The notes beneath the pieces were generated by a model. It searched no databases, was not told where the DNA came from, and worked only from the letters and a program-made list of their open reading frames with translations. Positions 1 through 64,000 of a stretch of 64,000 nucleotides of DNA are shown piece after piece. This stretch comes from a virus (lineage: Duplodnaviria; Caudoviricetes), in IMG/VR virus record IMGVR_UViG_3300010052_000153, positions 1 through 64,000 of that record; one strand, 5' to 3'. Both the position numbers and the translations under genes were made by a program. Position 1 is the first letter of the stretch. Every line of letters starts with the position of its first letter.

Positions 1-240
1 ATGGCTATCAACTGGTTTCGCAAACGCTACTCGGTCTACCTAGGCGACGGTCTCACGCATGTGGTGTCGTCATTGGAGAAGGCCCGCGACGTGCTGCTTG
101 ATCCTAAATGGCCGAAACACAATGGCAGAACGCAAAAACGCGCCATCGAGGCCGTTCTCGAAGGCGCGCCAGGAATCGACCCGGAAGATGCATTTGAAGC
201 GGCGGCGGTTGACGCCGGCGTATTGGTCGATGAGCGTTAG
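1..240 (+). CDS. DUF982-like small protein
   Basis: Pattern V..G.G....V.S...A...L....WP...G.....A and AFEAAAVDAGVL, typical of rhizobial DUF982 proteins. Confidence 0.6.
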   Translation: MAINWFRKRYSVYLGDGLTHVVSSLEKARDVLLDPKWPKHNGRTQKRAIEAVLEGAPGIDPEDAFEAAAVDAGVLVDER

Positions 241-437
241 TCGACGCCGCGGCTACGTAGATCCATCGCAGCAAGCCTAAGCCCTGCCGCGCTAGCGGCA
301 TGATGCCTTGCCGCATCCGCCGCCTTCGTCCGAATATCAGGGCCGACGCGCGGTTGGTCTGATGCTATTTCCCGACAGCCTCTTGCCGCCTTATCGTGCC
401 AGCGGGCGGCTATTTCGTATGCATCTGCTTTGTTCAT
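237..437 (-). CDS. Hypothetical phage protein
   Basis: 66 aa ORF, 4-nt overlap with upstream gene. Confidence 0.55.
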   Translation of the reverse strand: MNKADAYEIAARWHDKAARGCREIASDQPRVGPDIRTKAADAARHHAASAAGLRLAAMDLRSRGVD

Positions 438-637
438 GACAAAGAGCCAACTGCCGCTAGGTAGGCGGATAAGGCCGCGCGCAATGCCTCGTTGAGATTG
501 AACCCGCCATCGATAGAATAGTCCTCCGTGTCGATGCCGCGGTCATCTTGCCAGCCGTGATACAATCCATCCTCGCCTTCAAGCGCTGCTATGAACGCCG
601 TTCGCGCAGCAAGAAGACCCTCAGCGTCGATTTTCAT
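434..637 (-). CDS. Hypothetical phage protein
   Basis: 67 aa ORF, GAGG RBS upstream, coupled to next gene. Confidence 0.6.
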   Translation of the reverse strand: MKIDAEGLLAARTAFIAALEGEDGLYHGWQDDRGIDTEDYSIDGGFNLNEALRAALSAYLAAVGSLS

Positions 638-647
638 GATTTTTACC

Positions 648-935
648 TCACGTCGGCATCTGGTCAGTCGCGCACTTCACGACAGGTTGCCTGATCGCGG
701 CCCTGTCTGCGATCGCCTGCCCAATTCGGTTCGTGACGTCCTCAACCGCGACAGCAAAGTGGCCGGGATCTTCCCCGTCGTGCCGGCTGTAGTCCACCGC
801 GAAATCACCGACCCGAAAATGATAGTCGGTTGCACTTCCGCGTAAATTTCGCCCCACACGGACAACGGCGTCGACACCAAACCTCATGACGAAGGATGTG
901 ATCGGGTCGTTGAAGATGATGGTCTCAGCCATCAC
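648..935 (-). CDS. Hypothetical phage protein
   Basis: 95 aa ORF, overlap-coupled to upstream gene. Confidence 0.6.
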   Translation of the reverse strand: MMAETIIFNDPITSFVMRFGVDAVVRVGRNLRGSATDYHFRVGDFAVDYSRHDGEDPGHFAVAVEDVTNRIGQAIADRAAIRQPVVKCATDQMPT

Positions 936-1180
936 AACATTTCCTTACGGACCGTCATTTGTCTTCTGACCTCGTCAGCAAGCGCGTCATAGTATGCCTG
1001 GTGTCGGAAGGATTTGATTTCGATGTGCTCAAGTGTCGGCTCTGGTGCGACTTCTCGGATGGGTACGCCATAGAGAGGGACATCAGCCCACATCACCAAA
1101 TCGCCTGACGACTTCGCAAAATCATGAAGCGAAGCGATCCCCCGATCAATCTTTTCCTTCCACTCAGCGACGCTGGTCAT
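932..1180 (-). CDS. Hypothetical phage protein
   Basis: Start moved to ATG 1180, which forms an ATGA overlap with the upstream stop. Confidence 0.6.
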   Translation of the reverse strand: MTSVAEWKEKIDRGIASLHDFAKSSGDLVMWADVPLYGVPIREVAPEPTLEHIEIKSFRHQAYYDALADEVRRQMTVRKEML

Positions 1181-1398
1181 GTCGCTACCAACCCAAACGC
1201 CTCGCACCACTTAGACCAGGCTCGTGCCAGCGCGTCTTTCGCTGCATCTTCCCTTCTGCACCAACCATAACCCTTTGTGATGTGCGCACCGCGGACGGCG
1301 CCGAGGTGCCAATGCCATCGGTCTGGCGCAATCTCTGAGATGTGCCCAACGACCTGGCCGTTCTGGCGGGCTGCACCCGCATCCCAATACAGCGTCAT
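1177..1398 (-). CDS. Hypothetical Trp-rich phage protein
   Basis: ATG 1398 overlaps the kinase stop (ATGA). Confidence 0.6.
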   Translation of the reverse strand: MTLYWDAGAARQNGQVVGHISEIAPDRWHWHLGAVRGAHITKGYGWCRREDAAKDALARAWSKWCEAFGLVAT

Positions 1399-2039
1399 TT
1401 CGTCCACCTAGTCAGCGCGTTTTCGACCCCCGCGAAAAGGGTAACCAAGTCGCCATCGTTCTCCAAGACGACATCGGCAACAAACTCCTGCCGCTCGCTG
1501 GCATGATCGCCGGCGATTCCACCGCGGCCAACAATGCGGAAGATTTCGCCACCCATCTTACGGACGACCGCAGCCTCGTTGGGGAAGCGGCAATCGTCGA
1601 CGACCACCCTACCCCGATTTTCAAGGACGTCATTGGCGGCCCGCTGCCAGAGGCCAATCCAGAAGTCCGCACCGATGCAGTTCCGCCCCCATTCGGTGCC
1701 CAGCGTTTGCATCGCATGACGGGGCGTCTTGCCACATAGAAGGGCGTGTGGCGCTTCCTTTGCGACGCCGTCGATGTCATGGGGGCTGAAGCCCAGCGCC
1801 GCCATAGCGGCCTTGAGCGGGCCAGCAAAGCGCAAGCGCGTGTAACCGTGCATATCAACCAGGTATTGCGCCGCCGTGCTTTTGCCACTTCCTGCGACAC
1901 CCGCAAGGGCGACAACCTTCGGCAGATTATCATTGGCCGGTGGCGGTGGGCTTACGGTCGCGCCGAGAACCCTGTCGCAGAAACTGTCGCCGATGGGCTG
2001 GTTACCCCAAGGGGTGTATAGTTGAGCTGCTGATGCCAC
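1395..2039 (-). CDS. Deoxynucleoside monophosphate kinase
   Basis: Walker A GVAGSGKST; FAGPLK, TPRHAMQTLGTEWGR and DDCRFPNE motifs of T4 gp1-like dNMP kinases. Confidence 0.85.
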   Translation of the reverse strand: MASAAQLYTPWGNQPIGDSFCDRVLGATVSPPPPANDNLPKVVALAGVAGSGKSTAAQYLVDMHGYTRLRFAGPLKAAMAALGFSPHDIDGVAKEAPHALLCGKTPRHAMQTLGTEWGRNCIGADFWIGLWQRAANDVLENRGRVVVDDCRFPNEAAVVRKMGGEIFRIVGRGGIAGDHASERQEFVADVVLENDGDLVTLFAGVENALTRWTK

Positions 2040-2042
2040 GCG

Positions 2043-2285
2043 TCAGTGACTCCATTTTACATTGAGGGATTTCATATCTTCAAGCGATACCCCGACATTG
2101 GCTGCCACAAGGGCGCACTGCGCCCATCCCAGCCACCTGCCAAGCTTCGCTTCCGAGAACGTTGGCGTCACGCGCGACAACATCGAGCGCAGATGCGCCA
2201 ACCCGAGTTCGTTGCCGGGAAGTTCCGGCATGCCCGCGACCTGTGCGATGTGAACGGTTTCGCGGAAGGCTTCGTGCTGGTTCAA
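2043..2285 (-). CDS. Hypothetical phage protein
   Basis: 80 aa ORF in operon; KLGRWLGWAQ motif. Confidence 0.6.
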   Translation of the reverse strand: MNQHEAFRETVHIAQVAGMPELPGNELGLAHLRSMLSRVTPTFSEAKLGRWLGWAQCALVAANVGVSLEDMKSLNVKWSH

Positions 2286-2287
2286 AG

Positions 2288-2668
2288 CTAGACGTCCTCC
2301 TTCACCCTGCGGCGTGGTGCACCTTCACGCACAGGCGTGGTGCGTCTCGGTCCCTCTGGTGCGTTGATCTTGAAATCCGGGTCAGCAGCTATTCGCCGGA
2401 AGATTGCTAGCGGATCTTTCACCAGCGGCCGGAAGCGCGATGCGCGGAACGGCATGTCCGCCGCACCGTACCCTTCAGGTCCATCATCGTTGCCGCGGTC
2501 GACTTCGATCAGCTTCACGCCGAGGAATTCCCCGTCAACATAGTGGGTGTACATGCCCACCCACCGAAGGGTATAGATTGCCCCCTCCCGAATGCCTTGA
2601 TCGATGCTGACGTTATTGAACTTGTCATCGATGCAGACGACCTGCTGTCCGACGTAGAAGTGATTCAT
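2288..2668 (-). CDS. Hypothetical protein (SH3-like N-terminus)
   Basis: FYVGQQVVCI...GAIYT pattern; coupled ORF. Confidence 0.65.
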   Translation of the reverse strand: MNHFYVGQQVVCIDDKFNNVSIDQGIREGAIYTLRWVGMYTHYVDGEFLGVKLIEVDRGNDDGPEGYGAADMPFRASRFRPLVKDPLAIFRRIAADPDFKINAPEGPRRTTPVREGAPRRRVKEDV

Positions 2669-2853
2669 CGGGTTACCTCTGACCTGGAAGTCATGTCGAC
2701 ACTGCGGAGCAGTTCAACTGCACGATAGGCCGGCGAGCAGACGCAAGGCGTGAAAGCGCAGCTACCAGCGCACGACAAAAAGCCCTCGCGACCACCGGCA
2801 TTCAAGGCCGCGTACAGCGCGTCGGCCGCCTTCGAGTACTCGCTGATCATCAT
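2665..2853 (-). CDS. Hypothetical Cys-rich small protein
   Basis: 62 aa, overlaps both neighbours by 4 nt. Confidence 0.5.
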   Translation of the reverse strand: MMISEYSKAADALYAALNAGGREGFLSCAGSCAFTPCVCSPAYRAVELLRSVDMTSRSEVTR

Positions 2854-3740
2854 GCCGCAAGCCTCGTGATCGCCATTTCGCGATCCAGTTTCCGATACAG
2901 GTCAAGGAAGTAGATTTCAGCGCGCTTCGGCTCCCATCGGTGTATCGTCAAACCGATCGGGTTGTTATAGCCAGCGGCCCACTCAGCGACGCAAGGCGCC
3001 ATGTTGGCGCGCTCATCTGCGATGATGCGGCCGTCCAGTTCATGGACACATGGCGGCATTTCAGTTGGTAGTCCGAACCGCTCGCAGACCACCTTCATTA
3101 CGCGCGCTTCGGCGGGCTGGTAGCCTTCCAGAAATGGCTTCACTGGTCGCGGGACATCAACCAGGTAGGCTTCGCTGGCATCGTGCATCAACGCCCATAG
3201 GCAAATCCAAGGCTCGGCACCCTGTTGGCGCAAGTAGCTTGCCAGAAGCCATGAGTGCTCAGCGACGCTATAGAAATCGATGCAGTGACCGGCGTATCGG
3301 CATTGCATCGACAGTGCGTGTGCTATGTCTTCGATCAAGACTTCCGACGCGCGAGGGTCCATCGGCCAGAATTGGCGACCGGTGAAAGTCTGCATCCAAT
3401 CGCCACGACGAGGTTCAGGGAAAACCTTTCCGACGGCCGACGGCAGACCGTAGGTGTCAACCGGGACGATGCCAGCTTCAGCGAAGCCGTCGCGCGCTTC
3501 CGTGTTGCGAAACATCCGGGGCGCATTGTCGTTGGTTGGCGTGCCGGGTGCCACGCTCCACAGCATCTCTCGGCCATCATCAAGGATCACAGTCTGGCAA
3601 CCATCCATGTCGCGTTTCGTCGCAATCACGCGAGCTTTCGGCAGATCAACTAACGGCCCGAAAGTGGTTTCGGCCCAGGTCTCCCGCGGTACGTACCGCT
3701 TCTCGACGGAACACCAGTCAAAGGATTCAGAGTTCGACAT
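2850..3740 (-). CDS. HD-domain phosphohydrolase (YfbR-like 5'-deoxynucleotidase) with N-terminal extension
   Basis: DIAHALSMQCRYAGH, YSVAEHS, LMHDASEAYLVDVPRPVK motifs; start set at ATG 3740 behind GAGG. Confidence 0.8.
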   Translation of the reverse strand: MSNSESFDWCSVEKRYVPRETWAETTFGPLVDLPKARVIATKRDMDGCQTVILDDGREMLWSVAPGTPTNDNAPRMFRNTEARDGFAEAGIVPVDTYGLPSAVGKVFPEPRRGDWMQTFTGRQFWPMDPRASEVLIEDIAHALSMQCRYAGHCIDFYSVAEHSWLLASYLRQQGAEPWICLWALMHDASEAYLVDVPRPVKPFLEGYQPAEARVMKVVCERFGLPTEMPPCVHELDGRIIADERANMAPCVAEWAAGYNNPIGLTIHRWEPKRAEIYFLDLYRKLDREMAITRLAA

Positions 3741-4332
3741 CTGCGGCCTCCAATTCATTGAGGCATCTGAACATCGTGCGACCCGATTTGAATTGCAGCG
3801 ACGTATGCCAATGTCCGAAAAACCATTGTCTAGGCTGATGCAGATGGAACATCCGCTCCAGGGCCTGGCGCGTTCGACTGCCATATTCTTCAAATTTTCG
3901 CCGCCCAAGGTGGCATAGCATCAAGTCGGCGATGCTTTCCGGGTAATCGTGCGTGATGACGATTTCCGGTTTGATGGCGGCGTACTCGTCAATCATACGC
4001 TCAAGATCGGCGTAGCTACACTCTTCGTCCGCCCACCAATCGAAACCTTCTGTCCGGCAGACGCGATCGATGCTTACCGCGCCGCCTAGACAATACATGC
4101 CATCAACGGTCGTCCCGTCCGCTACCCAACGCGGATGCGATCGGCACGCGCCAGGACTATCGTGATTGCCGCGGATGAACAGGTGGCGTCCATCGGCATC
4201 CGGCAAAGGCGGAGTTCTAGGGAAGCCGATCCCCATATCCCCAACCTGAAGACTGAAGCTCACCTCGCGTATCAGATCGCGGTACCTTAGAAAGCGACCG
4301 TGAACATCGCCTATAATGCGGACGCTTGTCAT
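3727..4332 (-). CDS. Calcineurin-like metallophosphoesterase
   Basis: GDVHG, GD, IRGNHD, THD and FGHWH motifs. Confidence 0.85.
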   Translation of the reverse strand: MTSVRIIGDVHGRFLRYRDLIREVSFSLQVGDMGIGFPRTPPLPDADGRHLFIRGNHDSPGACRSHPRWVADGTTVDGMYCLGGAVSIDRVCRTEGFDWWADEECSYADLERMIDEYAAIKPEIVITHDYPESIADLMLCHLGRRKFEEYGSRTRQALERMFHLHQPRQWFFGHWHTSLQFKSGRTMFRCLNELEAADVEL

Positions 4333-4556
4333 TCCGCAAACGCCTTGCCTACCCGCACCAAATGGTGCCCCAAATCGGCACTCGCCAAATGCTTAGGGAA
4401 GCTGGATGGCGCGTCGTCGACCTTCTTAGCCAAGTCTTCAACGACTCGCTTGAATGCGGTCATCTGCTCCAGAAAGGCGTCGGTCACTGCCTTCAGTTCA
4501 GCACTGAAGGTTTCAAGTGTGAGCGGCTCGGTTGGTTTGTTGCCCGAGTTGAACAA
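4329..4556 (-). CDS. Hypothetical coiled-coil protein
   Basis: 75 aa ORF, GGAG RBS, coupled to downstream gene. Confidence 0.55.
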   Translation of the reverse strand: MFNSGNKPTEPLTLETFSAELKAVTDAFLEQMTAFKRVVEDLAKKVDDAPSSFPKHLASADLGHHLVRVGKAFAE

Positions 4557-5058
4557 TGTAATCTCCGGGGTCTATTGGATAATTGTCGTTAGCGGCCTGC
4601 ACATTTGGTAACCGCTCAAGGATGATGAGCTTGCGCCGTTTTGTGACTCCGCATTTCCGCCATCCAGCCTTTTGGAAACAAAAGCCAGGATTGCTGCTCT
4701 TCACTTTTTCAGCAGAGACGTAAGTGTAATGCCGTTCGCCAGGCCACTTCTGATCAGCTAGAGAATCTGCCTCTCGTATTAGTTCGCTAGATTTACGAGG
4801 TCCCTCGTTTCGAAATACTGCGCAGTTGACGCCTTTCTGGCCATCGGCGCTTATGAAGCGACGCCAAACAAAAAGGGCGCGCGCGTCAGCCGTGAGCATC
4901 ACCATTTTTTCGCCTGGCCCGACGAACAATTTTGGTTGGCGCCCGTCTTTGTAGAAGTAGCGGCTGTAGTGGCGATCGAAGATGGAGCGCGCCGTGTCGT
5001 TGCCATCCTTGACCTCGATCCACCCGTCACCGAAAAGAAACGGCTGCTCCCACATCAA
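4513..5058 (-). CDS. Putative GNAT-fold (Mom-like) protein
   Basis: RHYS, GPGEK, CAVFRNEG and YTYV...S.NPGFCFQKAGW motifs recall phage Mom-like acyltransferases; assignment from memory. Confidence 0.45.
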   Translation of the reverse strand: MMWEQPFLFGDGWIEVKDGNDTARSIFDRHYSRYFYKDGRQPKLFVGPGEKMVMLTADARALFVWRRFISADGQKGVNCAVFRNEGPRKSSELIREADSLADQKWPGERHYTYVSAEKVKSSNPGFCFQKAGWRKCGVTKRRKLIILERLPNVQAANDNYPIDPGDYIVQLGQQTNRAAHT

Positions 5059-5291
5059 AAATCAAAGTGTGGGGTACCTGGCTTCGATTTCCATCGAAGG
5101 TGGATCCATCCTGCTGGCACGTAATGACTGACGCCCTGCGCGTCGAACAAACGATGCCCCCCGGAGTCACTGACATGTAGTTTTAGAGGATTCTGAATGG
5201 TGACCTCTACATTTGACTGGAAGACGTAGGAGCGCTGCTGTTCCGCACTGACATCCTTGAATACAAGATCAGATTTGTTGATAAATTCCAT
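5055..5291 (-). CDS. Hypothetical phage protein
   Basis: 78 aa, AGGAGG RBS, locally lower GC. Confidence 0.7.
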   Translation of the reverse strand: MEFINKSDLVFKDVSAEQQRSYVFQSNVEVTIQNPLKLHVSDSGGHRLFDAQGVSHYVPAGWIHLRWKSKPGTPHFDF

Positions 5292-5306
5292 CTACATACC
5301 TCCTTC

Positions 5307-6575
5307 TCAGGCCGCTGCTTTGTTAGCGCTTGGGGTGTTATCGTTGGCAGCCGTGCGGCCTGCCACCATGCCAGGTGTCAAGGTCAGACGCGCCACCTCG
5401 CCAAAATCTGCGTGATAAGTGATCACTTTCGCCGATCGACCCGACAACCACCCGCCGTTCGCGGCGTAGGCGTCTGCCGCCGCAAGCGTTTCGTGACGCT
5501 CAACCTTCATCAGGTTCGTTGTCAGCAGAGCATCCGAATGCAGGTGTCCGAGGTGGGCATAGCTGTACTTGGTTCGGCCGTAGACCTCGCGGAACTTGCC
5601 GGCGAAGACGCTGTCCACGTTGTCAAGCTTCCGCTTATGGCCGTGGTGATAGAACAGAGAGACGTCGCCGTGCTCGAACATGTAGTAGGTGCCGGCGCCA
5701 GCATCGACCGTAACGCGTGGCTCGTCGTCGTAGAACGCCGCGAACATTTCGCGCAGCCACGCTTCGCTCGCCGGGTCGTGGTTCGCGTCGGCCATGATGA
5801 CGTGCACACGATCGTGCTTTTCAAGCAGCATCTGGATGATGCGCCGCAACGACCGGATGACCACCCGAATGACCTTCGGAAGACGGCTGTCAGCATCCAA
5901 GATGTGGCCGCTCGTCGGCGTCTTCGATTCAAAGCCGTCGTGGTGCAGCAGGTCGCCGATCTGCGCCAGAATGGCGGTCGACGCATTAGGCGATGCCGCC
6001 ACAGCCGCTCCGAACCAATCGAGTAGTAGCCGCTCTGCGATGTTAAGGTCGTAGTCGGCGCCTGTTTCCTCGCGCCACGACAGCATACCGAAGTGCAGGT
6101 CCGTGACGGTAAACTGGTTGACGAGGTCAGGGCGATTGAAGTTCCGGGGCACGTCCACAGGATGTGCGCGCGGCAGGTCTTCTTTAAACGCCTCGATAGC
6201 AGCGCGCATGGCCGCATGTTGGGCGGCTCTATCAGGCTCCACCCGCAGCCAATCCTGAATGACGCGACCTTCCGCATCACGATTGACCGTAATTTTGCCG
6301 GTGACGTGCGTCGGCGGAATCTCGTAGATTTCTCCGGGTGCCTTCACCTGCCTGACATAAGTGTCGCCGATCTTCTCTGACAGGCTTGAAATGACGTAGC
6401 CGGGCAGCGTCGCCGCCGGACCCATCATTCCGCGCTCCGCGGCGCGTGCCAACCTGTCGTGGAAGGTGGACCGAGCACATCCTGCGGCTGCCGCAGCAAG
6501 CCGCTCAGTGCCGTGCTCTTCGTAAAGGCGCACGGCCTCCATCAACGTCTCGTCTGAGAGTTTAGTCAAATGCAA
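5307..6575 (-). CDS. N-terminal HTH fused to metallophosphoesterase domain
   Basis: HTH (TERLAAAAAGCARSTFHDRL) plus TDLH, GDLLHHD, ANHD, HHGH and GHLH motifs; ends AANDNTPSANKAAA. Confidence 0.75.
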   Translation of the reverse strand: MHLTKLSDETLMEAVRLYEEHGTERLAAAAAGCARSTFHDRLARAAERGMMGPAATLPGYVISSLSEKIGDTYVRQVKAPGEIYEIPPTHVTGKITVNRDAEGRVIQDWLRVEPDRAAQHAAMRAAIEAFKEDLPRAHPVDVPRNFNRPDLVNQFTVTDLHFGMLSWREETGADYDLNIAERLLLDWFGAAVAASPNASTAILAQIGDLLHHDGFESKTPTSGHILDADSRLPKVIRVVIRSLRRIIQMLLEKHDRVHVIMADANHDPASEAWLREMFAAFYDDEPRVTVDAGAGTYYMFEHGDVSLFYHHGHKRKLDNVDSVFAGKFREVYGRTKYSYAHLGHLHSDALLTTNLMKVERHETLAAADAYAANGGWLSGRSAKVITYHADFGEVARLTLTPGMVAGRTAANDNTPSANKAAA

Positions 6576-6596
6576 GTTTCCAAATGTATAGGGAAG

Positions 6597-6857
6597 TTAG
6601 GGCGTTGACAGACCTGCCGACGACATCAGGCGACGATAGCGGCCGGTGCTCTTTATGCGGGCTCGAATTGCGTCAACGATCTCGCCGTGACGCATTAGTG
6701 TCGTGTCGAACACGACCCTCGCCTGTCCCACTTGGTTTACGTCGAACTCTGCGACGATGCTGTCTAGGATTTCAAACGGAATTATCAGGCAGCCGTTATG
6801 GACGCCCAGCACAGGCTGCTCAGGCGTAGCCAACTCCGATGACATGTCATTCATCAA
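6597..6857 (-). CDS. Hypothetical phage protein
   Basis: 86 aa ORF, GGAGG RBS. Confidence 0.6.
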   Translation of the reverse strand: MMNDMSSELATPEQPVLGVHNGCLIIPFEILDSIVAEFDVNQVGQARVVFDTTLMRHGEIVDAIRARIKSTGRYRRLMSSAGLSTP

Positions 6858-7546
6858 GCCGCCTCCCGTTCCCTCTTGGGCTCGTTGTCGTTCTCAGCCA
6901 ACACCTTGTAGGTGTGACTTGCGGCAGTCAGGAAGACGATCACGCCTTCGGGTTTTGCGAATCCCGGCGCAGCGACGGACCCTTCCGTCACGAGCTTGGT
7001 CATTGTCTCGTCGACCGCCGTTGTTGAGAAGTCACCGGCATACAACACCGGAACCACGCCGCAGCAGGCAGGCCGGTCATTCGACCAGCGACCAGCGTTG
7101 AATAGTGAGAAGCGGCGCTCTTTCAGGTCGTATCCACGCTGAATGCCGAGACCCCACCACTCGCCAAAATGGCGACCAACGCCGAGCTCACGCAATTCGT
7201 CGGTGTGCTTCTGCACCCACGCCGCGAAGCCAAAATTGTCGTTATCCGGAGTGATCCACCGATTGCGACTACCCGCGCGTACGCTGCCGTCTTCGCCAAC
7301 GACAATCTGCGCATTCGTGCCGTCAATCTTTTCGGTGATGATGCAGCCGCGCTTAAGGCGCGGGATTTTCGGGAACGGAACGTATTTTTCTGCGCGACTA
7401 TCGACAAACGACTTCCAATCATCCCAACCGCGGTCGAGAGTGGACCAATCGCCAGCGCGCCAAGCCTTTAGAAAAGGCTGCGTCTCGTGCAGATCCAAGG
7501 TGACCGCGAAGTCGATCGCCAAATTGAAATCCTCGTAGCGGTGCAT
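6854..7546 (-). CDS. ATP-dependent RNA ligase family protein
   Basis: Nucleotidyltransferase motif I TEKIDGTN, plus SRNR, FGEWWG, FSLFN and EGVIV; start ATG 7546 behind GGAGG. Confidence 0.8.
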   Translation of the reverse strand: MHRYEDFNLAIDFAVTLDLHETQPFLKAWRAGDWSTLDRGWDDWKSFVDSRAEKYVPFPKIPRLKRGCIITEKIDGTNAQIVVGEDGSVRAGSRNRWITPDNDNFGFAAWVQKHTDELRELGVGRHFGEWWGLGIQRGYDLKERRFSLFNAGRWSNDRPACCGVVPVLYAGDFSTTAVDETMTKLVTEGSVAAPGFAKPEGVIVFLTAASHTYKVLAENDNEPKREREAA

Positions 7547-7547
7547 C

Positions 7548-8000
7548 TCACCCTCCGACAGAAAATTCAGGTTGTTCGGCTTGCTTGGTTTCAGTGTCCG
7601 CGACCGGCGGCTCGCCGTCGAACTCGACGCCACCCGGCACGAGCTCGTCAGCATCGCCAGGCACGCGCGCGGTGACAGTCCCTTCCCCATCTAACGCCGC
7701 CTGCAGGTCGTTTGCGCTAGCTACTGAATAGGGCAGGACATAGTAGACGGCCGGCTGATTGGGCGACGCCAGCAACGCGTAGATTGCAACGTCGGGGACG
7801 ATCTGCGCGCCCACTACGGTGTAATGGCCGGCAGGGGGTGACGTGAAACGGGGCTGCCCCAACGGCACGTACAAGGCGAGCGCTGCGGCAGCGATCGCAG
7901 GCGTCAGCGTCAGAGCCGCCAGCCGGCTTGATGCAAGCCAAGCGAATGCACACAGCAGTAGCGCCAACGCCAACCATGTCGTTGCAATGACCATTGTCAT
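7548..8000 (-). CDS. Membrane protein, third gene of MotA/ExbB-like triad
   Basis: Two N-terminal hydrophobic helices followed by a soluble domain; coupled to upstream gene. Confidence 0.7.
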   Translation of the reverse strand: MTMVIATTWLALALLLCAFAWLASSRLAALTLTPAIAAAALALYVPLGQPRFTSPPAGHYTVVGAQIVPDVAIYALLASPNQPAVYYVLPYSVASANDLQAALDGEGTVTARVPGDADELVPGGVEFDGEPPVADTETKQAEQPEFSVGG

Positions 8001-8587
8001 TTGCCCTTGCTCCGCAGTTTTTTGAAGACCTGGTGCGCGGATCCGGGAACGACCTGTCCGTTGTTATCAAGCGTGAATCTGACGACAGTCCGCTCTTGGT
8101 CCTGACGCAGGTCCAGCTTCGTCGCCACCAGCAACTTCATCGCATCAGCCGAAGCCCCGTAAGACACTTCGACGAAGACAGACACGGCTCCAAGCGGGAG
8201 TGAGTAACCATGGACGTTGATGATGTACTCGCCTGCCGGCGTCGAACGGGCGAACGCGTTCTCCATGTTGACCGGCGACAGCTCTCCGTCGATTCCGCGA
8301 TCGTCTCGCAACAGGCTAAAGAGCTTCCCGCTTCGATTGCTGTAGCCTGTCGCCTTGTCCTGACCTGGACCAGTCACCCACAAGTCAACATCGCCTGGTC
8401 CTTCCGGCCAAGCTATCGCAACCGCGACTGAACCTGGCGGGCTGACCGTTACCGTATTCTGGTCAGTACGCGGGTTGATGCTGGACAAGGCCAACAACGC
8501 GTACGCGGAAAGAGCGAACACCGTCACCAGAAGGATGTCGACGTATGCCCAAAGCCAATCGTCCGCTGACTTTCCCATCCGACGCAT
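7997..8587 (-). CDS. MotB/ExbD-like single-pass protein with YfaP/DUF2135-like periplasmic domain
   Basis: TM segment WLWAYVDILLVTVF with intramembrane Asp; DVDLWV.GP, LLRDDRG and N.EN...GEYIINVH motifs. Confidence 0.65.
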   Translation of the reverse strand: MRRMGKSADDWLWAYVDILLVTVFALSAYALLALSSINPRTDQNTVTVSPPGSVAVAIAWPEGPGDVDLWVTGPGQDKATGYSNRSGKLFSLLRDDRGIDGELSPVNMENAFARSTPAGEYIINVHGYSLPLGAVSVFVEVSYGASADAMKLLVATKLDLRQDQERTVVRFTLDNNGQVVPGSAHQVFKKLRSKGK

Positions 8588-9057
8588 CAGAAATCGCTCA
8601 TTCGAATGACCGCTGTGGTGGCGACGATGCGGGCGTTGACCATCATCCAGAGCGCCAAGGACAAACCGACCAGCGACGAGCCGTATGCCGTTCCGACACC
8701 GGATAGCAGCTTACCGCCTGCCTCGCGGGCACCTTCAGGAGTGGCCATCGCCTCGACGCTGACTGAACCGAAGGCCGTGAGAATGCCCCACGCAGTTCCG
8801 ACCACGCCAAGCACAAAGAGGGCTTTGACGACGACGTCCAAGTGCTCGGATTTAGCTATTGCAACCTCAACCTCGATGTCATCGTAGGCCCGTTGGATGC
8901 GCGACATCGCGACAAAAGATGCCGCCAGACCGTAGGCGAAGACGGTGGCGATGATTAGCACCACTCCGTGCCCTATGAACTGATCGAGATATCCCAGCCA
9001 AAATGCCCATGCCGCTGCACATAAACCAGCGACATTTGCGACGAAAAGTCGGATCAT
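8587..9057 (-). CDS. MotA/TolQ/ExbB proton-channel family protein
   Basis: LGVVGTAWGILTAF and GVGTAYGSSLVGL helices; start ATG 9057 (ATGA overlap). Confidence 0.75.
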   Translation of the reverse strand: MIRLFVANVAGLCAAAWAFWLGYLDQFIGHGVVLIIATVFAYGLAASFVAMSRIQRAYDDIEVEVAIAKSEHLDVVVKALFVLGVVGTAWGILTAFGSVSVEAMATPEGAREAGGKLLSGVGTAYGSSLVGLSLALWMMVNARIVATTAVIRMSDF

Positions 9058-9278
9058 TTGGACGCCTTGTCGATTGAACGATATTGCGGGTCGGTGGGCA
9101 CCCATTCGAAGAAGATTCCTTCGTGGACACTTCTTGCGCTGCGCTCGACAAATTCGAGCCACCGCACCTCGTTTGGACCTACCCGGACGGGGTACCATGC
9201 GAACCATCGTCGCCACTCAGCGAAATAGTTCCTCGCATCGTTTCGACGAAGGCTCGTCGACCGCCGGCGAAATTTCAT
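9054..9278 (-). CDS. Hypothetical protein (WRRWFAWYPV motif)
   Basis: ATGA-coupled on both sides. Confidence 0.65.
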   Translation of the reverse strand: MKFRRRSTSLRRNDARNYFAEWRRWFAWYPVRVGPNEVRWLEFVERSARSVHEGIFFEWVPTDPQYRSIDKASK

Positions 9279-9922
9279 TGTGCCCGCCCCAGCAACTGGC
9301 AAATGACGCTTGACGGAACCGCGAAGCCCATACCCCCCTCTCCGCCGCCGAAAACCATTGCGCCAGCCGTGATGCCGATAACGTCGCCAGCCTCATCGTA
9401 AACGGGTCCACCAGACATGCCCTGAATTGTGGTCATGTCTGTCACGAAAGCGGACTTCCACTTCTCAAGTCGCCGTTCGCCTCCCGAGACAAAGCCGTGC
9501 ATAGTGATGAAATCGAAGCCGATCGGGTTTCCGGAAGCGGTGATGGCCTCTCCCACGACGACATCGCGACATTGCAGGTTTGCCGACCGAAAGCGCTTGC
9601 TGTTGTGGGGACGGATCACCGCAACATCGTATTCGGCATTCGACCAGAGAACGTCGCCGTTCTGCACGTCGCCTGCATCACTCTTGATCTTGACAGTCTT
9701 AGTCTGCGGCTGCACCACGTGAGCGGCAGTGATGATCACATCGTTCCCGATGTAGACCCCACTACCAACGCCACCCGATGTCTCGATGCGCACACTCGGC
9801 GCGGCCTGGGGCGATCTGTTCGCAGATGCATCAACGCCATTGGCGCAAGCACCAAGAAGTGCGCCCGCGATAGCCAAGATGGCGCCCGCTGCGACATTCG
9901 CAGCCAGGTTCGTGTTTATCAA
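9275..9922 (-). CDS. Trypsin-like serine protease, predicted lipoprotein
   Basis: Lipobox LLGAC; catalytic TAAHVV, DVAV and GMSGGP. Confidence 0.85.
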   Translation of the reverse strand: MINTNLAANVAAGAILAIAGALLGACANGVDASANRSPQAAPSVRIETSGGVGSGVYIGNDVIITAAHVVQPQTKTVKIKSDAGDVQNGDVLWSNAEYDVAVIRPHNSKRFRSANLQCRDVVVGEAITASGNPIGFDFITMHGFVSGGERRLEKWKSAFVTDMTTIQGMSGGPVYDEAGDVIGITAGAMVFGGGEGGMGFAVPSSVICQLLGRAQ

Positions 9923-10051
9923 GACTCACCCTTCAACGAGGTCGATAGGCAGGGTTGGGCGCCCAAGGCGCGATATCAAGGGCGAAAAGATCAACGCCCA
10001 ATTCTGATTGGGTAAGTTTTGATTTCGGATTGCAAGGACAATCGAACCAAC

Positions 10052-10084
10052 AAAAAAAGCCCGCCAACCTTTCGGCTGGCGGGC
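10052..10084 (-). terminator. Rho-independent terminator after lysis cassette
   Basis: GC stem gcccgcca/tggcgggc followed by a T7 run on the minus strand. Confidence 0.8.
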
Positions 10085-10094
10085 GATGCCGCCA

Positions 10095-10421
10095 CTATGT
10101 GCGGCGGGACGGCGACTTCTGCTCGAAAACGCGATCAAGTCGTTCGTTGGTTCGATCAATCTTATCACCGACCGAATCGATGGCCTTCATGATGGCGGAA
10201 GTCTGCTCCTGCATTCCCGCCTTCGTGACATATGTCTCAGCGACATGCAGTTTATGTGCGGCAAGGTCGTGCTGTGCGCGTTCGCCCTTGTCACCGGCTT
10301 CATCAATCAACCCCCACATCCGCCAAAACGCACCCGCCAAGCCACCAATGACAGCCAGACCGAAAAGGATCACGCTCATTAATTCGGCGCCGGTCATGCC
10401 GACGACTTCACTACCATTCAC
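10095..10421 (-). CDS. Lysis-cassette-associated protein (one TM plus coiled coil)
   Basis: N-terminal hydrophobic helix, C-terminal heptads, last gene before terminator. Confidence 0.65.
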   Translation of the reverse strand: MNGSEVVGMTGAELMSVILFGLAVIGGLAGAFWRMWGLIDEAGDKGERAQHDLAAHKLHVAETYVTKAGMQEQTSAIMKAIDSVGDKIDRTNERLDRVFEQKSPSRRT

Positions 10422-10720
10422 TTATCATTTCCTAGGAGTTCTCGGAGTTTATCGTAAAAGCGCGCACACACCTGGACCTGCCTGTTCAGGCGATCCAATG
10501 CGGCCCGTTCGCGCTTGAGAATTGAGCGAATGTCTTCGCCCCTATTGAGCGCCGCATGTATTTCAGTCCTGCGACACACTTCCGGCCAAGCCGGCAAAGT
10601 AACGCCGGCCTCGGTGCGCCCCTTTCGGAACGCCGCCTCTTGGCTAGCGGTTACGCAACCACTCGACATCGCTGTCGCTAAGAGTACAGCGACGACCGGC
10701 ATCAGCCAGCTTCTTTTCAT
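10418..10720 (-). CDS. Outer-membrane spanin (Rz1-like lipoprotein)
   Basis: Signal peptide with lipobox SSGC; overlaps the i-spanin 3' end in another frame; start uncertain (10720 or 10702). Confidence 0.7.
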   Translation of the reverse strand: MKRSWLMPVVAVLLATAMSSGCVTASQEAAFRKGRTEAGVTLPAWPEVCRRTEIHAALNRGEDIRSILKRERAALDRLNRQVQVCARFYDKLRELLGNDK

Positions 10721-11072
10721 ATTCGGCGATTTCCTTTTCAAGGACCGCTTGTTCGGCACCTTGGACGCGGGCAGCGTTGTCTAGATCGCGCTGAAGTTCG
10801 GCCACCGCGCTTTCAGCGGCTCGACGCTGCCGCTCTTTCTCCGCCATCTGCGCAACCAACGAGTCGCGTTCAGCGGCGAGGACGTAACCCTTGACGGCAT
10901 CACTGGCGACGCGATCGACCCGTCCGTCGACCAAGCCGGAAATAGCTTCGCCCACCACGGGTAGATTTCTCAGTGGACCGATCGGCGCGCCTTCATAGAA
11001 GACCAACATGCCGCCAGCCACAAGCACCCAAGTCGGGAGTGCAGCCAATAGGTATCGAAGGAAGAGGCTCAT
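10644..11072 (-). CDS. Inner-membrane spanin (Rz-like)
   Basis: N-terminal TM followed by coiled coil, directly after endolysin. Confidence 0.7.
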   Translation of the reverse strand: MSLFLRYLLAALPTWVLVAGGMLVFYEGAPIGPLRNLPVVGEAISGLVDGRVDRVASDAVKGYVLAAERDSLVAQMAEKERQRRAAESAVAELQRDLDNAARVQGAEQAVLEKEIAEYEKKLADAGRRCTLSDSDVEWLRNR

Positions 11073-11086
11073 GGAGAAGCCCCTCC

Positions 11087-11557
11087 CTAGATCCCGGCTA
11101 GGCAGAGCTTCTGCTCTTCCGCGCGTCGCCTAACGAGGCCCTTCACTACTTTTCCACCGGCCTTGTTAAACAGCGGAATGCTGTTGCAGGCCCGCTTCAG
11201 ATCGCCGGCATTAGCGAACCGCGCCACGCTGGATTTGCAGAATGCGCCGTTGCCGATGTTGTAAGCAAGAGACAGAAAGGCGACATAGGGCTTGTCCGGA
11301 ACCTTGTCGGGAGCGCGGAGACATTTTCGCATTCCCGTTTCAAATTCGACCAGCGCATCGCCAAGCATTTCTTTGCACTCTTCGACCGAGTAGCTGTCAC
11401 CCATTTTCACGCCGCGGGTTTCGCCGAAGCACACAGTCGGAATTCCGACAATGTCGCGATATGCCATCGTGCGCAGGCCTTCAAAGCTACCAACAATGCC
11501 AACAGCAAGGGAGCCGGCCACGGTTAAGCCGAGGCCAGCCTTTCGTAATCTACTCAT
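11087..11557 (-). CDS. GH24 lysozyme, SAR-type endolysin
   Basis: E-x8-D-x5-T triad (FEG..RD..PT) directly after a Gly/Ala-rich N-terminal helix. Confidence 0.9.
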   Translation of the reverse strand: MSRLRKAGLGLTVAGSLAVGIVGSFEGLRTMAYRDIVGIPTVCFGETRGVKMGDSYSVEECKEMLGDALVEFETGMRKCLRAPDKVPDKPYVAFLSLAYNIGNGAFCKSSVARFANAGDLKRACNSIPLFNKAGGKVVKGLVRRRAEEQKLCLAGI

Positions 11558-11765
11558 CGGGAAGATCCTTCTGCGCGACGATCCGCGCCACGAAGGCGGC
11601 CATCGTCACGACCATAGAAAGCGCCGCGAAGGCGCCAGACGGTATGGGCAGTTCGCCTAGGAACGGCAGAACCACTTCAAGGCCAGACAGCAATCCGGCA
11701 AGCAATATCAGGCGGATGCTCCACGCCTTGCGGAGCACCTCACGCCAGTTGGGTAGCAGGCGCAT
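11550..11765 (-). CDS. Holin
   Basis: 71 aa, two TMs, NWREVLRKAWSIR N-terminus, adjacent to endolysin. Confidence 0.75.
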   Translation of the reverse strand: MRLLPNWREVLRKAWSIRLILLAGLLSGLEVVLPFLGELPIPSGAFAALSMVVTMAAFVARIVAQKDLPDE

Positions 11766-11799
11766 CGTGTGGGAGGGAAATCCAGATGACGGACGTCGC

Positions 11800-13209
11800 C
11801 TAGAGAAGCGGGCGAACGTCGAGACGATTGAAGTTGGTGGACCTCGAGACAGCCCCTGGCCCGAACCGAACCAGCAGGTCGTCATCCGAGGTGGCTACGA
11901 ATTCGAAGGTCAGCACGTAGCCTTCGAGGACGCCGTTGACGCGTTCTTCGAACATCCTCTCGTTGGAGAAGGTGCCTTCGCTGTAGCCGCTCGAGAGCGC
12001 GCCTCCGAAATAGTAGAGCAGCGTGGTTTGTGGCGTCGTCGCTCCGTCCCAGGTCTGCACCCGGACGTAGGAGTCTTGGTTTGGGGCCACCGGCGTGAAC
12101 CGCACACGGATCTGGACCGCTTGGCCGCTTACCGCGCCCGCGGACAGGAACGTCTCCAGACCGCCGTAGTTGAGCGCGCCGCCGTTCGTTACGAGCGCGC
12201 CGGTGGACGACGCCCCGTCTTTGTTCGACCAGCTACCCGCGCCACGATTGCCCGGTGTTCCCACGACGATACTGTCGCCCAGCGTCGGCGCGCCAAAGGC
12301 TTCGAGGAAAGCTTTCTCGGCGAGCGGATAACGGCCGAAACTCAAGCGCGTCACGAAACCGGCGGCTTGGTCATTGTTGAAGTAGGAGTGCCAGTCCACG
12401 CGGTTAGCTTCGATGAACGCCGCCATCAACGCGATAAAAGCCGCGCCCTCCCCGTTCTGATCCGTTCCCCATTCGGGGATCGTGAACAGCTTTCCACGAG
12501 CAGCCGCGAAGGCAGCGGCCCAATTGATCCCCTTCTCCTTCGTGGTGGCGTACGCCCAAAAATCGGCGGCGCTCATCTCGATGGATGACAGGAAGTAGAC
12601 GTCGCAGCCGATCGTGTCGACGAAAGCGTTACCAGGGTAGCAAGGCTCCGGGTCGTCGCCGTACCAGTTCACATTCCAATCGAACGTGAACCGCGGTGAG
12701 AGCCCTTTTGCCATTGCGTGCAGCCTACGCCAGGCGGCGACATAGTCCGATGCGAACTCGCCCTCGCTGCCGATCGACCACGGCCAACCCGTATTGTTTG
12801 GCTCGTAGCCGGGCCGAAGGGCGATCTCGCCGCCCCATGTGGCGTCGGCGAGGATGGCCTCGAGGATGTATGCCAGGTCTGCGTCATGCGCGCCGCCGGC
12901 AACATCTGCGAGCGGCGTGCCGTAGACCGTCAGCGGTATTGACCAGACTTTGCGCTTGTCGGTCTCGGCGTAGACCGTGATCCAGTCGTCGACCGACTGG
13001 CGTGCCGAGGCCCAACTGCCTTCATTGACGAAGGCCATCAAGAAGTCGGTCGGCACGCCCAGCCAGTCGTCCATCTGAGAGACGAGGTCCACGCCGGCCG
13101 ACGAGAACACCGTCGCGCCTTGCAACCGCCGTGGCGCCGGCAGCGGCCGTGCGCGAGCGCCTCCATCGCCGGGATCGAATGCCCAGCCGTGTGAGAAGAG
13201 CGAGCGCAT
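11800..13209 (-). CDS. Glycoside hydrolase family 26-like protein with C-terminal beta-rich domain
   Basis: RPGYEPN (acid/base), FDWN, YPG...VD.IGCDVY and IPEWG (nucleophile). Confidence 0.75.
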   Translation of the reverse strand: MRSLFSHGWAFDPGDGGARARPLPAPRRLQGATVFSSAGVDLVSQMDDWLGVPTDFLMAFVNEGSWASARQSVDDWITVYAETDKRKVWSIPLTVYGTPLADVAGGAHDADLAYILEAILADATWGGEIALRPGYEPNNTGWPWSIGSEGEFASDYVAAWRRLHAMAKGLSPRFTFDWNVNWYGDDPEPCYPGNAFVDTIGCDVYFLSSIEMSAADFWAYATTKEKGINWAAAFAAARGKLFTIPEWGTDQNGEGAAFIALMAAFIEANRVDWHSYFNNDQAAGFVTRLSFGRYPLAEKAFLEAFGAPTLGDSIVVGTPGNRGAGSWSNKDGASSTGALVTNGGALNYGGLETFLSAGAVSGQAVQIRVRFTPVAPNQDSYVRVQTWDGATTPQTTLLYYFGGALSSGYSEGTFSNERMFEERVNGVLEGYVLTFEFVATSDDDLLVRFGPGAVSRSTNFNRLDVRPLL

Positions 13210-13481
13210 CAGTAGGCTGTGACCACGAGCACGACGGGAGAAAGTTGGCCCGCGACCAGCCGCGCATAGACGTTGCCCTCGGCGCCGTAGAACGGCATCG
13301 CCGGTGAGCGGTGGTTCAGGCTGTGGCCCGCGGCGAGAGAAGCAAGGTCGCCACCGGCGTCGGCCACTGCGAGTTCAACGGCGTAGCCGCTGCGCATCGA
13401 AACAAGAACTGTGGCCTGGCCGGAACTGATCGCGGTCCATGATGCCGTCGAAATGTCGACGGTATTTGTCTTAGAAGCCAT
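13209..13481 (-). CDS. Hypothetical beta-rich protein
   Basis: 90 aa, TGATG-coupled to GH26 gene. Confidence 0.6.
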   Translation of the reverse strand: MASKTNTVDISTASWTAISSGQATVLVSMRSGYAVELAVADAGGDLASLAAGHSLNHRSPAMPFYGAEGNVYARLVAGQLSPVVLVVTAY

Positions 13482-13507
13482 TTTTGGCGGAACCCTGAAA
13501 AAGAAAC

Positions 13508-14665
13508 CTAGTTCGTGTCAGTGAGGCCGTTGCGCTGGAAATCACCCCACGCGCTGGGCGGCGTGCCCGCACCATCAGGCCGCGGAGTTGGTGTTGGGGT
13601 GCCATTCTCATCGACGGTTACAGGCGTGTCGCCGTTCACCTCAGAACCACCTTGCCCGCTGGCGGAACGACCATCGTAAGCTTTGGCGCTGATCGCGGTT
13701 TTCAACCCCGACTTGTCGAAGGTGTGTGTAACCGTATCGATAATGAAAGGTCGTCCGTCTAAGCCGGGCCGTACGCCGCGAAACATCAGGGGCGCTCCAG
13801 CCACGATGGTAGGATCACCGACCACCGTCACGCGAGCAGTCCCCTCGCCGCGCCTGAGCGCTTTCGCGCGGGAATTGGCTGCCTTGTCGGCTTCCTCAAG
13901 ACTGGCGAAGGGTTCAGTGATTCGATAGATCGCCTCGGCGTCGGCTTCATCAGTCGAGGCAGATACTTCGACCCGCTTCACCTCATTCTTGTCTTGCCAA
14001 TAGCTAACGACCTTCGAGTATTTTGTGCGATCGTTTGCCTCGAATTCGCATGAACCTAGGACAATGATGTCCGGCGTCACAACCACGTTGCCGAGGGGGG
14101 AGCCTGCGGAAGCCAAACCGCTACCGCGACGCACAAAAACCAACTGGCCAGACTTCACCGCGAATAGTGCGTTATGTCGTTCCTCTAGTCGGCGCAGAAG
14201 GCTGACATTGCTCTCGTCCTGCTGCCCTATCCATGGGTAGACATAGTTAGCGATTGCAGGATCCACTCTGGCGGACAGACCCATCTCACCAGCAATGGTG
14301 GAGACGATCTCCCCGAGCCTTTTGTTGTCCCAATGACGCTCTTTACGGCGCTTGTGATCGCCCTTCCCGAGGTCGGCGGACTTACCAGAGATGGAAAGGC
14401 TATAGGGGAGGCATTTTGGTGTGACTTTGTCGATCTTGAAACGTCCAAGGGAACGTATTCCGGTCTCGCGGTAGCCCACTCGAATGTTAACAATGGCGCC
14501 GGTAGGAGGAAGGCTTAAGAAGTTGGGCGGCCCGTCATTCAGATCGATGCTGAAGGTATCAGAAATTACACCTTCCTTATCCGTCACGGTGCAAGAAATC
14601 AGGCGATCGTAGAAGCCACCGGCGACGGCGTTGCCGTCGACAGTCACCTCAATCTGAGGATGCAT
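13508..14665 (-). CDS. P2 gpD-like late control/baseplate hub protein
   Basis: TDKEGVISDTFSI.L.D and Q.DESN.SLLRRL motifs; position after gpX. Confidence 0.85.
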   Translation of the reverse strand: MHPQIEVTVDGNAVAGGFYDRLISCTVTDKEGVISDTFSIDLNDGPPNFLSLPPTGAIVNIRVGYRETGIRSLGRFKIDKVTPKCLPYSLSISGKSADLGKGDHKRRKERHWDNKRLGEIVSTIAGEMGLSARVDPAIANYVYPWIGQQDESNVSLLRRLEERHNALFAVKSGQLVFVRRGSGLASAGSPLGNVVVTPDIIVLGSCEFEANDRTKYSKVVSYWQDKNEVKRVEVSASTDEADAEAIYRITEPFASLEEADKAANSRAKALRRGEGTARVTVVGDPTIVAGAPLMFRGVRPGLDGRPFIIDTVTHTFDKSGLKTAISAKAYDGRSASGQGGSEVNGDTPVTVDENGTPTPTPRPDGAGTPPSAWGDFQRNGLTDTN

Positions 14666-14668
14666 AGG

Positions 14669-14881
14669 CTAGTCCCAAAGATTGACTAGGGCTGGAAGCT
14701 GCGGCTTGGAATTGATGTCGGGCAAGTGAACGAGTGTGCCGATTGGTGGCAACGGCCCCAGCTCCGACAGGCCAGGATTGGCGACAAGCACCAGTTCCGT
14801 GACATCCCGCGTCCGTCCGTAGTGTCGATAGCAAACAAGATCAATCATCTCGCCTTGCTTGATGGCGTGGGTTTTGGGCAT
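14669..14881 (-). CDS. P2 gpX-like tail protein (LysM-like)
   Basis: GEMIDLVCYRHYG...ANPGL...P.GT.V.LP. Confidence 0.85.
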   Translation of the reverse strand: MPKTHAIKQGEMIDLVCYRHYGRTRDVTELVLVANPGLSELGPLPPIGTLVHLPDINSKPQLPALVNLWD

Positions 14882-14885
14882 AGGG

Positions 14886-15329
14886 CTACCAGAGAATATC
14901 AATGACCTGGCGGATGAAGCCGCCGCTTCCGGCTGACTGATATCGCTTCAGCGCAATCTGGTAGGCGTTGCGATGTGCCCGCCCAAGCCGATCGATGAAA
15001 CCTTTGTCTTCCGTCACACTCTGGACGGTAAACTGGCCGCCAACGAAACCAGCCGCGGCATCGCCTGAGACAAGAAATAGCGGTGTCCCGGCTTTCGCGG
15101 CAGATTTGATGCCGGCAAGGCTGGCCCCACCACCAAATTCTTCGGGGAACAGCACGCCCTTTATGGCGATCTCTTCCGACGTCGGCCCCGTCCACTGCTG
15201 CTGGTTAAGCGTTTGCGCGACCGCAATGTCTGCCCACGGAGTTTGCAAGTTGCTGCTGATATCTTGTAATCCGAACCCCAATGCTTCAAAAGCGAAGGGG
15301 CCGAGCGCCATTGGCGTCGGACCTGACAT
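14886..15329 (-). CDS. P2 gpU-like tail protein
   Basis: MALGPFAF..Q.TGP..E.I.I.GVLFP pattern. Confidence 0.85.
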   Translation of the reverse strand: MSGPTPMALGPFAFEALGFGLQDISSNLQTPWADIAVAQTLNQQQWTGPTSEEIAIKGVLFPEEFGGGASLAGIKSAAKAGTPLFLVSGDAAAGFVGGQFTVQSVTEDKGFIDRLGRAHRNAYQIALKRYQSAGSGGFIRQVIDILW

Positions 15330-15351
15330 ACTGCCTCGCGGAGGTTGGAGA

Positions 15352-15633
15352 ATGGAGATTCTGCTAATCGTGCTTGTCGCCGCCGCTTTCGCGACGGGCT
15401 ATCTGGCTGCGACCGCACTCGCGAAGTGGAAGGGCATGGGCACGGGCCATACGATTGGCCTTGCTGGGGGTGCGCTAGCCGTCCCGCCGCTTCTAATGAA
15501 GCGGCGGTCAGAGGGATTTCAATCGCCAGCCGGTTCCGGCGCGCAGGCGGCTGTAGCCACCTGCGCTTGGGCCCTGAACGTCGCTGCCATTGCATGGATC
15601 GCTTGGACGATTTACGCCCAGCCGTCGCTATAG
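15352..15633 (+). CDS. Antisense small membrane protein (moron-like)
   Basis: GGAG RBS then MEILLIVLV...; three hydrophobic segments; opposite strand inside tail operon. Confidence 0.6.
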   Translation: MEILLIVLVAAAFATGYLAATALAKWKGMGTGHTIGLAGGALAVPPLLMKRRSEGFQSPAGSGAQAAVATCAWALNVAAIAWIAWTIYAQPSL

Positions 15634-17795
15634 CTTGCGTCCAATGCGGCCTTTACATCAGCCCCGACTGCATCGCCGACCGCCGCACCAATCGCAGACG
15701 GTGACGCGTTCGACGTGACGTTGACGGTCACATTCGTATGAATCTGTGGTGCCGGCGGCGGGTTGGTCATACGGACATCGGCCACGCCCGTTTGCTGCGT
15801 GCGAAGCGTCATAGACCGAAGTTCAGCGCCAAGGTCTTTGGTCGTGCCCGGCATTGGCCCAGATGGCATTGGCCGAACGTCACTCACGCCGCCGCGAGTC
15901 CTAGGGGGTTCGTAACCTGGTGCCCGCCATTCGCCCGTGGGAACCGTGTAGGGGCCGGTGATGCGATCAACGAGTTTCTGTAACGCTTCGCGGGACTGGC
16001 GATTGTTCTCCACCTGATCCGCGAAAGTATCGCCAGGCGTGTCGCCCAACGACTGTACGAGCGCACCGAAGGCAGCGAGAACGCTCGTTAACCCGAGGGT
16101 CTTCAGCCAACCGCCCTTCCCCGCCGCGATTGGCGGGGTGGGTGTGTTCGCGCCGCCGGGGTGCTTGCTTTTTGGATTGGCCGCATCGGCTACCTCCTCA
16201 GCGCCACCAGCAAGACCCGCCGCATTGGCGACCCACTTGCCACCCTTGCCCAGCGCCTTCAGGATGCCCACTGCGGCCTTCGCGCCGCTTAGCAGGTACA
16301 ACGCCGCGGCAAGCTTGCGAACGGCCCCTGCGAACAAGCCAAGGCCGATAGCGGCCATTGCAAGCTTGAAGCCTTCCGCGCCCATGGACGCCGCGAAGCC
16401 AGTCAGCGGGTTATCGCGAACAGCGTCACTGATTTCCCGCACCGCAGCGCCAAACTCGCGGAACCGGGCGGCAATTGCGCCAAGTTCCTCACCAGCCGCG
16501 ACGCCGTTCTTGCCGGCGATGCCGAAGATCGTGTCGCCAAGCGCCTTTAGGCCACCTGCGCTGCCCTCAAAACCAAGGCCACCCATGAAGCCGCCGAACG
16601 CGGACTGCACGCGGTCAAAAACCGTCACGCGCTTGTCGATCGTGTCGAAGATGTCGCTGAAGTAGTCAGCGACGCCCGCGATCGGCTCAAGCAAATTGGC
16701 ACCGATTACCGTGCCGGCGTTCTGAACCCGAAGTTTCAGCGCCTTCAGGCGCTCGTCTGCATCCTGCATTCGGCGCGCGAAGGCTTCGGCAACCGTGCCG
16801 CTGGCGCGCTCGGCTTCGTCGCGTATTCGCAGGTAGTCCTTGAAGTCCGACAACATCGGTCGGACGAAGTCGAGCACCTGCTTGTCGCCAAACAACTGCC
16901 CGAGAAGGTCGGCCTGGCCACCCTTGGTCTTCTCGTCGACCAGCTTAATAAAGTGCTCCAGCGGGCTAATGCCCTGCTTGTGCGCCTTCTTCAGTTCTTT
17001 CGTGACATCGACGCCGAATTTCTTGAAGCGCTTCGAGACTTCCGGCGACATGATCTTGCCGAGGAAGTTCGCCATGTTGTTGGCGGCTGTGCTTGCGTCC
17101 CCTGCGCCACGACGGGCGATCTGCAGGGCGGCGGCCATATCAGTCACGCCCTTGACGCCCTGAATGCCCAACGTCTTCGCGCTCGCCGTAAGCTGCGGAA
17201 AGTACGTAGCCATGTCGCGCATTTCGAACGCGCCGGCATTACCGGCACTCGTCATGCTGTCGAGCATCTGCGCCACCTCGCTAGAGGCGACGCCCATGTT
17301 TTGCATGGTGGCGACCGTGGCCGCCGAAAGGTCGGTGATGGAAGACTTCGTCGCAGTCGCGGCCTGACCAATTGCCGGCATTGCGTTGGCGGCGTCCTTG
17401 ACCGCCAGGCCCATCGTCACCATCGTATCGATGCCACCCAGGAGTTCGGTGGTCGTTTGATTGGTGGCCGGGGCCAGCTTAAGCATGCGCTGCCGGAGGC
17501 TATCCAATTGTGCGGCGCTTTGGTCGGACTTGATCCCGATTTCGGTAAGCTGCGCCTGCATGTTGCGGGCAGCGCCGACAGTTCCCTGAATGCCTTCGGT
17601 GACGCCTAGATAGGCGCCGCCGTAGACCATCAGTTGCCCGGCAAAGCCACGCATGCCGCCAAGCATGGCCATGTTGCCGCGATTGGTGCGATCGATCTGG
17701 CCATTCAGCCGGCGCAACGCGCCGCCGATGCCTGCCGCTGGACCGGTGACGCGGTCGATCAGCGACAGGATGAGTTTTGAGCTAAGGATACCCAT
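15612..17795 (-). CDS. Tail tape measure protein (TP901-type core)
   Basis: 727 aa, Ala-rich; GNAGAFEMRDMA and GDASTAANN core motifs. Confidence 0.9.
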   Translation of the reverse strand: MGILSSKLILSLIDRVTGPAAGIGGALRRLNGQIDRTNRGNMAMLGGMRGFAGQLMVYGGAYLGVTEGIQGTVGAARNMQAQLTEIGIKSDQSAAQLDSLRQRMLKLAPATNQTTTELLGGIDTMVTMGLAVKDAANAMPAIGQAATATKSSITDLSAATVATMQNMGVASSEVAQMLDSMTSAGNAGAFEMRDMATYFPQLTASAKTLGIQGVKGVTDMAAALQIARRGAGDASTAANNMANFLGKIMSPEVSKRFKKFGVDVTKELKKAHKQGISPLEHFIKLVDEKTKGGQADLLGQLFGDKQVLDFVRPMLSDFKDYLRIRDEAERASGTVAEAFARRMQDADERLKALKLRVQNAGTVIGANLLEPIAGVADYFSDIFDTIDKRVTVFDRVQSAFGGFMGGLGFEGSAGGLKALGDTIFGIAGKNGVAAGEELGAIAARFREFGAAVREISDAVRDNPLTGFAASMGAEGFKLAMAAIGLGLFAGAVRKLAAALYLLSGAKAAVGILKALGKGGKWVANAAGLAGGAEEVADAANPKSKHPGGANTPTPPIAAGKGGWLKTLGLTSVLAAFGALVQSLGDTPGDTFADQVENNRQSREALQKLVDRITGPYTVPTGEWRAPGYEPPRTRGGVSDVRPMPSGPMPGTTKDLGAELRSMTLRTQQTGVADVRMTNPPPAPQIHTNVTVNVTSNASPSAIGAAVGDAVGADVKAALDASYSDGWA

Positions 17796-17800
17796 GCACC

Positions 17801-17968
17801 CTATTCCGACTTAATGCCGATCAAGCCGCGCACGACCTCAAGTTCGGCCAGTGCAAATTCCGGCGTGTAACGATCGATGACGTTGCGGGGCGTGTGGGTT
17901 TCGCGCGCCAGGAAGACCGCGATCTGATGGAAGCTTATGCTTCGCCAGTCGCGGGCACGTCGTTTCCC
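17801..17968 (-). CDS. gpE'-like extension of tail assembly chaperone, made by -1 frameshift
   Basis: Slippery G GGA AAC at 17968-17962; -1 frame reads GKRRARDWRSISFHQIAVFLARETHTP... to TAG 17801, just before the tape measure start. Confidence 0.7.
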   Translation of the reverse strand, partial: GKRRARDWRSISFHQIAVFLARETHTPRNVIDRYTPEFALAELEVVRGLIGIKSE

Positions 17969-18204
17969 AACAGGGCAGCCGTGGCTTCGTTGATGCGAAG
18001 AAAGTCGCGGGGCGCGATCTTTTTGGCTTCGAGATAAGTGATGCCTGCCATGCTTGCCAAAGTCGCGAGGACGGTGGCTGTCTGGTTGCCATTGCCAACC
18101 GCTTCGCCGGCAATCAGGTCGCCCATTTCAGGATCGCGGAAGGTCAGGCTTTTGACTTCGCCGTCCTTCGTTTGAAGGGGACGAGAGAGGGGTACGTTGA
18201 TCAA
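17935..18204 (-). CDS. Tail assembly chaperone (gpE-like)
   Basis: L.RP......SLTFR.P...DL...E pattern, between tube and tape measure. Confidence 0.8.
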   Translation of the reverse strand: MINVPLSRPLQTKDGEVKSLTFRDPEMGDLIAGEAVGNGNQTATVLATLASMAGITYLEAKKIAPRDFLRINEATAALLGNDVPATGEA

Positions 18205-18250
18205 GGTCGGAAGTCCCGTGATTATCTATCGGAGGGCGCTTGCTCAGCGA

Positions 18251-18757
18251 CTACAGCAACAGTGCGTTGCGAACGCCCTGATACTGAGACGTGCCGTTGA
18301 TCTTGATGTCGAAGTCGTCCATCTCGACCAATTCGTTGCCGTCAATCTCAAGCTTGTAGTAGTGAACGGCGCACTGGTAATCGTTCTCACCGACTTCACC
18401 AGGCTTCCAGTTTCCGGGGTCGGCCTGCTTCAAGAAGCCGCGCACAGTCATGACCGCCGAGTGCTCTTCACCGTTCTCATCAACAAGCGCGCCGGTGATC
18501 AGGAACAGCTTCTCAACGCCGGGTGCGAGTCCGAAAAGCGTCACCACCTGCGGATCCATGCCCGGCATCTTGAAGCTGAATTCAAGCTTCTCGTAGCCGA
18601 GATTGACCTCGCGCGGCTTGATCATGCCGGCGTTTCGCATCTCCTCGACTTTGGTCTGAGGGACGGGCGGCGTGACATCGCCGATCTGGCCAAGTTTGCT
18701 TACGCGGTCGGCCCAAAGCATGCAGTTGCGCAGCAAAAAGCGCGGAAGATTCGACAT
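18251..18757 (-). CDS. Major tail tube protein (P2 FII-like)
   Basis: PP.....E.RNAGM..P....LG.EKLE; HYYKLEIDG..L.E.D. Confidence 0.9.
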   Translation of the reverse strand: MSNLPRFLLRNCMLWADRVSKLGQIGDVTPPVPQTKVEEMRNAGMIKPREVNLGYEKLEFSFKMPGMDPQVVTLFGLAPGVEKLFLITGALVDENGEEHSAVMTVRGFLKQADPGNWKPGEVGENDYQCAVHYYKLEIDGNELVEMDDFDIKINGTSQYQGVRNALLL

Positions 18758-18786
18758 AATGTCGTCCTAGATTTTGGGAAGTGGGT

Positions 18787-18807
18787 GGGGTCGCCGTTGG
18801 CGACCCC
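18787..18807 (-). other. Intergenic 9-bp stem-loop between sheath and tube genes
   Basis: ggggtcgcc-gtt-ggcgacccc; no U-tract, so more likely an mRNA stabiliser or processing site. Confidence 0.5.
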
Positions 18808-18815
18808 GTCGCGCT

Positions 18816-20489
18816 TTAGGCGGCGAGTGTCAGAGGACCGTTTTCGATCGCCCCGCGCACCTCATCCAACATGAGCTGGTAGTAGAGAATGTTCCGGTGC
18901 GCGGTCAGGTGGATCTGCTCCATGATACCGACCGGCTCGAACTCGACGTTCAGGAAGACCTTCCCGTCCGCATTCAGGATCGGGGTGTTCAGGTCGGACA
19001 GCCAGACTCTGCCACCAAGGATGTCGTCGTTGTTCTTGAAGACGCGAAGGGCGGCATTGCCGTCCTCGACTATCATCTTCAAATTGCCCTTGGTAAACTT
19101 GCGGTCGACGTAGACGAAATAGAGGTCCTCAAGGGCCTCGTTGATCATGTCCGCCGTGGCTCGAACGCTGTCGAACGACCAAATGAGGTCGTCCGTGGCT
19201 AGCCGCGAACCCCACGTACGGAAGCCGCCACGCTCATTGATGATCGTGTTGACGTGCCGTTCGTTGAGGTAATTGCTATCGACCGGATAGTGGATAGTGC
19301 GGGCTACGCCGTCGATCGTGCGAATGATCTTGTTCGAGACCGAACCCGAGACACCTTCACTGGACGCGACGACGCGCGCCCGCACACCCGCCCACACTGG
19401 TGCAGATGGTTTCTGCACCGGCACGTTGTTGACGTTTTTCAACGTCTTCGGATCGATAGGCAGGATACGGTTGCTGTTGATCGTGTTGCGCCAGCGCACC
19501 GCCTCTTCGTTCGAAGTGTTTGGACCCTCGACATAAGCTCGAGCGCGAACGCCCGGCGTGTGGACTACGGTCTGCAGCGCAGAGATGAACGCATTTGCAA
19601 CATCGCCGAGATTGGCCGTGGCTGACGCACCCGTTCCACCGCCACCGGTAAAGGCAACGGTCGGGATGGCATCAAAGCCCTTGCCCGCGTCCGTCACGTT
19701 CACAGCGATGACCGGACCGCCGAGAACAGCAGTCAGCACGGCAAGCGTGCCACCACCACCGGACAACGTCACGGTTGGTGCGCTGGTGTAACCAGAGCCG
19801 GGATTGGTGATCGTGATCGCATTGATGGCGCCACCGGATACGGCGCACGTCGCCGTCGCCTGTACGCCGTTCTCACCGCTAGGTGCCGAGATCGAAATGG
19901 TTGGCGCCGTCGCATAATCCTGACCAGCATTGGTGATGGTCAGCGACGCGACTTTGTGCTTGTTGATCACCGCAGTCGCGGCTGCGGTTTCCTCAGGCGT
20001 GCCCCCGGCAAACGAGACGGTAGGGGCGCTAGTGTAGTTGTTGCCACCGTTCGTCAGCGTGACAGAAACAACACCATCCTCGATGTAGGTTCCCGTGTTA
20101 CCTTCGGTGATGATGACGCGCGGCTTGATGCCAAGAAGACCCTTCACACGCAACAGCGCATAGACACCAGTGCGATCCGAAGCATCGCCGATCAGATTGT
20201 CTTGCTTCTCATTGGCGTTGGCGCCAGCCGCGACGCGATTGACGACAGCGTAAGTGCCACCCTCACCAAAATACGTCTCAAGGGACTCTTTCAGCCAGCC
20301 AGCGCCAAGTAGCGCCACCTGCGACAGTGACGTCACCAGTTTCGGGGTATCGATCGGATAGGAAGCAGGGTCTGCATCAGGCGCGGTCCCGTTCAAGAAC
20401 GTCACACCGAAATTAGACACACGGAGGATGGACGGCGTGTTGGCGCTCTCTTCGAGCTTTACGCCATGCCAGTAGGAAAGGTCGGCCAC
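18816..20489 (-). CDS. Tail sheath protein with repeat insertion
   Basis: YWHGV N-terminus; GFRTWGSR and C-terminal sheath motifs; AAGGAG RBS. Confidence 0.9.
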   Translation of the reverse strand: MADLSYWHGVKLEESANTPSILRVSNFGVTFLNGTAPDADPASYPIDTPKLVTSLSQVALLGAGWLKESLETYFGEGGTYAVVNRVAAGANANEKQDNLIGDASDRTGVYALLRVKGLLGIKPRVIITEGNTGTYIEDGVVSVTLTNGGNNYTSAPTVSFAGGTPEETAAATAVINKHKVASLTITNAGQDYATAPTISISAPSGENGVQATATCAVSGGAINAITITNPGSGYTSAPTVTLSGGGGTLAVLTAVLGGPVIAVNVTDAGKGFDAIPTVAFTGGGGTGASATANLGDVANAFISALQTVVHTPGVRARAYVEGPNTSNEEAVRWRNTINSNRILPIDPKTLKNVNNVPVQKPSAPVWAGVRARVVASSEGVSGSVSNKIIRTIDGVARTIHYPVDSNYLNERHVNTIINERGGFRTWGSRLATDDLIWSFDSVRATADMINEALEDLYFVYVDRKFTKGNLKMIVEDGNAALRVFKNNDDILGGRVWLSDLNTPILNADGKVFLNVEFEPVGIMEQIHLTAHRNILYYQLMLDEVRGAIENGPLTLAA

Positions 20490-20505
20490 GCGGGGCGCTC
20501 CTTGG

Positions 20506-20539
20506 AAAAGAAAAAGCCCGCCGGGTGAGGGCAGGCTTT
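20506..20539 (-). terminator. Probable terminator between fibre genes and sheath
   Basis: Imperfect aaagcc.gcc stem followed by TTTTTCTTTT on the minus strand. Confidence 0.55.
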
Positions 20540-20570
20540 GGGATGGACAGAAATTGGCGGCTTCGGCGGA

Positions 20571-21056
20571 CTAGGTCGGCCAGCCTTGGGTGATGTCGAT
20601 CGCGTCGAGGTCTTCTTCGTCTTCGGCAGCGAGCACGAGATCCTTCAGGTCTCGGCCCTGCTGCCGGATCTGCGCGTACCGGTCGCCAACCATCGCGGCC
20701 AAACCGAGCGCTTCCTGCGGGGTCGCCAGGGGGATGCGAACATTCTCCTTGGTGATCCAGCCTTGCTGGTAGCTCTCGGGCCAGGGGATGGCCGAGGACG
20801 CGGCGGCGAGAGCCGTCGTGCCCATAGCCGTCAGGTCAGCGCGTGAGCCGTCGTCGAGCGCGACGTGCAGAACGACCTCAGGCGCGACTTCGACAGGCGC
20901 GCCGGCGTCGAGTTCGACGGCCACGCGGTCATTAACGGCCGCGAGCTTGGCCGCCTGAAGTTCGCTGAAAGTCGGCGGTGGCAGCGTCGGAAACACGTCC
21001 TCGACCGGAAGCAGAATCTCGACGCCATCGCGGTAGACGCTGACTGTTTCCGTCAT
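20571..21056 (-). CDS. DUF4376-like tail fibre assembly protein
   Basis: LQAAKLAAVN.R, W...DN motif equivalent (WITKEN) and IDITQGWP end; ATGA-coupled. Confidence 0.7.
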   Translation of the reverse strand: MTETVSVYRDGVEILLPVEDVFPTLPPPTFSELQAAKLAAVNDRVAVELDAGAPVEVAPEVVLHVALDDGSRADLTAMGTTALAAASSAIPWPESYQQGWITKENVRIPLATPQEALGLAAMVGDRYAQIRQQGRDLKDLVLAAEDEEDLDAIDITQGWPT

Positions 21057-21694
21057 GCCGGCCTCCGCAGCGAGTAGAGTGTCGCGATGCACGACGCGAT
21101 ATTGCCGGCATTGAACTTGAGCCGAAGACCGTTGATCGCGGTCGTACCGGCCAAGCGTCCGGCGCCGGCAACACGAGCGATGTCACCGTTCGCGTTGACA
21201 TAGGTGCCGTCAAACAGACACTGGAAATGCTGGGTTGCAGACGGTCGGAACACTTTCACAAGGCCCGACCATCCGACTTCGTTGGCAGCATTGCCGATGC
21301 TGTTGCCGCCGGTGATGTCGATGAAGTTGCCCGCGCCTCCGAAAGATGGCGGAGGACTCGGCGGATTGGCTGAGCTCTGCGTGTAGCCGATTGACGTGTA
21401 TCCCGACGACAAAAACGTCGATCCGCCGTCCGTCGACACCACGAACTGCAGTCCAGAGCCATCAGACGACGGAATCGCGTTGTGGATCGCCAGCCAGAAT
21501 TCATCGGAGGACGAATTGACGCCCGACACAAAGTCGAGCGCCGCCACCGGCGAGCTTACGACCTGGCGCGAGACGACCACCAGGCCGATCTTCGCGTCGG
21601 TCGCAAGGCGGTCGGTTTCAAGCGCGGCATCAAGCAGCCGGTTGACGTGCTCTGGCCCCATGGAGCCGGCGCGGAGACGTGTCGCAATCGTCAT
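21053..21694 (-). CDS. Tail fibre-region protein
   Basis: 213 aa, beta-rich, coupled in fibre cluster. Confidence 0.65.
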   Translation of the reverse strand: MTIATRLRAGSMGPEHVNRLLDAALETDRLATDAKIGLVVVSRQVVSSPVAALDFVSGVNSSSDEFWLAIHNAIPSSDGSGLQFVVSTDGGSTFLSSGYTSIGYTQSSANPPSPPPSFGGAGNFIDITGGNSIGNAANEVGWSGLVKVFRPSATQHFQCLFDGTYVNANGDIARVAGAGRLAGTTAINGLRLKFNAGNIASCIATLYSLRRPA

Positions 21695-23502
21695 AGCGCG
21701 GACATCTCCTGCAGCTTGGAATTTGTGGCCAGGCCCGGCGAGTACGCGAAACGTCGGATCGTGCCGGAAAGCACATTGAGACCGGACTGAGTGGCGCCGA
21801 GGCGGAGCTGGTTCATCGCGCGTGAGGGATTGCCGCCGGTTGCAGTTACGGCCGCGCCACCGTTGAGAGACCCGGCAAGGTCACCGTCTTTCCAACGAAG
21901 CGCCACGTTGCATACGGCGAAGTCGCTGGCGACACCGAGGTTGATGCTCATGACAGCGACACCGCCGACATCGACCCTCGCCACGAGCGTCCTGTCCGAC
22001 GATTGGCGAAAAAGCACGACGCGATTGTTAGCCGAGCCGTCCGAAAAATAAGCCAACGCCTGATTGCTGTTCACTATCGGGCCGAACATCCCCCGCACAA
22101 ACACGGTGCCGGCCTCAGGCCGCACCTGCTGTGAGAAGTCCGTGCCGTTGATCAGCAGGACATCTGTCGCGCGCGATGCCGCGCTCCCGTTGGACCGCAT
22201 GTACGAGGACGCCGAGAGCTTCGCCGGCTCGACCTGAAGACCCCATACGTACGGCTGATTTCCGCCTACACCTTCAATGTCGAGTCGCGCCGTCGAATGG
22301 AAAAAGCCGGAGCCGACGGGGCGAGCCAGAAGCTGCGCACTGAAATGATACCATCCGTTGGGAAGCGCGGTGCGAACGACGTTCTTTAGGTACGTCTGAT
22401 CCGGGTTCGCGGCATCGAAATTGAAGTCGAAACTGCCGACGTCGAAGATGTTCCCGCCGTTGATCTCCTGCCACGGTTGCAGCCGGATGAAATTTTCCGA
22501 GCCCGTCCGTTTTGCGGCGAAGAACGATAGCGCAACCGAAGTCGCGCTCGCGCCATTGAACGTCATCACGGTCTCGCCAAGGGCGGGATAGTACGCACCC
22601 AAATCGCCACGCGGGTTGATTTTGGCGGCATCAAACACTGCGACTGCGGCGCTCCAGCCTTGGGCCGCCGTGATAGTTTCCGACTGAGTCAGCGCGTTGC
22701 TTGATGCTTCTTCAACCAGGGCGCCCCGCGCCACGCCATCGCGGTGCGCGATGCGCAAACCATAGCTGGTTGCGATCAAGCCTCTGGCGTCTTCGAACGC
22801 TCCGAGCGTACCGCCGCGCGCGAAACTGTTGTAAAGCAGCCCTTCCGGCGCTGATAAATCGAGATCGATCGTCGGAGTCAGGCCCGACTTCAGGATCGGG
22901 TCCAGCGCCAACGCCGAAGCGGCCGCGGCAGCCGCGCTGGCAGCCGCCGCATTTTTATCCGTTGCCACGGTGGCCTTGTCGGCCGCCACAGTAGCTTTGT
23001 CAGCAGCCACAAGGGCCTTGTCAGCAGCGACGGTTGCCTTGTCTGCGGCCACGGTGGCCTTATCGGCCGCCACAGTCGTCTTGTCGGCCGTGACGATCGC
23101 GCGGTCGGCAGCAGTCTGGCCAGCGGCCGTGACTGCTGCTGCGGCGTCAACTGTAACCTGCGCGCCGACTGAAACGACAGTGTCGCGAGCGGCGAGAACT
23201 GCATTGCGGATCGTTGCCAGGGGCGACAGCAGGTCGACCCATGCGCCCCATGAACCATCAGGGTTGCGTAGCCGGAAGAGCGTACCGTCCCATTCATGTT
23301 CGGGCACGTTGGCGCCGATCACGGCCTCGATGGCCGCCTGGCGGGCGATGATCGCCTGCTCGATCGCCTCGATTCGGTCCTCGACCGCGGTGTTGCGGCC
23401 TTCGGAATCCTGCACGCGCCGAAGTGCAAGCTGCACGGCGTCACGCGCCTGCTCGACCAAGGCGATCTGCGCCTCGGTCCACCAGATCTTGTCTTCGGCC
23501 AC
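21691..23502 (-). CDS. Fibre/spike protein: coiled coil plus LamG/ConA-like C-terminal domain
   Basis: ADKATVA heptads; GALVEEASSN, WGLQVE, SSY....S...RA.D and LRLGA...L.G.IRR motifs. Confidence 0.75.
   Translation of the reverse strand: MAEDKIWWTEAQIALVEQARDAVQLALRRVQDSEGRNTAVEDRIEAIEQAIIARQAAIEAVIGANVPEHEWDGTLFRLRNPDGSWGAWVDLLSPLATIRNAVLAARDTVVSVGAQVTVDAAAAVTAAGQTAADRAIVTADKTTVAADKATVAADKATVAADKALVAADKATVAADKATVATDKNAAAASAAAAAASALALDPILKSGLTPTIDLDLSAPEGLLYNSFARGGTLGAFEDARGLIATSYGLRIAHRDGVARGALVEEASSNALTQSETITAAQGWSAAVAVFDAAKINPRGDLGAYYPALGETVMTFNGASATSVALSFFAAKRTGSENFIRLQPWQEINGGNIFDVGSFDFNFDAANPDQTYLKNVVRTALPNGWYHFSAQLLARPVGSGFFHSTARLDIEGVGGNQPYVWGLQVEPAKLSASSYMRSNGSAASRATDVLLINGTDFSQQVRPEAGTVFVRGMFGPIVNSNQALAYFSDGSANNRVVLFRQSSDRTLVARVDVGGVAVMSINLGVASDFAVCNVALRWKDGDLAGSLNGGAAVTATGGNPSRAMNQLRLGATQSGLNVLSGTIRRFAYSPGLATNSKLQEMSAL
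22950..23110 (-). repeat. Tandem 21-bp/7-aa repeats (ADKATVA, about 7 copies)
   Basis: Visible in translation, with synonymous variation; boundaries approximate. Confidence 0.8.
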
Positions 23503-23517
23503 CGGGGTGTCCTTGCG

Positions 23518-24255
23518 TTAGTAGTAGAGGATGACGAGACCGCCGCCGCCTGGACCGTCGTTGTTCCAGCCGCCTCGGCCGCCGCCGCCAAACGTTGGCC
23601 CCGGCGTTCCGGTGTTGTGCGCGCCGCCTCCTATGCCGACGAAATCGGCGAAAAGCGTGCTGTCAATGAAGTCGTCGATATCCCAGAACTTCGGCATACG
23701 CCAAAGTATGCCGGTCCCGTCGACTATTCCGGGCGCGCCATCGCCCCAAGGCGAACCCGCCGATCCGCCGCACAACATCTGGGCGTTACTGACCGTGGAA
23801 AAACGGTCTCCGCCCTTGGTGTTGATGTCGCCGCCCGACCCTTGGCCGCCAACGGCGTTACCGCCGCCCGTCGCCTGCCAGGAAACGCTCCCGACACTCA
23901 TTGACGAAGTGCCGCCAGCACGATTGCTCGGGCTGGTGTTGGAGCGGGGGCCAGCGGCGCCGACAACCACCGATATCGTGCTGCCGCGCGGAATCCAAAG
24001 CTCCTTGCGAGAAAAGCCGCCGCCGGTGCCGCTGCCGTTAATGGCGGAAGCATCATTCGCGCTGGAACCGCCGCTACCCGCGCCAAGAACGTCACCGCGG
24101 ACCCGCACGAGCCCTCTGCGGTCCATCGGGATGTCTGTCGGGAGCGTGAAAGAAAAGCTGCCCGCGACAGGGAAAATCTTTCGACGCAGGAAGCCGTTTC
24201 CGCGACCGGCTGAGACGCCCTCGCCGTGCGCGATCAAATTGGGGTATCGGCTCAT
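23518..24255 (-). CDS. Glycine-rich tail fibre-region protein
   Basis: GAGSGG, GGGGFS.K, I.VVVGA.G and GGGG.VI motifs. Confidence 0.75.
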   Translation of the reverse strand: MSRYPNLIAHGEGVSAGRGNGFLRRKIFPVAGSFSFTLPTDIPMDRRGLVRVRGDVLGAGSGGSSANDASAINGSGTGGGFSRKELWIPRGSTISVVVGAAGPRSNTSPSNRAGGTSSMSVGSVSWQATGGGNAVGGQGSGGDINTKGGDRFSTVSNAQMLCGGSAGSPWGDGAPGIVDGTGILWRMPKFWDIDDFIDSTLFADFVGIGGGAHNTGTPGPTFGGGGRGGWNNDGPGGGGLVILYY

Positions 24256-24259
24256 GATT

Positions 24260-24586
24260 TTAGCTCACCAACGGGTAGTCGTATTCGCCCCAGGCGACGA
24301 CGTTGCAGTCCGCGCCTTCGACACGCGCGTAAGCCTTCTGGTTTGGGAGAAGAACAATCGGCCAATTCCGGATCGGCTCACCGGGCAAAAGGTAGGCGTC
24401 GTATTCGATGTAGTCTGCCGCGCTGGGGGTTGCCGAAGTGCCGATGAACAATCGGAGCTTCGTCGCGGCCACCCCCTTGTTGAGCACGTTGATGTGGCAA
24501 CGCAGGGCAAGTTCGGCAGTCGCTTCCGCCACGGCGGCGTAGGTGTTCGCCGCCAGCGCAGTGCGCTTGTTGTATGGGGTTCCCAT
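24260..24586 (-). CDS. Tail fibre-region hypothetical protein
   Basis: 108 aa beta-sandwich-like ORF in operon. Confidence 0.65.
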   Translation of the reverse strand: MGTPYNKRTALAANTYAAVAEATAELALRCHINVLNKGVAATKLRLFIGTSATPSAADYIEYDAYLLPGEPIRNWPIVLLPNQKAYARVEGADCNVVAWGEYDYPLVS

Positions 24587-24590
24587 CCGA

Positions 24591-25088
24591 TCACCAGTTC
24601 AGGTTGTACCAATTGACCATCTGACTGATGACGTTCTTGACGTAAGAGCGCGTCGCGTAGAGCACGCTGCCGCCGTCAATGATCGTCACCTCAGACGCGT
24701 TCGTGACCTCCATGATGAGTTTCATGGACAGGTCTTCCCCGAAGCCTTCGCCAGGCGTCGGCTTGTACTGCTCGGGGTATTTGCCGATTGCGAGCATCGT
24801 TCCGTCGTCAGCGTAGATGCCGACTTCGCGAATGGTGAACCCGCCCGCCTCCGCCGGCACGATCGTGTCGACGAAGATCCAATTGGCATGATCGGAGTGA
24901 ATGCCGGCATCCGTGACCGGATGACGGTTCAACTCGTTGTAGAGTTCGGTTTCGTCGCCCGTCGGCGCAATCTCAGCGCCGTTTCCGTCGCCTATCGCGA
25001 CCTCGGAGATCACGACCGGCGTCGAGTTGACCAACGCGTTCGCGAAGGCCGCCAGACCAGCGGCCGTCACCTTTACGTAAAAAGCCAT
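24591..25088 (-). CDS. Tail-collar fibre N-terminal domain protein (P2 gpH N-term/DUF3751-like), stand-alone
   Basis: T.AG.......GDGNG, GGFTIREVGIY and KYPEQYKP motifs. Confidence 0.85.
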   Translation of the reverse strand: MAFYVKVTAAGLAAFANALVNSTPVVISEVAIGDGNGAEIAPTGDETELYNELNRHPVTDAGIHSDHANWIFVDTIVPAEAGGFTIREVGIYADDGTMLAIGKYPEQYKPTPGEGFGEDLSMKLIMEVTNASEVTIIDGGSVLYATRSYVKNVISQMVNWYNLNW

Positions 25089-25091
25089 TGG

Positions 25092-25643
25092 CTACGCCGC
25101 CTCGGGGTAAAGCGTCACGGTTCGCGTACGGCGCGCGCCCCACGCCGCGATGAACGGGGCTGGCGACCGCTGAGTGACGGATGTTTCGATGGCGTCCAAC
25201 ATTGAGCGGACGTTTTTTGCGGAGTTGATGAGGCGCTTCAGCGCCCGCATCTCTTCCCTATTCAGGGTGCTATTGCCCTGCTTTACGATTTTGACCCGGA
25301 ACTTATACGGGTCACCGCCATACTGAAACCACTCGGTGATGTCGGTATCATAGTCGAGGTTTGCCAACGATCTTTTCAGGGCGTACGGAGTCCCCTTAGA
25401 ACGATGGTAATCGAAGGAACCGGCGATGACGGCGCGCTTGTTCGCCTCGGGCCAACTCTCCAAATACTCGTCTACTGATCGATCCCAAGCGAGCCACGGC
25501 AGCAGGTCAGCTGGCGACATGTTGGCCAACACCGACCGACGAATGACGTCCATATCGACGTCAAGAAGTCGCGATTGGGCGCCAGAAAGCGCCTTCATCA
25601 TACCCGTCGCGCTGGACGGGAGTAGATCGTCAGTATCCGCCAT
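25092..25643 (-). CDS. P2 gpI-like baseplate/tail protein
   Basis: LLP, LPWLAW..SVD..., H..KGT..AL, EWF..GG.PY.F and KN.RS motifs. Confidence 0.9.
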   Translation of the reverse strand: MADTDDLLPSSATGMMKALSGAQSRLLDVDMDVIRRSVLANMSPADLLPWLAWDRSVDEYLESWPEANKRAVIAGSFDYHRSKGTPYALKRSLANLDYDTDITEWFQYGGDPYKFRVKIVKQGNSTLNREEMRALKRLINSAKNVRSMLDAIETSVTQRSPAPFIAAWGARRTRTVTLYPEAA

Positions 25644-26605
25644 CAAGCTACCTCGGCCGTGACGGTGATCCCGGAGCACTTAGGCGCGGACCTAGCGCCT
25701 GTGACGACGTCAACCGCGGGTGACGTGATAATGACGTCGACCACCGGTGAGCGGCCCAGGTCATCGCTCACGTAGAGGGCGGCGGCCAATCGAGAGCGAC
25801 GGATAGATTCGCCAATCGCATACTGATCTTCGACGTATGCGTGGACGGCGGCTTCAGCAGCCTGACGCACGACCTCGGCGCTCGAGCCAGGACGCACTTT
25901 GATGGTCGCCACTACCTCGTATTCACTGATCGTGGCACTCTCCACAATCACGCTATCGGTAAGCGGACGACGGATATCGGCACTTAGATACTCGGAGGCG
26001 ACTTCCAACAATTCGGGGGACGCCGTACCGCCTTCCTCGCGCGACAAGATTGTGACGCGAACCTCACCGGGATCCACATCCTCACCGCTCTCAGGGCCGA
26101 ATATCGCAGCATCCAACACGTCTTCGTGCGCGGTCAGCGCGTGATATAGGTAGGCGCCAGCAGGGCCGGCCGTTGACAGCGCCTCCCAGGCCAACTGTGC
26201 TCTAACCCGGAATTCGTCGTCGGACTCATAAACCGGTGCAATTGGCGGTGTTGTGTTGGGGTCGCCGACGTCAAGCAGTTTGCGAGCAACACCAAGCTCT
26301 GCCGCCTTGTTGTCGAGGTCCGTGCCCGTCGCGTATGCAAGAGTTGCCGCTTTGTACTTGTCATTGCCGACCTGCCGCACGATCATTTCGCGGTAGGCGC
26401 AGACCTGAAACACGATATTTATGACATCGGTTTCGAGGTCCAACGTGTTGATGATTGGGAGCGACGGCTGACGCACGCGCAAAGCGTTGTAGATTTCCAG
26501 AAAGGCCGCCTTACTTTCCGATAGGATCCGTTCGAACTCGACCTTCTCGATCGCGTTTGGCGCGGGAAGCAGGCTCAAGTTTATTGCGGAGAAGCGCGTC
26601 GACAT
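25643..26605 (-). CDS. Baseplate J-like wedge protein
   Basis: ATGTDLD, E.DDEFR.R, STAGP..AY and RPLTD motifs. Confidence 0.9.
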   Translation of the reverse strand: MSTRFSAINLSLLPAPNAIEKVEFERILSESKAAFLEIYNALRVRQPSLPIINTLDLETDVINIVFQVCAYREMIVRQVGNDKYKAATLAYATGTDLDNKAAELGVARKLLDVGDPNTTPPIAPVYESDDEFRVRAQLAWEALSTAGPAGAYLYHALTAHEDVLDAAIFGPESGEDVDPGEVRVTILSREEGGTASPELLEVASEYLSADIRRPLTDSVIVESATISEYEVVATIKVRPGSSAEVVRQAAEAAVHAYVEDQYAIGESIRRSRLAAALYVSDDLGRSPVVDVIITSPAVDVVTGARSAPKCSGITVTAEVA

Positions 26606-26985
26606 CAGAGTGTTGCTCCCACAACGACGCGCAGGGATGCATCCTCGGCGACCGAGTAGTCGCCAAGGTGGCCGCGCGGAAAATAGAGGCCGAAAATCTC
26701 GATGGCCGTGACGCCAGTCGGCTCAAGCTTGGTGACCGAACCGCGCGCCATGCGAAAGCGCGGCTCCCATCGATGGATCGCTTCAGCCGCTGCAACGTAA
26801 ATCAGAAGCACATTTCGCGGAGTCATCTTGCGGTCGACAATGTTCGGAATGTCCGAACCAAAATCGCGCCGCATGACGCGCGTGCCCTTGCGGGTGGTCA
26901 GAATGATTGTCAGGGATTGGGCAACGTGGTCCCAATCGGAAAGGGTGCCGATCTTCTCGGCGCCCATGCCCGTCGAGTCTGCCAA
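26605..26985 (-). CDS. Baseplate gpW/gp25-like protein
   Basis: ILTT.KG.RVMRRDFGS and WEPR; start TTG 26985 behind AGGAG. Confidence 0.85.
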   Translation of the reverse strand: MADSTGMGAEKIGTLSDWDHVAQSLTIILTTRKGTRVMRRDFGSDIPNIVDRKMTPRNVLLIYVAAAEAIHRWEPRFRMARGSVTKLEPTGVTAIEIFGLYFPRGHLGDYSVAEDASLRVVVGATL

Positions 26986-27007
26986 AAATTGGACTCCTGG
27001 AAGGAGA

Positions 27008-27442
27008 TTAAGGAGTCGCGCCGGGAAACATCGTCTGCCAAATCGCGAAGTAATGGTTCTTCGCGTCGGCGCCATCGACTGAATAGCGTGTGCCGCCGGT
27101 GTCGGGATGCTCGGGCGGTGCGATCAAATAGCCGGTTGCGTATTTGGGGTAGTAGGCAGTCCACTCAAGCGGAGTGAATGTGTAACCGCTACCGCCGGCG
27201 TCGATACGCGTGACGCTGTCTGCGTGAATCTCCACGCGGGTTCCGCCATCTAACCGCACCAACGGCGCCGTCGTCGTGACGCTGTTCGCTTCGATACGAA
27301 CGCGGTCACCGCCATTGTCAATGACGATGCCGGTTACGCCCGAGTCCGCCTTGATGACGAAGTCATCGCCTTCGAATTCCATGCGCACAACCCGGCCCGC
27401 GCCATCATCCAGAAGGATGGCGTTGCCTGTTAAAGTGGCCAT
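27008..27442 (-). CDS. Baseplate-region hypothetical protein (spike-associated)
   Basis: 144 aa beta-repeat-like ORF after gpV. Confidence 0.6.
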   Translation of the reverse strand: MATLTGNAILLDDGAGRVVRMEFEGDDFVIKADSGVTGIVIDNGGDRVRIEANSVTTTAPLVRLDGGTRVEIHADSVTRIDAGGSGYTFTPLEWTAYYPKYATGYLIAPPEHPDTGGTRYSVDGADAKNHYFAIWQTMFPGATP

Positions 27443-27445
27443 AGA

Positions 27446-27994
27446 TTAGCTCGCTACCGGCGGTGTGTAGACAGCAGATGGCGGCCAAATGCCGACCTCG
27501 CTGAAGATGCCGCCCGTGTCGTGAATTCCTTGGACGGCGTGCACGCGGCCAAGCACCTTTAGATTTCCGTCGACAACGACCAATGGCGAAACGATATCGG
27601 TGCGATTGTCCGCGATCGTGATGCGCACATCACCCTTTGTGATAACCGCTTCGGGGCCGTCATGGGGACGCGGATTGGCGTTCGAGGGCGTTGACATGTC
27701 GATGACTGCATCGGTCAAGTCACCGTTCTCCGACACCACATCGACCTGCTCACCGACTGTGGGCGGGATATGCGATTTAATGCCGCCGGCTGCGATCTCT
27801 TGCCAGGGAATCCAGCCCGTCAAGAATGGCTTGTCGTTCTGTCGAGACAGTTCAACGCGCGCCAGTCCTTTGGCGTGATCGACCTCAGCAATCTTGCCTG
27901 TTCGCCGCCGATTACGTGCTCGCCGCTTAAGTTCTTCCAGTTGGTGGAAAATCTCCACGATCTGATCGCGAAGCCTGCTGGAATTCATGGTCAC
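27446..27994 (-). CDS. Baseplate spike gpV-like protein
   Basis: G.I.EVD, T.WIPW...AAG and PP..GEQV motifs. Confidence 0.85.
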   Translation of the reverse strand: MTMNSSRLRDQIVEIFHQLEELKRRARNRRRTGKIAEVDHAKGLARVELSRQNDKPFLTGWIPWQEIAAGGIKSHIPPTVGEQVDVVSENGDLTDAVIDMSTPSNANPRPHDGPEAVITKGDVRITIADNRTDIVSPLVVVDGNLKVLGRVHAVQGIHDTGGIFSEVGIWPPSAVYTPPVAS

Positions 27995-28788
27995 GGTGAC
28001 ACCGGTGTCGCTGGCGCTGAATTGACCTCGACAAACTCGATATCAGCCTCGGCACCCTCCTGCGGCGTGATCAGCATAGCGTCGGCCTCACCCTTTGTGA
28101 GTCCGTATCGACGCAGCGCCAACTGCCAGGCGTGAGGGTCAGCATCCAAAAGGCCGCGAAGCAGCGCAACGCACTTGATCAGAGTCTCACCGCCCTGCGC
28201 TTCAGCCTTGGCGAAGAAAAGTGAAAGCGGATGCGTAGGCGCCAGAGCTACACCGCGCACAGGGTCTGTCCTCAGTGAGGCCACTACTTTCATCTGGTGA
28301 GCGGCAAGGCGCACGCCATTGTTATCGCCGGACGTCCGCAGCCTGTCGACTGATTCAAATCGATCCACAAACTTGCGAAAAATCTCAGCCCACTCGTTGG
28401 TGGGGTCCGTCAAGGCGTCTGAAACTTGTCGAAGGACCGCATCGAGATAGAGCTCAAAGACGTCATCGGTGCCCGGAATATCAACAGGCGCCAATACGGA
28501 GTTGCCGTCATCGTCTACGACGGTCTGCGTTGTGGCGACGCCAGCTTCAAACAGAAACTCTGTCACGCCGTTTGGCACGAGCCCGCGCTGCACCAAGTCC
28601 TCGCCCTTGACCTGCCCAGCATCTGTGTAAACGACGATGAAAAGCTTCTCTTCTTCGGTGCGCAATGCACCATCAGAAGTGACGTCGAACGCACCGATGC
28701 GGCTATCCAAGACATTGTTGCCTACCATTGTGCGCCCCTTAAGGGCCTCCACGGCGGCAATGCGGGCAGCGATGCGATGGACCGACAT
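27991..28788 (-). CDS. Head-tail/tail completion region protein
   Basis: 265 aa ORF coupled between head and baseplate genes. Confidence 0.65.
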   Translation of the reverse strand: MSVHRIAARIAAVEALKGRTMVGNNVLDSRIGAFDVTSDGALRTEEEKLFIVVYTDAGQVKGEDLVQRGLVPNGVTEFLFEAGVATTQTVVDDDGNSVLAPVDIPGTDDVFELYLDAVLRQVSDALTDPTNEWAEIFRKFVDRFESVDRLRTSGDNNGVRLAAHQMKVVASLRTDPVRGVALAPTHPLSLFFAKAEAQGGETLIKCVALLRGLLDADPHAWQLALRRYGLTKGEADAMLITPQEGAEADIEFVEVNSAPATPVSP

Positions 28789-28791
28789 AGC

Positions 28792-29169
28792 CTATGCCTC
28801 GGACAGATGAACGATGATTCTGGTGTGCGTCCGGTCATCGACATAGACGACCTCAAACCAAGGCTGTCCCCGGCGCGACAAGGCACGAACCTTGTCTTTT
28901 TTCCGGATCACCGGACCGTCATAGGTCGCAGCATCGATGTGTAGCGTTGCCGGACTGGCGGCAACCGAGCCTTCCCACTCACTCGCGCGTCCCAACGGAC
29001 TAACTTTCGAAGTGGTGCGCAGCGGCGCCTCCAGTTCGATATCCGTGCGATCAGGGTCGTTCTTCCCATCCTTCTTGAAGGCAATCCGGACGAGTTCGGC
29101 GAAGGCCGTGTCGACGGCCCTCACTGTTTTGTCACGCAACGAATGAAAACGCGCGGGAGCAATAGGCAT
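28792..29169 (-). CDS. Head-tail joining protein (gpFII-like)
   Basis: Position after capsid; small beta-barrel pattern. Confidence 0.55.
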   Translation of the reverse strand: MPIAPARFHSLRDKTVRAVDTAFAELVRIAFKKDGKNDPDRTDIELEAPLRTTSKVSPLGRASEWEGSVAASPATLHIDAATYDGPVIRKKDKVRALSRRGQPWFEVVYVDDRTHTRIIVHLSEA

Positions 29170-29194
29170 CTGCGTTACTCCCGCGGTTTATCCG

Positions 29195-30226
29195 TTAGGT
29201 GTTCTTGGCGCGCAATAGCGAACCGGGACGCGTGCAGATGTGCAGTGTGTTCGTCTGCGTCTCGCCGTTGACGCCCTTGCCGTTGGCCATCGGCCACTGC
29301 TTGGCGTATCGAGCCTTACCGAGCGTATTGACGGTCTCGACGTAATCGGCGGGGCCGTAATAGGTGCGGAAGAGGCCCGGTACGCCCATCGGGACGAACT
29401 TCGCTTCGCCCGTGGCGATGCCGAGCAGTGCACCGTCGCCGGTGTCCTCAATCGCGCCGTAGTTCTCCCACACGATGCCGCCGAACTCGAACATCGGATT
29501 GTCGCCGCGGTTGCGACCGATGTACGACTCGCGAAGGATGCGCGCCTCACCCCAGCCGTGGTAGGTATCGCGAACTTCCTTGTGCGACAGAAGCTGGTCG
29601 AAGAACGTGTCGCCAACAAATGCGTGGAGGTAGTTGAAACCGATCCCGCGCAGCGACTTCTTTGCCTCACGAATCTTGGCGACGCATGCCTTTCGCAGAA
29701 CACCTTCAGTTGGCGCGGCGTTGTCGAGATCGAAGTCCGTTTCAGCCGGCTGCGCAACACCGAACTCGGTAAACAAGTTGAGCGTGTCGCCGCCCTTGTA
29801 GGTAACAATGCCCTTGATGGCGCCAATGCGGCTATACTCATCCGTGAGGTCGAGGTCCTGCACGTTCAGAGCCAGCTTCTGGCCAACCACCTGCTGCACC
29901 GTCTGAAGCTGCGACTCGGAGCCATAGGCGCGGACGCCCTGAACCTCGTCAGCAATCACCGACCAGTCGCGCTGAAAATGCGGGATGGTGAGATTCTTCA
30001 TCGTGCGCTTCGGCGTATCGCGCTGATCGCCGGGGCCACCACGAGGCGTCGGTGCAACAAGCTGAATGGTGTCGCCAACGCGCTCGATTGCGATAGTCAG
30101 CGTAGCGACGGAAGAAGTGGAGAAGAGACCGAGTTCGCCAAGGCGACCGGGACGATGCGCGACTTCGTTGACGGCATCAGTCAGCGCGACGACGCCGAAG
30201 GCGTCATCGTTAAAAATATCAAGCAT
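29195..30226 (-). CDS. Major capsid protein (lambda gpE family)
   Basis: MLDIFNDDAF...LT.A.N, PHF...., E..R.GA.KG, FGG..WENY and QTN.L..C.RP motifs. Confidence 0.9.
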   Translation of the reverse strand: MLDIFNDDAFGVVALTDAVNEVAHRPGRLGELGLFSTSSVATLTIAIERVGDTIQLVAPTPRGGPGDQRDTPKRTMKNLTIPHFQRDWSVIADEVQGVRAYGSESQLQTVQQVVGQKLALNVQDLDLTDEYSRIGAIKGIVTYKGGDTLNLFTEFGVAQPAETDFDLDNAAPTEGVLRKACVAKIREAKKSLRGIGFNYLHAFVGDTFFDQLLSHKEVRDTYHGWGEARILRESYIGRNRGDNPMFEFGGIVWENYGAIEDTGDGALLGIATGEAKFVPMGVPGLFRTYYGPADYVETVNTLGKARYAKQWPMANGKGVNGETQTNTLHICTRPGSLLRAKNT

Positions 30227-30301
30227 GGAGGTTCCAAAAAGAAAAACCCCCGAACGCCATAGCGTCGAGGGCTCAAAAGGAATGGAAGGTGACTGCGCGC
30301 T

Positions 30302-30673
30302 TTAGCGCGAGATGATACCGACCGCGGCAAGCTGCGTGCGCTTGGCCGCCTTCTTAGTGTCGTCGTTCACAGTGGCGTCATAAGACAGCGCAAAGGTCTT
30401 GACCTCTGAGTCCCGCGTAATGGCCGAGACCTTCACATCAGCGGACGTCGCATCAACTTTGTATAGGTTGATCGCGACTGCAGTCTCGCCGCCATCGGAG
30501 CCGGTCGCCGTCGACGGCTTGTACTTGCCGCTGGCGGTGATCTTGGCCAGGACAGTGCCGGGCTCGATGACCCCAGCACCGGATACGATGGTGATCACGT
30601 CGCGGCTGCGGTGGCCGCTGGCCTCGGAAAAAAGAAACTCAGCCGCGTGACGGCCTTCGGTAAAAGTGGGCAT
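30302..30673 (-). CDS. Head decoration protein (lambda gpD family)
   Basis: SRD.ITI.SG....PGTVL.K....GKY and DG.E.A..I motifs. Confidence 0.85.
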   Translation of the reverse strand: MPTFTEGRHAAEFLFSEASGHRSRDVITIVSGAGVIEPGTVLAKITASGKYKPSTATGSDGGETAVAINLYKVDATSADVKVSAITRDSEVKTFALSYDATVNDDTKKAAKRTQLAAVGIISR

Positions 30674-30688
30674 ATCGGTCGATCCAGA

Positions 30689-31819
30689 TTACTTCGTGCC
30701 GTTGTTCAGCTTGGCCATCACATTGCCCCAACCATAGTTGGTGGCCTTGGCCGAGGCGGTGTGGGCGGGTGCAAGGTGCGCACCGGCAAGGCGGTTGGCC
30801 TCATATTCGGCGGCCGGGTCCGGCGCCGTGGCCACGGCAGGCGCAAGAGGTGTGGTCGCCGCAGGCGCTGTGGCCGTAGGCGATTCAGCGCCAGCAGGCG
30901 CTGCGGCAAGAACGTCCTTAATCTCGTCGACGGTCATCTTCGACAGATACAGCTTCTCGGCCAGCGCCTCGCGATTCTTGGCTTCCGGCAACGCGAGAAT
31001 AGCGGCGCGACGCGCTCGGTCGTTCTTGACTGCGTCATCGGCAGCCGTCGCAGTTGCGGCAAGGTCGGCTTCAAGCTTCGCCTTGTCAGCCTTCAGGGTT
31101 GCCACTTCCGCGGCGAGGTTTTCATTCGGCATCAGGTCGATGTCCTCATGGGTAGGAGCGGCCGAAGCCGATTTGGTCTGATGGGTGGAAAGCTGCTCGG
31201 CCATCGACCAACCGTTGGCCTTCGACAGCGCGGCCAAGCGGCGCGGCGCGTTTGAATAGGCACGGTAGTCGAAGGCGGCTGCCTTGGCCGATGACTTAGT
31301 GGCGGTCTTTTTGCCCGCATGGTCTGCGAAGCCTGCGGCGACCGCCGCCTCTCCGTCGTACCAAGTTTCGGCCTTCATGATTTCGCGTGCTTCGGCGGGC
31401 GTCTTGCCGCTTCTGGACGCATAAATCCGCGCGTAGGCGACCGCATAAGCTTCAAGCTCTTCGATCGTCTTTGCGTGATCGGCGGAATTGCCGATGGTGA
31501 TGTTAAGCGGGTCATGGATCATGAGCACCGCGCCATCGGCCATCGTGATGGTATCGCCCGCCATCGCAATCAGCGATGCCGCGCTAGCCGCAATGCCTTC
31601 GACAACGATGGCGACATCACCCTCGTACGAAACCAGAGCAGCATGGATGGCGGCACCTTCGGCAGCGATTCCGCCGCCGCTGTTGAGCCGAACCGTGATA
31701 TCGCCATCCATTCTCGCCAGCGCAGCGACAAGCTGCGCGTGGGTAAAGCCGTCGTCGAACCAATCGGCGCCGACCGTACCGAGGAGGTGGACCTCCTGGC
31801 CATTGACTTGAATTGTCAT
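30689..31819 (-). CDS. ClpP-like (S14) prohead protease with scaffold-like C-terminus
   Basis: NSGGG, G.AASAAS.I, MIHDP and ETWY....A...GFAD motifs; start ATG 31819. Confidence 0.85.
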   Translation of the reverse strand: MTIQVNGQEVHLLGTVGADWFDDGFTHAQLVAALARMDGDITVRLNSGGGIAAEGAAIHAALVSYEGDVAIVVEGIAASAASLIAMAGDTITMADGAVLMIHDPLNITIGNSADHAKTIEELEAYAVAYARIYASRSGKTPAEAREIMKAETWYDGEAAVAAGFADHAGKKTATKSSAKAAAFDYRAYSNAPRRLAALSKANGWSMAEQLSTHQTKSASAAPTHEDIDLMPNENLAAEVATLKADKAKLEADLAATATAADDAVKNDRARRAAILALPEAKNREALAEKLYLSKMTVDEIKDVLAAAPAGAESPTATAPAATTPLAPAVATAPDPAAEYEANRLAGAHLAPAHTASAKATNYGWGNVMAKLNNGTK

Positions 31820-31830
31820 GGATCGTTTCG

Positions 31831-32052
31831 CTAGTAGGGGCGACTGAAGCGCGCCCGGATGGCGTACCGTCGACGTCGTCCGGAGCACTGGCCCGAGTGG
31901 TAATCGATGAGCCGCTGCAACGCAGCCGTATCGGCCTTGTGATAGCGGATTTCGTCTTCGCCAAAGCGGACGACCTGCACACTGTCGCCAGTGATGATCG
32001 CAGTCAAAATGCCGGTTAGGCGCTCTGCCTCAGCGCAATGATCCACCATCAA
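31831..32052 (-). CDS. gpW-like head-to-tail adaptor
   Basis: Small ORF between portal and protease; V.FG...Y..AD..AL pattern. Confidence 0.65.
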   Translation of the reverse strand: MMVDHCAEAERLTGILTAIITGDSVQVVRFGEDEIRYHKADTAALQRLIDYHSGQCSGRRRRYAIRARFSRPY

Positions 32053-33656
32053 GCCGCCCTCCGACTAGAATTGTCGTTCGCCGGCTGCATGGCCGCGCCG
32101 TCAGGACCACCCCCGCCGGTCGATCGGCCGAAGGGAACTGGAATGCCTCGCTTCGTGAGGTCCGCGATTTCCGCTTCCTGCTTCTCGCGGAGCGCGGCGG
32201 CATCCTTGCCCATCAGCATCGCTTCGTCCTCAAGCGTTGATAGCCCGGTTTCGATGCGAACTTTCGCCGCCATTGCCGATTTATAGTCATCGGCTGTCGG
32301 CTGGGCCGGCCCTGCCCACTCTGCGTTGCAGACCTTCTCGCGGTTGGCCGCAAACGCCTCGTAGCCACCCTTGAACGGGATCCTACCAGCGCCAATCATC
32401 TCGTCTAGCCACGGGTCGTATGCGCCCTGGCAGAACGGCGCAACAATGCGCGTCCGCCTCCGCATCACTAGCGGCCAAATAGACGAGATCGCCATCCGCA
32501 CCGAGGAGTAGTTTGCGTTGGAATGATCCATCGCAAATGACTCGAAGGTCACACCCAACCGCCTCGCCATTTCGCGTTGCAGGTTTTGGCTGAACGGAAT
32601 GTAGTTGCTGCCTGGCATCGACGTGGTGTGGAGTTCCAGCTCCTCACCCGGCCCAAGATGATTGATGCGGCCGTGGTCCGATAACGTGACGCCGTGGTCC
32701 TTCAGCGATGCAAGCCGCTGCTCCCACACTGCGAAGAGGTCATCGGCGAGCTCTGGCTCGTCGTCGGCCAATTCTCGAATGGCATCGAACGCTGCATCTG
32801 ACGGCTCGGGCGACTTGATGGTTGCTGCGAACGCCGTCTGCAGGAGTGCCGTTGTCAACGTGGCGTCGGCGAGTTGGTCGTATTGGGCGGCCACCTTCAA
32901 GATGGGCGCCAAGACCGAGATGCCGCGCGGGCTGTCAGGGTTTTCACCGCGGTCAAACACGTGAATGACACGACGAAGCGGACCAGCCCATGCCGGGAGG
33001 TCAAAGTCGTAGTCCATTCCGCGCTGACGGCCGACGAACCGATACTGGTACGGCCGACCGTTGTCGTCGTGGAAGATGCCTTGGTCGAGACCGAGGTACT
33101 CGTTGGTTTCCCGCTTCAAACGATGCGGTGCCACAAGCGAAACCTTGGTGCCGGTCTTTCCGCCGTAGCGACGACGCTGGCGTGCCGACATGTAGTCGAC
33201 CACGCCGACCGCCTCACCGCCGGCCAGGTAATAGCGCATCACGCCGTCTAGGTGATCGGCCAGCGTGGAGACCCCGCGAAAATCATACTCGCGAGGATTC
33301 CAGACATGGAGGTTCCACTCTTGCTCGACCAACTTGACCCATTCAGCGCGCTCCTTGTCATCGAAGCCCAGCGCCGACAGAACTGGCCGGGCCGACAACT
33401 TGATCTCATCGCCGATGGTGTCGGTAATGATCTGGTCAGCGGCGCCAGCAAGCCATCCACTGTTCTGAATGATGTCCCATGCCAAGGCCGAGGCCCGCTC
33501 AGCGGCATTGCGGACGTTGTCCGAGCCGTCGCGCGTCACAGCGCGGCGCATCGACAAAATGCCACTGCCGTTCTCACGCAAATACTGCGACCGCGCCGGA
33601 CGCCGCGTTGCCGCACCATGCGACGGACGCCCCATGAGCCAATCAATGAACTTCAT
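32049..33656 (-). CDS. Portal protein (lambda gpB family)
   Basis: RG.S.LAP.L, A.IKS, L.PGE, D.S..NYSS.R and W.GP....D..K motifs; start ATG 33656. Confidence 0.9.
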   Translation of the reverse strand: MKFIDWLMGRPSHGAATRRPARSQYLRENGSGILSMRRAVTRDGSDNVRNAAERASALAWDIIQNSGWLAGAADQIITDTIGDEIKLSARPVLSALGFDDKERAEWVKLVEQEWNLHVWNPREYDFRGVSTLADHLDGVMRYYLAGGEAVGVVDYMSARQRRRYGGKTGTKVSLVAPHRLKRETNEYLGLDQGIFHDDNGRPYQYRFVGRQRGMDYDFDLPAWAGPLRRVIHVFDRGENPDSPRGISVLAPILKVAAQYDQLADATLTTALLQTAFAATIKSPEPSDAAFDAIRELADDEPELADDLFAVWEQRLASLKDHGVTLSDHGRINHLGPGEELELHTTSMPGSNYIPFSQNLQREMARRLGVTFESFAMDHSNANYSSVRMAISSIWPLVMRRRTRIVAPFCQGAYDPWLDEMIGAGRIPFKGGYEAFAANREKVCNAEWAGPAQPTADDYKSAMAAKVRIETGLSTLEDEAMLMGKDAAALREKQEAEIADLTKRGIPVPFGRSTGGGGPDGAAMQPANDNSSRRAA

Positions 33657-35677
33657 CGGTAGGCTCCCCACCGTTCCCGTTTGCGCAGCCGCTTGCGTTG
33701 CGGCAGCAAAACTTCGGCCGCGTCATCGTCGACGGGTGGCACGTTGTCGTTTACGGGCACGTTCTCAGCCGCAGGCGCGACTTCTGGCGACGTTTCAGTT
33801 GTGTCGCCGTCTTCGGCTATCGCCCGCTGCATCTCGGCCCGTGAAGGTGGCGCTTTGTCCAACTTGATCGGCAGAGACATGCGTGCCGCCAGCGCCAACA
33901 CCAAGCAGTCCCAGGCCTCGTTGCGGGCTCCGGTGGTCTTCTTCTGCCACGACCGTATCGGCTTGTTCTTGACGTACTTGACGACGGCATGCTCGGATGT
34001 GAGCTGCTCGAAATAGTCCGCGCTGAGGCCTATCGCCGGAAAGTGCACAGCGCGTGCGGTCGGCGCGTTCATGTCCGGAACGATCGCAAGCCTGGACGAG
34101 ATGTCGTCCTTGGCCGTGTCCACGCCGACAGTATAGATTTTGTCGCCCGTGTTCTTGGATCGCCCGGCCGTCTTCGGCCAGATCATGCGAGGCGCTTGCG
34201 GATTAGGATTTCCGCGACCGATGGTCGGATAGATCTTTCGCCGCTTTCGATCACGGCAGAATTTGTGCACCATCTCAGATCGGTGGCCCGCACTGTCGAC
34301 ACAGCCAGCCTTAGCGAAAAGCTTCCGCCCCTCGTCCGTCTCGCATGGTTCGGCAATCAGGCGATCAAAGCGTTCCCAAACCGGAGGCTTGGACGTGTCA
34401 CCATGTAGCACTTCATGTCGGGCAACCCATGACTCGCTGTTCGCACCCCATCCGACGAACGTCACCTCAATGCGGTCGTCCTGAGTGTCCGCCCCGAAAG
34501 TCAGAAGGCGCACATCAGACGGCAACGTCTCGTGATTGTACGGTTCGCAGCGCGCCTTCAGAAGTTCAGGGTCGGTAACTTCGACCGCCTCCTCATAAGG
34601 AAGGCCGAGCACCAGGTTGATGAACGTCTGTTTGCGCTTCGGATCCTTGTAGACCTCGATCCATTCGGCAGCGAGGTGACGCCAAGCAGCATTCGGGAAA
34701 AGACTATAGGCTGACCAGATGTGAAAGCCCGCGTGCCCCTTCGACGGCTTCGAAGCCACCCACTCGCCAGCGTTAATCATCGCAAGCTTGTGATGCTCTT
34801 CAATCCGGCATCCGTCGCTTTCGCAACGAAAGTATGCCGTCTCCGTTAGGTGTTCACCGGTCTCAGATTTGTCCCACTTCAGATTTTCCCACTTGAGGGT
34901 CTGCCTATGCCCGCAGTGCGGGCAAGGAACGTGGTAGTGCCTCTGGTCGCTAAGCTCCCATGATTTCTCAATGCGGCTGACGCCTTTTATGGTCGGCGTC
35001 GACCCCAACAGAATCTTCCTGTTCCAAAAGCTCTCGGTGCGCTTCGTGCCGAGCGCGATCTGGTCGCCCTCATCACCAGCGCCCTGCGCCGGATAGCCAT
35101 CGACCTCGTCGAATGCGACGATGCGGGCTGTGATGCGACGGAAACCGCCTGGCGCGTTTGCACCGACGAACGCCACGGATGCGCCATTGCGAAACAGGCG
35201 CTTCTCGACGCGTTGCGATGCATCCTTAGACTTCAGATCACCGGCAATGGCCGCCAGCACCGGGGTGTCGCGCAGCATGGGCGCGACTTCCGTGCGGCTG
35301 TAGTCCTCGGCATCTTCGACGCGAGGCTGCACCACAAGAATTGGCGCCGGGTCTTGATGAATGAAGTAGCCGACAACGTGATCGAGGATCTTCGTGTAGC
35401 CAACGCGGGCTGACTTCTTTACCGTGATCTTCTGCACGGACGGGTCGGTGACCGCGTCCATGATGCCGTCCTGATAGCGGAACGACTTGAACTTGCCCGC
35501 GTCGGCGCTCGTCTCAACGGAGAGGTAGGCGTACCTGTCCGCCCACTGGCTGACAGACAACTTCGGAGGAGGCTTTAAGGCCTCGTTGCCAGAACGGCGA
35601 AGCCTATCAAGGAGCCGGCTTGAACCGACCTTGTATCGACTCACGGAGTACCCCGTAGTCGTCTTCCCGAGGTGCAT
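33653..35677 (-). CDS. Terminase large subunit (lambda gpA family)
   Basis: KSARVGYT, DEVDGY, STPT, CPHC, G.DTQDDR and NEAWDC motifs; exact start uncertain. Confidence 0.95.
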   Translation of the reverse strand: MHLGKTTTGYSVSRYKVGSSRLLDRLRRSGNEALKPPPKLSVSQWADRYAYLSVETSADAGKFKSFRYQDGIMDAVTDPSVQKITVKKSARVGYTKILDHVVGYFIHQDPAPILVVQPRVEDAEDYSRTEVAPMLRDTPVLAAIAGDLKSKDASQRVEKRLFRNGASVAFVGANAPGGFRRITARIVAFDEVDGYPAQGAGDEGDQIALGTKRTESFWNRKILLGSTPTIKGVSRIEKSWELSDQRHYHVPCPHCGHRQTLKWENLKWDKSETGEHLTETAYFRCESDGCRIEEHHKLAMINAGEWVASKPSKGHAGFHIWSAYSLFPNAAWRHLAAEWIEVYKDPKRKQTFINLVLGLPYEEAVEVTDPELLKARCEPYNHETLPSDVRLLTFGADTQDDRIEVTFVGWGANSESWVARHEVLHGDTSKPPVWERFDRLIAEPCETDEGRKLFAKAGCVDSAGHRSEMVHKFCRDRKRRKIYPTIGRGNPNPQAPRMIWPKTAGRSKNTGDKIYTVGVDTAKDDISSRLAIVPDMNAPTARAVHFPAIGLSADYFEQLTSEHAVVKYVKNKPIRSWQKKTTGARNEAWDCLVLALAARMSLPIKLDKAPPSRAEMQRAIAEDGDTTETSPEVAPAAENVPVNDNVPPVDDDAAEVLLPQRKRLRKRERWGAYR

Positions 35678-36182
35678 CGATCGTCAACTCGTTCAAGGCG
35701 GCGATCACTTCCTCGTCAATCATCTCCTTGATTTCCTCGGCTGAACGCAGCGCCACGAGGCGCGGAGCAACCTTCGACCCGATGTTCAGGAGACGATTGC
35801 GCACCAGCGCCAATTCACTAGCGACCGCCACCACAACATCATCGATCTCCGCGACGGAGCCGGCTTGGCGGTCATACTCAAGCTGTTTCAGCAGGGCGGC
35901 ATAGTTCTCTTTGACGCGTTCGGCGTCGGCCTTTGACAGCAGCGCCTGGCCGTTGGCGACCATGCGTGCGAAAGCTTCTTCGACACCTGTGTCATCATCG
36001 CCATCTGTTACCTCCGGTAACAGAATGCCCTGCTTGCGAAGAGCTTTGTCGGAAGCATCGAAGTCAACTTCGTCGTCTTCCGTGAAAACCAACAGACCGC
36101 GCTGTTTCCAACCGGTCACGGTCTTTCGCGAGACCTCTCGGTGCGCCGCATAGGCGGCTTGATTGCCGGTCTCGCCGTTCAA
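35607..36182 (-). CDS. Terminase small subunit (Nu1-like)
   Basis: N-terminal HTH (QAAYAAHREVSRKTVTGWK); overlaps TerL start. Confidence 0.8.
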   Translation of the reverse strand: MNGETGNQAAYAAHREVSRKTVTGWKQRGLLVFTEDDEVDFDASDKALRKQGILLPEVTDGDDDTGVEEAFARMVANGQALLSKADAERVKENYAALLKQLEYDRQAGSVAEIDDVVVAVASELALVRNRLLNIGSKVAPRLVALRSAEEIKEMIDEEVIAALNELTIDAPREDDYGVLRESIQGRFKPAP

Positions 36183-36306
36183 GCTGTTACCCCCTTTTTG
36201 GGGTCTAAACCTACAGACATTTCGGGGCTCCGCGTCCGTAGGGGGTCAAAAGAAAGAAAAGGGTTCCTAACCGGAGGGGGGTCCCCTCCCTGTAGTGCTG
36301 TGTGTC
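36183..36306. other. Candidate cos/packaging-initiation region
   Basis: Non-coding gap immediately upstream of terS in a lambda-type packaging module; exact cut site not identifiable. Confidence 0.35.
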
Positions 36307-36885
36307 CTAAGACACCACCCCCTTGGTGATCTGCCTGATGATGTGCTCCGCGCGCGGCTGCACTTCGGCTGCCTTGGACTGAAAGGCTTCAGCGATGCTG
36401 CCCTTCAGAACTTCCTCCGGGATGTACAATCCAGAGTCAGCTACCTTGATAGGCCATCGGCCCGCGCCGACACGTTCCATCACGTGGCCATTCCAGTTCG
36501 GCTTGTTCACGCGATTTGGCCACCAGCCTGCTCGCATGAATTTGCCTTTGAACACCTGCCTTTTGTTCCAAGGTGCAGCGGATGTACCTTTGCGGACTTC
36601 GCGCGCCTTGAAATACTTCAGGGCGACGTCACCGCCCCGCGTGTGTATGGTGTATGACAGCGTGCCCGGTGTGGAGCGTGTGCGCTTCGCAACGGCGCGT
36701 CGACCAGTGGCGGAAGACAATCCAGTTTGGCCAGGAATGGCACGACCTGTAGCGGTAGCTGCCTTGGCGCCTACGTCGTTGATAGCAAGGCTATAAGCGC
36801 GTTTGGCGCGGTTTTCCCCAAGGGTCCGCGCCGCACGCTCAAGCTTTTTGTGGCCATCGCCGACAAGGGTGACTTTGATAGTCAC
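36307..36885 (-). CDS. gpZ-like minor tail/neck protein
   Basis: Basic 192-aa ORF; A...AIN....A and R.G..R.PI......GL patterns. Confidence 0.55.
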   Translation of the reverse strand: MTIKVTLVGDGHKKLERAARTLGENRAKRAYSLAINDVGAKAATATGRAIPGQTGLSSATGRRAVAKRTRSTPGTLSYTIHTRGGDVALKYFKAREVRKGTSAAPWNKRQVFKGKFMRAGWWPNRVNKPNWNGHVMERVGAGRWPIKVADSGLYIPEEVLKGSIAEAFQSKAAEVQPRAEHIIRQITKGVVS

Positions 36886-37097
36886 GCTTGCTCCAGTGCT
36901 TCATCCGGAAAGGTGGTCTCGTTCAGCTTGTCGCCGTCGAACCACGCGACATCGACATCGCCGCAATCGCAGGTGTCGAGAACGGTCATTTCGGGGCCGC
37001 CTGATACAAGGCGAACGACGTCTCCGACCTGGAGGGTATAGACATCATCAGTAGGTGGCGAAAGCCAGACCCTACCGCCTAGGATATTGTGCATCAC
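36882..37097 (-). CDS. DUF2158/YodC-like small protein
   Basis: VGDVVRLVSGGPEMTV...WFDG....F...AL. Confidence 0.8.
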   Translation of the reverse strand: MMHNILGGRVWLSPPTDDVYTLQVGDVVRLVSGGPEMTVLDTCDCGDVDVAWFDGDKLNETTFPDEALEQA

Positions 37098-37118
37098 TGT
37101 CTCCGTCAGTGCGAATTT

Positions 37119-37193
37119 TGGTCAAGGTGGTGGGACTAGAACCCACGTTCCGAGCTTCCAAAGCTCAGCGATTAGCCGCCATCTTCCACCCTG
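37119..37193 (-). tRNA. tRNA-Pro(UGG), atypical
   Basis: Acceptor CAGGGTG/CACCTTG-A-CCA; anticodon loop TTTGGAA; T-arm GTGGG-TTCTAGT-CCCAC; G8 and A37 deviate from consensus. Confidence 0.65.
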
Positions 37194-37468
37194 CAAGGGT
37201 GGGTCGCGGTCGGTCTTCGGCGCTCATTTGAAGATGCTCCCGAGAGAAGGCTGTACGGCGTTCCGTAGGGCGAGCCAGTATATTCGGGCCATCCCTTTGA
37301 CTGCCGTGCATGACAGTACGGCGTCGCACTGGCGCAGAAGCGCGAGGGTGTCGTTTATGGTAATCTCCGCTTTGAAAGGAGACCGATTGTCGTGCAAATT
37401 TGCGCACTCGGTCCAACATGCGCGATGACTGGCAGGTCGCCTTATCGATGCGGTGCCAGCCGGAGGGT

Positions 37469-37545
37469 TGGTTGCGGGGGTCGGATTTGAACCGACGACC
37501 TCCAGCTTATGAGGCTGGCGAGCTACCGGGCTGCTCTACCCCGCA
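37469..37545 (-). tRNA. tRNA-Met(CAU), initiator-like scaffold
   Basis: TGCGGGGTAGAGCAGCCCGGTAGCTCG CCAGC CTCATAA GCTGG AGGTC GTCGG TTCAAAT CCGAC CCCCGCA ACCA. Confidence 0.9.
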
Positions 37546-37554
37546 TCATGCAAT

Positions 37555-37644
37555 TGGTGGGCTTCCAAGGATTCGAACCTCACGGCACCGACCCGGCTTA
37601 TATCTAGCCATCCGGGTTACAGCCGGACGCCGGGAAAGAAGCCC
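37555..37644 (-). tRNA. tRNA-Tyr(GUA)-like RNA lacking a D-arm
   Basis: Acceptor GGGCTTC/GAAGCCC-A-CCA; anticodon arm TCCGG-CTGTAAC-CCGGA; T-loop TTCGAAT; only 10 nt between acceptor and anticodon arms. Confidence 0.55.
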
Positions 37645-38027
37645 ATAGCGCCGCCTTTGCAACCGCCGATGAATTGTTAGGGCCTTGCACCCCTATGTTC
37701 GGACGTCCTATCGCTTCACGTCTAAGCTTGGCCTGTCGGCCAAAAGGTGCCCGGCCATCAACCTTTCGGGAAGCCGGGCAAAGCACCCGTCAGCGCGTCG
37801 GAGAACCACGCGACAGGTGTGGACCGCGCCGGGCGCGGGACAATAGCGCCGGCAGTCGCTTGCCTATTATCCGCTCGCCGGGCGGGGCTATTTAGTTACC
37901 CCGCGCTGGGCGGGGTCGGTCGTCTTGAATGGCAGCGACGCACCGAACTGTGAAAGGGGTTGGCTGTCTTTTGGACATTGTCCGTGCCCTTCCCAAAGTT
38001 CGAAGCAAACTGGTTATACCCACCCTG

Positions 38028-38765
38028 TTAAGCCGCTAAGTCATTCCGCGTGACTTCGCCGATAGTGTCGCGCACCGTCACCAGCGCCATATGGATGATG
38101 GCCCGACCTGCGCCCATCGCACCCGCCCTGTTGTTGATGCCGGCGGCATTGCCCACTTCCTGAAGCGTCGCGCCGTCGATGCACGCCATTTCGAAAGGTT
38201 CGCACAGATGACCTAACTTGGCCTGCACGCGCGCAAGCTTCGCCTTGGCATCAATCATGTCGTTGACCGGCTTGTCTCCGTCCCATGCTTTCGGAACACG
38301 CACCGAGTTACGATTGGTGTCGGTTGCGTCATCAACAAAGGGCGGAACCTTCACTGTCGGTGGGATATTGACACCCGCAGCCGTCGACTGCCTCGCGTGC
38401 TTGTAGACGATGCGGCCATCTGGCTTGACGTAGGTGTGGCGGTCGACGGCCATTCCATCGCCCAGGCTGACACCTTTGCCACCAAGCAGCGCCTCGGACT
38501 TTGCCTGCTCATATACCCGTCGATACGCCATCGCATACTTGAGCAGTTCGGTGTTGCCTTCGGCGAGCAGAGCTTTCGCCAGTGGCCAATCGATATTGTC
38601 GTTCGCTGCAGATCCGTTCCACTCGGCGCCGAACGACGCACGAGCGCCGAGACGCTTGCGCTGAGCCGCGCAGGCTGCCCGTTCGTGTCTCTGGTAGTCT
38701 TCGCGCGACATCCTGGCCACGGCCATCCGGCCGTTGTCATTGGCAGCCTGCATAGGTCTAGGCAT
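38028..38765 (-). CDS. Putative late-gene activator/antiterminator (C-terminal HTH)
   Basis: Q-like position upstream of tRNAs and packaging genes; IDGATLQEVG HTH; two AANDN motifs; ends LAA; start may be 38753. Confidence 0.5.
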   Translation of the reverse strand: MPRPMQAANDNGRMAVARMSREDYQRHERAACAAQRKRLGARASFGAEWNGSAANDNIDWPLAKALLAEGNTELLKYAMAYRRVYEQAKSEALLGGKGVSLGDGMAVDRHTYVKPDGRIVYKHARQSTAAGVNIPPTVKVPPFVDDATDTNRNSVRVPKAWDGDKPVNDMIDAKAKLARVQAKLGHLCEPFEMACIDGATLQEVGNAAGINNRAGAMGAGRAIIHMALVTVRDTIGEVTRNDLAA

Positions 38766-38803
38766 TCCTGTTTCGATGATGGTGATGCATGAATTGTCGC
38801 CAT

Positions 38804-39313
38804 TCAGGCGACGGACGTCGAGGGCGATGATGAATTATCGTTGGATGTTATCCACGTGCGCACGAGCCGTTCCGCTTGATCGGCGGCATCAGAACGGTTG
38901 ATGGCGCGAACAACGGCGACAGTGTGACCCAAGGATTTTAGTGCACGATGGCGAGTGACCTGGCTCGGCAGAAGGGCGGCTTCGCCTACCTTGTTCTCAA
39001 TGAAGGCCACACGGGCGCCCAGCAGATAGACACGGACGTCGGGCTCACCCGCGGTCATTCCGGCAGCTATCGCTTGCGACCTCGCCTTGGGTCCACGACG
39101 TGCCGCATTCTGATCACCGGCGAGGAGGAACGTCTTGCCGTGTTCCGGCATCGCACGCAGCCGCTTGATCTGCTCGGCCTGCAACTCCCATTCCTCTGGC
39201 AGCGCCGGCTTAGTGGTGACCTTGCCGTTGGGGTTGGTTGTGATGGTGGTACGAACGCCGTTGACGCGGACGGTCTGCTGCGTGCGTCGGGTCGACGATT
39301 TGCGGTAGGGCAT
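38804..39313 (-). CDS. VRR-NUC/PD-(D/E)XK nuclease (resolvase-like)
   Basis: E.ELQ, G...G.PD, FIENK and Q...H..L..LG..V.VVR motifs; start ATG 39313. Confidence 0.75.
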   Translation of the reverse strand: MPYRKSSTRRTQQTVRVNGVRTTITTNPNGKVTTKPALPEEWELQAEQIKRLRAMPEHGKTFLLAGDQNAARRGPKARSQAIAAGMTAGEPDVRVYLLGARVAFIENKVGEAALLPSQVTRHRALKSLGHTVAVVRAINRSDAADQAERLVRTWITSNDNSSSPSTSVA

Positions 39314-39349
39314 TGGGTGTCTTTCCGAATGCGATTTATAAGGTGGGCT

Positions 39350-39640
39350 TTCGGAAAGTCTGAAAGTCTGGATCGACATTCGTTCCGGAAAGTCTGAAAG
39401 GCGAAACCGGCATCCTTTCCAGAAAGTCGACTTTCTGATTTTTTAGCAGGAGAAAGTGTCGGAAAATCCTATAGGGGAATTTCCGACTTTCTACCTTTCG
39501 AGACTTTCCGACTTTCGCGAGATTTTCCGGGAGACTTTCGAAAGTCGACTTTCCGACTTTCCGGAGACTTTCGGGGAGACTTTCGAAAGTCTCTAAGCGA
39601 GACTTTCCGACTTTCCGGAGACTTTCTTAGAGACTTTCCG
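39350..39640. repeat. Iteron-like GACTTTC/GAAAGTC repeat array, candidate replication origin
   Basis: About 13 GACTTTC and 6 inverted copies by hand count; palindromes GAAAGTCGACTTTC (39422, 39540) and GAGACTTTCGAAAGTCTC (39576); 26-bp direct repeat at 39547 and 39601. Confidence 0.75.
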
Positions 39641-39809
39641 GGGCAGGATGGGTGAGGCAGGCGGGTGATTGGTGCCGATACTCGGGGACTAAAAAAGCGT
39701 ACCCCGAAGGTAACGACTGCATCTGGATATATAGGAAAATCGAACGCTCAAATCAAAGCTCGACAATAGCGGCGGGTAGCGGTGCGCTATGGCGGCACGC
39801 TGGGATCGG

Positions 39810-40094
39810 CTAAGACTTCGGCTCTTGCTGTGACGCTATCTCGGCGTCTCTGGATTGCTTACTCCCGCCCCTCGAGGCGCGCACCAATCGCGACCTGTCG
39901 AGATGTGCCCACTGCTCCCCCGACTTGACGGCGGACACAGTTCTAATCGACACGCCGTAATCTGCAGCGATCATTCTGTAGGGTCGTGGATCTTCAATGA
40001 TCGCGATTGCTTGTTTCTCGGAAAGGCGAGCGCCGGGGTGCAATTCCCCACCGCCAGAACGCTTCGGAGGCACGTTCTGCACCACGGTACGCAA
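39810..40094 (-). CDS. Stand-alone HTH resembling the C-terminus of phage HNH endonucleases
   Basis: GELHPGARLSE..., IAADYGVSIRTVSAVKSGEQWAHL; TTG start behind GAGG. Confidence 0.55.
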   Translation of the reverse strand: MRTVVQNVPPKRSGGGELHPGARLSEKQAIAIIEDPRPYRMIAADYGVSIRTVSAVKSGEQWAHLDRSRLVRASRGGSKQSRDAEIASQQEPKS

Positions 40095-40167
40095 AGCTGA
40101 TACCTCATTTTTTTGTGAAGCACGTCATGCGGCGCGCCTTGCCTTAGCATACGAGTCTCTGGGCATC

Positions 40168-40205
40168 AAAAAAGAAAAGAGCCGCCCCCTTTTCGGGGGC
40201 GGCTC
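40168..40205 (-). terminator. Strong Rho-independent terminator of the S-layer-like gene
   Basis: 11-bp stem gagccgccccc/gggggcggctc followed by TTTTCTTTTTT, 21 bp after the stop. Confidence 0.9.
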
Positions 40206-40226
40206 GTAGTCGTGTGGATGTACCGA

Positions 40227-43200
40227 TTAGATAAAGTCGGTAGCGTCGATCGTACCGGAGAAGCCGGTGATCTCAACCAAGCCTTCACCGGCGTCCAGCG
40301 TGCCGTCACCGTCCACGTCCTGGATGATCCAGGAGCGACCGAAGAGATCGCCAGCATTCGCGGTGATGATCTGCACGTCGTTGGCCGCAGCTGTAGCGAG
40401 CAGAGCGTCGATATCCGCAGTGAACGACGCCGCGCTGATGCCGCCCTGAGCCTCAGCAATGACCGCACCAATAGCGTTGGCGAAGTCAATGGTATCATCG
40501 TCGAAGTTCATGTCGGTGATGGTGTCGGTCGCTGCCGTCTGGGTAGCCAGAGTAGCACCGCCGCCAGCGAGCGAACCCGTCACATTGAACGTGTCGTCGC
40601 CTGCACCGCCAGTCAGAACGTCCGCACCAGCCCCACCGTTGATGGTGTCGTCGCCGCCACCGCCGATGATGGTATCGATGCCGCCGCCGCCCGTGATGTT
40701 CAGGCGGAGGAACGGATTGGTCACCTGGCTGGCATCGACTTCGAGCTGAGTCGTAGCCGCAGGAACGATCTCGTTGTCACGAGCTTCGATCGTCAGGGTC
40801 TCCTCAAGGCCAGCCGAAGCCGTCTGCGAGGTGTTTACCAGACGCTCAACCGTTGCATCATCGAGCTGCAGGACGGAAGTCTGGATCGCTGCAGTGTCGT
40901 TGGTGAACAGCAGCTTTCCGACGTTCGAGATGTTGGCAAGGTCGCCGACAGTCACGACAGCCGAATTGCGGACTTCGATGATGTCGAGGTTCGCAAGGTT
41001 CGACGGAGCGTTGCCTGCACCAAGGAACATGCCGCCATCAATCACGGCCATGCCATTGATGTTGGCGTCGGCCAGGATGAAGCGATCCGACTCGATCGTA
41101 GCACCTTCAGCACCATCGAAGGTGAAGCTGTGCTGTGCGTCGAGGCCGCGGGCGTCGATCGTGATACCGTTATTGGCGAAGCCAAGGCCAGTACCCGTAT
41201 CGTTGACACCGTCAGACAGGTCGTTGTCGTTGATGATGTTGACCACTCGGCCACCAGCGACATCAACGCCATTGCGGTTGATCATGTCGTTCGTGAGCAG
41301 AATGTTCTGAGCATTCTCGCCGTACTCGGTGTTGTCACCATCAGCGTCCTTGTCGTTGGCAGCAACGCCCACGCCAGCGAAACGGATGTACTCGAAGCCG
41401 GACACGTTGGTCCACTCCGACGCACCAAGGATCAGCTGCTTGCCATCGCCATCAAACAGGATGGTGTCAGTGCCTTCGCCAGCGGTGACAGTGTCGCTGA
41501 TCGTCAGACCGGCGGTGCTGTCATTACGCAGATCGAAGATGACCGTGTCGTTACCCTTGCCGAACAGCAGCGACTGTCCACCGCCAGGCTGCGCAGCGCC
41601 ATCGGCGTTGCGGAGAGTGTCGACGCGCAGAACGATGTCCCCGAGATAGGTAGAGCCATCGAACTTGGCGCCGCTGAAGCGGTCCATGTTCGGGCCGCTG
41701 GTTAGCACGTTCGCCGTATGACCAACGCCGCCGGCAGCATCGAACGGGCTCTGCGCGCTAGGATCATTGGCAAGGCCAGACTGATCCAGGTCGTAGGTGC
41801 CGCCGAAACCGCCGAAGCCGCCCGAGTCACGCGTATCGAAGTTCATGTAGGTGCCAGCAACACCACCGGTCAGCGTCAGCGTGCCGGTGATATCCGTCAA
41901 GCCACCGCCCTTGGCGTCGGTTGCGATTGCACCAGCGCCGAGCCGAACGGAGTTGGATTCCGAGTCGGTGTCGTTGATGGTGATGTTCTCAACGCCAGAA
42001 GTCTGGAGCTGAACGTTGAAGCGCGGGTCAGTGTTGATGCCCCGGTCTTCGTCATCAGCCTGATCAGTGATGTTCAGCTTGACAGTGTCGCTAGCCGTGT
42101 TGGTAGCCAACTGAGCAACGATGATGTTGCTGTCGATGCCATTGCTGCCAGTCGTGGAGTGCTGGACGGTGATCGCCTGAGCAAGCTCAGCCGACAGCTT
42201 CGTCAGGTGGGTGGTCAACTGCTCCGTCGCCGAAGTCCACGGACCGACGAAGTCCTGACCTTCGTTGCGGATCGTCACATCCTTGAGACCAGTGAAGAGC
42301 GACGTGTCAACCTTGATCAGGTCCGCAGCCGTGCCGAAGTCTTGGCCGCCACGAATGTCAAGATGCTCCAAGTTGGAGAAGCTGCCCTTGGTGACGCCAG
42401 CATAAACCTGCAGCGTATCCTCACCGCCGCCGCCGTCAACGACGTCACCGGCGCTATCTGCAACCGCCTGAAGACGGATGATGTCGTCCTGTGCTGTACC
42501 CGTAACCTTGAGGTCAACAGGGGCACCCGACGTGCCGTCCTTGGAGGCGCTGATTTCGTCGCCGATCGTAATATCGAGCGAGCCGGTGAGCGCAGAGGCA
42601 TTGATCTCGCTCAGCGAGCCAGCAACGTTGTCCAGACCGGCGCCGTGACGAATAGCCTCGAGCTGGCCCGACGGACGAACGACATCGTCAGTGGTTCCGA
42701 GGGCGAGGTCCTGGTCACCCGAAATATTGACAGTCCGAATGTCCTCGCCAGAAATGTAACCGACGGCGTTGGCCGAACCAGTCGACTTCAGGTTGAGGGT
42801 CTCGAAGCCCTGCGAACCGTTGCCGTCCACGAAGATGTCTTCGAGGGTGACGTTGTTCACAGTCAGGTTGGCAATATCGGTCTCGCCCTGAAGGGCCTTG
42901 TCCACGAAGAAGAAGTGAACGTGGCTATTCTCGTCGTTGGAGTCGGTAACCGACAGATTGATGCCAGAGGCAGGCGCCTCCTGAATGTTGTAGGCTTCGA
43001 ACAGGTTACCATCAACGCCACTAACGTTGATGTTCTTAACGCCCGTGGAATCCTGGAAATCCAGATAGCCGTCGAAGTTCAGGCGAACATCGACGTTAAC
43101 CGTCTCGACGCCCTTAAGGGTCGGGTTGATGTCGTTGTCGCCGGTGTCAGCGTCGTTGACGAAGGTGAAGTTCAGGGTCGGGTTGGTGCCCGTGCCGGTG

Positions 43201-43928
43201 AGAACGTCATCGTCGTTCAGCGTGTTGACCTGGTCGGTGCCGCCCGGGGTGAAGCCGCGCGCTGCGGTGAACACGTTGCCCGAAACGATGTCGGTGCCTT
43301 CGGTCAGACGGATGCCGGTATCCGGATCGTCCTGGTCGAAGTGCGTGCCATCAGCCGTCTCGATCGGCGTGAACACAGCGCCGTTGGTCGGCAGCTGGGC
43401 CGAACCGTCGTCGATGGCAGCGCGGAGATCGTTCACCGCATCGCCGAGACCAGCGTCTTCCGTGACGAGGATCTTGAGCAGCGAGGCGAGACCGACGATG
43501 GCAGCGCCATCCGGGCCAGCAACGCCGCGCTCGGCGGCAACGCGGGCATAAAAGTCCTGCGCTTCAGCGCGGGTGAAGAAGGCACGGCCTTCGGCAGTCT
43601 GATTTGCCGACGGAACGTAGGCGTCATAGATAGCGCCCAGCTTGTCCGACAGCGTCGCGGCGCCGGCCGTGATCGCCTGGAACTTGGCGAGAGCAGCCGG
43701 GTTGCCCTGAACCAACGCGTTGGTCAGGTTGATGAAGATGTTTTCCTGGTTGAACGTGATGCTCGGGTTGTTCGAGCCGAAGTTCGTCGACTTCGCGTTG
43801 TTGATCAGGAAGACGAAGCCGTCGATGGAGGGGACGCCTCCAAGCAGGACCTCATAAGCAGCAGCGATGCCCGAAAAGGCATCTTGGTTCGCGTCTACAA
43901 GCGCGTCCAATTCAGCTAGGGTTGCCAT
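40227..43928 (-). CDS. S-layer-like / RTX type I secretion substrate (RsaA/SapA-type architecture)
   Basis: 1233 aa, rich in G/D/N/T, no Cys, no signal peptide; helical N-terminal region; four tandem GGxGxDxUx nonapeptides near C-terminus; ends IDATDFI; AGGAG RBS. Confidence 0.8.
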   Translation of the reverse strand: MATLAELDALVDANQDAFSGIAAAYEVLLGGVPSIDGFVFLINNAKSTNFGSNNPSITFNQENIFINLTNALVQGNPAALAKFQAITAGAATLSDKLGAIYDAYVPSANQTAEGRAFFTRAEAQDFYARVAAERGVAGPDGAAIVGLASLLKILVTEDAGLGDAVNDLRAAIDDGSAQLPTNGAVFTPIETADGTHFDQDDPDTGIRLTEGTDIVSGNVFTAARGFTPGGTDQVNTLNDDDVLTGTGTNPTLNFTFVNDADTGDNDINPTLKGVETVNVDVRLNFDGYLDFQDSTGVKNINVSGVDGNLFEAYNIQEAPASGINLSVTDSNDENSHVHFFFVDKALQGETDIANLTVNNVTLEDIFVDGNGSQGFETLNLKSTGSANAVGYISGEDIRTVNISGDQDLALGTTDDVVRPSGQLEAIRHGAGLDNVAGSLSEINASALTGSLDITIGDEISASKDGTSGAPVDLKVTGTAQDDIIRLQAVADSAGDVVDGGGGEDTLQVYAGVTKGSFSNLEHLDIRGGQDFGTAADLIKVDTSLFTGLKDVTIRNEGQDFVGPWTSATEQLTTHLTKLSAELAQAITVQHSTTGSNGIDSNIIVAQLATNTASDTVKLNITDQADDEDRGINTDPRFNVQLQTSGVENITINDTDSESNSVRLGAGAIATDAKGGGLTDITGTLTLTGGVAGTYMNFDTRDSGGFGGFGGTYDLDQSGLANDPSAQSPFDAAGGVGHTANVLTSGPNMDRFSGAKFDGSTYLGDIVLRVDTLRNADGAAQPGGGQSLLFGKGNDTVIFDLRNDSTAGLTISDTVTAGEGTDTILFDGDGKQLILGASEWTNVSGFEYIRFAGVGVAANDKDADGDNTEYGENAQNILLTNDMINRNGVDVAGGRVVNIINDNDLSDGVNDTGTGLGFANNGITIDARGLDAQHSFTFDGAEGATIESDRFILADANINGMAVIDGGMFLGAGNAPSNLANLDIIEVRNSAVVTVGDLANISNVGKLLFTNDTAAIQTSVLQLDDATVERLVNTSQTASAGLEETLTIEARDNEIVPAATTQLEVDASQVTNPFLRLNITGGGGIDTIIGGGGDDTINGGAGADVLTGGAGDDTFNVTGSLAGGGATLATQTAATDTITDMNFDDDTIDFANAIGAVIAEAQGGISAASFTADIDALLATAAANDVQIITANAGDLFGRSWIIQDVDGDGTLDAGEGLVEITGFSGTIDATDFI

Positions 43929-43956
43929 ATTTTCTCCTCGAGGAATGGAATCCTGC

Positions 43957-44053
43957 CGGTAACGACTCTGTCATTACCGACTGGTGCTTGTTTAGACGCT
44001 CCGAAAGTGACGTGTCAATCGCTCTTGACAGAAAAAAGTGCTGCTCTTAGGTT
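43957..44053. promoter_or_regulatory. Back-to-back sigma70-type promoters plus 5' leader hairpin
   Basis: TGTCAA-N6-TTGACA (44013-44030) gives a perfect -35 on both strands; + strand TAGGTT 17 nt downstream; inverted repeat CGGTAACGAC-TCT-GTCATTACCG at 43957-43979. Confidence 0.6.
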
Positions 44054-44097
44054 TGCTGTACACACCGCCTGCAGCGGGCGGCGAGAGAGCAACCAAT

Positions 44098-44427
44098 ATG
44101 GCAATCTATCAACAAAAACGTGATGACCCCGAGTCTGCGCAGTTGCGTAGGGATGGTGGCGCTTGGCTGAAGACAATGCGCGAGAAGGCTGGCCACACGC
44201 AACGATCGTTTGCTGCCGTCGTCGGCGCCGACTATTACACCTTCATCTCCCAGATTGAGAACGGTCGCGGGCGCGTCCCACCGGAGCGTTACGGAGTTTG
44301 GGCCGATGCGCTTGGCATGGATCGCCGGGAATTTATGAGGCGGTTGATGCGCTTCTACGATCCCCACGCATATGAGATGTTGTTCGCACCTGTGGTTGCG
44401 AACTCGGGATCGACGAAGGCTGAATAG
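44098..44427 (+). CDS. XRE-family HTH transcriptional regulator
   Basis: G.WLK.MRE.AG.TQR.FA..VG..YYTFISQIENGRGRVPP; divergent from S-layer-like gene. Confidence 0.85.
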   Translation: MAIYQQKRDDPESAQLRRDGGAWLKTMREKAGHTQRSFAAVVGADYYTFISQIENGRGRVPPERYGVWADALGMDRREFMRRLMRFYDPHAYEMLFAPVVANSGSTKAE

Positions 44428-44561
44428 CCGCAATTCATTGGGTTGAAGCAGGCTGCGCGTTCCAGAATGCGAGCCGTCCGCAGCTCGCTCCGCATTACGT
44501 CGGCTTGGCGGAAGCCCTGCATCGAAGGCTCCGCAGTCATGCGCTAGATGCCTGCCGGGGT

Positions 44562-44786
44562 TTATTCCGCCGTCATCAAATTACGCGACCAGAGAACCAT
44601 ACCAGTTTGCTCTGACAGCGTGGCGCGATTTGCCCGGTCTCTGCCCGGCGTGCCGGCAATTTCAGCCTTAGCACGCTCCAAAGCCTGCTGGAACGTCGCA
44701 ACGACGAACTCATTTGACCTAGCTACGGTCACAAGCGGCTCACCATTCTCGCCACCAGCCCCGATCCTGAATATGTATGTGGGCAT
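44562..44786 (-). CDS. Hypothetical small protein
   Basis: MPTYIFRI start behind GAGAGG. Confidence 0.5.
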   Translation of the reverse strand: MPTYIFRIGAGGENGEPLVTVARSNEFVVATFQQALERAKAEIAGTPGRDRANRATLSEQTGMVLWSRNLMTAE

Positions 44787-44957
44787 GGTAACCTCTCTAG
44801 ATCCATCGACCATATAGGTGTGGCAGTCGGACAACGACAAGCCAGACGTAGCATTTTCAAACCGACAAAAGTGCCTCGATTACATATTGAAGGCCAATGC
44901 CTCCATTTCGCCCCGTGTTGGCGATAGCCCGGATCGGCCATTCAACAGGAGGATGAG

Positions 44958-45326
44958 ATGCTCAGGTCGCTTCGTGCGCTAATGGTTTTCACCGTTCTTG
45001 CTTCGCCTGCCTTGGGCGCAGAACTAGATGATCACTATCAGCTAGAGGGAGCGAATCCTGGAGGGACCGGAAAATACCGCGGAAGCGTCCAGATCAGGGA
45101 AACTGGTGAGACCTACCAGGTGGCATGGACGATAGGGAATCAACAGTACGCCGGAACGGGCGTGCTCCAGGGTGATACTTTCTCCATAGTCTTTCAGCCG
45201 CGGAAGGGATCTGCCGGCATCGCCGTCTACAAGCTTAAGGGTGATGGCACGCTCGAGGGATCGTGGGCAAATCTCGCCGGCACTAAACTCGGTGCCGAGA
45301 TATGGCGGCCAGACCAAGGGTTGTAG
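44958..45326 (+). CDS. Secreted small beta-barrel protein
   Basis: Signal peptide ending ALG-A; Y..EG.NP.G..Y.G.V.I...G.TY...W.IG pattern; AGGAGG RBS. Confidence 0.75.
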   Translation: MLRSLRALMVFTVLASPALGAELDDHYQLEGANPGGTGKYRGSVQIRETGETYQVAWTIGNQQYAGTGVLQGDTFSIVFQPRKGSAGIAVYKLKGDGTLEGSWANLAGTKLGAEIWRPDQGL

Positions 45327-45375
45327 GACGACTATTTCAGGCGCTCGTGCAACGTAAGTCTTTCTTCTAACGGCC

Positions 45376-45636
45376 TTAGTCCATGTCCGGAACAGAGCCC
45401 GCCTGAAACAGCACGATGGGCTCGCCGTATTCCCCGATCTTCGGGTTGGCCTCACGCGACCACGCAATGACGCCGGCGTGCTTGCTGGCCAGCCCCTGCG
45501 CCGTGCGAATGGCGCGGTCCTCAGTCTGCTGCTCGGCCGGCCCGAATGCGGCCTGTAACTCGCCGTCTTCGTCCCTGTCGAACGCAGTCACGACGATCAG
45601 CTTCGGCATTTTCGGGGTGGGGAGAATGCTCGCCAT
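45376..45636 (-). CDS. Conserved rhizobial-type hypothetical protein
   Basis: KLIVVTAFDRDEDGEL...; AAGGAG RBS. Confidence 0.65.
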   Translation of the reverse strand: MASILPTPKMPKLIVVTAFDRDEDGELQAAFGPAEQQTEDRAIRTAQGLASKHAGVIAWSREANPKIGEYGEPIVLFQAGSVPDMD

Positions 45637-45656
45637 GGTACGCGCTCCTTCTTGCG

Positions 45657-45839
45657 TCACTCGGGCTTGTGTTCGGTGCAAAACCAGATCGTGTCTTTGA
45701 CGCTGTGACGGGGGAAGCCCCATGCTCCCCATCTGCCACAGCCAGGATGCTCGCAGTCGTGGAGGTACAGCCCGGTGGGTACGCGCCGCAGTTCTACCGT
45801 CTCACCTTCAGCCAGTGGCCGCGGCGCCTCATCACTCAA
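45657..45839 (-). CDS. Small Cys/His (Zn-binding-like) protein
   Basis: CEHPGC..WG.WG....WFC.EH. Confidence 0.65.
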   Translation of the reverse strand: MSDEAPRPLAEGETVELRRVPTGLYLHDCEHPGCGRWGAWGFPRHSVKDTIWFCTEHKPE

Positions 45840-46210
45840 TTCAGCCGCCCCGTGTCCTCATTGCTAACCCGGGCTAGGGCGCGCTCCAGCAGCCACGGCA
45901 GTTCGAACGGACTGGCGACATAAACGAACTCCTCGCCATCCAGGATGGCGAGGAGGAACTCGCTTTCGACATTCGGGCCATCCGCCGCCGGAAGCGGCGC
46001 GAACCAGACCGGCGCGGTCACGTCCTTGTCTTTCCATCCTATCTGCTCGAAGAGGTCGGATGCCTCCGTCAAACGGTCGGCGATATCGGAGCGGATGCTC
46101 TCCAGATACTCCTCCCCATTGTCGATCTCGAAATAGCTTTCGAGAAGCGTTTTGGCATCGAGCCAGCCGTTCAGGAAGAAATGCCGGACCTTGTATGCGT
46201 AGAGGGTCAT
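45836..46210 (-). CDS. Hypothetical acidic protein
   Basis: ATG 46210 overlaps SRAP stop (ATGA). Confidence 0.6.
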   Translation of the reverse strand: MTLYAYKVRHFFLNGWLDAKTLLESYFEIDNGEEYLESIRSDIADRLTEASDLFEQIGWKDKDVTAPVWFAPLPAADGPNVESEFLLAILDGEEFVYVASPFELPWLLERALARVSNEDTGRLN

Positions 46211-46950
46211 GCTGCGATCACCTCTGGCGCCGGCACGATCTGCAGCAGATCGTCCGGAAGCGGCCGCTGGAGGGCCCTCGCCTGCTCCCAAGGCGCCGTG
46301 AGCCACAGCTCGACCTCTTCGCGGGTCGTGAGGATCACGGGCATTGCCTTTTCGTGGATCGGGCCGACGACGCCGTTGGGCTCCGTTGTGAGGAAGGCAT
46401 AGAGGTCGGCTTTGATTAGGCCTTCGCGGACCTTCCGCACGCTTTCCCATTGCGGCAACCAGAGCCCGGCGAAGAAGAATAGCGGTCGGTCCCCATTGAG
46501 GGCGAACCAGGCGTTGGGCATGCGCTCACCCTCGACTTTGCTCTTCGGGTCCGGCTCGGCGAAGCTGGTGACGGGCACAACGGCGCGGTTCTCTATGCCC
46601 AGCCAGCGTTGCCAGTGCTTGCTGCTCGTGTTCCTTATGTTGGTCGTACCGCCATCGGGCTCCATCCGCAGGAGATCGTTGAAGGCGTCCCTGTCGATGG
46701 CGCGACCCTTCGCCCGCAGCTTGTCGGCGCGCTTCGACGTCGCGTCCATAAGCGCCTTGGATGACGAGGGCATGCCCCATCGCGTAAGGGCGAGCTCGCG
46801 GACGCCGTCGGTACCGTTCCGCACGATTGGCGCCGAATAGTCCGGGTAGACGTCCTGGGACGGCACCAGGTTGCCAACCATGTCCCGGAAGTAGCCGGAA
46901 AGCGCGCGGATCGCCTCCTGGTTGGTGGAGTGGTTGTAAAGGTTGCACAT
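46207..46950 (-). CDS. SRAP (YedK/HMCES) abasic-site-processing protein
   Basis: N-terminal MCNLY (Cys2); RWGMP, TN.R, SFAEP, FAGLW and IH.KAMPVIL motifs. Confidence 0.9.
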   Translation of the reverse strand: MCNLYNHSTNQEAIRALSGYFRDMVGNLVPSQDVYPDYSAPIVRNGTDGVRELALTRWGMPSSSKALMDATSKRADKLRAKGRAIDRDAFNDLLRMEPDGGTTNIRNTSSKHWQRWLGIENRAVVPVTSFAEPDPKSKVEGERMPNAWFALNGDRPLFFFAGLWLPQWESVRKVREGLIKADLYAFLTTEPNGVVGPIHEKAMPVILTTREEVELWLTAPWEQARALQRPLPDDLLQIVPAPEVIAA

Positions 46951-47013
46951 GCCGTGGTGGCCCTTGTTGGGAAGAGAGTCATAGACTCGGCAGTTGACTC
47001 CTACAAGGAATTT

Positions 47014-47028
47014 GTTCTCTCTCCGTTC
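47014..47028. promoter_or_regulatory. Alphaproteobacterial LexA (SOS) box
   Basis: GTTC-TCTCTCC-GTTC matches GTTC-N7-GTTC, between divergent genes. Confidence 0.75.
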
Positions 47029-47030
47029 CC

Positions 47031-47369
47031 ATGCCCGAACCATATTGGCCGAAGCGGAAAGTCTCCTTCACGTTGATGGATGCGCACAAGGCGGGCGTCC
47101 TGCTGCGCGCGTTTTGCCGATATGACAAACAGGAGCGCTTCTTCCTGCCGGTCGACCTCGCGAAACTGTACGGCGACGTTGAGGTCGACGACGTCATGTA
47201 TCTGATGAAATGCCGATGTGGACGCAGTTTGGATGTGGGAGGCGCCTATCTCACGGCCGAGCAGAAGCAGACGGTCAAGGTGCGTAGACTGCTCAAGGTC
47301 TATTACCAGCGACGATCGGTGTGGGAGGACGTGCCATACGTCAGCATAAAGATTCGCGATGAAGGCTAG
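47031..47369 (+). CDS. Hypothetical Zn-ribbon-like protein divergent from SRAP
   Basis: C..D...(C.CG) motifs; starts 2 nt after the LexA box. Confidence 0.65.
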   Translation: MPEPYWPKRKVSFTLMDAHKAGVLLRAFCRYDKQERFFLPVDLAKLYGDVEVDDVMYLMKCRCGRSLDVGGAYLTAEQKQTVKVRRLLKVYYQRRSVWEDVPYVSIKIRDEG

Positions 47370-47552
47370 TCAAAAGCGTGCTTTTGTATTTGATTTCTCG
47401 CGGCACGTGATTATTTTAACGCTGTCGCAGCTTGCCGAGATAGCCCATACAGTGATCGAATCATTTAATTTTCAGATATAGAAAAAGCGGGCGTTTGCAA
47501 ACTTAACGCGACAGCAAACGCCAATCTTGGCCCAATTCCAATGGAGGTTTCC

Positions 47553-47651
47553 ATGGATGTCGGGCTTATGGCCTCGATGATTAGCATAGCAGCCAGCATG
47601 GTGGGGATCATTGCTTCCCTGCTGGTAATACGCCGAGAAACACGGCGTTAA
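47553..47651 (+). CDS. 32-aa single-helix membrane peptide (not in ORF track)
   Basis: GGAGG RBS; MDVGLMASMISIAASMVGIIASLLVIRRETRR; followed by a terminator. Confidence 0.6.
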   Translation: MDVGLMASMISIAASMVGIIASLLVIRRETRR

Positions 47652-47657
47652 AACGTG

Positions 47658-47689
47658 AAAGGCCCGCCCCTCGAAATGGCGGGCCTTTT
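47658..47689. terminator. Bidirectional Rho-independent terminator
   Basis: aaaggcccgcc/ggcgggccttt stem with A/T tails on both sides, between convergent genes. Confidence 0.8.
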
Positions 47690-47726
47690 GCGCGCTAGAC
47701 TGATAAATGTCTCGTTTCCCTGTCGG

Positions 47727-50048
47727 CTACGCCGCTGCCGGCAGCACCACCTTCGCCGGCTTACCGGTCCGGGTTGGCACGTAATCGTCAACCAATACGC
47801 CTTGATCGATGAGCGTTTTCAGCATTCGTGTCATGCGCTTCTTTTCGCCTTTGTCTTCAGCATCCACGCCAAGCACCCGTGCGATTGCGGCCCCAGCCCA
47901 CGGTTTGCCCTGCGGCGCCGACTTCCATTCTTCACCGTTGCGAAGGACGTTCTTCAAGTCGGCGAGGTTCTGGTCGGTTAAACCCTCCATGATCTTGTCC
48001 GCGCCGGGCCAAGGGAACTCGTCGACCACACCTGCCGTGTCCGACACACCGCCGCCAAGGTTTCCAGTGCCACCCTTCCCCGGTCTAACCCCGCCATTCC
48101 CCAAGCTCACGGTCTCCAGTTTCCGCCACTTCAAGCCGCCCGACATTTTGGTCAGATTCGACTTGCCTTGGGTGATGCTGAAGTAGCTGAAGCGCTCGTC
48201 GGTGCGCACCATGGCTTCGACCGCTTGTTCTTCCGTCATACGGTTCAACACGCGCACGGAACGGGCAGCCCCGATAAGCGACACAGCGCCGCGCGCATCT
48301 TCGACGGTTGCTTCTCGGTCGGCGACCTTTCGAAGGTGATGCACGACATCGATGGAGCAGTTGGTGTAGTCAGCGATCTGTGCCCAAAGCTTGGCGACCT
48401 TGTCGATGGCGCCATTGTCATTTTCGTTGACGCCGTGGGTCGACACAAAAGGATCGATGATCATGACATCGATGCCATTCCGCTCGATTAGTTCGACAAT
48501 GGCTTCAACCACAGGGACAACGATTTTCACGCCCTCTCGCTTGTCCTCTTTGGCGACGACCAGTTCCTGCTCGCGACCGGTGTCGAGAAACAGACGGCCT
48601 TCGAAGTCTGCGGGTTTCAGCTTGTAATGCAGGCACGCCGCCATGATGCGACGTTCCATTTCGTCACGTGGATCCTCCGCGTTAAACAGCCACACCTTGC
48701 GCTGTGGCGCCGCATCCATTCGCAGAATGCGCTTGCCGGATGTCATCGATAGCGCCTCGGCGATGCTGTTGCTGGTTTTGCCAAGGCCACCTGGCGACAC
48801 CGTCACCGACACGTATTTGCGGATGTAGTGCGTGCCAAAAACGAAGTCGCGCCGCGGCAATGTGGCGGGATCGATCCATTTAAAGGGCGTGATGAAGATG
48901 GGCTGAGCAGACGAGGTGGTGCTTTCTTCCAACACTTCCGGTTGGACAGCGGGTAAAGTGTTGGAAGTCGTGTCCACGTCCGAAGTTTGTGTGGATTCTT
49001 CGGACATGGACGGTGTCGCAGTGATGATGCGAACACCATCGCTTTCGCCGCGCTTGGCGCGCGCCTTCGCCAGACCGCGTTCGATCATCTCGCTAATGTC
49101 GACAAGGCGCGTATTGTCGTTTGCGGCGAACTGCGACTCAGGAATGTGGCGTGGCTGCCGCTGTCCGGCGTCAAGCCCGCGCTTAATCTTCGCTCGCGTT
49201 TCGCGCTCGCCGTCTGTCTGCGCCACACCGCAGGCGATCGCGGCTTCATAGAGCTGATGTTCGGCAGTCCCTCGCTCCAGCACACCAGCGCCGACCAACT
49301 GGCCTAGATTGAAGGCGCTGCGGTTCAGCTGGTAGCCACGCCCGCCCTGCCCTGTCGTTGCAAGGTCATTTAGCTCCGCTTCGACGGCGCGTTCGACGTA
49401 TGGCGTGTTTCTTCCGGGAGTATGCGTGTAGGCGCTCGTCGGCGCGGGCGTACGTTCTCGTGGGAGCACTAAGTCGAGTAGCCATTGTGGGGCATCCGCT
49501 ATAGGCGTGCTGTCCATATGGTGACCGTCCAGCCAAGCATATTGACGGCCATCGGCCACGCGGCTGCCTGGTGCAATGATGTACCCGCCATCGCCACGCA
49601 CGTCCACCGCGATGCCAAGTCCGCCGCGATTGCGAACCCCATCGACATGCCGAAAGAAGACATGCGTACCGCCCCCCATGGTTTTTGCACGGGCCGTCGT
49701 CGGGAGCGCACCATGCTTCGCTTCCATGTCGGCAAGCCAGTCATGGCCATCCCCGATGCCCGGCTTGATGTCCAGATCGAGAACCCATGCACCGATAGGA
49801 GCGCCGGTGGGCACTGCGGTCATCGCGTCGGGTTGGCGTTTCCACCATTCGCGAATTATGCGCTCGGTCTTGCTCGCGCCTCGAAAACCGTTCGGCGTGT
49901 ATGGCGTCTTCGGCGCAAGGAATTCGCCCGTGTTGGGGTCCATCTCCTCTTTCGCGCGGGCCGGAAAGACCGGCCAACCACGCGCGATGTAGGAAAGTGC
50001 GAGGCACAATGGGGATTCCGTGTCGGCAACTTTTTCCACTTTTTCCAT
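47727..50048 (-). CDS. Bifunctional primase-polymerase fused to AAA_25/RepA-like helicase
   Basis: GWPVFP, LDLD, GG.H and G.DVRGDGGYII (prim-pol); PGGLGKT, IIDP and VHHLRK (ATPase); start probably ATG 50048. Confidence 0.85.
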   Translation of the reverse strand: MEKVEKVADTESPLCLALSYIARGWPVFPARAKEEMDPNTGEFLAPKTPYTPNGFRGASKTERIIREWWKRQPDAMTAVPTGAPIGAWVLDLDIKPGIGDGHDWLADMEAKHGALPTTARAKTMGGGTHVFFRHVDGVRNRGGLGIAVDVRGDGGYIIAPGSRVADGRQYAWLDGHHMDSTPIADAPQWLLDLVLPRERTPAPTSAYTHTPGRNTPYVERAVEAELNDLATTGQGGRGYQLNRSAFNLGQLVGAGVLERGTAEHQLYEAAIACGVAQTDGERETRAKIKRGLDAGQRQPRHIPESQFAANDNTRLVDISEMIERGLAKARAKRGESDGVRIITATPSMSEESTQTSDVDTTSNTLPAVQPEVLEESTTSSAQPIFITPFKWIDPATLPRRDFVFGTHYIRKYVSVTVSPGGLGKTSNSIAEALSMTSGKRILRMDAAPQRKVWLFNAEDPRDEMERRIMAACLHYKLKPADFEGRLFLDTGREQELVVAKEDKREGVKIVVPVVEAIVELIERNGIDVMIIDPFVSTHGVNENDNGAIDKVAKLWAQIADYTNCSIDVVHHLRKVADREATVEDARGAVSLIGAARSVRVLNRMTEEQAVEAMVRTDERFSYFSITQGKSNLTKMSGGLKWRKLETVSLGNGGVRPGKGGTGNLGGGVSDTAGVVDEFPWPGADKIMEGLTDQNLADLKNVLRNGEEWKSAPQGKPWAGAAIARVLGVDAEDKGEKKRMTRMLKTLIDQGVLVDDYVPTRTGKPAKVVLPAAA

Positions 50049-50058
50049 TCTAGAGCCC

Positions 50059-50093
50059 TTTACACACGCGTGTGTATTGTGTATATGTGTGTA
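50059..50093. promoter_or_regulatory. hicAB promoter/operator
   Basis: Perfect palindrome TACACACGCGTGTGTA (50061-50076) plus a related second site; TTTACA-N17-TATATG. Confidence 0.65.
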
Positions 50094-50112
50094 GTCAATT
50101 AGGATGAATTCG

Positions 50113-50322
50113 ATGCCTAGACCAAAACACCCATTGAAGCCCCGCGAACTGGTGAAGATGCTCAAGGCTGACGGATGGGTGTGGAAGCGCAATGGCCCCG
50201 GCGACCATGTCCAGTATGTTCACCCAACGAAACCGGGGCGGGCATCGGTTGACATGGGTGCGCGGGAGATACCACTTGGCACCCTTCGGCAAATCTACAG
50301 AAGCATTGGATGGGATTGGTAA
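50113..50322 (+). CDS. hicA: HicA-family toxin (mRNA interferase)
   Basis: LKADGW....G.DH.QY.HP.KPG...V.....IP.GTL..I. Confidence 0.9.
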   Translation: MPRPKHPLKPRELVKMLKADGWVWKRNGPGDHVQYVHPTKPGRASVDMGAREIPLGTLRQIYRSIGWDW

Positions 50323-50332
50323 GGAGACGAGA

Positions 50333-50737
50333 ATGCCCTACGCATATGCACTCATCCACGAAGAGAACGGGTCATTCGGGATTTCTTTTCCCGATTTCCC
50401 CGGAGCGGTTACAGCCGGCGACAGCGAAGAAGACGTCATCCGCCGCGGAACGACTTTGCTGACTTTCCACGTTTCGGGAATGGTTGAAGATGGTGATGCC
50501 CTTCCCATGTTGCGGTCGCTGTCCGAATTGAAGGCCGATCCGACCTTTGTTGAAGGCAGTTCCGGAGCGGTCGTGGCCCTTGTGCCTTTTGAACTGCCAA
50601 CGCGGGCTGTGCGCATCAACATTTCCATAGACGAGAACCTGTTAGCGTCGGTGGACAGAACGGCAGAGGCGAAAGGTCAGAGCCGTTCTGCATTTTTGGC
50701 AGATGCTGCCCGCGCGCGGTTACGCGAAGCAGTCTAG
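50333..50737 (+). CDS. hicB: HicB-family antitoxin with RHH domain
   Basis: FGISFPDFPG..T.GD; RINISIDE.LL..VD..A...G.SRS.FLA; AAGGAG RBS. Confidence 0.9.
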   Translation: MPYAYALIHEENGSFGISFPDFPGAVTAGDSEEDVIRRGTTLLTFHVSGMVEDGDALPMLRSLSELKADPTFVEGSSGAVVALVPFELPTRAVRINISIDENLLASVDRTAEAKGQSRSAFLADAARARLREAV

Positions 50738-50781
50738 GCGGAGGAAGCGCAGAGGAATATTGTCGTTGTCAGCGTGCGGAA

Positions 50782-51126
50782 TCAAAAAGGCGCACCTCCA
50801 CTGCGAATGATTTGGCGCAAGCGGTCTGCGCATCCTTGCCATGCCGCCTTCACCAGCATGCGTTGCTCGTGCTCGTCGAACTCTGACAGCTCGGTCTTGC
50901 CACCGAGACTTTCGATGTAGTCGCCGACAGCATCCACGCCGCCATCGATCGCCTGCAGTTCGTATGGGTCGAACCTTCGAATCTCTTTGATGCGATCCAC
51001 CAAAAGCGCGCACTCCTGGCACAGCCACTGAGGTTTCTGTCCACGGCGATCGATTCCGATGCCGATCGCGTGACGACCGCAGATGCATGCTGCCGGGTCA
51101 TTATCGTAGTTCGGTTGTCCCGTCAT
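50782..51126 (-). CDS. Zn-finger-containing phage protein (DUF6511-like)
   Basis: C.CGR...C.EC; GG.DAVG.Y; ends APF. Confidence 0.65.
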   Translation of the reverse strand: MTGQPNYDNDPAACICGRHAIGIGIDRRGQKPQWLCQECALLVDRIKEIRRFDPYELQAIDGGVDAVGDYIESLGGKTELSEFDEHEQRMLVKAAWQGCADRLRQIIRSGGAPF

Positions 51127-51923
51127 TCCGCTACCAGGTGTTTGTTGTCATTCGCGGCGACGCACGCTGCCGCGGCCTTCTTGCCGTCGCCCTTCACGAA
51201 GACGAGGAGATTTTGGTGGGTCTTTCCAAGCTTCCGGCTCGCTCGGAATTGCTTACCGGTGCGCACGGGCAATGAGCCGGCCGGCGTGACCAGCACTGCT
51301 TCGTTGTAGAGGTAAAGCCCGCACTGCTTGAACAGGTCGATGGTGTCCCACGGAAAGCCGTAGTAGTTGCCGTCCTTGCCGCGGACGTCACCGACCACGA
51401 AGACCGCGAAGCGATTGTCTTTCAGCATCGCCGTCGAGCGTTGGATGATGTGGCCGTAAGCCCGTAAGAACTCTGGATATGGTAACGTCGATAGGTCCGC
51501 CGGGTCGTCGCTGTAGACTTCCAAGTCCGCGTATGGCGGACATGAGAAGATCATGTCGTATTCGCCGGGTGCGATAGTTGGAATGTTTCGGCTGTCGCCT
51601 TGCAACCAAGTTGGAGCGGGACCAGTAGCGATGTTCGCTTGCGCCCGATTTGCGGTCACCTGTTCTGTGCGCAGTTCGACGCCGGTGTACCTGAAACCGA
51701 GGCATGACGCGACAATGCCACGCACGCTGCCGCCGGCGAACGGGTCAAGAATTGAGCCGCCGGGCGGACAAAACCACCGGTAGGCCAGTTCGCACAGCAC
51801 CGGGTCAAAGATCGATGTGCCGGTCTGTGACGCATCGCCCTCAACCTCTGACGTGCCCACCACATGCTCGCCACGCATGAGGTCCTGGCCGAAAGTGCGC
51901 GCGAAGTTTTTCGCTGCCGCCAT
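51123..51923 (-). CDS. Amino-DNA methyltransferase, catalytic C-terminal part
   Basis: SIFDPVLCE.AY.WF, DPFAGGS (SAM binding) and SCPPY (motif IV); own GAGG RBS. Confidence 0.85.
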   Translation of the reverse strand: MAAAKNFARTFGQDLMRGEHVVGTSEVEGDASQTGTSIFDPVLCELAYRWFCPPGGSILDPFAGGSVRGIVASCLGFRYTGVELRTEQVTANRAQANIATGPAPTWLQGDSRNIPTIAPGEYDMIFSCPPYADLEVYSDDPADLSTLPYPEFLRAYGHIIQRSTAMLKDNRFAVFVVGDVRGKDGNYYGFPWDTIDLFKQCGLYLYNEAVLVTPAGSLPVRTGKQFRASRKLGKTHQNLLVFVKGDGKKAAAACVAANDNKHLVAE

Positions 51924-51999
51924 GAGATTTTTTTCCTCTCTGGAGTTGCTCGCTTAGCGAGAATCTACTATCTCTAATTCAATCTTAGGGAGAAACGAA

Positions 52000-52782
52000 T
52001 TGCGCTACGGATCAACCGAAATTGACGCGCCACTGCTGGCAGAAATCTCGGCGACCACCCGCTTCGTGACGACGATCTTTTTAGGGCGGGGGCAGTACGC
52101 GAAGCACGAATGCGGCGACCTCAGCGAAGCGCGCGCGATGGGTGTTCAGATGGCTGCCCATTATCGAAATGGACGCATCGCGATGGTCTACGCGCTGCTG
52201 TCCGACGACCGACAGGTCTTTGTTCCAGACAATTTTCAGCAAGGAGACGCACCGATGACCAACAAGCCACATGCTAAGCGGTTCAATGCCCAGCGCGCTG
52301 CCCGTTCGGCACTCGGGCAAGATGCACAGGAAGGCAAGGAGTTCACGACCGTGAAAAACGAAGACGGACTGTGGGAGTGGATTCGCGCAGGCATGCCAGA
52401 AGAGTCCGCAACAGCGCACGAGGTTGACGTGGTGGCAGAAGTCGCCAAGGTTGCGGCCATGACACCCGAGGAAGTTGCCGCTGCCACCAAGGCAAACAAA
52501 GCCAAGGTTCGTGCCGCGCGGAAGACGAACGCACCGAAAGCGGAAACAGCGACCGCAGATCTGCTCAACGGCGCAGCAGTGCCCAAGGCCGGCACAAAGC
52601 GTCGCATTGTGTTCGATATGATGCGACGCAAGGAGGGAGCCACGCAAAAGGAGATTGTGTTGGCCGGCGGCATTGACGAGTCCATGAATAGCTATATCGA
52701 CGAGTGGTCGAAAAAGTACGGCCTGAAGGGCTCGAAGGCGAAGGTGGACGGCGCCACCCGCTACTACCTGGCCGACGCCTGA
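52000..52782 (+). CDS. Two-part ORF ending in DUF3489-like winged HTH; internal start at 52255
   Basis: AGTKRRIVFDMMRRKEGATQKEI; internal AAGGAG-N8-ATG. Confidence 0.6.
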   Translation: MRYGSTEIDAPLLAEISATTRFVTTIFLGRGQYAKHECGDLSEARAMGVQMAAHYRNGRIAMVYALLSDDRQVFVPDNFQQGDAPMTNKPHAKRFNAQRAARSALGQDAQEGKEFTTVKNEDGLWEWIRAGMPEESATAHEVDVVAEVAKVAAMTPEEVAAATKANKAKVRAARKTNAPKAETATADLLNGAAVPKAGTKRRIVFDMMRRKEGATQKEIVLAGGIDESMNSYIDEWSKKYGLKGSKAKVDGATRYYLADA

Positions 52783-52819
52783 TCAGCCTGCTTCATTTGG
52801 GGCCGAATGGCAGGTTGCG

Positions 52820-52851
52820 AGGGGCGGCACATTGTGTCGCCCCTTTGCGTT
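52820..52851 (+). terminator. Terminator of the inserted plus-strand gene
   Basis: aggggcg.cac/gtg.cgcccct stem followed by a T-rich tail. Confidence 0.6.
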
Positions 52852-53046
52852 TCAGCTACCCTTAGCCTCACCCCGCCCAAGCTCCGATTGGATGCCCAGC
52901 CCCAGCCAGGCACGCTTGCGCTCTTGCCACCATCCCTCGCGCGCCGACAGCACGCTGAACGGTGGGATGAGAAACTCGTCGCCGAGTTTTGAGGTATGCT
53001 TCTTCTCGACCGGGTCGCCGAAAAGGTCGGTGCCGTGGAGATTCAT
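52852..53046 (-). CDS. N-terminal fragment of the methyltransferase at 51123-51923
   Basis: LGDEFLIPPFSVLSAREGWWQERKRAW..LGIQSELGRG is the N-terminal block usually contiguous with the SIFDPVLCE MTases. Confidence 0.65.
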   Translation of the reverse strand: MNLHGTDLFGDPVEKKHTSKLGDEFLIPPFSVLSAREGWWQERKRAWLGLGIQSELGRGEAKGS

Positions 53047-53988
53047 GCGGCGACCCTTTCTGGCGCGTTGTCGTTCGCAGGCTCATGGTCCGCTTCACAT
53101 GCGCCCCATTGGTTGCAAGGCATACCGAACTCGATTGATGGGTCGAGCAGCAAGTTGAACTGCTTTCCACCCCTACTGGTGCGGGACCACTCGACGCGCT
53201 GGCGAATGCCGTGCGTCGTGTAGTGAATCTCGGCAGGATCTGCGTGGGGATCTGTGTCAGCGACAGCGAAGAATGTGCTGGATCCCCTCTTAGATACATC
53301 GCTGACGATACGCTCCCATTCCTGAATTCGGTCGACGTGATCAGGGAACCGCACCGCTATAGCCCGCAGTTCATCCTTCCGGGCCATAATACATGGCATG
53401 CATCCAACACGCCCCATCCCCAAGTCATAAAGGGGGTTCGGTTCGATGCCGTGTCGGCGATGGTATGCGAACACATCAGTGCGCGACCACTGGAGAAGCG
53501 GGCGGTAGGCAAACAGCCAGCCAGCAGATGACATTCGTTGGAACATCGGTAGCATTGATCGCGCCAAACTCTCATCTGCCCGCACGCCTTGCCAACTGAC
53601 GACGCCCCTGTCTGCGGCAAAAATTGGAGCGTAAATCCCGTTCTCTATCGGGTAAATCTTCAGCTCTTCTGTGCAGAATCGAACGCGCGAGGAAGGGAAG
53701 CGCCCCTTAAGCATACATAGATCGAGAAACGGGTTCCCTGAAGGCACTAATTGTAGCCCGCTTCTTTGTGAAGCGTCGAGCGAAGTCAGCCTTTACCCAT
53801 TGAATGGCGGGGCCACCCGTTTTCTCAGGTAGCCTGGTGACGTATTCGTATGTCGCCTCGTGTTCATTCCCTGTATCTGCAAATACCGCTCGAAACGGCT
53901 TTCCACGCTCGATCGCGTTTAGGTACAGGGCCGTCGAGTCTTTTCCACCAGAAACCGACACGACATGCTCGATATGTTTGGGGATCAT
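53043..53988 (-). pseudogene. PAPS-reductase-family (DndC-like fold) gene split by frameshift near 53750
   Basis: SGGKDS and FADTGNE in one frame (53707-53988); GRFP..RFCTEELK, GVRADES, RPLL.W, NPLY and RVGCMPC in another (53043-53747). Confidence 0.75.
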
Positions 53989-55316
53989 CCCATTGCTCCA
54001 AACAATGGCAGGTTGTCGTTGGCTGCCTGCTTTGACGCAAGTGGTGCGACACGCCACTCTGTTTCGATCCGCCTGCGGGCCATTGCGGCATATTCATGGT
54101 TGAGCTCGATGAGGGCAGCACGCCGCCCGTGACGGAGAGCAACCAGGGCAGTCGTCCCCGCCCCGCCGAATGGGTCAAGGATTACGCCGCCCTTCGGGGA
54201 ACCGGCGAGAATGCACCTCTCGGCCAGTTCTGGCGGGAACGTTGCGAAGTGGGCACCTGAGAAAGGCTGTGTCGCCATTGGCCAGACAGTCAGCGGCGCC
54301 GGCTCGTAGTTCCGCAGATATCGCCCGGATCCTCTGCCGAGTTCGTCGAGACCCGTGTGATTGATATGTCCTTGATGCCGAGGCGTTACCTCGATGATCT
54401 TGCCATGCTCGCGTCCACGGCGATGACGCGAGCCATGTCCGCCAGAACTGGTGTCCCATCCGTCAGGCATCTTAACGCGGCGATTTCCGGTTGCAGTGCG
54501 CTTTCCGGGTTCACCACCCACATACGAGCCACCTCGGTACGTCACCGCATCCTCGTCTGAGGTGCGGCCCTGGCGCACTTCTTCAGCATCGTAATAGGCG
54601 CCAATACGGAGCCAACGGGCGCCGTGCCGAGCAGGATCAGTAACCAAAGGGCAGGTCTCGTTAAGGTCAGGAAAGAAGCTCACTTCGCCTGTGTCTCTGG
54701 CGCGCCAGACTGCGCCGTCATCCGACTTCGTCAGAAGGAAGATCTTTTCGTGTGAGGTCGCCGGCCTTTGCGCGCCGGAGCTGTCCGGCATCGGATTGGT
54801 TTTGCCCCAGATGATTTCTGATCGAACCCACCAACCGGCGTCCTGCAGCGCAATCGCGAGGCGGTTCGGGATCATGCAGAGGTCTTTGGGCTTAAGGACG
54901 CCACCGCGACGGTCGAAGTGTTGACCCTCGCCACCATTGCTGCGGGCCTGAATTGGACTGATGGTCGAAAAAGGCTTATCTCGAAATGTGCGGTCGTCTT
55001 TGCCCGTTGACTTGATTTCAGACGCTGAACGTCCGTTCGGGCTTGTGGCATAACAGTCGCCGTAGTTGACCCACAGTGTCCCTGTCGGCTTGAGAACGCG
55101 CTTCACCGACTCGAATACTCGGACCATCATTTCCAGGTGTTCGCCCAGCGTTGGCTCAAGGCCAATTTGGCCGACTACTCCATAGTCGCGCAATCCCCAA
55201 TACGGAGGCGAGGTGACAACGCAGTCGATACTATCTTCGGGCATGCTTTCGAGCACATCGATGCAATCACCGACATGCATCGCGACCTTGCCATCAAGGA
55301 TCGTTTGTGCGCTCAT
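53985..55316 (-). CDS. N4-C/N6-A DNA methyltransferase (beta class)
   Basis: VTSPPYWGLRDY, HE.IFLLTK, HFATFP and LDPFGGAGTT motifs. Confidence 0.9.
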   Translation of the reverse strand: MSAQTILDGKVAMHVGDCIDVLESMPEDSIDCVVTSPPYWGLRDYGVVGQIGLEPTLGEHLEMMVRVFESVKRVLKPTGTLWVNYGDCYATSPNGRSASEIKSTGKDDRTFRDKPFSTISPIQARSNGGEGQHFDRRGGVLKPKDLCMIPNRLAIALQDAGWWVRSEIIWGKTNPMPDSSGAQRPATSHEKIFLLTKSDDGAVWRARDTGEVSFFPDLNETCPLVTDPARHGARWLRIGAYYDAEEVRQGRTSDEDAVTYRGGSYVGGEPGKRTATGNRRVKMPDGWDTSSGGHGSRHRRGREHGKIIEVTPRHQGHINHTGLDELGRGSGRYLRNYEPAPLTVWPMATQPFSGAHFATFPPELAERCILAGSPKGGVILDPFGGAGTTALVALRHGRRAALIELNHEYAAMARRRIETEWRVAPLASKQAANDNLPLFGAMG

Positions 55317-55516
55317 TTTCGCCCGTCCGGATTGATGCCGGCTTCGACGCACAGACGCGTTGCGTAGGTGCTACCAAGGCCGAAGACTTCCATGGCCAAG
55401 ACCCAATTCGGCTTGGCGCGCATGTGTAGGGAGGCGATTCGCCGAACGTTCCGCAGAACCAGGGCAGGCTTGACGCGAGACACCACGGTCTCGCGGAAGT
55501 GATCGTCTTCGTTCAT
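55313..55516 (-). CDS. Small protein with H2TH (S13-like) motif
   Basis: VFGLGSTYATRLCVEAGINPD. Confidence 0.55.
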   Translation of the reverse strand: MNEDDHFRETVVSRVKPALVLRNVRRIASLHMRAKPNWVLAMEVFGLGSTYATRLCVEAGINPDGRK

Positions 55517-55521
55517 TTGCG

Positions 55522-56040
55522 TCAGGCCGCCTTCACAGCGATCGTTTCACCCGGCTCGCCCATGCGAGCGCCCCGCACCTTTTTGCCGGCCATCAGCGCT
55601 TCCTTAATGGCCGCCTTGTCCGGCTCGATCCTCTCGCGCCGGTATGCCTTCGGCAGTTGGCGTTCATTCAGTATCTCAACCTTTGCCGGGGTCGCCCGAA
55701 CCGACAAGGTGGCCTCAACAAGTGGCGCTTTCGGAATGCCGCCGGCCTTCATCAAGCGGTGCATTAGACTGCGCATAGCTGCCTGCCGACGTTCATAACG
55801 CCACTTCCGAGACTGCAGATTAGAGATGCGCGAGGCAGTCGCGCTGACCATGGTTTCGGCGTCGCGCTCAACAGCCAACAAGCGTGACAGAACGTCGTAA
55901 GCAGAAGTGCTGCCCTCGATCATATCCGCCCGCAACGCTTCATCATCAGCAAGTTCGGGGTATTGAGCGAACAGGGACTCTATCTCAGCCTCGAGGTTGG
56001 CTACGTCGGCCTGAAGGAACGTTTCGTTGTTGCGCTTCAT
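55522..56040 (-). CDS. Siphovirus Gp157-like protein
   Basis: Coiled-coil N-terminus; LP..Y.....PDK.AIKEAL..G..V.GA; ends AA. Confidence 0.8.
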   Translation of the reverse strand: MKRNNETFLQADVANLEAEIESLFAQYPELADDEALRADMIEGSTSAYDVLSRLLAVERDAETMVSATASRISNLQSRKWRYERRQAAMRSLMHRLMKAGGIPKAPLVEATLSVRATPAKVEILNERQLPKAYRRERIEPDKAAIKEALMAGKKVRGARMGEPGETIAVKAA

Positions 56041-56276
56041 GGGGCAATCTTTCTGAACTCGTCTTTGTCGTGGTCTTCCGCGCGCGCATGAGCCTGCGCC
56101 AGGCGGATCGCGTCGTGGCGGACGATTATCCATCCGCTGGCGCGCAGATGAGCGATGATCGCATCGGCCTGTTCGCTGGCTGCGTCGGTCAATGGATAGA
56201 CGAGGCGCATGGCGCGTCGCTGGTATTCAATGAGCGCTTCCGCAATGCGCGCTCTTGGCTCAGAACGGGATGTCAT
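56037..56276 (-). CDS. Hypothetical phage protein
   Basis: 79 aa, coupled to neighbours. Confidence 0.55.
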   Translation of the reverse strand: MTSRSEPRARIAEALIEYQRRAMRLVYPLTDAASEQADAIIAHLRASGWIIVRHDAIRLAQAHARAEDHDKDEFRKIAP

Positions 56277-59076
56277 CCATTGCCCTCAAGTCGTCTTCGG
56301 AAAGATGGCTCAGCCCGCCGCGCCAATTGTCGTTGTCGGCAGACATGTCGTTGTCGTTATCTGCCACCTGCTTTTGATCTCCTGTGCGGTGGTCTAGAAC
56401 ATTCCAAAATCGGCCATTGGGCTCGACCTCGATTTCCGATGTCACGAAAAGTTCCGTCTGGCGTTCAAGCCACTCAAGCGCGGACTTAGGGAAAGGGAGC
56501 TTTCCGCCGTGACGACGCCAATACCGGTCCGCGTTCGCCTTCGCTCGCCCCCGGTGCGCCGGGCAACACCACTCATTGATAGCGTTCGGGCCACACATGT
56601 AGGCAACCTTGACGCTGTCGGGCTTTCCTCCTTTCCCTTCGTGATACCGAAAGGCTCGTGACTTTACTTCGCGCCAACGTGCATCGCCCGTCGACAAGAT
56701 CGGCGCGTCGCTTGCTTGGTCATTCAGCTTCGGCTCTGGTGCCGGGAATTGATGGCCGCATTTCCAGCAGACCTGCACCGATGCGTGCAGCTCCTCAATG
56801 CACGACGGACAGACCTTGATTGGCGCGTCGCCGTCGCCCTTCCCTGGCTTCTTCGGCTCGATCATATCTACCGGACCGTGCCGACGCAGGTTGCCGGCGA
56901 AGTCCATGTAACGACAATCGCGCTTCGGCCCGGCTGCTATGGCCGCACGGCGCCCCGCGGCGTCCGTAGCGTCGGGGTCAAACCCGAGCGGGTATATCAC
57001 CCGCGTGCCACGGCCAACGCGCTGTACGTACCGCGAGGCGGACGCTGTGGGCGCCTGGTCGACGATTAGGTCTATGCCCGGTACATTGGTGCCCGTGGAC
57101 ATGACATTGTCGTTTGTTAGTGACCAGATTTCTCCAGCCTTCAGTGCGGCAATAAGGTTGCGTCGCAAGGTCGGGTCAGTGCCGCCATGGATCACTTCGC
57201 AGGACTTGCCGGCATCTAGGACAAGGTCACGCATGTGGGTCGCGTGCGCGACGCCAGCGCAAAAGAAAAGCGCACTGCGACGATGCCCTTCGACGTCTAA
57301 AACCTCCTGAAGAATGCGACGGTTTAGTTCATCCTTGTCGACGGCCGCCTGGAGTGCCGACTTCTTGAAGTCCCCTCCCAATTTTCCGACGCCGGACACG
57401 TCTTGGCGTACCGAGGTCGGGGTCGAGGTGATCGGCGACAAATAGCCATCATCGATGCCCGCCCGGATGCCGTAGGTGTAGACCACCTTGTCGAACAGCC
57501 GATCATCGCCTTCATCCAATCGCCCGCTGTCCAGGCGATACGGCGTTGCCGTAAACCCGCATATCTTCATGTCCGGGTTGATGGCGAGTAGCGCATCGAT
57601 GAAAGTGCGATACATCGTGTTCTGCCTCGCCGGCACGAGGTGAACCTCGTCGATCAACAGCACGTCGACGTGACCGATTTCCGCAGCCTTGTTGTAGACG
57701 GTCTGGAGTTGGGCAAAGAGGATCTGCGCCGATGCGCGCCGTTGGTTTAGCGATGCCGCATAAATGCCGGCCGGGGCGAATGGATAGATACCGAGGAGCT
57801 CAAGGTAGTTGCCCTCGATTAGCTCGACGACATGCGTCACGCAGGCGACTCGTATGTCGGGATAATCGCGAAGCATCTCTTTCGAGAGCGTGGCCATCGT
57901 CATCGACTTTCCAGTGTTGTGATGCACCGTAAAGTCGCCGGTCAGATACAGATGGTCGCCGTCAAGCGCGAAGCCGTAGTAGTCTCCAACTCCGATCGGC
58001 TCGACAGTGAAGCTTGTCACAAGCGGGGACTTCTTCTGCAGTCGCGGCAGGGCCTGCTTGCGCTTTATCCTAGTAGGAATGGAATGAGTGTCACCAGAGA
58101 TAGACACTCGCCAATACGATCCACCGCGTCCGTTCTGGTCGCGCTTTTGGCATACCTTCGCATAGGCCGCGAAACCTAGACTTCGCGAGATAAAAGCGAC
58201 GTCTTCCGCAAGTTGCTTCGATTTGGAAATAAAGTCGAACGAGTTAGGTCCGGCTAGGCTCCCATCTGTGTCGATGATTCCGGCGAGCAATTCCAAGCGG
58301 TCATCACGACTTGAAGTCTTGTAGGCGTGTGGAACGCACTTTTCCTCACATCGCAGGCCATATACCCCAGCCGATTGCAGCTTGATCACCAATTTGTTGC
58401 GGCGAGTGTTCCTGGCATTGTCATCGGAAGCGTGCACAGAAACGGCGATGTTATCTGGCTTCTGTCTAACGCGGCACCGAAGACCAATTGCCTCGACATA
58501 TTCTTGAAACTCATTGATGACTGCGTCGTCGGCATTCGTGATCGAAACGCCGTTTGTCATACTGCCGTCGCCGAGAAGAATTCCTATTATCCAGGCGGGG
58601 ACAGGGAGCGGATTGTCGTTGGCTGGAAACTCAACCCCTGTCCGCCAGAGCTTGTGCAGGTGCTTCCAATTCGCAGACTTAACGAGATAATCCGATAGAC
58701 GAACGTTCTTGACCTCGCCACCTGACGTTTTGCAGGCGGGATAGCGCACCGCTACGGCGCCTTGGTTTGTGGTTTTCAAGGACAGAATATGTCCTTCATT
58801 CACAACAAACGGATCCCCCTTCGTTGGGGTTACTCGATACATCATCTCACGACCACGCGCCAAGGAAAGCACGCGCCGAGGGCGGCTATCCGGCCCCATG
58901 ACGTTATCGTTTGCAGCGACGAGTTCGACAGGCTTGGTTGTGCCGTCGTGCATGAGAATTTGGGTGCCGGCTGCATGGCATCCAGTGGCCATGTCGATAA
59001 GCGGATGGCCGGGGGTCTCTGCCCAATAGGCAAAGACGGAGTCCACGGCCTCCCGCTGGTAGTAGCGAAGTGGCAT
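56260..59076 (-). CDS. SF2 (DEAD/H-like) helicase with intein and C-terminal Zn ribbon
   Basis: LRYYQ, ATG|TGKS, IDEVH, TATP, STG...P.ID and QRVGRG motifs; C..C....C..C; ends DDIPF. Confidence 0.9.
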   Translation of the reverse strand: MPLRYYQREAVDSVFAYWAETPGHPLIDMATGCHAAGTQILMHDGTTKPVELVAANDNVMGPDSRPRRVLSLARGREMMYRVTPTKGDPFVVNEGHILSLKTTNQGAVAVRYPACKTSGGEVKNVRLSDYLVKSANWKHLHKLWRTGVEFPANDNPLPVPAWIIGILLGDGSMTNGVSITNADDAVINEFQEYVEAIGLRCRVRQKPDNIAVSVHASDDNARNTRRNKLVIKLQSAGVYGLRCEEKCVPHAYKTSSRDDRLELLAGIIDTDGSLAGPNSFDFISKSKQLAEDVAFISRSLGFAAYAKVCQKRDQNGRGGSYWRVSISGDTHSIPTRIKRKQALPRLQKKSPLVTSFTVEPIGVGDYYGFALDGDHLYLTGDFTVHHNTGKSMTMATLSKEMLRDYPDIRVACVTHVVELIEGNYLELLGIYPFAPAGIYAASLNQRRASAQILFAQLQTVYNKAAEIGHVDVLLIDEVHLVPARQNTMYRTFIDALLAINPDMKICGFTATPYRLDSGRLDEGDDRLFDKVVYTYGIRAGIDDGYLSPITSTPTSVRQDVSGVGKLGGDFKKSALQAAVDKDELNRRILQEVLDVEGHRRSALFFCAGVAHATHMRDLVLDAGKSCEVIHGGTDPTLRRNLIAALKAGEIWSLTNDNVMSTGTNVPGIDLIVDQAPTASASRYVQRVGRGTRVIYPLGFDPDATDAAGRRAAIAAGPKRDCRYMDFAGNLRRHGPVDMIEPKKPGKGDGDAPIKVCPSCIEELHASVQVCWKCGHQFPAPEPKLNDQASDAPILSTGDARWREVKSRAFRYHEGKGGKPDSVKVAYMCGPNAINEWCCPAHRGRAKANADRYWRRHGGKLPFPKSALEWLERQTELFVTSEIEVEPNGRFWNVLDHRTGDQKQVADNDNDMSADNDNWRGGLSHLSEDDLRAMDDIPF
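57916..58980 (-). mobile_element. Intein (355 aa) with LAGLIDADG homing endonuclease, inserted in helicase Walker A
   Basis: Starts with Cys (CHAAGT), ends HHN followed by +1 Thr; ILLGDGS and LAGIIDTDGS motifs; splicing restores MATGTGKS. Confidence 0.92.
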
Positions 59077-59089
59077 CAAAAACCTAGAA

Positions 59090-59584
59090 TCAGGCTGCGA
59101 ATTTGGCGATCGAACTGCGCGCCCGCACGGTCAACTGGCGCACCCGTTCCTTCGAAAGACCTTCGGTTTCTCCGATCTCGTGAAGCATTTCCCCTTGCGC
59201 AAGGCGCAGCAACATCTTGCCGCCGCGAGTTTCCGACAACACCGAGACAAGTTTGGCCAGATCAGCACTGTCATCTTGTGTTGGCGCGACTGACAACCCG
59301 CGGACTTGCGGGCTGTTGTCGTTTGCAACGGTTAGTCCGCGCAAACGGTCCCTCCTCCGTCGATCTTTGGTCGCGTTCAACAGTCGGAACATGAGCCATC
59401 GATGGAAGCTGCCTTCGGGACGGAACTTCTGCCAGTTCGCGAGCGCATCAGCAAAAACATCCTGCAGAACTTCATCACGCTCATTCGGGTGGCAATAGCG
59501 AGCAATAAGCGCCCTGAGCATCGGCAGATGCGCCATCAAACGCGCATCGAACTCGCGCGGACGATTGTCGTTTGCGGGGGTCAT
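59090..59584 (-). CDS. ECF-like sigma70-family factor
   Basis: D.LQD.F..AL.....F......F..WL (region 2); L.EIG...GLSKERVRQL (region 4). Confidence 0.8.
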   Translation of the reverse strand: MTPANDNRPREFDARLMAHLPMLRALIARYCHPNERDEVLQDVFADALANWQKFRPEGSFHRWLMFRLLNATKDRRRRDRLRGLTVANDNSPQVRGLSVAPTQDDSADLAKLVSVLSETRGGKMLLRLAQGEMLHEIGETEGLSKERVRQLTVRARSSIAKFAA

Positions 59585-60537
59585 GCTGCGGCCTCCATTT
59601 CCCGCGCGTTGTCGTTTGCCGCGCCGTCGATCCAAGTTTTTCCGTTTCGCAGGCGATAAGTAACCGTTTCGGCTTCATCGTCGCTGTCGATCAATTCGCC
59701 GGGTACCAGCGCCGGGATATGCAGATGCGCGGGACACCCCGCCTTCTGTTCGTCCACGGACAAAGGCTTCGACCACCTGGCGCACGACCAATGGGCATCA
59801 CCGCCCATCTCAGGCGTGCTGTGGAGGCACGACCGGCATGTCACACGTGGCCACGCACCATCGTGGCAAACCGACTTGTGGCGGCAGAACATGCAGCCAA
59901 AGAAGGCCGGGTCTTCACTGATGCGCGAGGGCGGCTCCGGGGAGTTGATGATGCGTTCGCATCGCGCCAACTGCCGCATGCAATAGTCGGCATCGTAGTG
60001 GATGCGCTCGACGTAAATGGTGTCGGTGTTCTTGCACGACGCCATGTACAGCGCGCGCGTCAACCCGAACGCATGGCAGCCAATCTGACATTGCCCGTAA
60101 TGCAACGGCTTCGCCTTCTTGCATCCTTCCTTTTCCAGTTTCTTGATGCCGTCTTCGTTCGAAGATTTGAACTCGCAGAGGTGCTCGGTCTTCGGCGCTT
60201 CGGGAATGCCGATCGCCGTGCCGTCGCGTTTGCCGCGAACATGTCCGCCCACCAGGCGAATACGATCCTGCTCGCCCCAAACTTCGACACCGATACGCTG
60301 CAGGTCGGCAATCAGCCGACCTTCTTCCAAGTTGCCGGTTTCAAACAGCCGCAGCTTGCGTCCGTTTAGGACTTCGGGCTTGCTGACCCAATGCAGGCCG
60401 AACCAAAGCGCGCGATCGCATTCTTGGCCGATGTCGCCAACACTTATGCCTAAGCTATCGTAGTGGCGGTTAGCGGCTTCGTAGGCGGCGTAAATTGCGC
60501 GGACGGTTGACGACTGCGGCTTCGGTATCGGCGCCAC
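59581..60537 (-). CDS. Cas4-like PD-(D/E)XK exonuclease
   Basis: C.RALW, F.TG..EE, G..DG, EFKS, HY.Q.Q and C.FC....C motifs. Confidence 0.8.
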   Translation of the reverse strand: MAPIPKPQSSTVRAIYAAYEAANRHYDSLGISVGDIGQECDRALWFGLHWVSKPEVLNGRKLRLFETGNLEEGRLIADLQRIGVEVWGEQDRIRLVGGHVRGKRDGTAIGIPEAPKTEHLCEFKSSNEDGIKKLEKEGCKKAKPLHYGQCQIGCHAFGLTRALYMASCKNTDTIYVERIHYDADYCMRQLARCERIINSPEPPSRISEDPAFFGCMFCRHKSVCHDGAWPRVTCRSCLHSTPEMGGDAHWSCARWSKPLSVDEQKAGCPAHLHIPALVPGELIDSDDEAETVTYRLRNGKTWIDGAANDNAREMEAAA

Positions 60538-60605
60538 TAAGCAGCCACCGCTATTTTACGGATTGGATCGAGAACATCGCGCCATAGGGGTGGTGCGTTC
60601 TTCAT
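60537..60605 (-). CDS. 22-aa micro-ORF MKNAPPLWRDVLDPIRKIAVAA
   Basis: Start overlaps the upstream stop (ATGA); its TAG overlaps the next GTG start. Confidence 0.5.
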   Translation of the reverse strand: MKNAPPLWRDVLDPIRKIAVAA

Positions 60606-60778
60606 GAAGCCTTCCTTGAGCGGAGCCATTGTTCGCTGGTCATTGGCTTACCTGCGACACGAAGGCAGTCTTCAGCCACACGGTAGAGATCCTCTGCGGG
60701 CTCCTTGCCGCGGAGAGCCAACGCACCCTCAAACAGCCATTGCGCGGCCACTTCGAGTTGGATTGATGGTGCGGTCAT
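60602..60778 (-). CDS. Hypothetical small protein
   Basis: ATGA-coupled start 60778. Confidence 0.55.
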   Translation of the reverse strand: MTAPSIQLEVAAQWLFEGALALRGKEPAEDLYRVAEDCLRVAGKPMTSEQWLRSRKAS

Positions 60779-60966
60779 GGTGCGACGGCCTCTCTGTAGG
60801 CATCTTCGCACTCGGACTTCGACATCCACTTGGGCATAAAGGCTCTCTCTAGGGTGGTTATCGCGTCGTCGTATGCTCCGCGCCGAATATCATTGATCGC
60901 GTCGACCGCTGCTTCGCGCGCGGCCCACTCATCATCGTCGTCCAAGTCGTCCCTCAACACCATCAC
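60775..60966 (-). CDS. Hypothetical acidic small protein
   Basis: 63 aa, coupled to clamp gene. Confidence 0.55.
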   Translation of the reverse strand: MMVLRDDLDDDDEWAAREAAVDAINDIRRGAYDDAITTLERAFMPKWMSKSECEDAYREAVAP

Positions 60967-62009
60967 ACCCTCATCGGCATGCCGACGACCCGCAAATTGG
61001 CGTTGGACGGACTGCTAAACAGGAGGGGGCTCCCGCTATCAAAGATGGCAATCTGGATAATCCCGTCTGGCAGGGCAGCCAGGATGTCGGACAGATATTG
61101 CGCATTGATGCCGACCTCGACCGGATCACCATCGTAGTTGCACTCGACAACGTCGGTTGCCTCACCGGACCCGCGCGCCAAAAGCGATATCTGGCCGCCA
61201 GCTACTGACAAGCGCACCCCGCGACCGCGATCTGACGAAACCACGATGACGCGCGCCGCAGCCGCGCGAAGCTCGGCCGCATCCACCTGAATTAGCTTGT
61301 CATTGCTCTTAGGAATGACGCGCTCATAATCGGGAAACGTGCCATCGATCAGCTTCGATGTGATGACGACGTTCGGCGCGGTGAAGCGCACCTTTGAATC
61401 CGATAGCTCCACCTTAAGCGTACCTTCCGGCAAAAGACCCACGGTCTTGCGCGGTATGATTGCTGGCACGAAACGACCCACGCCTTCAGTCGTCTGCGTC
61501 GACAGGCGGTGGCCGTCCGTTGCGCACGCAACAAGCAGTCCATCCTGCTCGTGTAGGTAGACCCCGTTGAGATAGAATCGCGTCTGCTCTGTGGACATGG
61601 CGAACGACACAGGCGCCAGAAACGATGATAGGTCAGCTTCGAATTCGATCTCGAACGCCCCTGCATTCATGTCAGGGAAGTCGGAGGTGGGCAGAACTTC
61701 CAGCTTGTACTTCGAACGCCCGGATCGAAGTGTGGCGCCGTGTCCGTCCTCCTCAAGAAGAAGGTCGTCGCCCGTGACCCGGCTTACAATGCTGGCCAAA
61801 AGTTTGGCATCGATGCACGCAGCGAAGTCTCCATCTTCGGCCGAAATGCTGCCTGATACTTCGATGTCCAAATCAGTAGCAGACACAGTCAGTGTACCCG
61901 CCTCTGCGACGAGCCGAACCGTCGACAGAATAGGAATGGTGTTGCGGCCTTCGACAACTTTGACGGTGTCGGTCAACAGGCGTGCGAAATTTTGGCGCGA
62001 AACGCGCAT
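60963..62009 (-). CDS. dnaN: DNA polymerase III beta sliding clamp homologue
   Basis: RNTIPILS, ATDLDI, TEQTRFYLNG, ATDGHRL, SKLIDGTFPDY.RVIP, IN..YL and VGMPMRV motifs; GGAG RBS. Confidence 0.92.
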   Translation of the reverse strand: MRVSRQNFARLLTDTVKVVEGRNTIPILSTVRLVAEAGTLTVSATDLDIEVSGSISAEDGDFAACIDAKLLASIVSRVTGDDLLLEEDGHGATLRSGRSKYKLEVLPTSDFPDMNAGAFEIEFEADLSSFLAPVSFAMSTEQTRFYLNGVYLHEQDGLLVACATDGHRLSTQTTEGVGRFVPAIIPRKTVGLLPEGTLKVELSDSKVRFTAPNVVITSKLIDGTFPDYERVIPKSNDKLIQVDAAELRAAAARVIVVSSDRGRGVRLSVAGGQISLLARGSGEATDVVECNYDGDPVEVGINAQYLSDILAALPDGIIQIAIFDSGSPLLFSSPSNANLRVVGMPMRV

Positions 62010-62070
62010 GGGGAAGTCTCCGAAGGGGGGTGGTGGGCGGCGCGTACGCCGCCCCATGACAGCAAGAACT

Positions 62071-62310
62071 CTAAGCGATGAGTTCGCCGACCTTGCCGCG
62101 CACGCGACTAGCGCGTGCCTTGATTGCCTCAAGGTCTTCCGCCCGCGCATTTGCGTTCACGGCAGCCTGACGCTCGCGTGCAGCCTCGGCAGCCTTGTCC
62201 GCTTCGAACTTCTCAAGCGCGGCGTCGATCTTCGTGAGTGCACGAAGGATGCCGTCCAGCGATTGGCCACCAAAGCCGAATGCCGCAAGCAACTTGATGA
62301 AGATGTTCAT
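62071..62310 (-). CDS. Hypothetical coiled-coil protein
   Basis: 79 aa; GGGA RBS. Confidence 0.6.
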   Translation of the reverse strand: MNIFIKLLAAFGFGGQSLDGILRALTKIDAALEKFEADKAAEAARERQAAVNANARAEDLEAIKARASRVRGKVGELIA

Positions 62311-62321
62311 ATCCCGTTCCC

Positions 62322-62942
62322 CTATTTCTTTGCGCCCCACGGGAGGCGGCGACCGGTGGCCGCCGACGTCCCCGATGCGGTCTGCGTCTGCGACGCCTGG
62401 CGATTGTCGTTGGCCGACTGACGTCCGTTGTCGTTCGCGGGTGCAGCCGGTCGATTCGGCTGAACAGCGTCTAGGGCGGGTTCAGGCACGTTGCCTTCGT
62501 CGGGGAAGAAGTATCGCTTCACCTCCATCCGAGCCGGGTACTTCGGAGTGCCGTCAGCGTTCTTTTCTTTAGACGGTTTACCGAGCCCCAAACGGACAGT
62601 GTAACTGATGAAGTGGAGCTGCTCAGAGTCTTCAATTTCCTCGATCTGGCAGGCCCGACGAAGGCAGGCAAACTCACGCTGCCCGATCTCCGCCGCCTGG
62701 CTGTTTTTGTGTTCGAGGTTGATGAACCCGAAATACTTCCGCCCTTTGATCTCCTCCGGCGCCAGCACGTTGGCCGTGTACTTTAGGCCGTTGCCGACAC
62801 GCGCATTCTCGGGACCGGTTTCGATGATCTCTGTTGTCTCAATTTCGAACTGCACGATACCCGCCGGCAGATCCTCGAAATCGCGCTGCGTGGTATCGAC
62901 GTCACCCGCGGTATATGTTTTGCCAAAACTGGCCATTCTCAA
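62322..62942 (-). CDS. SSB-like protein (DUF669-type)
   Basis: LPAG....I, G......F..., Q......LH and disordered tail ending PW. Confidence 0.7.
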   Translation of the reverse strand: MRMASFGKTYTAGDVDTTQRDFEDLPAGIVQFEIETTEIIETGPENARVGNGLKYTANVLAPEEIKGRKYFGFINLEHKNSQAAEIGQREFACLRRACQIEEIEDSEQLHFISYTVRLGLGKPSKEKNADGTPKYPARMEVKRYFFPDEGNVPEPALDAVQPNRPAAPANDNGRQSANDNRQASQTQTASGTSAATGRRLPWGAKK

Positions 62943-63144
62943 ACGTCTCCAGGTGCGGAGGGTATAAGGCCGATAGTGCTGTGACGAGTTCGGCCAGGTT
63001 TTGCAGGGGCACGGCGACTAGGTCGCTGTCCTGCTCGATGCTCACGGAGTCACCCCCGTATCCGAGCTTCACCCTGATATCGCTCCAGCGATAGTCAGGG
63101 CCACACCGCACCACAGTGGGCGCGGCGTCCGTGTGCGGGGTCAC
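62902..63144 (-). CDS. Hypothetical phage protein
   Basis: 80 aa, coupled to ATPase stop. Confidence 0.5.
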   Translation of the reverse strand: MTPHTDAAPTVVRCGPDYRWSDIRVKLGYGGDSVSIEQDSDLVAVPLQNLAELVTALSALYPPHLETFENGQFWQNIYRG

Positions 63145-63932
63145 GCGGCCGCCTTTTTCTCGCCGCCATTGTCGTTCGCCGGCAACCAGAATTTGCTTAC
63201 GTCTGCGTAGCCGTTGCCCTTCACATACTTGATCGTGTCGGGCATGCTGTAGCGGTTCTTAGCAACATATCCTGCGCCTTCGGCGAGATGAATCTGCCGT
63301 TCCTTGCCGCCTTCAGCATGGGCCACGGTCTTTTTTGGACCAACCTCTTTCTCCTTCAGGGAGACGCGATAGTTCATGAACGCGACGATATCGGCCTGTT
63401 CCCGCACCAGTGCATTGCCGCGCTTGTGCAGCTTCGGCGTATAGCGGCTGTAGGGGTCTGTCGTCGGGCTGTCGAACCGGATGATTTCCGGGTGGGCAAG
63501 CATCACGACATGCATGCCTGAGGCCGCCAATGCAGAAACGCCGCTAAGGAAGTCGCGCCACTCGTTGTCGGCTTCAACATAGCCCTTGCCGAAGCCAGGC
63601 TCCTCGATGCTACTAACGCCAAGACGTGCTGCGGTTGCAGCCCAAATGAGTGGCTCCAACCCGTCCAGGCTGTCGATGATGACCGTCTTGAGGTCGTGCC
63701 CGCCTTCAAGCAATTCGCCGATGACATTGATGATGTCGTTGAAAGACTCGATCGTGCCCGGCGTCGGGATATCTACGCCCTTCGGCGCGCGTTCACCCTC
63801 TGTCGGCAGGTAGATCGGCGACGGAAACTCTGCCGCGAAACTGGTCTTTCCGATGCCATCGACGCCGTAGACCAGCATGATGGGCGGGTTGATCGACGTG
63901 CTCGATTTCAAGCTCTTGATGGAAATTGCCAC
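63141..63932 (-). CDS. AAA_24/Sak4-like ATPase (recombination)
   Basis: YG..GIGKT, IIDSLD.LE, GFGKGY, PY.RY..KLH, E..D.V.F and AKNRY motifs. Confidence 0.85.
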   Translation of the reverse strand: MAISIKSLKSSTSINPPIMLVYGVDGIGKTSFAAEFPSPIYLPTEGERAPKGVDIPTPGTIESFNDIINVIGELLEGGHDLKTVIIDSLDGLEPLIWAATAARLGVSSIEEPGFGKGYVEADNEWRDFLSGVSALAASGMHVVMLAHPEIIRFDSPTTDPYSRYTPKLHKRGNALVREQADIVAFMNYRVSLKEKEVGPKKTVAHAEGGKERQIHLAEGAGYVAKNRYSMPDTIKYVKGNGYADVSKFWLPANDNGGEKKAAA

Positions 63933-63939
63933 TCTGGCT

Positions 63940-64000
63940 TTACCCCAAGTATTTGAGTGCGACGATGAACGTGACGAAACCGATCGACGCCCAAAAGGCC
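63940..64000 (-). CDS. 3' end of a truncated membrane protein gene
   Basis: AFWASIGFVTFIVALKYLG*, runs off the window edge. Confidence 0.45.
   Translation of the reverse strand, partial: AFWASIGFVTFIVALKYLG

Follow-up and report, generated by a model that had tools for sequence, protein, structure and literature searches.

Why a four-residue peptide, ANDN, should recur in so many unrelated phage proteins is the question raised by this locus. The window, i.e., the whole stretch of 64,000 nucleotides analysed, is a temperate prophage of rhizobia and a member of the phage 16-3 group. A first-pass annotation had read the peptide as a hard-coded imitation of the host tmRNA (ssrA) tag, and this reading was evaluated from motif counts, motif placement, conservation, codon use and a predicted complex with SspB. 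No published description of such tag mimicry was found in the literature.

Abundance and placement of the motif

In six-frame translation of the whole window, the minus strand, which is the coding one, yielded 19 ANDN and 30 NDN, against 1 and 2, respectively, for the plus strand. The 18 in-frame minus-strand copies were held by 14 proteins, the same count and the same proteins as in the first-pass annotation. Its estimate of fewer than one chance copy also agreed with the 0.25 ANDN expected from composition in 24,177 called codons and with within-protein shuffles (mean 0.30, maximum 3, n = 2000 shuffles). The motif sites and their context were as follows.

1926–1937, minus strand: PANDN directly ahead of the dNMP kinase P-loop, within the N-terminal extension (gene 1395–2039)
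3525–3536, minus strand: TNDN variant preceding the HD-type dNMP phosphatase domain (gene 2850–3908)
4582–4593, minus strand: AANDN in the C-terminal tail of a function-unassigned protein (gene 4513–5058; the PHROG 24928 domain extends to residue 150)
5307–5348, minus strand: AANDNTPSANKAAA-stop, tag-like tail of a DNA repair exonuclease-like protein (gene 5307–6575)
6854–6895, minus strand: ENDNEPKREREAA-stop, tag-like tail of RNA ligase (gene 6854–7690)
7993–8004, minus strand: the 19th ANDN, read out of frame at a gene junction where stop and start overlap in ATGA, outside the system
32049–32081, minus strand: PANDNSSRRAA-stop, tag-like tail after a Gly-rich linker in the lambda-family portal (gene 32049–33671)
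33743–33754, minus strand: VNDN-V-P variant in the TerL C-terminal tail, past the nuclease domain (gene 33653–35677)
38733–38744, minus strand: AANDN at residues 7–11 of a 245-aa regulator-like protein (gene 38028–38765)
38595–38606, minus strand: second AANDN of the same regulator-like protein, its position kept in phage 16-3 p107
38834–38845, minus strand: SNDN variant in a 191-aa protein, 12 residues before its end (gene 38804–39379)
49113–49124, minus strand: AANDN of the primase-polymerase, in the linker that joins its Prim-Pol domain to AAA_25 (gene 47727–50192)
51123–51155, minus strand: AANDNKHLVAE-stop, tail of a DNA methylase (gene 51123–51923)
53043–53078, minus strand: PANDNAPERVAA-stop, tag-like tail of a PAPS-reductase-like protein (gene 53043–53747)
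53985–54023, minus strand: AANDNLPLFGAMG-stop, tail of an N6/N4 DNA methylase (gene 53985–55352)
56260–56361, minus strand: helicase tail with two tandem ADNDN (gene 56260–59079)
58903–58914, minus strand: AANDN within the Hint part of the helicase intein
58612–58623, minus strand: PANDN directly ahead of the LAGLIDADG domain of the helicase intein
59564–59575, minus strand: N-terminal MTPANDN of the phage sigma factor (gene 59090–59635)
59315–59326, minus strand: VANDN in the linker of regions 2 and 4 of the sigma factor
59581–59619, minus strand: AANDNAREMEAAA-stop, tag-like tail of a Cas4-domain exonuclease (gene 59581–60537)
60963–62150, minus strand: phage DNA polymerase III beta clamp gene (context)
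62403–62438, minus strand: two ANDN in the disordered tail of an SSB-like (DUF669-type) protein (gene 62322–62942)
63141–63179, minus strand: PANDNGGEKKAAA-stop, tag-like tail of a Sak4-like annealing protein (gene 63141–63932)

Two earlier labels were unsupported. The protein at 4513–5058, called Mom-like, belongs to a PHROG family without known function, and the match of the protein at 5307–6575, called an HTH-phosphoesterase, is "DNA repair exonuclease". LPLFG, in the N6/N4 DNA methylase tail, is similar to motifs that bind the beta clamp, and the helicase tail ends in DDIPF, a look-alike of the SSB C-terminal tip. The beta clamp itself was without ANDN in all 49 orthologues (0/49).

The motif copies lay outside Pfam domains, at N- and C-terminal tails and interdomain linkers, in proteins of replication, recombination, modification, regulation and packaging. 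The six tails cited as complete all read as quoted, with the form ANDN-x(4-7)-AA, and within this record an NDN tail went with terminal AA (6/9 vs 13/97, P = 0.0009). The six-frame scan found no NDN from 8,005 to 32,069, a region that covers the 9–32 kb virion block and includes the genes for head protease, major head, baseplate, sheath and tape measure. In the 40–47.7 kb block, the only copy was a single INDN in a 1233-aa protein. In seven genomes, virion proteins carried 3 ANDN in 25,706 codons and the other proteins 86 in 108,571 (P = 2e-5); terminal AA occurred in 3/92 virion proteins vs 109/511 others. The description of the code as "proteome-wide" was overstated, the carriers being non-virion proteins plus portal and TerL only.

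Host tags and conservation in related phages

The tmRNA tags of five host genomes were ANDNNAKEYALAA, ANDNKAQGYALAA (two hosts), ANDNNAKGYALAA and ANDNNKAPVALAA; these are the hosts of related prophages. All five tags read ANDN...LAA, which gives A-ANDN-x7-LAA for the full tag with the tmRNA-borne Ala, and the first-pass statement that rhizobial tags start with ANDN was correct for these hosts. SspB was encoded in 5/5 of the genomes and adjoined ssrA in four, and SspB structures have been solved for Agrobacterium and Caulobacter. SspB is described as tethering ssrA-tagged cargo to ClpX (PMC9963277; PMC8138137). The frequency comparisons proposed at first pass gave 0 ANDN in 92,955 codons of the host control. 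In a 5.3-Mb host genome, 20 of the 43 ANDN-coding sites fell in a 54-kb prophage, and one was the tmRNA gene. No in-frame ANDN was present in phage Tb, a lytic Brucella phage that shares the host group without being related, and 1/48 of its proteins ended in AA.

The motif was common to about 80 related (pro)phages, including laboratory phage 16-3, where it was also found on Xis and the protease. In the family consensus, position -1 was A and position -2 was A or P; the consensus therefore equals the AANDN of the full host tag. Distinct family NDN tails ended in AA in 62/94 cases, vs 25% of all family proteins, and the mode of the NDN-to-end length was 12 residues, the native tag spacing; 157/399 distinct sites lay 16–29 residues from the end, beyond the native tag distance. 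Terminal AA was retained in 47/58 Sak4 orthologues, regardless of the following DNA. NDN occurred within the first 40 residues in 19/26 sigma orthologues. The first ANDN of the SSB-like protein was invariant (16/16 orthologues) and sits in a disordered tail (pLDDT 33–42). The best-conserved copies, i.e., those of the SSB-like tail (47/53), the helicase tail (46/54) and the sigma and Gam-like N-termini, had no following AA; therefore, one "degron" reading cannot cover all copies. The portals here (PF05136) and in phage 16-3 (PF04860) had no detectable sequence similarity, and both ended in ...ANDN-x-AA. Judged from the sequences, ANDN arose independently on these two unrelated portal families.

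Peptide-level and DNA-level signals

The codons were compared in order to separate a peptide signal from a DNA signal. All four Ala codons, both Asn and both Asp codons occurred in the motif sites of the window, and Asn codon use equalled the background at 428 distinct family sites. An excess of GAC/GCC was a general codon-pair effect, present before any AAY codon. Out-of-frame copies, named at first pass as a possible refutation, were rare: there was one minus-strand ANDN of this kind, and 21/22 genic copies of AACGACAA were in codon phase 0. The earlier argument from mixed codons was upheld, and this neutral synonymous use confirmed, at the level of codon evidence, that selection acts on the peptide and not on the DNA.

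A nucleic-acid signal that happens to translate as ANDN, such as a sigma-factor promoter, a Chi-like or packaging signal or an RNA element, is hardly credible in the light of these data. The core DNA was indeed often AACGACAA with a strong strand bias, and 10/30 sites lay 9–15 codons before a stop, about 30–45 nt upstream of the next gene. However, only synonymous third positions varied, and they followed the background for codons and codon pairs; every codon was used for the flanking Ala and Pro, and the N-terminal and mid-protein copies misfit a promoter. This reading was contradicted by the codon phase, the synonymous variation and the convergence of the unrelated portals at the peptide level.

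Proposed function and alternative readings

The complex of Agrobacterium SspB (residues 1–125) with the portal tail was predicted. The score was 0.55, and that of the best control was 0.00; at least 63% of the contacts agreed between runs, and the partner pLDDT was at least 48. In the benchmark, the mark was passed by 58/80 solved complexes and 2/110 mismatched pairs, and the passes that scored 0.60 or under comprised only 7 of the 80 solved complexes plus both passing mismatches. A like complex has already been solved (2QAZ), so the pass may reflect prior exposure of the predictor to solved SspB–tag complexes. The prediction weakly supports docking of the portal tail on SspB. Each of the sequence-level checks named at first pass favoured its reading.

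With slightly better than even confidence, [A/P]-A-N-D-N is read as a gene-encoded ssrA-tag mimic that would dock on SspB and feed ClpXP where AA follows; we infer the SspB binding, the ClpXP degradation and the biological purpose. Copies exposed on non-virion phage proteins, in their disordered tails and linkers, would bind the substrate-binding domain of SspB, which would tether the cargo to ClpX. Where ANDN is joined to an Ala-Ala end at a tag-like distance, as in six proteins here, a complete built-in ssrA-type degron may lead to ClpXP degradation, and copies with other tail ends or at N-terminal or internal positions may give weaker or conditional delivery by SspB tethering. Binding of neighbouring motifs by beta clamp or SSB partners could mask this delivery, as could assembly, e.g., of the portal. 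The net effect would be that phage proteins for replication, recombination, modification, regulation and packaging have their lifetimes given over to host SspB–ClpXP. If so, the products of leaky lytic genes would plausibly be held low in lysogens, and unassembled or unengaged phage proteins would plausibly be cleared. A destruction tag on portal and TerL looks costly, which counts against the degron reading.

The carriers were nearly all DNA-handling proteins, so a replisome-type hub would fit too. Docking of ANDN on another hub of phage or host, with a replisome or recombination scaffold, the phage-encoded clamp and the SSB-like protein as candidates and the tag likeness a coincidence, is unlikely. 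A phage beta clamp was present here and in 27/30 relatives, clamp-binding-like QxDLF/LPLF and SSB-tip-like DDIPF motifs adjoined ANDN, and Pro at +2 (39% of family sites) is foreign to host tags, which have Ala or Lys there. Nevertheless, we put the chance of matching the head of the host tag over five residues at ~1e-6, and ANDN lacks the hydrophobic pattern of clamp motifs, canonical versions of which stood separately in the same tails. Three ANDN-rich relatives had no phage clamp, the motif was also found on dNMP kinase, portal, Xis (in 16-3) and a protease, and the linked AA ends would be left unexplained.

The AA ends also bear on whether ANDN is a decoy that occupies SspB, slowing host quality-control proteolysis or shielding other phage proteins, with the carriers not destined for degradation. 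Terminal AA was missing from many copies, tandem copies occurred on abundant proteins (e.g., the SSB-like protein and the helicase), and a genome had about 18–30 copies, all as a decoy would predict. A pure decoy, however, needs no terminal AA, which was strongly enriched and tied to NDN tails at native spacing; one abundant decoy would be cheaper than motifs across 14 proteins, and the motif position was conserved within particular orthologue groups. We regard this explanation as rather improbable. Very little probability is given to ANDN being the cleavage or recognition site of the phage trypsin-like protease (9275–9922), a reading already weakened by the distribution of the enzyme. The PF13365 protease is shared with 16-3, where it bears its own ANDN, and termini and linkers are where processing sites would lie; yet the protease was found in only 11/30 relatives (11/27 at >=90% complete), those without it were equally ANDN-rich, and tag identity and AA ends would go unexplained.

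Comparison with known systems

The closest counterpart of the proposed tag mimic is the native alphaproteobacterial ssrA tag of the SspB/ClpXP pathway, which has the same (A)ANDN head and, as in six phage tails, the same Ala-Ala end. The NDN-to-end length is 12 residues in hosts vs 9–12 in the phage tails. The native tag is added by trans-translation, whereas the phage motif is gene-encoded. The phage motif does not reproduce the central part of the tag, Pro being frequent at +2 and the penultimate Leu usually missing, and many phage copies are N-terminal, internal or tandem without an AA end.

Natural degrons include the Ala-Ala with which CtrA of Caulobacter ends, and the ClpX signals of MuA and Mu repressor. 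An ssrA-like degron is described as naturally encoded in anti-sigma factors of M. tuberculosis (bioRxiv 10.1101/491043). Such degrons are hard-coded C-termini recognised by ClpX, as proposed for the phage tails, but they concern single proteins and the ClpX end only, whereas the phage copies the adaptor-binding head across many unrelated proteins. Engineered weakened ssrA tags of the DAS/DAS+4 type are SspB-dependent (PMC3064785; 10.1101/2023.11.08.566101). They combine an intact SspB-binding head with a weak or altered C-terminal end for adaptor-dependent degradation, the same layout as in the phage; however, they are synthetic and of the E. coli AANDENY type, whereas the phage motif is natural and alphaproteobacterial in type, with a putative SspB dependence.

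Short linear motifs are mimicked by viruses of eukaryotes, and bacterial hub motifs include the beta-clamp QL[SD]LF and the SSB C-terminal tip DDDIPF, like versions of which occur in the same phage tails. Phage ANDN shares with such motifs that they are short, lie in disordered tails, are quickly gained or lost, are convergent and address host hubs. It differs in its proposed hub, which is an adaptor for proteolysis, and in its template, which is a tag encoded by an RNA and not a motif of a host protein. The SspB pathway is also linked to phage pf16, whose gp18 is an SspB homologue (PMC5587285). An SspB homologue was looked for in this phage and none was encoded; pf16 copies the adaptor, whereas the present phage appears to copy the ligand of the adaptor.

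Genome and Gene Content

The full record is an 82,927-bp IMG/VR provirus, and the window covers its first 64 kb. Almost all of the window genes were located on the minus strand. The virion module was of the contractile-tail type (~9–32 kb; head protease, major head, baseplate, sheath, and tape measure), and a lambda-type portal, TerL, tRNA-Pro, and tRNA-Met were also encoded. The replication, recombination, and modification module comprised Sak4-like and SSB-like proteins, a phage beta clamp, a Cas4-type exonuclease, a sigma factor, an intein-bearing helicase, a Gam-like protein, two DNA methylases, a PAPS-reductase-like protein, and a primase-polymerase. Three individual genes are located as follows:

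9275–9922: trypsin-like serine protease (PF13365) bordering the virion module, also found in phage 16-3
46207–47043: SRAP (SOS-response-associated peptidase) domain protein in the accessory block, with the C-terminus ...EVIAA
60963–62150: phage-encoded DNA polymerase III beta clamp, with all three domains present

No close relative of the record was found among the cultured phages compared by DNA, and the nearest cultured phage by protein was the temperate Sinorhizobium phage 16-3 (Sak4, 69% identity). The record was also searched for a tmRNA gene and for a phage-encoded SspB, the adaptor that tethers ssrA-tagged cargo to ClpX, and neither was found.

Frequency of ANDN and the Coding Strand

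In the six-frame translation of the window, the minus strand had 19 copies of the peptide ANDN and the plus strand had 1, and the shorter core NDN occurred 30 and 2 times, respectively. Eighteen ANDN copies were in frame and were spread over 14 proteins, which reproduced exactly the hand-counted list of the first-pass annotation. The 19th minus-strand copy (7993–8004) was out of frame and spanned an ATGA stop/start overlap. The number expected from composition was 0.25, and shuffling the residues within each protein gave a mean of 0.30 and a maximum of 3 (2000 trials), in line with the annotation's estimate of well under one chance copy. The sequences of the six complete tag-like tails that it had quoted were likewise recovered; they belong to the DNA repair exonuclease-like protein, RNA ligase, portal, PAPS-reductase-like protein, Cas4-domain exonuclease, and Sak4-like protein. 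Past the window, two more in-frame ANDN copies were located in plus-strand genes at ~81.4–81.6 kb (positions 81422 and 81570 of the full record, G000), near its right end, and one of the two, MTPANDNRP, resembled the N-terminus of the sigma factor. Hence, the motif tracks the coding strand.

Selection on the Peptide

A nucleic-acid signal, such as a promoter, a Chi-like sequence, a packaging site, or an RNA element, could in principle give rise to a repeated motif of this kind, and the frame and codon data run counter to it. The octamer AACGACAA occurred 31 times in the record, and 21 of the 22 copies within same-strand genes were in codon phase 0. At both Asn positions of the motif, AAC and AAT were used at background frequency (428 distinct family sites, i.e., sites from the ~80 related phage and prophage loci of the 16-3 group). 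The overuse of GAC at Asp and of GCC at the Ala before it reflected a codon-pair bias that these genomes also show elsewhere ahead of any AAY codon, and every codon was used for the flanking Ala and Pro. Because phase, synonymous and codon-pair use, and flanking codons all fit selection on the peptide, a DNA or RNA signal was rejected. The view of the first-pass annotation that the peptide rather than a DNA site is selected therefore held, and the out-of-frame copies for which it had suggested looking were few (1 of the 22 genic octamers).

Motif Anatomy and Placement

The consensus over 399 distinct family contexts was [A or P]-A-N-D-N-x-P, with Pro at the +2 position in 39% of them. With the exception of two copies in the helicase intein, the strict ANDN copies lay outside Pfam domain envelopes. 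They were placed in N-terminal extensions (dNMP kinase, sigma, and a 245-aa regulator), in interdomain linkers (primase-polymerase and sigma), and in C-terminal tails (exonucleases, methylases, PAPS-like protein, portal, Sak4, and SSB-like protein). An alignment of 16 SSB-like orthologues, picked solely on their identity spread (38–70%), showed A-N-D-N to be invariant inside a variable, low-complexity tail, and the pLDDT of the AlphaFold model was 33–42 for this tail versus 77–94 for the core. The helicase orthologues carried two tandem copies followed by a DD[IV]PF end, and the sigma and Gam-like orthologues carried the motif only a few residues from the start. For the 245-aa regulator, a single orthologue was detected among five full relatives. 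The following details of individual proteins were also observed:

55522–56133: Gam-like protein beginning MDNRPP, perhaps because the N-terminal motif has decayed or the start was misplaced; most orthologues begin MTKPANDN...
56260–59079: SNF2/ResIII-type helicase split at residues ~34–390 by an intein that contains both Hint and LAGLIDADG domains; its end MDDIPF (56260–56277) resembles the SSB C-terminal tip, and relatives have DD[DE][IV]PF
62322–62942: SSB-like (DUF669-type) protein with a conserved C-terminal R-P-W-G after the ANDN tail, which is another candidate docking motif

Terminal Ala-Ala

Proteins ending in Ala-Ala made up 17% of the called proteins here and 25% in the family loci, whereas the proportion was 6% across 320 kb of host sequence and ~1.5% by composition. 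In the host sample itself (fetched loci L094–L109, 320 kb of Agrobacterium pusense), 17 of 279 proteins from heuristic gene calls ended in Ala-Ala versus ~3.7 expected. NDN lay close to the C-terminus in 94 distinct family tails, of which 62 had the Ala-Ala end, and in these the length from NDN to the end peaked at 12 residues, which is the host-tag spacing. The six window tails all had a free C-terminal Ala-Ala, with 9–12 residues from NDN to the end versus 12 in the host tags. Such a tag-like end was lacking for the copies at N-termini, at internal positions, in the SSB-like protein, and in the helicase. The Ala-Ala end was retained in 47 of 58 Sak4 orthologues irrespective of the downstream DNA, whereas NDN was gained and lost among them.

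Distribution across Phages and Hosts

The family loci, which were drawn from viral and bacterial collections, were enriched like the record, with 412 ANDN copies in 353,709 called codons. Their bacterial carriers were Agrobacterium, Rhizobium, Brucella/Ochrobactrum, Falsochrobactrum, Devosia, Ahrensia, Consotaella, and Pseudaminobacter, and one locus was found in a Roseobacter metagenome-assembled genome. Phage 16-3 itself had ~19 in-frame copies, including the Xis N-terminus and the portal tail. The 16-3 portal (PF04860) and the window portal (PF05136) belong to different Pfam families without sequence similarity, and both end ...ANDN-x-AA, indicating that the portal tails are of independent origin. 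In seven full genomes, the virion-module proteins were depleted in ANDN (3 copies versus 86 in the other proteins, P = 2e-5), and 3 of 92 virion-module proteins ended in Ala-Ala versus 109 of 511 others.

The first-pass annotation had treated a similar frequency in host or unrelated proteomes as evidence against its proposal, and both comparisons were in its favor. Host DNA was nearly free of ANDN: there was no copy in the 92,955 codons of the 320-kb host sample, and in the 5.3-Mb genome of Agrobacterium pusense, 20 of the 43 ANDN-coding DNA sites lay in a 54-kb prophage and one was the tmRNA gene. The lytic Brucella phage Tb, an unrelated phage of the same host group, had Sak4, SSB, and helicase homologues and zero in-frame ANDN, and 1 of its 48 proteins ended in Ala-Ala. 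Two distant Sak4 relatives, at 68–74% GC, also carried no ANDN. The coding pattern for AANDNxPA matched at least 120 loci. Among the matches listed, 51 had three or more ANDN copies, and all but 3 of these shared genes with the record or 16-3. Hence, a spread past the 16-3-like group is not established by these listed matches. The coding pattern for the E. coli-type head AANDENY gave only 8 matches in all of IMG/VR, about the chance level by our estimate, so there is no evident counterpart there that mimics the full head of the enterobacterial tag.

Host Tag and Adaptor

The tmRNA tags were read from the genomes of five related lysogens, the hosts identified being those of related loci rather than that of the record itself. 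The tags were ANDNNAKEYALAA, ANDNKAQGYALAA (two hosts), ANDNNAKGYALAA, and ANDNNKAPVALAA. All five begin with ANDN, as the first-pass annotation had stated for rhizobial tags, and together with the alanine carried by tmRNA they give AANDN, which is the phage consensus. SspB was encoded in all five hosts. In four of them, sspB adjoined ssrA: the two genes were at most a few hundred bases apart and shared a strand (L084–L093, the fetched host loci).

Structures of SspB have been solved for Agrobacterium (2NYS) and Caulobacter. The complex predicted for Agrobacterium SspB residues 1–125 and the portal tail scored 0.55 versus 0.00 for the best control, in a range (≤0.60) that held only 7 of 80 solved reference complexes together with both of the mismatched pairs that passed; the mark for a positive prediction was reached by 58 of these 80 complexes and by 2 of 110 mismatched pairs. 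The contacts agreed to at least 63%, and the partner pLDDT was at least 48. Since SspB–tag complexes have already been solved, this weakly supportive prediction shows likeness rather than binding, and memory of these structures is possible.

Interpretation of the Motif

According to these results, the ANDN copies are somewhat more probably than otherwise an encoded mimic of the ssrA tag that is addressed to SspB and, where Ala-Ala follows, to ClpXP. This reading is favored because the five-residue head is identical to that of the host tag, the linked Ala-Ala stands at the native spacing, and the copies are placed in disordered segments. Further points in its favor are that virion proteins are excluded, that unrelated portals have converged on the motif, and that the hosts encode the adaptor. 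Copies without Ala-Ala would dock on SspB and could be delivered in an adaptor-dependent manner via weak ends; alternatively, they might be exposed conditionally or titrate SspB.

As decoys, the copies would use the same receptor in order to occupy it rather than to be degraded; the linkage with Ala-Ala is left unexplained by this role. The Ala-Ala ends are also unexplained if a different hub, which we consider less probable than SspB, is the receptor of ANDN, and the identity with the tag would then be a coincidence. The bias of the carriers to DNA-handling proteins speaks for such a hub, as do the clamp-like (QADLF, QLSLF, and LPLF) and SSB-tip-like (DDIPF) motifs that adjoin ANDN. The beta clamp was encoded in 27 of 30 related records, and ANDN was absent from all 49 clamp orthologues. 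The phage clamp was missing in three ANDN-rich relatives, which counts against this hub. ANDN was also rejected as a clamp-binding motif of the QL[SD]LF type (Q-x-x-[LM]-x-F): it is polar, without the hydrophobic pentapeptide pattern; the canonical QADLF, QLSLF, and LPLF stand beside it in the same tails; and the three relatives without a clamp are rich in it. A site for the phage trypsin-like protease was rejected as well, because the protease occurred in just 11 of the 30 related records and relatives without it were still enriched in ANDN.

The window methylase tail (53985–54023) had a beta-clamp-binding-like motif between ANDN and the end, ...AANDNLPLFGAMG, and the methylase tail of a Rhizobium etli phage (L259, ~30605–30650), ...AANDNSPQLSLFGDAA, contained the exact QLSLF consensus. 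These tails suggest, at the sequence level, that the phage methylases are carried by the sliding clamp. An extension of the mimic reading, which we consider improbable, is that the phages have hijacked SspB as a hub, which their tails address through a combinatorial code of ANDN, a clamp-binding or SSB-tip motif, and Ala-Ala. A protein would be shielded while on the clamp, SSB, or an assembly and would pass to ClpXP once free. The tails would thus act as occupancy-gated degrons over viral replication and packaging, and leaky lytic proteins would be erased in lysogens.

If the mimic reading is true, bacterial viruses copy a host short linear motif over many proteins, as eukaryotic viruses are known to do, with the tmRNA tag as the template and the SspB–ClpXP degradation route as the target. 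It would also provide a sequence-readable rule for short-lived phage proteins and a new way to approach how lysogeny is controlled and how the stoichiometry of the replication and packaging proteins is set. The tails would in addition be a natural source of tunable degrons that depend on an adaptor and suit Alphaproteobacteria. The reading is testable in phage 16-3 and Sinorhizobium meliloti, an old laboratory system.

Comparison with Known Systems

In a literature search, no paper was found in which a phage family places the tag's adaptor-binding head on numerous proteins. Hard-coded C-terminal degrons of the ssrA-like kind are known singly (e.g., bioRxiv 10.1101/491043), and a phage encoding its own SspB has already been described (PMC5587285). 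The logic of the phage ANDN tails is similar to that of engineered SspB-dependent tags (PMC3064785). The native tag is added to stalled chains via trans-translation by tmRNA and SmpB, whereas the phage motifs are not added in this way and are written in the ORFs. They are ordinary codons before normal stops in a record without tmRNA, and they are therefore mimics rather than tmRNA tags.

Follow-up and report, generated by a model that had tools for sequence, protein, structure and literature searches.

Three adjacent genes on the minus strand of a viral DNA, at positions 7548-9057 of the 64,000-nucleotide stretch analysed here (the window), raise the question of whether a phage can carry an ion-driven membrane motor of its own and, if it does, what such a motor would be used for. 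The record from which the window is taken is 82,927 bases long and is classed as a provirus. MotAB, ExbBD, TolQR, and ZorAB are 5:2 ion-driven motors, and to our knowledge the jobs of such machines amount to a handful: flagellar rotation, Ton uptake, Tol-Pal upkeep, gliding and type IX secretion, and Zorya defence. A sequence-only reading of the locus had seen in it a phage-encoded triad composed of a MotA/ExbB-type channel, a MotB-like subunit, and an accessory membrane protein. As we will argue below, the best explanation is that the three products, here called A, B, and C, probably make up a single machine in the inner membrane, an ion-driven motor of the 5:2 kind, which would be the smallest known form of such a motor.

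Gene A (8587-9057, minus strand) is predicted to encode a channel subunit of 156 amino acids (aa) with four helices, belonging to the MotA/ExbB/TolQ/ZorA superfamily. It is followed on the same strand by gene B (7997-8587), whose bitopic product of 196 aa combines an ExbD/TolR/MotB-like helix with a periplasmic beta-sandwich, and by gene C (7548-8000), the 150-aa product of which is predicted to consist of a membrane hairpin, a small periplasmic beta-barrel, and an acidic tail. That the three genes are translationally coupled, as had been proposed, is borne out by their overlaps, with the stop codon of A and the start codon of B sharing TGATG (8589-8585), and the stop of B and the start of C sharing ATGA (8000-7997). 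An 82-aa open reading frame (ORF) upstream shares a further ATGA (9057-9054) with the start of A, and a gene for an RNA ligase (6854-7546, minus strand) begins one base past the stop of C. The ATG at 9057 is supported as the start of A by relatives of 157-158 aa, which align from residue 1. The base composition of the trio is about that of the rest of the window. Protein-level relatives of each of the three products occur in more than 150 other loci, in the same order, and A, B, and C are therefore real genes and not chance ORFs.

The placement of A comes from profile comparison. A family profile built from 74 sequences and run against solved chains found its best match in the solved ZorA 8qyy (E 7.9e-8), followed by 8vvn, another MotA/TolQ/ExbB protein (E 3.1e-6), MotA 8gqy (E 3.9e-4), TolQ (E 8.5e-4), and ExbB (E 0.016); the best 20 matches were all superfamily members, and all lay on the same two C-terminal helices. 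PADLOC likewise has a model, ZorA1, that matches residues 72-140 (E 1.4e-9). The part of A concerned, residues 72-145 (8623..8844, minus strand), comprises the C-terminal helix pair with its loop, matches the channel core of the solved motors, and holds the invariant residues G87, G91, and W137. The earlier identification of A as a MotA/TolQ/ExbB-type channel thus stands at the profile level, although against Pfam MotA_ExbB (PF01618) the protein reaches 13.1 bits where the cut-off is 22.9, and no curated library places it above threshold. The family alignment has four hydrophobic helices with a short and variable link between helices 2 and 3, and A ends about 15 residues past the last helix; its length is 132-190 aa in phages and 205-281 aa in the chromosomal forms, which carry an insert between helices 2 and 3. 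As is characteristic of the superfamily, the gene directly downstream encodes a one-helix subunit with a membrane carboxylate. Judged from these comparisons, A is a genuine but remote member of the MotA/ExbB/TolQ/ZorA superfamily, one that lacks the cytoplasmic domain found in all four namesakes.

In the AlphaFold2 model of B (pLDDT 87.4), a helix at residues 9-37 is joined by a proline-containing linker to strands that span residues 53-173. Residues 11-24 of this helix read WLWAYVDILLVTVF, with an aspartate at position 17 (GAC, codon 8539-8537, minus strand) that we presume to be the ion-binding carboxylate. Situated at the start of the helix, near its cytoplasmic end, this residue is Asp in 147 of 153 relatives (96%) and is mostly preceded by Arg; B thereby has the single N-terminal transmembrane helix with a conserved Asp by which ExbD, TolR, and MotB are recognised. 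The W..Y.D pattern of the MotB type that had been read into this helix fared less uniformly: the helix and its Asp stand across the family, whereas the W-x-x-A-Y-x-D spelling is limited to a subgroup of B, and family-wide only the Asp and, mostly, the preceding Arg are kept.

Independent support for an ion path at the interface between A and B comes from an apparent move of the carboxylate from one subunit to the other. Among 177 aligned A/B pairs, 169 have the Asp in the B helix and lack an acidic residue at the Ala124 position of the last helix of A, whereas in seven pairs, all of one clade (L056-L059, L066, L069, and L074), the Asp of B is replaced by Thr, Ala, or Gly and the Ala124 position of A is occupied by a Glu; the remaining pair is an alignment slip, with the Asp present in B. 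Pairs with both carboxylates or with neither numbered 0 of 177. Such a pattern would be expected if the interface between A and B needed one, and only one, buried carboxylate. In the seven variant loci B keeps the Arg beside the lost Asp, and the relocation was perhaps a single evolutionary event.

The remainder of B, residues 50-173 (8069..8440, minus strand), is predicted to form a beta-sandwich head of the YfaP/DUF2135 type with a TerD-like fold, and it is unusually conserved among relatives, with G52, W60, D66, D68, L92, L93, D95, D96, G98, N107, E109, G119, E165, and T167 all invariant. Of these, D66, D68, D95, D96, N107, and E109 are at most suggestive of a calcium-binding acidic motif like that of TerD. 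The class of the head was settled with hhalign, for which family alignments of both DUF2135 and TerD were built from genomes. Against DUF2135-bearing regions the full B profile reached 95.5% in local and 96.8% in global mode (E 1.4e-8), and the domain alone reached 95.8% (E 7.7e-9), whereas a reversed-sequence control gave 0.3%; a protein-language-model search (Atlas) also points from B to DUF2135, weakly (0.84). By fold, the closest structures are TerD chains, namely 2qz7_B (Z 10.2, rmsd 3.4 over 129 aligned residues) and 2kxt (Z 9.4), with the next match at 5.9, and Foldseek agrees (E 1.7e-4). As a homologue, however, TerD was rejected, since hhalign gave 2.6% and 3.9%, and five genomes known to carry B yielded no match to PF02342 (TerD) at E <= 1e-5. 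The high values for DUF2135 and the low ones for TerD together place the B head with the DUF2135 type, with TerD as an analogue at the level of fold only. The claim that B carries a YfaP/DUF2135-like domain instead of an OmpA-like one is thus upheld, and the beta-sandwich is not ExbD-like either. Standard libraries are silent on the protein: PF09906 (DUF2135) has no match at E <= 10 in the provirus and none in 37 B members, ExbD, OmpA, and MotB_plug are absent from all 37, which no Pfam family matches at all, and PHROGs, NCBIfam, and PADLOC returned no match for B. The B profile run against solved chains gave weak matches only (a pilin at 0.06 and a subtilisin C-terminal domain at 1.3).

The model of C (pLDDT 83.5) has helices at residues 2-22 and 26-44 with a positively charged turn between them, then a small beta-barrel with one helix (residues 58-128), and finally an acidic, proline-containing tail. 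By the positive-inside rule, the charged turn would place the barrel in the periplasm. This third gene had been described as encoding a protein with two transmembrane helices in a TonB-like position, and in both respects the description is sound, given that C has two helices and lies after B just as tonB and tolA lie after their partners; the likeness seems to end there, however, for no TonB-like domain or fold was recognised in C, and in place of the one helix, proline-rich spacer, and TonB_C or TolA domain of TonB and TolA it has a helix pair and the barrel. In fold searches with residues 56-129 the best matches were OB-type barrels (Z up to 6.8), no TonB was among the matches listed, and no convincing fold relative emerged. 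Nor does C match any Pfam family (E <= 1) or any PHROG, NCBIfam, or PADLOC entry, and tblastn of C against GenBank phages found six rhizobial phage records only. Longer, fused forms of C were absent at 348-2000 aa; Atlas suggested a 297-aa cluster in which C is fused to a lysozyme, a size that falls outside this range.

The strictness with which the three genes travel together is a further line of evidence, and it comes from the gene-neighbourhood survey that the sequence-only reading had called for. In loci found by searching with B alone, all 84 phage loci (80 viral contigs, three GenBank phages, and the window) have A, B, and C in this order on a single strand, as do 73 of 80 genome loci and all 14 distant chromosomal loci, the G+C content of which ranges from 29 to 69%. 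Of the seven exceptions among the genome loci, six lie on contigs that end less than 450 bases past B, and the seventh has no detectable A. No other gene is kept across all trio loci. Genes of the homing type may intervene among the three, as does an HNH endonuclease gene between B and C in RHph_X2_25. On this evidence of gene order, C is an obligatory third partner of A and B.

The family is also widespread. Clustering at 50% identity divides B into 1,832 groups (E <= 0.001), and the best 150 of the 1,832 representatives are mostly about 180-215 aa in length; of 301 genomes sampled from the host's class, 42 (14%) carry B, almost always once per genome; and at least 496 loci, mostly alphaproteobacterial, were confirmed in the genome collection. 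A phage-encoded triad, as the locus was first described, is therefore accurate for this provirus and for the phage loci surveyed, but the trio is not specific to phages. The distant chromosomal copies lie amid housekeeping genes (phosphoribosyltransferase, cytochrome c, PQQ dehydrogenase, and MFS and AI-2E transporters), which implies that the machine has a cellular job apart from phage lysis, and in 7 of the 14 distant loci C is followed by a fourth gene with a borderline DUF3108-like match. The larger chromosomal A and this fourth gene together indicate that the phage trio is a trimmed copy of a cellular system of Alphaproteobacteria.

The surroundings of the trio in the window bear on its use by the phage. 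Upstream lies a lysis cassette, with genes for a holin (11550-11885) and an endolysin (11087-11557), a pair of spanin-like genes (10644-11072 and 10418-10759), and a gene for a membrane protein of 108 aa (10095-10421), which is closed by a strong intrinsic terminator (10084-10059; a stem of 11 pairs and then seven T, -28 kcal/mol, z -3.3). There follow, in the 5' to 3' direction, a gene for a trypsin-like periplasmic protease (9275-9922), the 82-aa ORF, A, B, and C, the RNA ligase, and a DNA repair exonuclease (5307-6575), after which come metallophosphatase and dNMP kinase genes, everything on the minus strand. The gene order and the terminator thus place the trio in a tightly packed operon that starts just past the end of the lysis cassette. 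A scan of the interval from the terminator to the protease gene detected no promoter of the sigma-70 type, the consensus of which may not suit the host. Rhizobium phage 16-3 has the same layout, with a terminator, p035, the protease p036, p038 (A), p040 (B), p042 (C), and the exonuclease p044, and with small extra genes interspersed among p038, p040, and p042. An endolysin lies within about 3 kb upstream of the trio in 37 of 83 phage loci, and lysis genes are near the trio in just 6 of 80 genome loci of more distant kinds; only among 16-3-like and Mesorhizobium-type phages are protease, exonuclease, and endolysin frequent neighbours. The link between lysis genes and the trio may be a gene order inherited among these related phages. 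Three neighbours considered as further members of the cassette were rejected, namely the protease, which is near the trio in 46 of 164 loci and is a neighbour within one phage lineage, the 82-aa ORF, present in two loci of one phage lineage, and the exonuclease, likewise a neighbour in one lineage.

Set beside the known motors, the trio resembles the Ton and Tol systems in organization, given that ExbB-ExbD-TonB and TolQ-TolR-TolA follow the same gene order of a channel, a one-helix Asp subunit, and a third membrane protein that reaches into the periplasm; the output of the trio is presumably periplasmic too. It differs from them in the four helices of A and the near lack of a cytoplasmic domain, in a B head that is a DUF2135-type beta-sandwich as opposed to the alpha-beta domain of ExbD and TolR, and in a C with two helices and a small barrel but without a TonB_C or TolA domain, and the trio is not known to have a partner in the outer membrane. 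ZorA-ZorB shares with the trio a channel subunit that is the closest to A among solved chains, and both are non-flagellar and tied to phage biology; however, A lacks the long cytoplasmic tail of ZorA, B lacks the peptidoglycan-binding domain of ZorB, PADLOC found no matches to the Zorya effectors ZorC, ZorD, or ZorE (the neighbours being the protease and the RNA ligase), and the trio is carried by a phage instead of being directed against one. The four-helix topology of A is that of MotA-MotB and PomA-PomB, and the W-x-x-A-Y-x-D at the B helix of the window resembles the corresponding stretch of E. coli MotB, whereas the torque-generating cytoplasmic domain, the plug, and the OmpA-like domain of the flagellar stators are all missing and the trio is not linked to flagellar genes. 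In GldL-GldM, the Glu lies on GldL and the Arg on GldM, and the A-Glu and B-Arg of the variant clade recall this arrangement of GldL-GldM and PorL-PorM, which also have a B-type subunit with beta-rich periplasmic domains; GldL, however, combines two helices with a cytoplasmic domain, GldM is a long protein that extends across the periplasm, and no sequence match was seen between the trio and GldLM or PorLM. With the YfaP/DUF2135 proteins the B head is homologous at the profile level, but in the DUF2135 proteins sampled the domain is never joined to an ExbD-like helix; with TerD it has the beta-sandwich fold in common but not the sequence profile.

These comparisons support, at the level of sequence, the original proposal of an ion-driven motor, by virtue of the superfamily membership of A, the Asp of B, and the exchange of the carboxylate between the two; a complex prediction of A, B, and C at 1:1:1, with C as the partner, scored 0.01, a value that is uninformative for or against assembly. 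By homology, five copies of A, each with four helices and both ends in the cytoplasm, would encircle the helices of two copies of B, and protons would pass via Asp17 of B in a protonation cycle that turns A relative to B. Given that A is without a cytoplasmic domain, the work would be delivered in the membrane or the periplasm and not to a cytoplasmic rotor or effector. The invariant acidic cluster of the B head probably binds a metal such as calcium or else an envelope ligand, and the bound head would then anchor B much as MotB is anchored by its OmpA-like domain. The likeliest driven element is C, which strictly co-occurs with A and B and is translationally coupled to them; seated on A in the manner of TonB on ExbB or TolA on TolQ, it would carry the movement into the periplasm.

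For the phage, such a machine would most likely act on the cell envelope during infection, and our leading guess, which we hold tentatively, is that it helps with, or times, envelope breakdown and release. The endolysin gene close upstream in many phage loci speaks for this role, while the terminator that lies between the lysis cassette and the operon, both here and in phage 16-3, and the fading of the association in distant loci speak against it. The same terminator weighs on a simpler proposal, in which the A/B channel does nothing mechanical and just lowers the membrane potential, for example in timing the holin, with the B head and C as regulators of its opening. Such a controlled proton leak would suit the frequent nearness of the trio to holin and endolysin genes and the lack of a torque-transmitting cytoplasmic domain in A, and mutants of the MotB plug illustrate that unplugged stator channels leak protons. 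Yet a depolariser would do harm in the housekeeping contexts that the chromosomal copies occupy, and the very high conservation of the B head and of C points to specific periplasmic partners, and we consider a mere leak improbable, the last in rank of the four roles discussed here.

Two further uses would leave lysis aside. A trio made by the prophage could serve superinfection exclusion or interference, the role that we rank second, altering or occupying an envelope route taken by other phages or bacteriocins. A possible means would be competition with, or poisoning of, the motors of the host (Tol, Ton, stator, or Zorya) or the cellular counterpart of the trio itself. The window is a provirus with temperate phages such as 16-3 among its relatives, ZorA is the nearest solved chain to A by sequence, and the cellular counterparts occur in the same bacterial class, which makes mixed assemblies conceivable; this use is nonetheless rather doubtful, because the trio is no self-standing moron but part of a gapless operon with protease, RNA ligase, exonuclease, phosphatase, and dNMP kinase genes, because there is no sign of a ZorA tail or of Zorya effectors, and because the complete trio, the Asp, and the periplasmic head are all kept, which a mere decoy would not need. 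Alternatively, the phage might simply add more of a housekeeping envelope machine of the host during infection, unrelated to lysis or exclusion. This would agree with the mostly single copies of B in the sampled class genomes and with the housekeeping neighbourhoods and fourth gene of the distant loci, but the phage forms are consistently trimmed, with a shorter A and no fourth gene, which suggests adaptation to the phage, and the reading explains little; we regard it as unlikely and rank it third. Going beyond the leading guess of envelope breakdown and release, one may speculate, with some reserve, that the trio joins Ton and Tol as a third kind of periplasmic force transducer, self-contained, proton-driven, and native to Alphaproteobacteria, that phages have repeatedly captured and miniaturised for late mechanical work on the envelope or for barring rivals, and that its carboxylate variants bridge the ion paths of the MotAB and GldLM types.

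Papers on 16-3-type phages list the trio genes as hypothetical, and a 2025 survey of MotAB relatives (PMC12505986) describes non-flagellar forms with assorted extra domains, among which this architecture is absent. In the literature on phage 16-3, on phage-borne MotA/ExbB, on TerD or DUF2135 in combination with ExbD, TolR, or MotB, and on YfaP, we found no description of the trio, and no function for DUF2135. The trio would add to the ion-driven motors a new and very small architecture, with a ring subunit devoid of a cytoplasmic domain, a stator head of the DUF2135 type, and an obligatory two-helix partner, and would supply a first functional context for DUF2135. It is common, in cellular genomes and in many phages, including the genetically tractable Sinorhizobium phage 16-3. 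If the phage does employ it in envelope breakdown or exclusion, this would constitute a new viral exploitation of host membrane energy. The variant clade offers a natural experiment in the placement of an essential carboxylate, and the trio as a whole is a compact object for structural work on how ion flow is coupled to movement. One database protein of 342 aa (P0135) is an in-frame fusion of A and B, which is topologically consistent.

The trio, which comprises on the minus strand gene A (the four-helix channel-type protein of the MotA/ExbB superfamily), gene B (the one-helix protein with the membrane acid and a periplasmic beta-sandwich), and gene C (a two-helix hairpin followed by a small barrel), is separated from the lysis cassette by a strong intrinsic terminator on the same strand (10059-10084), consisting of an 11-pair stem with 9 G-C pairs and then TTTTTTTG. 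It lies immediately 3' of the final gene of the lysis cassette, with the protease gene beginning about 135 bases further on, and phage 16-3 carries a similar terminator in the equivalent position (1695-1722 of its locus, L001). Within the lysis cassette, two overlapping minus-strand genes 3' of the endolysin gene (10418-11072), with products of 142 and 113 aa, look like an overlapped spanin pair, and neither matches a library family. The first of them after the endolysin gene yields the 142-aa product, which has an N-terminal helix, and the start region of the 113-aa product resembles a lipoprotein signal (…SSGC).

Two further minus-strand genes stand between the terminator and the trio. The trypsin-like protease gene (9275-9922; phrog_9683), whose product has an N-terminal hydrophobic stretch, precedes the trio in 46 of 164 loci; these loci all belong to one phage lineage, and the gene is absent from the chromosomal copies of the trio. 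Its end overlaps the start of an 82-aa open reading frame (9054-9302), the stop of which in turn overlaps the start of A (ATGA); because this frame has no family match and has relatives in two viral loci only, we place it outside the cassette.

The trio itself tolerates splitting by selfish or small genes, as shown by Rhizobium phage RHph_X2_25 (L002), in which B and C are interrupted by a gene for an HNH endonuclease (4535-5077) and whose locus also has a Seg-like homing endonuclease some 3 kb upstream, and by phage 16-3, in which A, B, and C are kept apart by the small frames p039 and p041. A 342-aa database protein of the representative library (P0135) joins A (residues 3-151) and B (173-337) in frame, and could be either a genuine fusion or an assembly with a lost stop codon. 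The Atlas search with the gene C product (P0003) matched a cluster of 297-aa viral proteins, all with Phage_lysozyme, whose predicted N-terminal part superposes over 129 residues on the C hairpin and barrel, with a query TM of 0.64; this modeled superposition is a hint that fusion of a C-like module with a cell-wall hydrolase can occur.

In a variant clade (L056-L059, L066, L069, and L074), the acid is relocated from B to A: its B proteins read F-R-(A/T/G)-Y in place of F-R-D, and the last helix of its A proteins carries G-L-R/K-(I/V/T)-E-I-S, with a basic residue (R/K) two places ahead of the acid (E). A fourth gene, of 231-264 aa and found in no phage locus, follows immediately 3' of C in 7 of the 14 distant chromosomal copies (L190, at 8192-8983, L191-L195, and L198); its product matches DUF3108_like at the borderline, scoring 24-27 bits against a cut-off of 27, and in L198 the gene is present in three consecutive copies.

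Follow-up and report, generated by a model that had tools for sequence, protein, structure and literature searches.

We consider it likely, though not settled, that the gene slp and its cognate XRE-family regulator are a self-transcribed moron for an RsaA-type surface-layer (S-layer) protein, and that this moron occupies a variable slot in a temperate myovirus of Rhizobiaceae type. Because the product of slp (P0001) is, as far as profiles and models can tell, a true relative of RsaA, the phage probably re-coats its host; the lattice, the masking of receptors, secretion and any phenotype are inferences only. In many bacteria the S-layer is the outermost barrier, S-layers serve as phage receptors in the systems studied, and prophages are known to remodel the O-antigen. 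A full-text literature search found no reports of phage-borne S-layer genes, and the literature on RsaA together with prophages added nothing. The DNA analyzed (the window) is a stretch of 64,000 nucleotides, IMGVR_UViG_3300010052_000153:1-64000, for which a first-pass annotation had been made from the sequence alone; coordinates are those of the window.

Phage context of the slp gene

The source record is a provirus of 82,927 bp (83 kb) with a CheckV completeness of 100%, and it is an integrase-bearing myovirus. Phage genes flank slp for more than 25 kb on both sides, with a helicase, an MTase and prim-pol on one flank and TerL, portal, protease, MCP, sheath and tape measure on the other; the S24 repressor and the integrase are located further out. 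The first-pass annotation had called the gene phage-borne, and this was borne out by the CheckV-complete provirus and by flanks that are phage on both sides and not host chromosome. We regard the record as the complete genome of a temperate phage whose host is a Rhizobium-like bacterium. The slot containing slp is delimited as follows.

38804..39379, minus strand: phrog_824 endonuclease-like gene, downstream anchor of the slot (PHROG 824, 2.2e-22)
39380..47726, no strand: variable cargo slot between the phrog_824 gene and prim-pol (8348 bp)
47727..50192, minus strand: prim-pol/helicase, upstream anchor of the slot (PHROG 906; Pfam Prim-Pol, AAA_25)

The phrog_824 gene is syntenic in 42 of the 58 related proviruses, and the same gap in these 42 measures 221–4667 bp, with a median of about 2.1 kb. 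Neither slp, XRE nor SRAP was present in any of the 42 slots, and slp and XRE were missing from all 58 proviruses. The first-pass annotation had proposed checking whether the gene is prophage-linked in other genomes. No such linkage was found in the 58 related proviruses, and only one other IMG/VR contig carries an slp gene; this copy may be host flank, since it lies at the contig end and has a different GC content. The 50,697 GenBank phage records contained no slp homologue. Judged from these collections, phage carriage of slp is rare. The GC content of the slp region is the same as that of the phage, and an independent DNA run (X6) contained pieces of slp and of the flanks with zero differences. 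No direct repeats or IS elements flanking the cassette, which might explain its capture, were found.

Expression signals and transcript evidence

The first-pass annotation had described a 3.7-kb gene with a strong ribosome-binding site, a 5' hairpin, a perfect -35 box and a strong terminator, and all of these are present.

40169..40205, minus strand: intrinsic terminator of slp, with an 11-bp stem (40205-40179, 10 GC pairs) followed by a T run
40227..43928, minus strand: slp gene, encoding P0001, a 1233-aa RsaA-family S-layer-type protein (ORF, family profile, models and fold searches)
43990..44030, minus strand: slp promoter and candidate operator (sequence reading and -35 conservation in the homologue L003; operator role inferred)
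44098..44427, plus strand: divergent XRE-family HTH regulator, 109 aa (Pfam HTH_31, HTH_3)

By reading of the sequence, the Shine-Dalgarno motif GAGGAG (43934..43939, minus strand) lies 5 nt 5' of the ATG, and it is also kept in the chromosomal homologue L003. The 5' UTR contains a stem-loop of 12 bp (43955..43981, minus strand; -21.3 kcal/mol, z -3.57 versus shuffles). The promoter comprises TTGACA (44018-44013), a 17-nt spacer and CTAAAC (43995-43990); its -35 block is shared with L003 and is overlapped by the palindrome TGTCAA-N6-TTGACA (44030-44013). A sigma-70 consensus scan called no promoter at slp, because the non-canonical -10 box fits the E. coli pattern poorly.

The in-register antisense frame, said earlier to be open almost throughout, is open over 40212-41705 and 41718-43919, and its stops arise from only two sense codons (CTA, codons 4 and 742). 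Codons that give antisense stops occur at 1.6 per 1000 codons in slp, compared with 2.9–17 per 1000 in eight other phage genes, and the codons of slp are optimized (GCT 39% versus 13%, GGY 96% versus 78%).

In two studies, RNA-Seq libraries contain contigs that match slp with an identity of at least 99% and end at 43973 (in both studies) and at 40175-40212, which coincides with the predicted 5' UTR and terminator. The slp gene has its own promoter-like and terminator signals, and a unit of transcript size is observed in the RNA-Seq contigs, in agreement with the self-contained unit claimed before. This evidence consists of assembled contigs, which give no expression level, strand or true ends, and the RNA nature of one of the two studies is a guess only. 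Runs X1 and X4 had no contigs over the 5.3 kb of phage sequence around slp apart from 177 nt at 47453-47629, and run X5 contained 209 nt over the XRE gene; the missing contigs in the X1 and X4 flanks are not evidence of silence and were not used as such. Runs X7–X20 contained small shares only, and no habitat was inferred from them.

Predicted domains of P0001 and similarity to RsaA

P0001 is acidic (pI 4.05) and contains no cysteine, and no N-terminal signal peptide was seen by inspection. In the models the N-terminus is helical and the body beta-rich. Apart from the lack of cysteine, these features and the C-terminal RTX repeats are those that the first-pass annotation had read from the sequence.

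43329..43928, minus strand: N-terminal helical anchor domain, RsaA_NTD-like, aa 1-200 (profile, Foldseek)
40695..43328, minus strand: beta-rich body, aa 201-1078 (model, Foldseek, VIA)
40590..40694, minus strand: RTX nonapeptide repeats, aa 1079-1113 (Pfam PF00353)
40230..40589, minus strand: C-terminal region, aa 1114-1233, presumed uncleaved type I secretion signal (signal function inferred)

The RTX assignment rests on a match of Pfam HemolysinCabind (PF00353) to aa 1079-1113 at 34.1 bits (cut-off 23), and the RTX modules of AlgE and serralysin match P0001 or its family in PDB searches. The protein ends in DFI, and the family consensus end is D-F-x-x.

When P0001 alone was compared with the PDB by phmmer, RTX modules only were detected; the match to RsaA was reached because a family profile was used instead of the single protein. 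The best PDB match of this profile was RsaA (5n8p, E 1.9e-26), with separate matches to the NTD, the mid-body and the C-terminal end in the same order. Profile positions 3-280 align with RsaA 46-321 (domain E 1e-14), and positions 999-1196 align with RsaA 812-1015. The RsaA-like S-layer layout suggested by the first-pass annotation is thus found from anchor to RTX end, and the Foldseek comparison with the RsaA structure that it had recommended ranked RsaA first for both the anchor and the body model. For the AlphaFold model of the anchor (pLDDT 84.5), the only significant matches were 6t72_A (E 4e-5, TM 0.56/0.60) and 6z7p_A, and 6t72 is the RsaA NTD bound to LPS. For the AlphaFold model of the body (pLDDT 87.6), the top six Foldseek matches were RsaA chains (E 3.5e-10 to 2.5e-9, prob 1.00), and in VIA the RsaA matches (Z 11.2–11.4, 613–629 residues aligned) were the sole ones spanning the whole model.

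There were some limits to this similarity. The global TM between the body model and RsaA is low (0.17–0.27, rmsd above 17 Å), and on the first 350 residues beta-helix tailspikes score as well as RsaA; UpaB (Z 11.9) and Fap2 (Z 11.0) match over the first 350–420 residues in VIA. Pfam RsaA_NTD (PF19198) did not match P0001, NCBIfam holds no family for it, and PHROGs gave only a weak match of unknown function. Nevertheless, on the evidence of the profile and the models, P0001 is a real RsaA homologue in its anchor domain, body and RTX C-terminal end. The beta-helix matches also brought up a virion or tailspike role. This was rejected because slp lies outside the structural operon, has non-phage homologues on chromosomes and encodes a protein with RTX/T1SS features.

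Paralogs, chromosomal homologues and export

Residues 1-285 of P0001 are 92–95% identical to the paralog P0006, and identity falls to about 52% beyond; P0001 and P0006 apparently share one 154-kb contig. Compared part by part, the NTD is 92% identical to P0006, the body 72–73% to P0002/P0003, and the C-terminal end at most 51% to anything. By these alignments P0001 is a mosaic, with an anchor nearly identical to that of a second paralog and a divergent body. Arvimicrobium flavum contains at least five paralogs. A metagenome scan with P0006 found nothing, and one with the family alignment gave relatives of at most 43% identity only, none of them with phage genes like those of this phage.

A divergent XRE neighbor, 50–62% identical, is located beside the homologues in loci L002, L003, L004, L144, L174 and L189. 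The XRE-slp pair is also chromosomal in a Rhizobiaceae MAG and in Roseovarius; it has housekeeping surroundings (FtsK, LolA, Amt) in the closest genome and is found in metagenome loci as well. Neighbors of the chromosomal family members include Wzt (23 loci), Wzm (10), SapC (7) and GT2 genes. The plasmid collection yielded one distant Campylobacter DUF4214 protein only.

The same anchor (53–56% identical to P0001 aa 1-201) is found on Peptidase_M10 proteins of two related viral contigs, L141 and L142. The gene at L142:3624-5486 has the Sap order of protease, RTX and RsaA-N-terminus-like domain. These Sap-like proteases lie near packaging genes, near the same place as slp. No M10 protease was detected in the provirus of the window.

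The window had been noted to lack type I secretion genes, and this holds for the whole 82,927-bp provirus, in which no ABC_membrane match was found. In four bacterial genomes with family members, PrtD-type T1SS ABC genes score above the curated cut-off but are not linked to the family member, and in the closest genome, too, the exporter is unlinked. Only in Roseovarius is an exporter adjacent, where T1SS ABC and HlyD adjoin the family member. The last 163 aa of P0001 are unlike those of all relatives, and a secretion signal could not be recognized by sequence; this part shares only 28% identity with P0006, so export of P0001 by the same host system cannot be taken for granted.

Proposed role in the lysogen and alternatives

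In the lysogen, host RNA polymerase would transcribe slp as a stable monocistronic mRNA, and the XRE protein may modulate the gene at the palindrome over the -35 box. Unfolded P0001 would leave the cell via a PrtD/RsaD-type type I system of the host, directed by its C-terminal signal, and would fold in the presence of Ca2+ once outside. The N-terminal domain of P0001 is predicted to dock on the O-antigen to which the resident S-layer protein also binds, and its different body could then build or invade the lattice. The outcome would be an S-layer conversion, analogous to prophage O-antigen seroconversion, and the surface met by other phages, predators or a eukaryotic host would change. A broader form of this proposal, which is tentative and may well prove wrong, is that a prophage subunit combining the LPS anchor of the host with a foreign lattice body re-tiles the lysogen and excludes phages and predators that target the resident S-layer; it would belong to a broader set of S-layer tools in this phage group, whose relatives use Sap-like anchor-tagged proteases. 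If P0001 is displayed, it would represent a new route of lysogenic conversion, in which a whole coat protein is brought by a prophage, and a case of modular S-layer engineering in nature, in which the anchor is kept and the lattice is new.

The slp product could instead be an RTX adhesin or biofilm-matrix protein that is secreted and tethered to LPS, forms no crystalline lattice and confers new attachment properties, which we think unlikely. An architecture of RTX and beta-helix is common to adhesins and autotransporters, as the UpaB and Fap2 matches reflect, the global TM to RsaA is low, and we know of no experimentally studied member of the P0001 subfamily. However, all three parts of RsaA are matched in order, the anchor fold matches the RsaA NTD only, RsaA is the sole full-length structural match, and the chromosomal genes nearby are SapC and those for O-antigen export rather than partners of the adhesin type. 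This counts against an adhesin without ruling it out. We give less credence to slp being a neutral passenger, that is, a host XRE-slp cassette acquired by illegitimate recombination or with the resident paralog and without a selected role for the phage. An intact frame of 1233 codons, the retention of promoter, Shine-Dalgarno, hairpin and terminator, strong codon optimization that has been kept, the presence of slp in contigs of RNA libraries, and other S-layer-directed cargo near the same place in related phages all argue against a mere passenger, even though slp is unique among the 58 related proviruses, is organized identically to the chromosomal cassettes, and has an anchor 92–95% identical to that of a paralog apparently on the same contig, which suggests a recent exchange with host DNA.

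It is improbable that the slp product poisons or loosens the resident lattice by competing for O-antigen sites, perhaps at induction for release or a superinfection block. A foreign body on a host-type anchor would suit such a function, as would the anchor-tagged metalloproteases of relatives, which point to attack on the S-layer as a theme; but the sigma-70-like promoter is common to the chromosomal homologue, and slp lies outside the late operons with its own terminator and shows no tie to the lytic programme. An assembly chimera joining host DNA to phage DNA is hardly credible: although no read-level bridge covers the junctions and no run contig spans the slot, the flanking phage genes are in the order of 42 relatives, the cassette occupies a slot that is variable in every one of these relatives, the GC content is that of the phage, and run X6 showed zero differences in its slp and flank pieces. 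We retain the RsaA-type surface-layer moron as the preferred interpretation.

The exact slp sequence is also present in a run labelled synthetic metagenome, so a cultured strain may carry the prophage, in which case the idea of S-layer conversion would be directly testable.

Comparison with known systems

RsaA of Caulobacter crescentus, which has the RsaD/E/F type I system (PDB 5N8P, 5N97, 6P5T, 6T72, 6Z7P), shares the part order of P0001: a helical LPS/O-antigen anchor, a beta-rich Ca-binding body, RTX and a C-terminal region. Like P0001, RsaA is acidic, Cys-free and without a signal peptide (PMC3034196). P0001 differs in being 207 aa longer, in its low structural-alignment identity (14–18% in the body, 24% in the anchor), in its poor global superposition, and in the lack of a Pfam RsaA_NTD match; unlike rsaA, slp lacks an adjacent exporter (rsaD/rsaE), has an XRE regulator as its partner and resides in a phage genome. 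Caulobacter also has Sap, an S-layer-associated RTX metalloprotease (PMC3034196). The likeness to Sap concerns the related contigs L141 and L142 and not the window.

In Campylobacter fetus, SapA and SapB (sapCDEF locus) are paralogs with a conserved N-terminal LPS-binding part that differ in the rest. P0001 and P0006 similarly have a common anchor and a divergent remainder, and SapC-family genes lie beside seven chromosomal members. Unlike the C. fetus sap system, the window shows no sign of promoter inversion or cassette shuffling, although an invertible element was not looked for, and the second copy is brought by a prophage with its own promoter.

O-antigen seroconversion morons are known from gtrABC of Shigella and Salmonella phages and from Pseudomonas phage D3. 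Like them, slp is an accessory cassette of a temperate phage with its own expression signals, and it is predicted to change the outermost surface of the lysogen. Whereas seroconversion cassettes modify the glycan enzymatically, slp provides a whole structural coat protein that needs the secretion machinery of the host.

Structural identity of the slp product

The single sequence of P0001, the product of the gene under study (slp), matched only RTX modules in a PDB search, and RTX repeats at aa 1079-1113 were its sole Pfam finding. A search of 5.8 billion proteins showed that P0001 belongs to a large family, with members of about 1100-1400 aa in Rhizobiaceae MAGs, Arvimicrobium flavum (at least five paralogs), Nitrosomonas, Undibacterium, Desulfobacter, and others. 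The best solved-structure match of a family profile built from 40 members was RsaA, the S-layer protein of Caulobacter (E 1.9e-26), in separate aligned stretches: profile positions 3-280 with RsaA 46-321, positions 999-1196 at the C-terminal end with RsaA 812-1015, and a further piece in mid-body. In Undibacterium assemblies (L040-L045, L048, L053, L063-L082), the family gene often sits on very short contigs that have high coverage according to their assembler names, which suggests multi-copy paralogs that break assemblies.

The first-pass annotation had suggested a structural comparison with RsaA, and Foldseek placed RsaA first for models of both the anchor (the N-terminal RsaA_NTD-like domain) and the body. 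The AlphaFold model of aa 1-260 is helical (pLDDT 84.5) and matched the LPS-bound RsaA N-terminal domain (6t72_A, E 4e-5, TM 0.56/0.60); the other match was the composite S-layer model 6z7p, and the next had an E of 0.67. For the model of aa 201-1233 (pLDDT 87.6, pTM 0.80), the six top Foldseek matches were RsaA chains (E 3.5e-10 to 2.5e-9). The global TM between this model and RsaA is low, at 0.17-0.27; generic beta-helices of tailspikes and autotransporters equal RsaA on its first 350 residues, and serralysin RTX domains match its last 370 residues. RsaA alone covered the full model in VIA-align (Z 11.2-11.4, 613-629 residues). The chromosomal neighborhoods of family members agree with an LPS-tethered coat: the genes adjoin Wzt (23 loci), Wzm (10 loci), glycosyltransferases, and SapC-family genes (7), and the Roseovarius member has a T1SS ABC gene plus HlyD adjacent.

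Expression signals and presence in RNA libraries

The ribosome-binding site, 5' hairpin, -35 box, and terminator that had been claimed for slp were all found in the sequence.

40227-43928, minus strand: slp reading frame, 3702 nt, 1233 aa
5 nt 5' of the ATG, minus strand: Shine-Dalgarno sequence GAGGAG
43981-43955, minus strand: 5' stem-loop, 12 bp, -21.3 kcal/mol, z -3.57
44018-44013, minus strand: promoter, TTGACA at these positions, then 17 nt and CTAAAC
40205-40169, minus strand: terminator, 11-bp stem with 10 GC, T run
44098-44427, plus strand: XRE/HTH gene, 109 aa, divergent from slp

A consensus scan missed the promoter because its -10 box, CTAAAC, is weak by E. coli rules. The in-register antisense frame, described earlier as open almost throughout, is interrupted by two stops alone, since slp has just two sense codons of the TTA/CTA/TCA type, both CTA (1.6 per 1000, compared with 2.9-17 per 1000 for eight further genes of this phage). 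Synonymous codons are used unevenly (GCT 39% vs 13%; GGC+GGT 96% vs 78%), and the protein has a pI of 4.05 and no cysteine.

In an index search with sampled words from a 9-kb stretch, RNA-Seq runs matched a fraction of about 0.35-0.38 of these words. Contigs from runs X1 and X4, which belong to one study, and from X5, which belongs to a second study and whose RNA status is a guess, covered slp at ≥99% identity. Their upper ends lie at 43909 (with adapter beyond), 43973, and 43973, and their lower ends at 40209, 40212, and 40175. They extend from roughly 10 nt downstream of the predicted start site as far as the terminator. The same stop base in two studies points, though weakly, to a real 5' end. 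Assembled contigs carry no information on expression level or strand; what was observed for slp is its presence in RNA libraries, together with homology and context. X6, a DNA run labelled synthetic metagenome, also contained slp pieces as well as pieces of the phage flanks, all without differences.

A cargo slot in a complete provirus

The window covers the first 64 kb of an 82,927-bp IMG/VR provirus with a CheckV completeness of 100%. Upstream of slp are an intein-bearing helicase, an N6/N4 methylase, a prim-pol, and a SRAP protein; downstream are an endonuclease-like gene, two tRNAs, a gpZ-like gene, TerL, portal, protease, major capsid, baseplate, sheath, and tape measure. With an S24 repressor and a tyrosine integrase in the provirus past the window, and phage genes on both sides, the claim that slp is phage-borne stands. 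By prim-pol, the cultured relatives are Rhizobium/Sinorhizobium phages.

We collected 58 related IMG/VR proviruses by prim-pol. The prim-pol and endonuclease-like genes are syntenic in 42 of them, with 221-4667 bp between them (median about 2.1 kb), compared with 8348 bp in the slp provirus. The slp, XRE, and SRAP genes are each absent from all 58. The variable gap and the missing cassette therefore indicate that slp occupies a hypervariable cargo slot. Slot size varies between 221 bp and 4.7 kb in the 42 relatives (the slot lies at about 12.1-16.8 kb within each of the loci L083-L128), and judged by size alone its cargo therefore differs by phage. No slp homologue was found among 50,697 GenBank phage records. 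One further IMG/VR contig, L002, has the cassette, which is possibly host flank because it lies at the contig end and differs in GC (53-58% vs 62-67% in the backbone).

Several other features of the provirus were recorded. The cargo slot of slp also contains a 122-aa ORF (44958-45326, plus strand) that runs opposite to the phage genes and encodes a clear signal peptide; it is a possible second moron. A 177-nt X1 RNA-Seq contig with 0 differences (region 47453-47651) overlaps a short ORF in the gap that precedes prim-pol (47541-47651, plus strand). This ORF encodes a hydrophobic peptide of 36 aa that has a basic tail, and it resembles a small membrane peptide or type I toxin-like locus. At 39349-39645, between a 94-aa ORF and the phrog_824 gene and before the packaging module, GACTTTC/GAAAGTC motifs are densely arrayed, with three 45-nt tandem units and several perfect palindromes among them; a role in protein binding, e.g., as a late-gene operator or pac-like site, is possible. 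The helicase (56260-59079, minus strand) is SNF2-type, and its intein has Hint and LAGLIDADG homing endonuclease domains. A PNKP (HAD phosphatase plus kinase), a T4-type RNA ligase, and a second RNA-ligase-like gene (6854-7690, minus strand, and L001:10810-13144, plus strand, beyond the window at provirus 73810-76144), with the Pro and Met tRNAs at 37119-37545, look like a tRNA-repair kit against anticodon nucleases.

Origin of the cassette and mosaic make-up of P0001

The XRE-slp pair occurs in six other loci (L002, the Rhizobiaceae MAG L003, the Roseovarius locus L004, and metagenome loci L144, L174, and L189), with regulators 50-62% identical. The L003 pair is not in a prophage, as its neighbors are FtsK, LolA, and an ammonium transporter, and the -35 block and Shine-Dalgarno sequence are conserved between the window and L003. 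We therefore consider that the phage picked up a two-gene unit native to a chromosome, along with its signals. The slp -35 box forms the right half of TGTCAA-N6-TTGACA, a perfect palindrome that is a plausible operator, inferred without binding data.

P0001 is 92-95% identical to a 1185-aa paralog, P0006, over aa 1-285, after which identity falls sharply to about 52%. P0006 lies outside the 83-kb provirus; it and P0001 are each recorded on a single JGI contig of 154,280 bp, and the two records almost certainly refer to one contig. The P0001 body is nearest to the relatives P0002 and P0003 (72-73%), whose anchors are only 63-64% identical, while the last 163 aa have ≤51% identity to anything. 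Proteins of about 880 aa have the anchor alone in common with P0001 (63-66%). This pattern indicates that the anchor tracks the host, presumably its O-antigen, and that bodies are exchangeable. The same logic applies to Sap variation in Campylobacter fetus, where a conserved LPS-binding anchor is combined with differing bodies.

Export

Type I secretion genes had been reported as absent from the window, and no ABC_membrane protein is present across the whole provirus. PrtD-type T1SS ABC genes were found above the curated cut-off in four bacterial genomes with family members, and in the closest of these the gene is unlinked to slp. Use of a host exporter is therefore considered normal for the clade but is not shown for the slp host. 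Secretion of P0001 is inferred, as are its anchoring, lattice formation, and any protective effect.

Possible S-layer-directed cargo and known systems

Two viral contigs, L141 and L142, have head genes akin to those of the slp phage (gpZ-like 49%, portal 37.5%, MCP 46%) and carry slp-type anchors.

L141:9-1322, plus strand, and L142:3624-5486, minus strand: Peptidase_M10 fused to an slp-type anchor, 53-56% identity to P0001 aa 1-201
L142:2545-3606, plus strand: anchor-only protein, 353 aa

The anchor-tagged metalloproteases adjoin the gpZ-like gene just upstream of TerL, and the GC of the cargo is 0.51-0.57 vs 0.60-0.67 in the backbone. In one of them, the order is protease, RTX, anchor, as in the Caulobacter S-layer-associated protease Sap (PMC3034196). 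These contigs suggest that phages of this group repeatedly gain S-layer-directed cargo. On L002, a 618-aa protein (734-2590, plus strand) directly upstream of the tape-measure gene has Pfam RsaA_NTD at its C-terminal end (2.4e-31) and a GC of about 0.49-0.52 vs 0.62-0.67 around it; it may be a phage protein that binds host LPS via the S-layer anchor fold.

We found no report of a phage-borne S-layer gene in full-text literature searches, and a search on RsaA in prophages added nothing. Prophage morons that alter the cell surface are already known. RsaA-type S-layers are also known (PMC3034196), and it is the combination of an RsaA-type S-layer protein with a prophage moron that these searches did not turn up.
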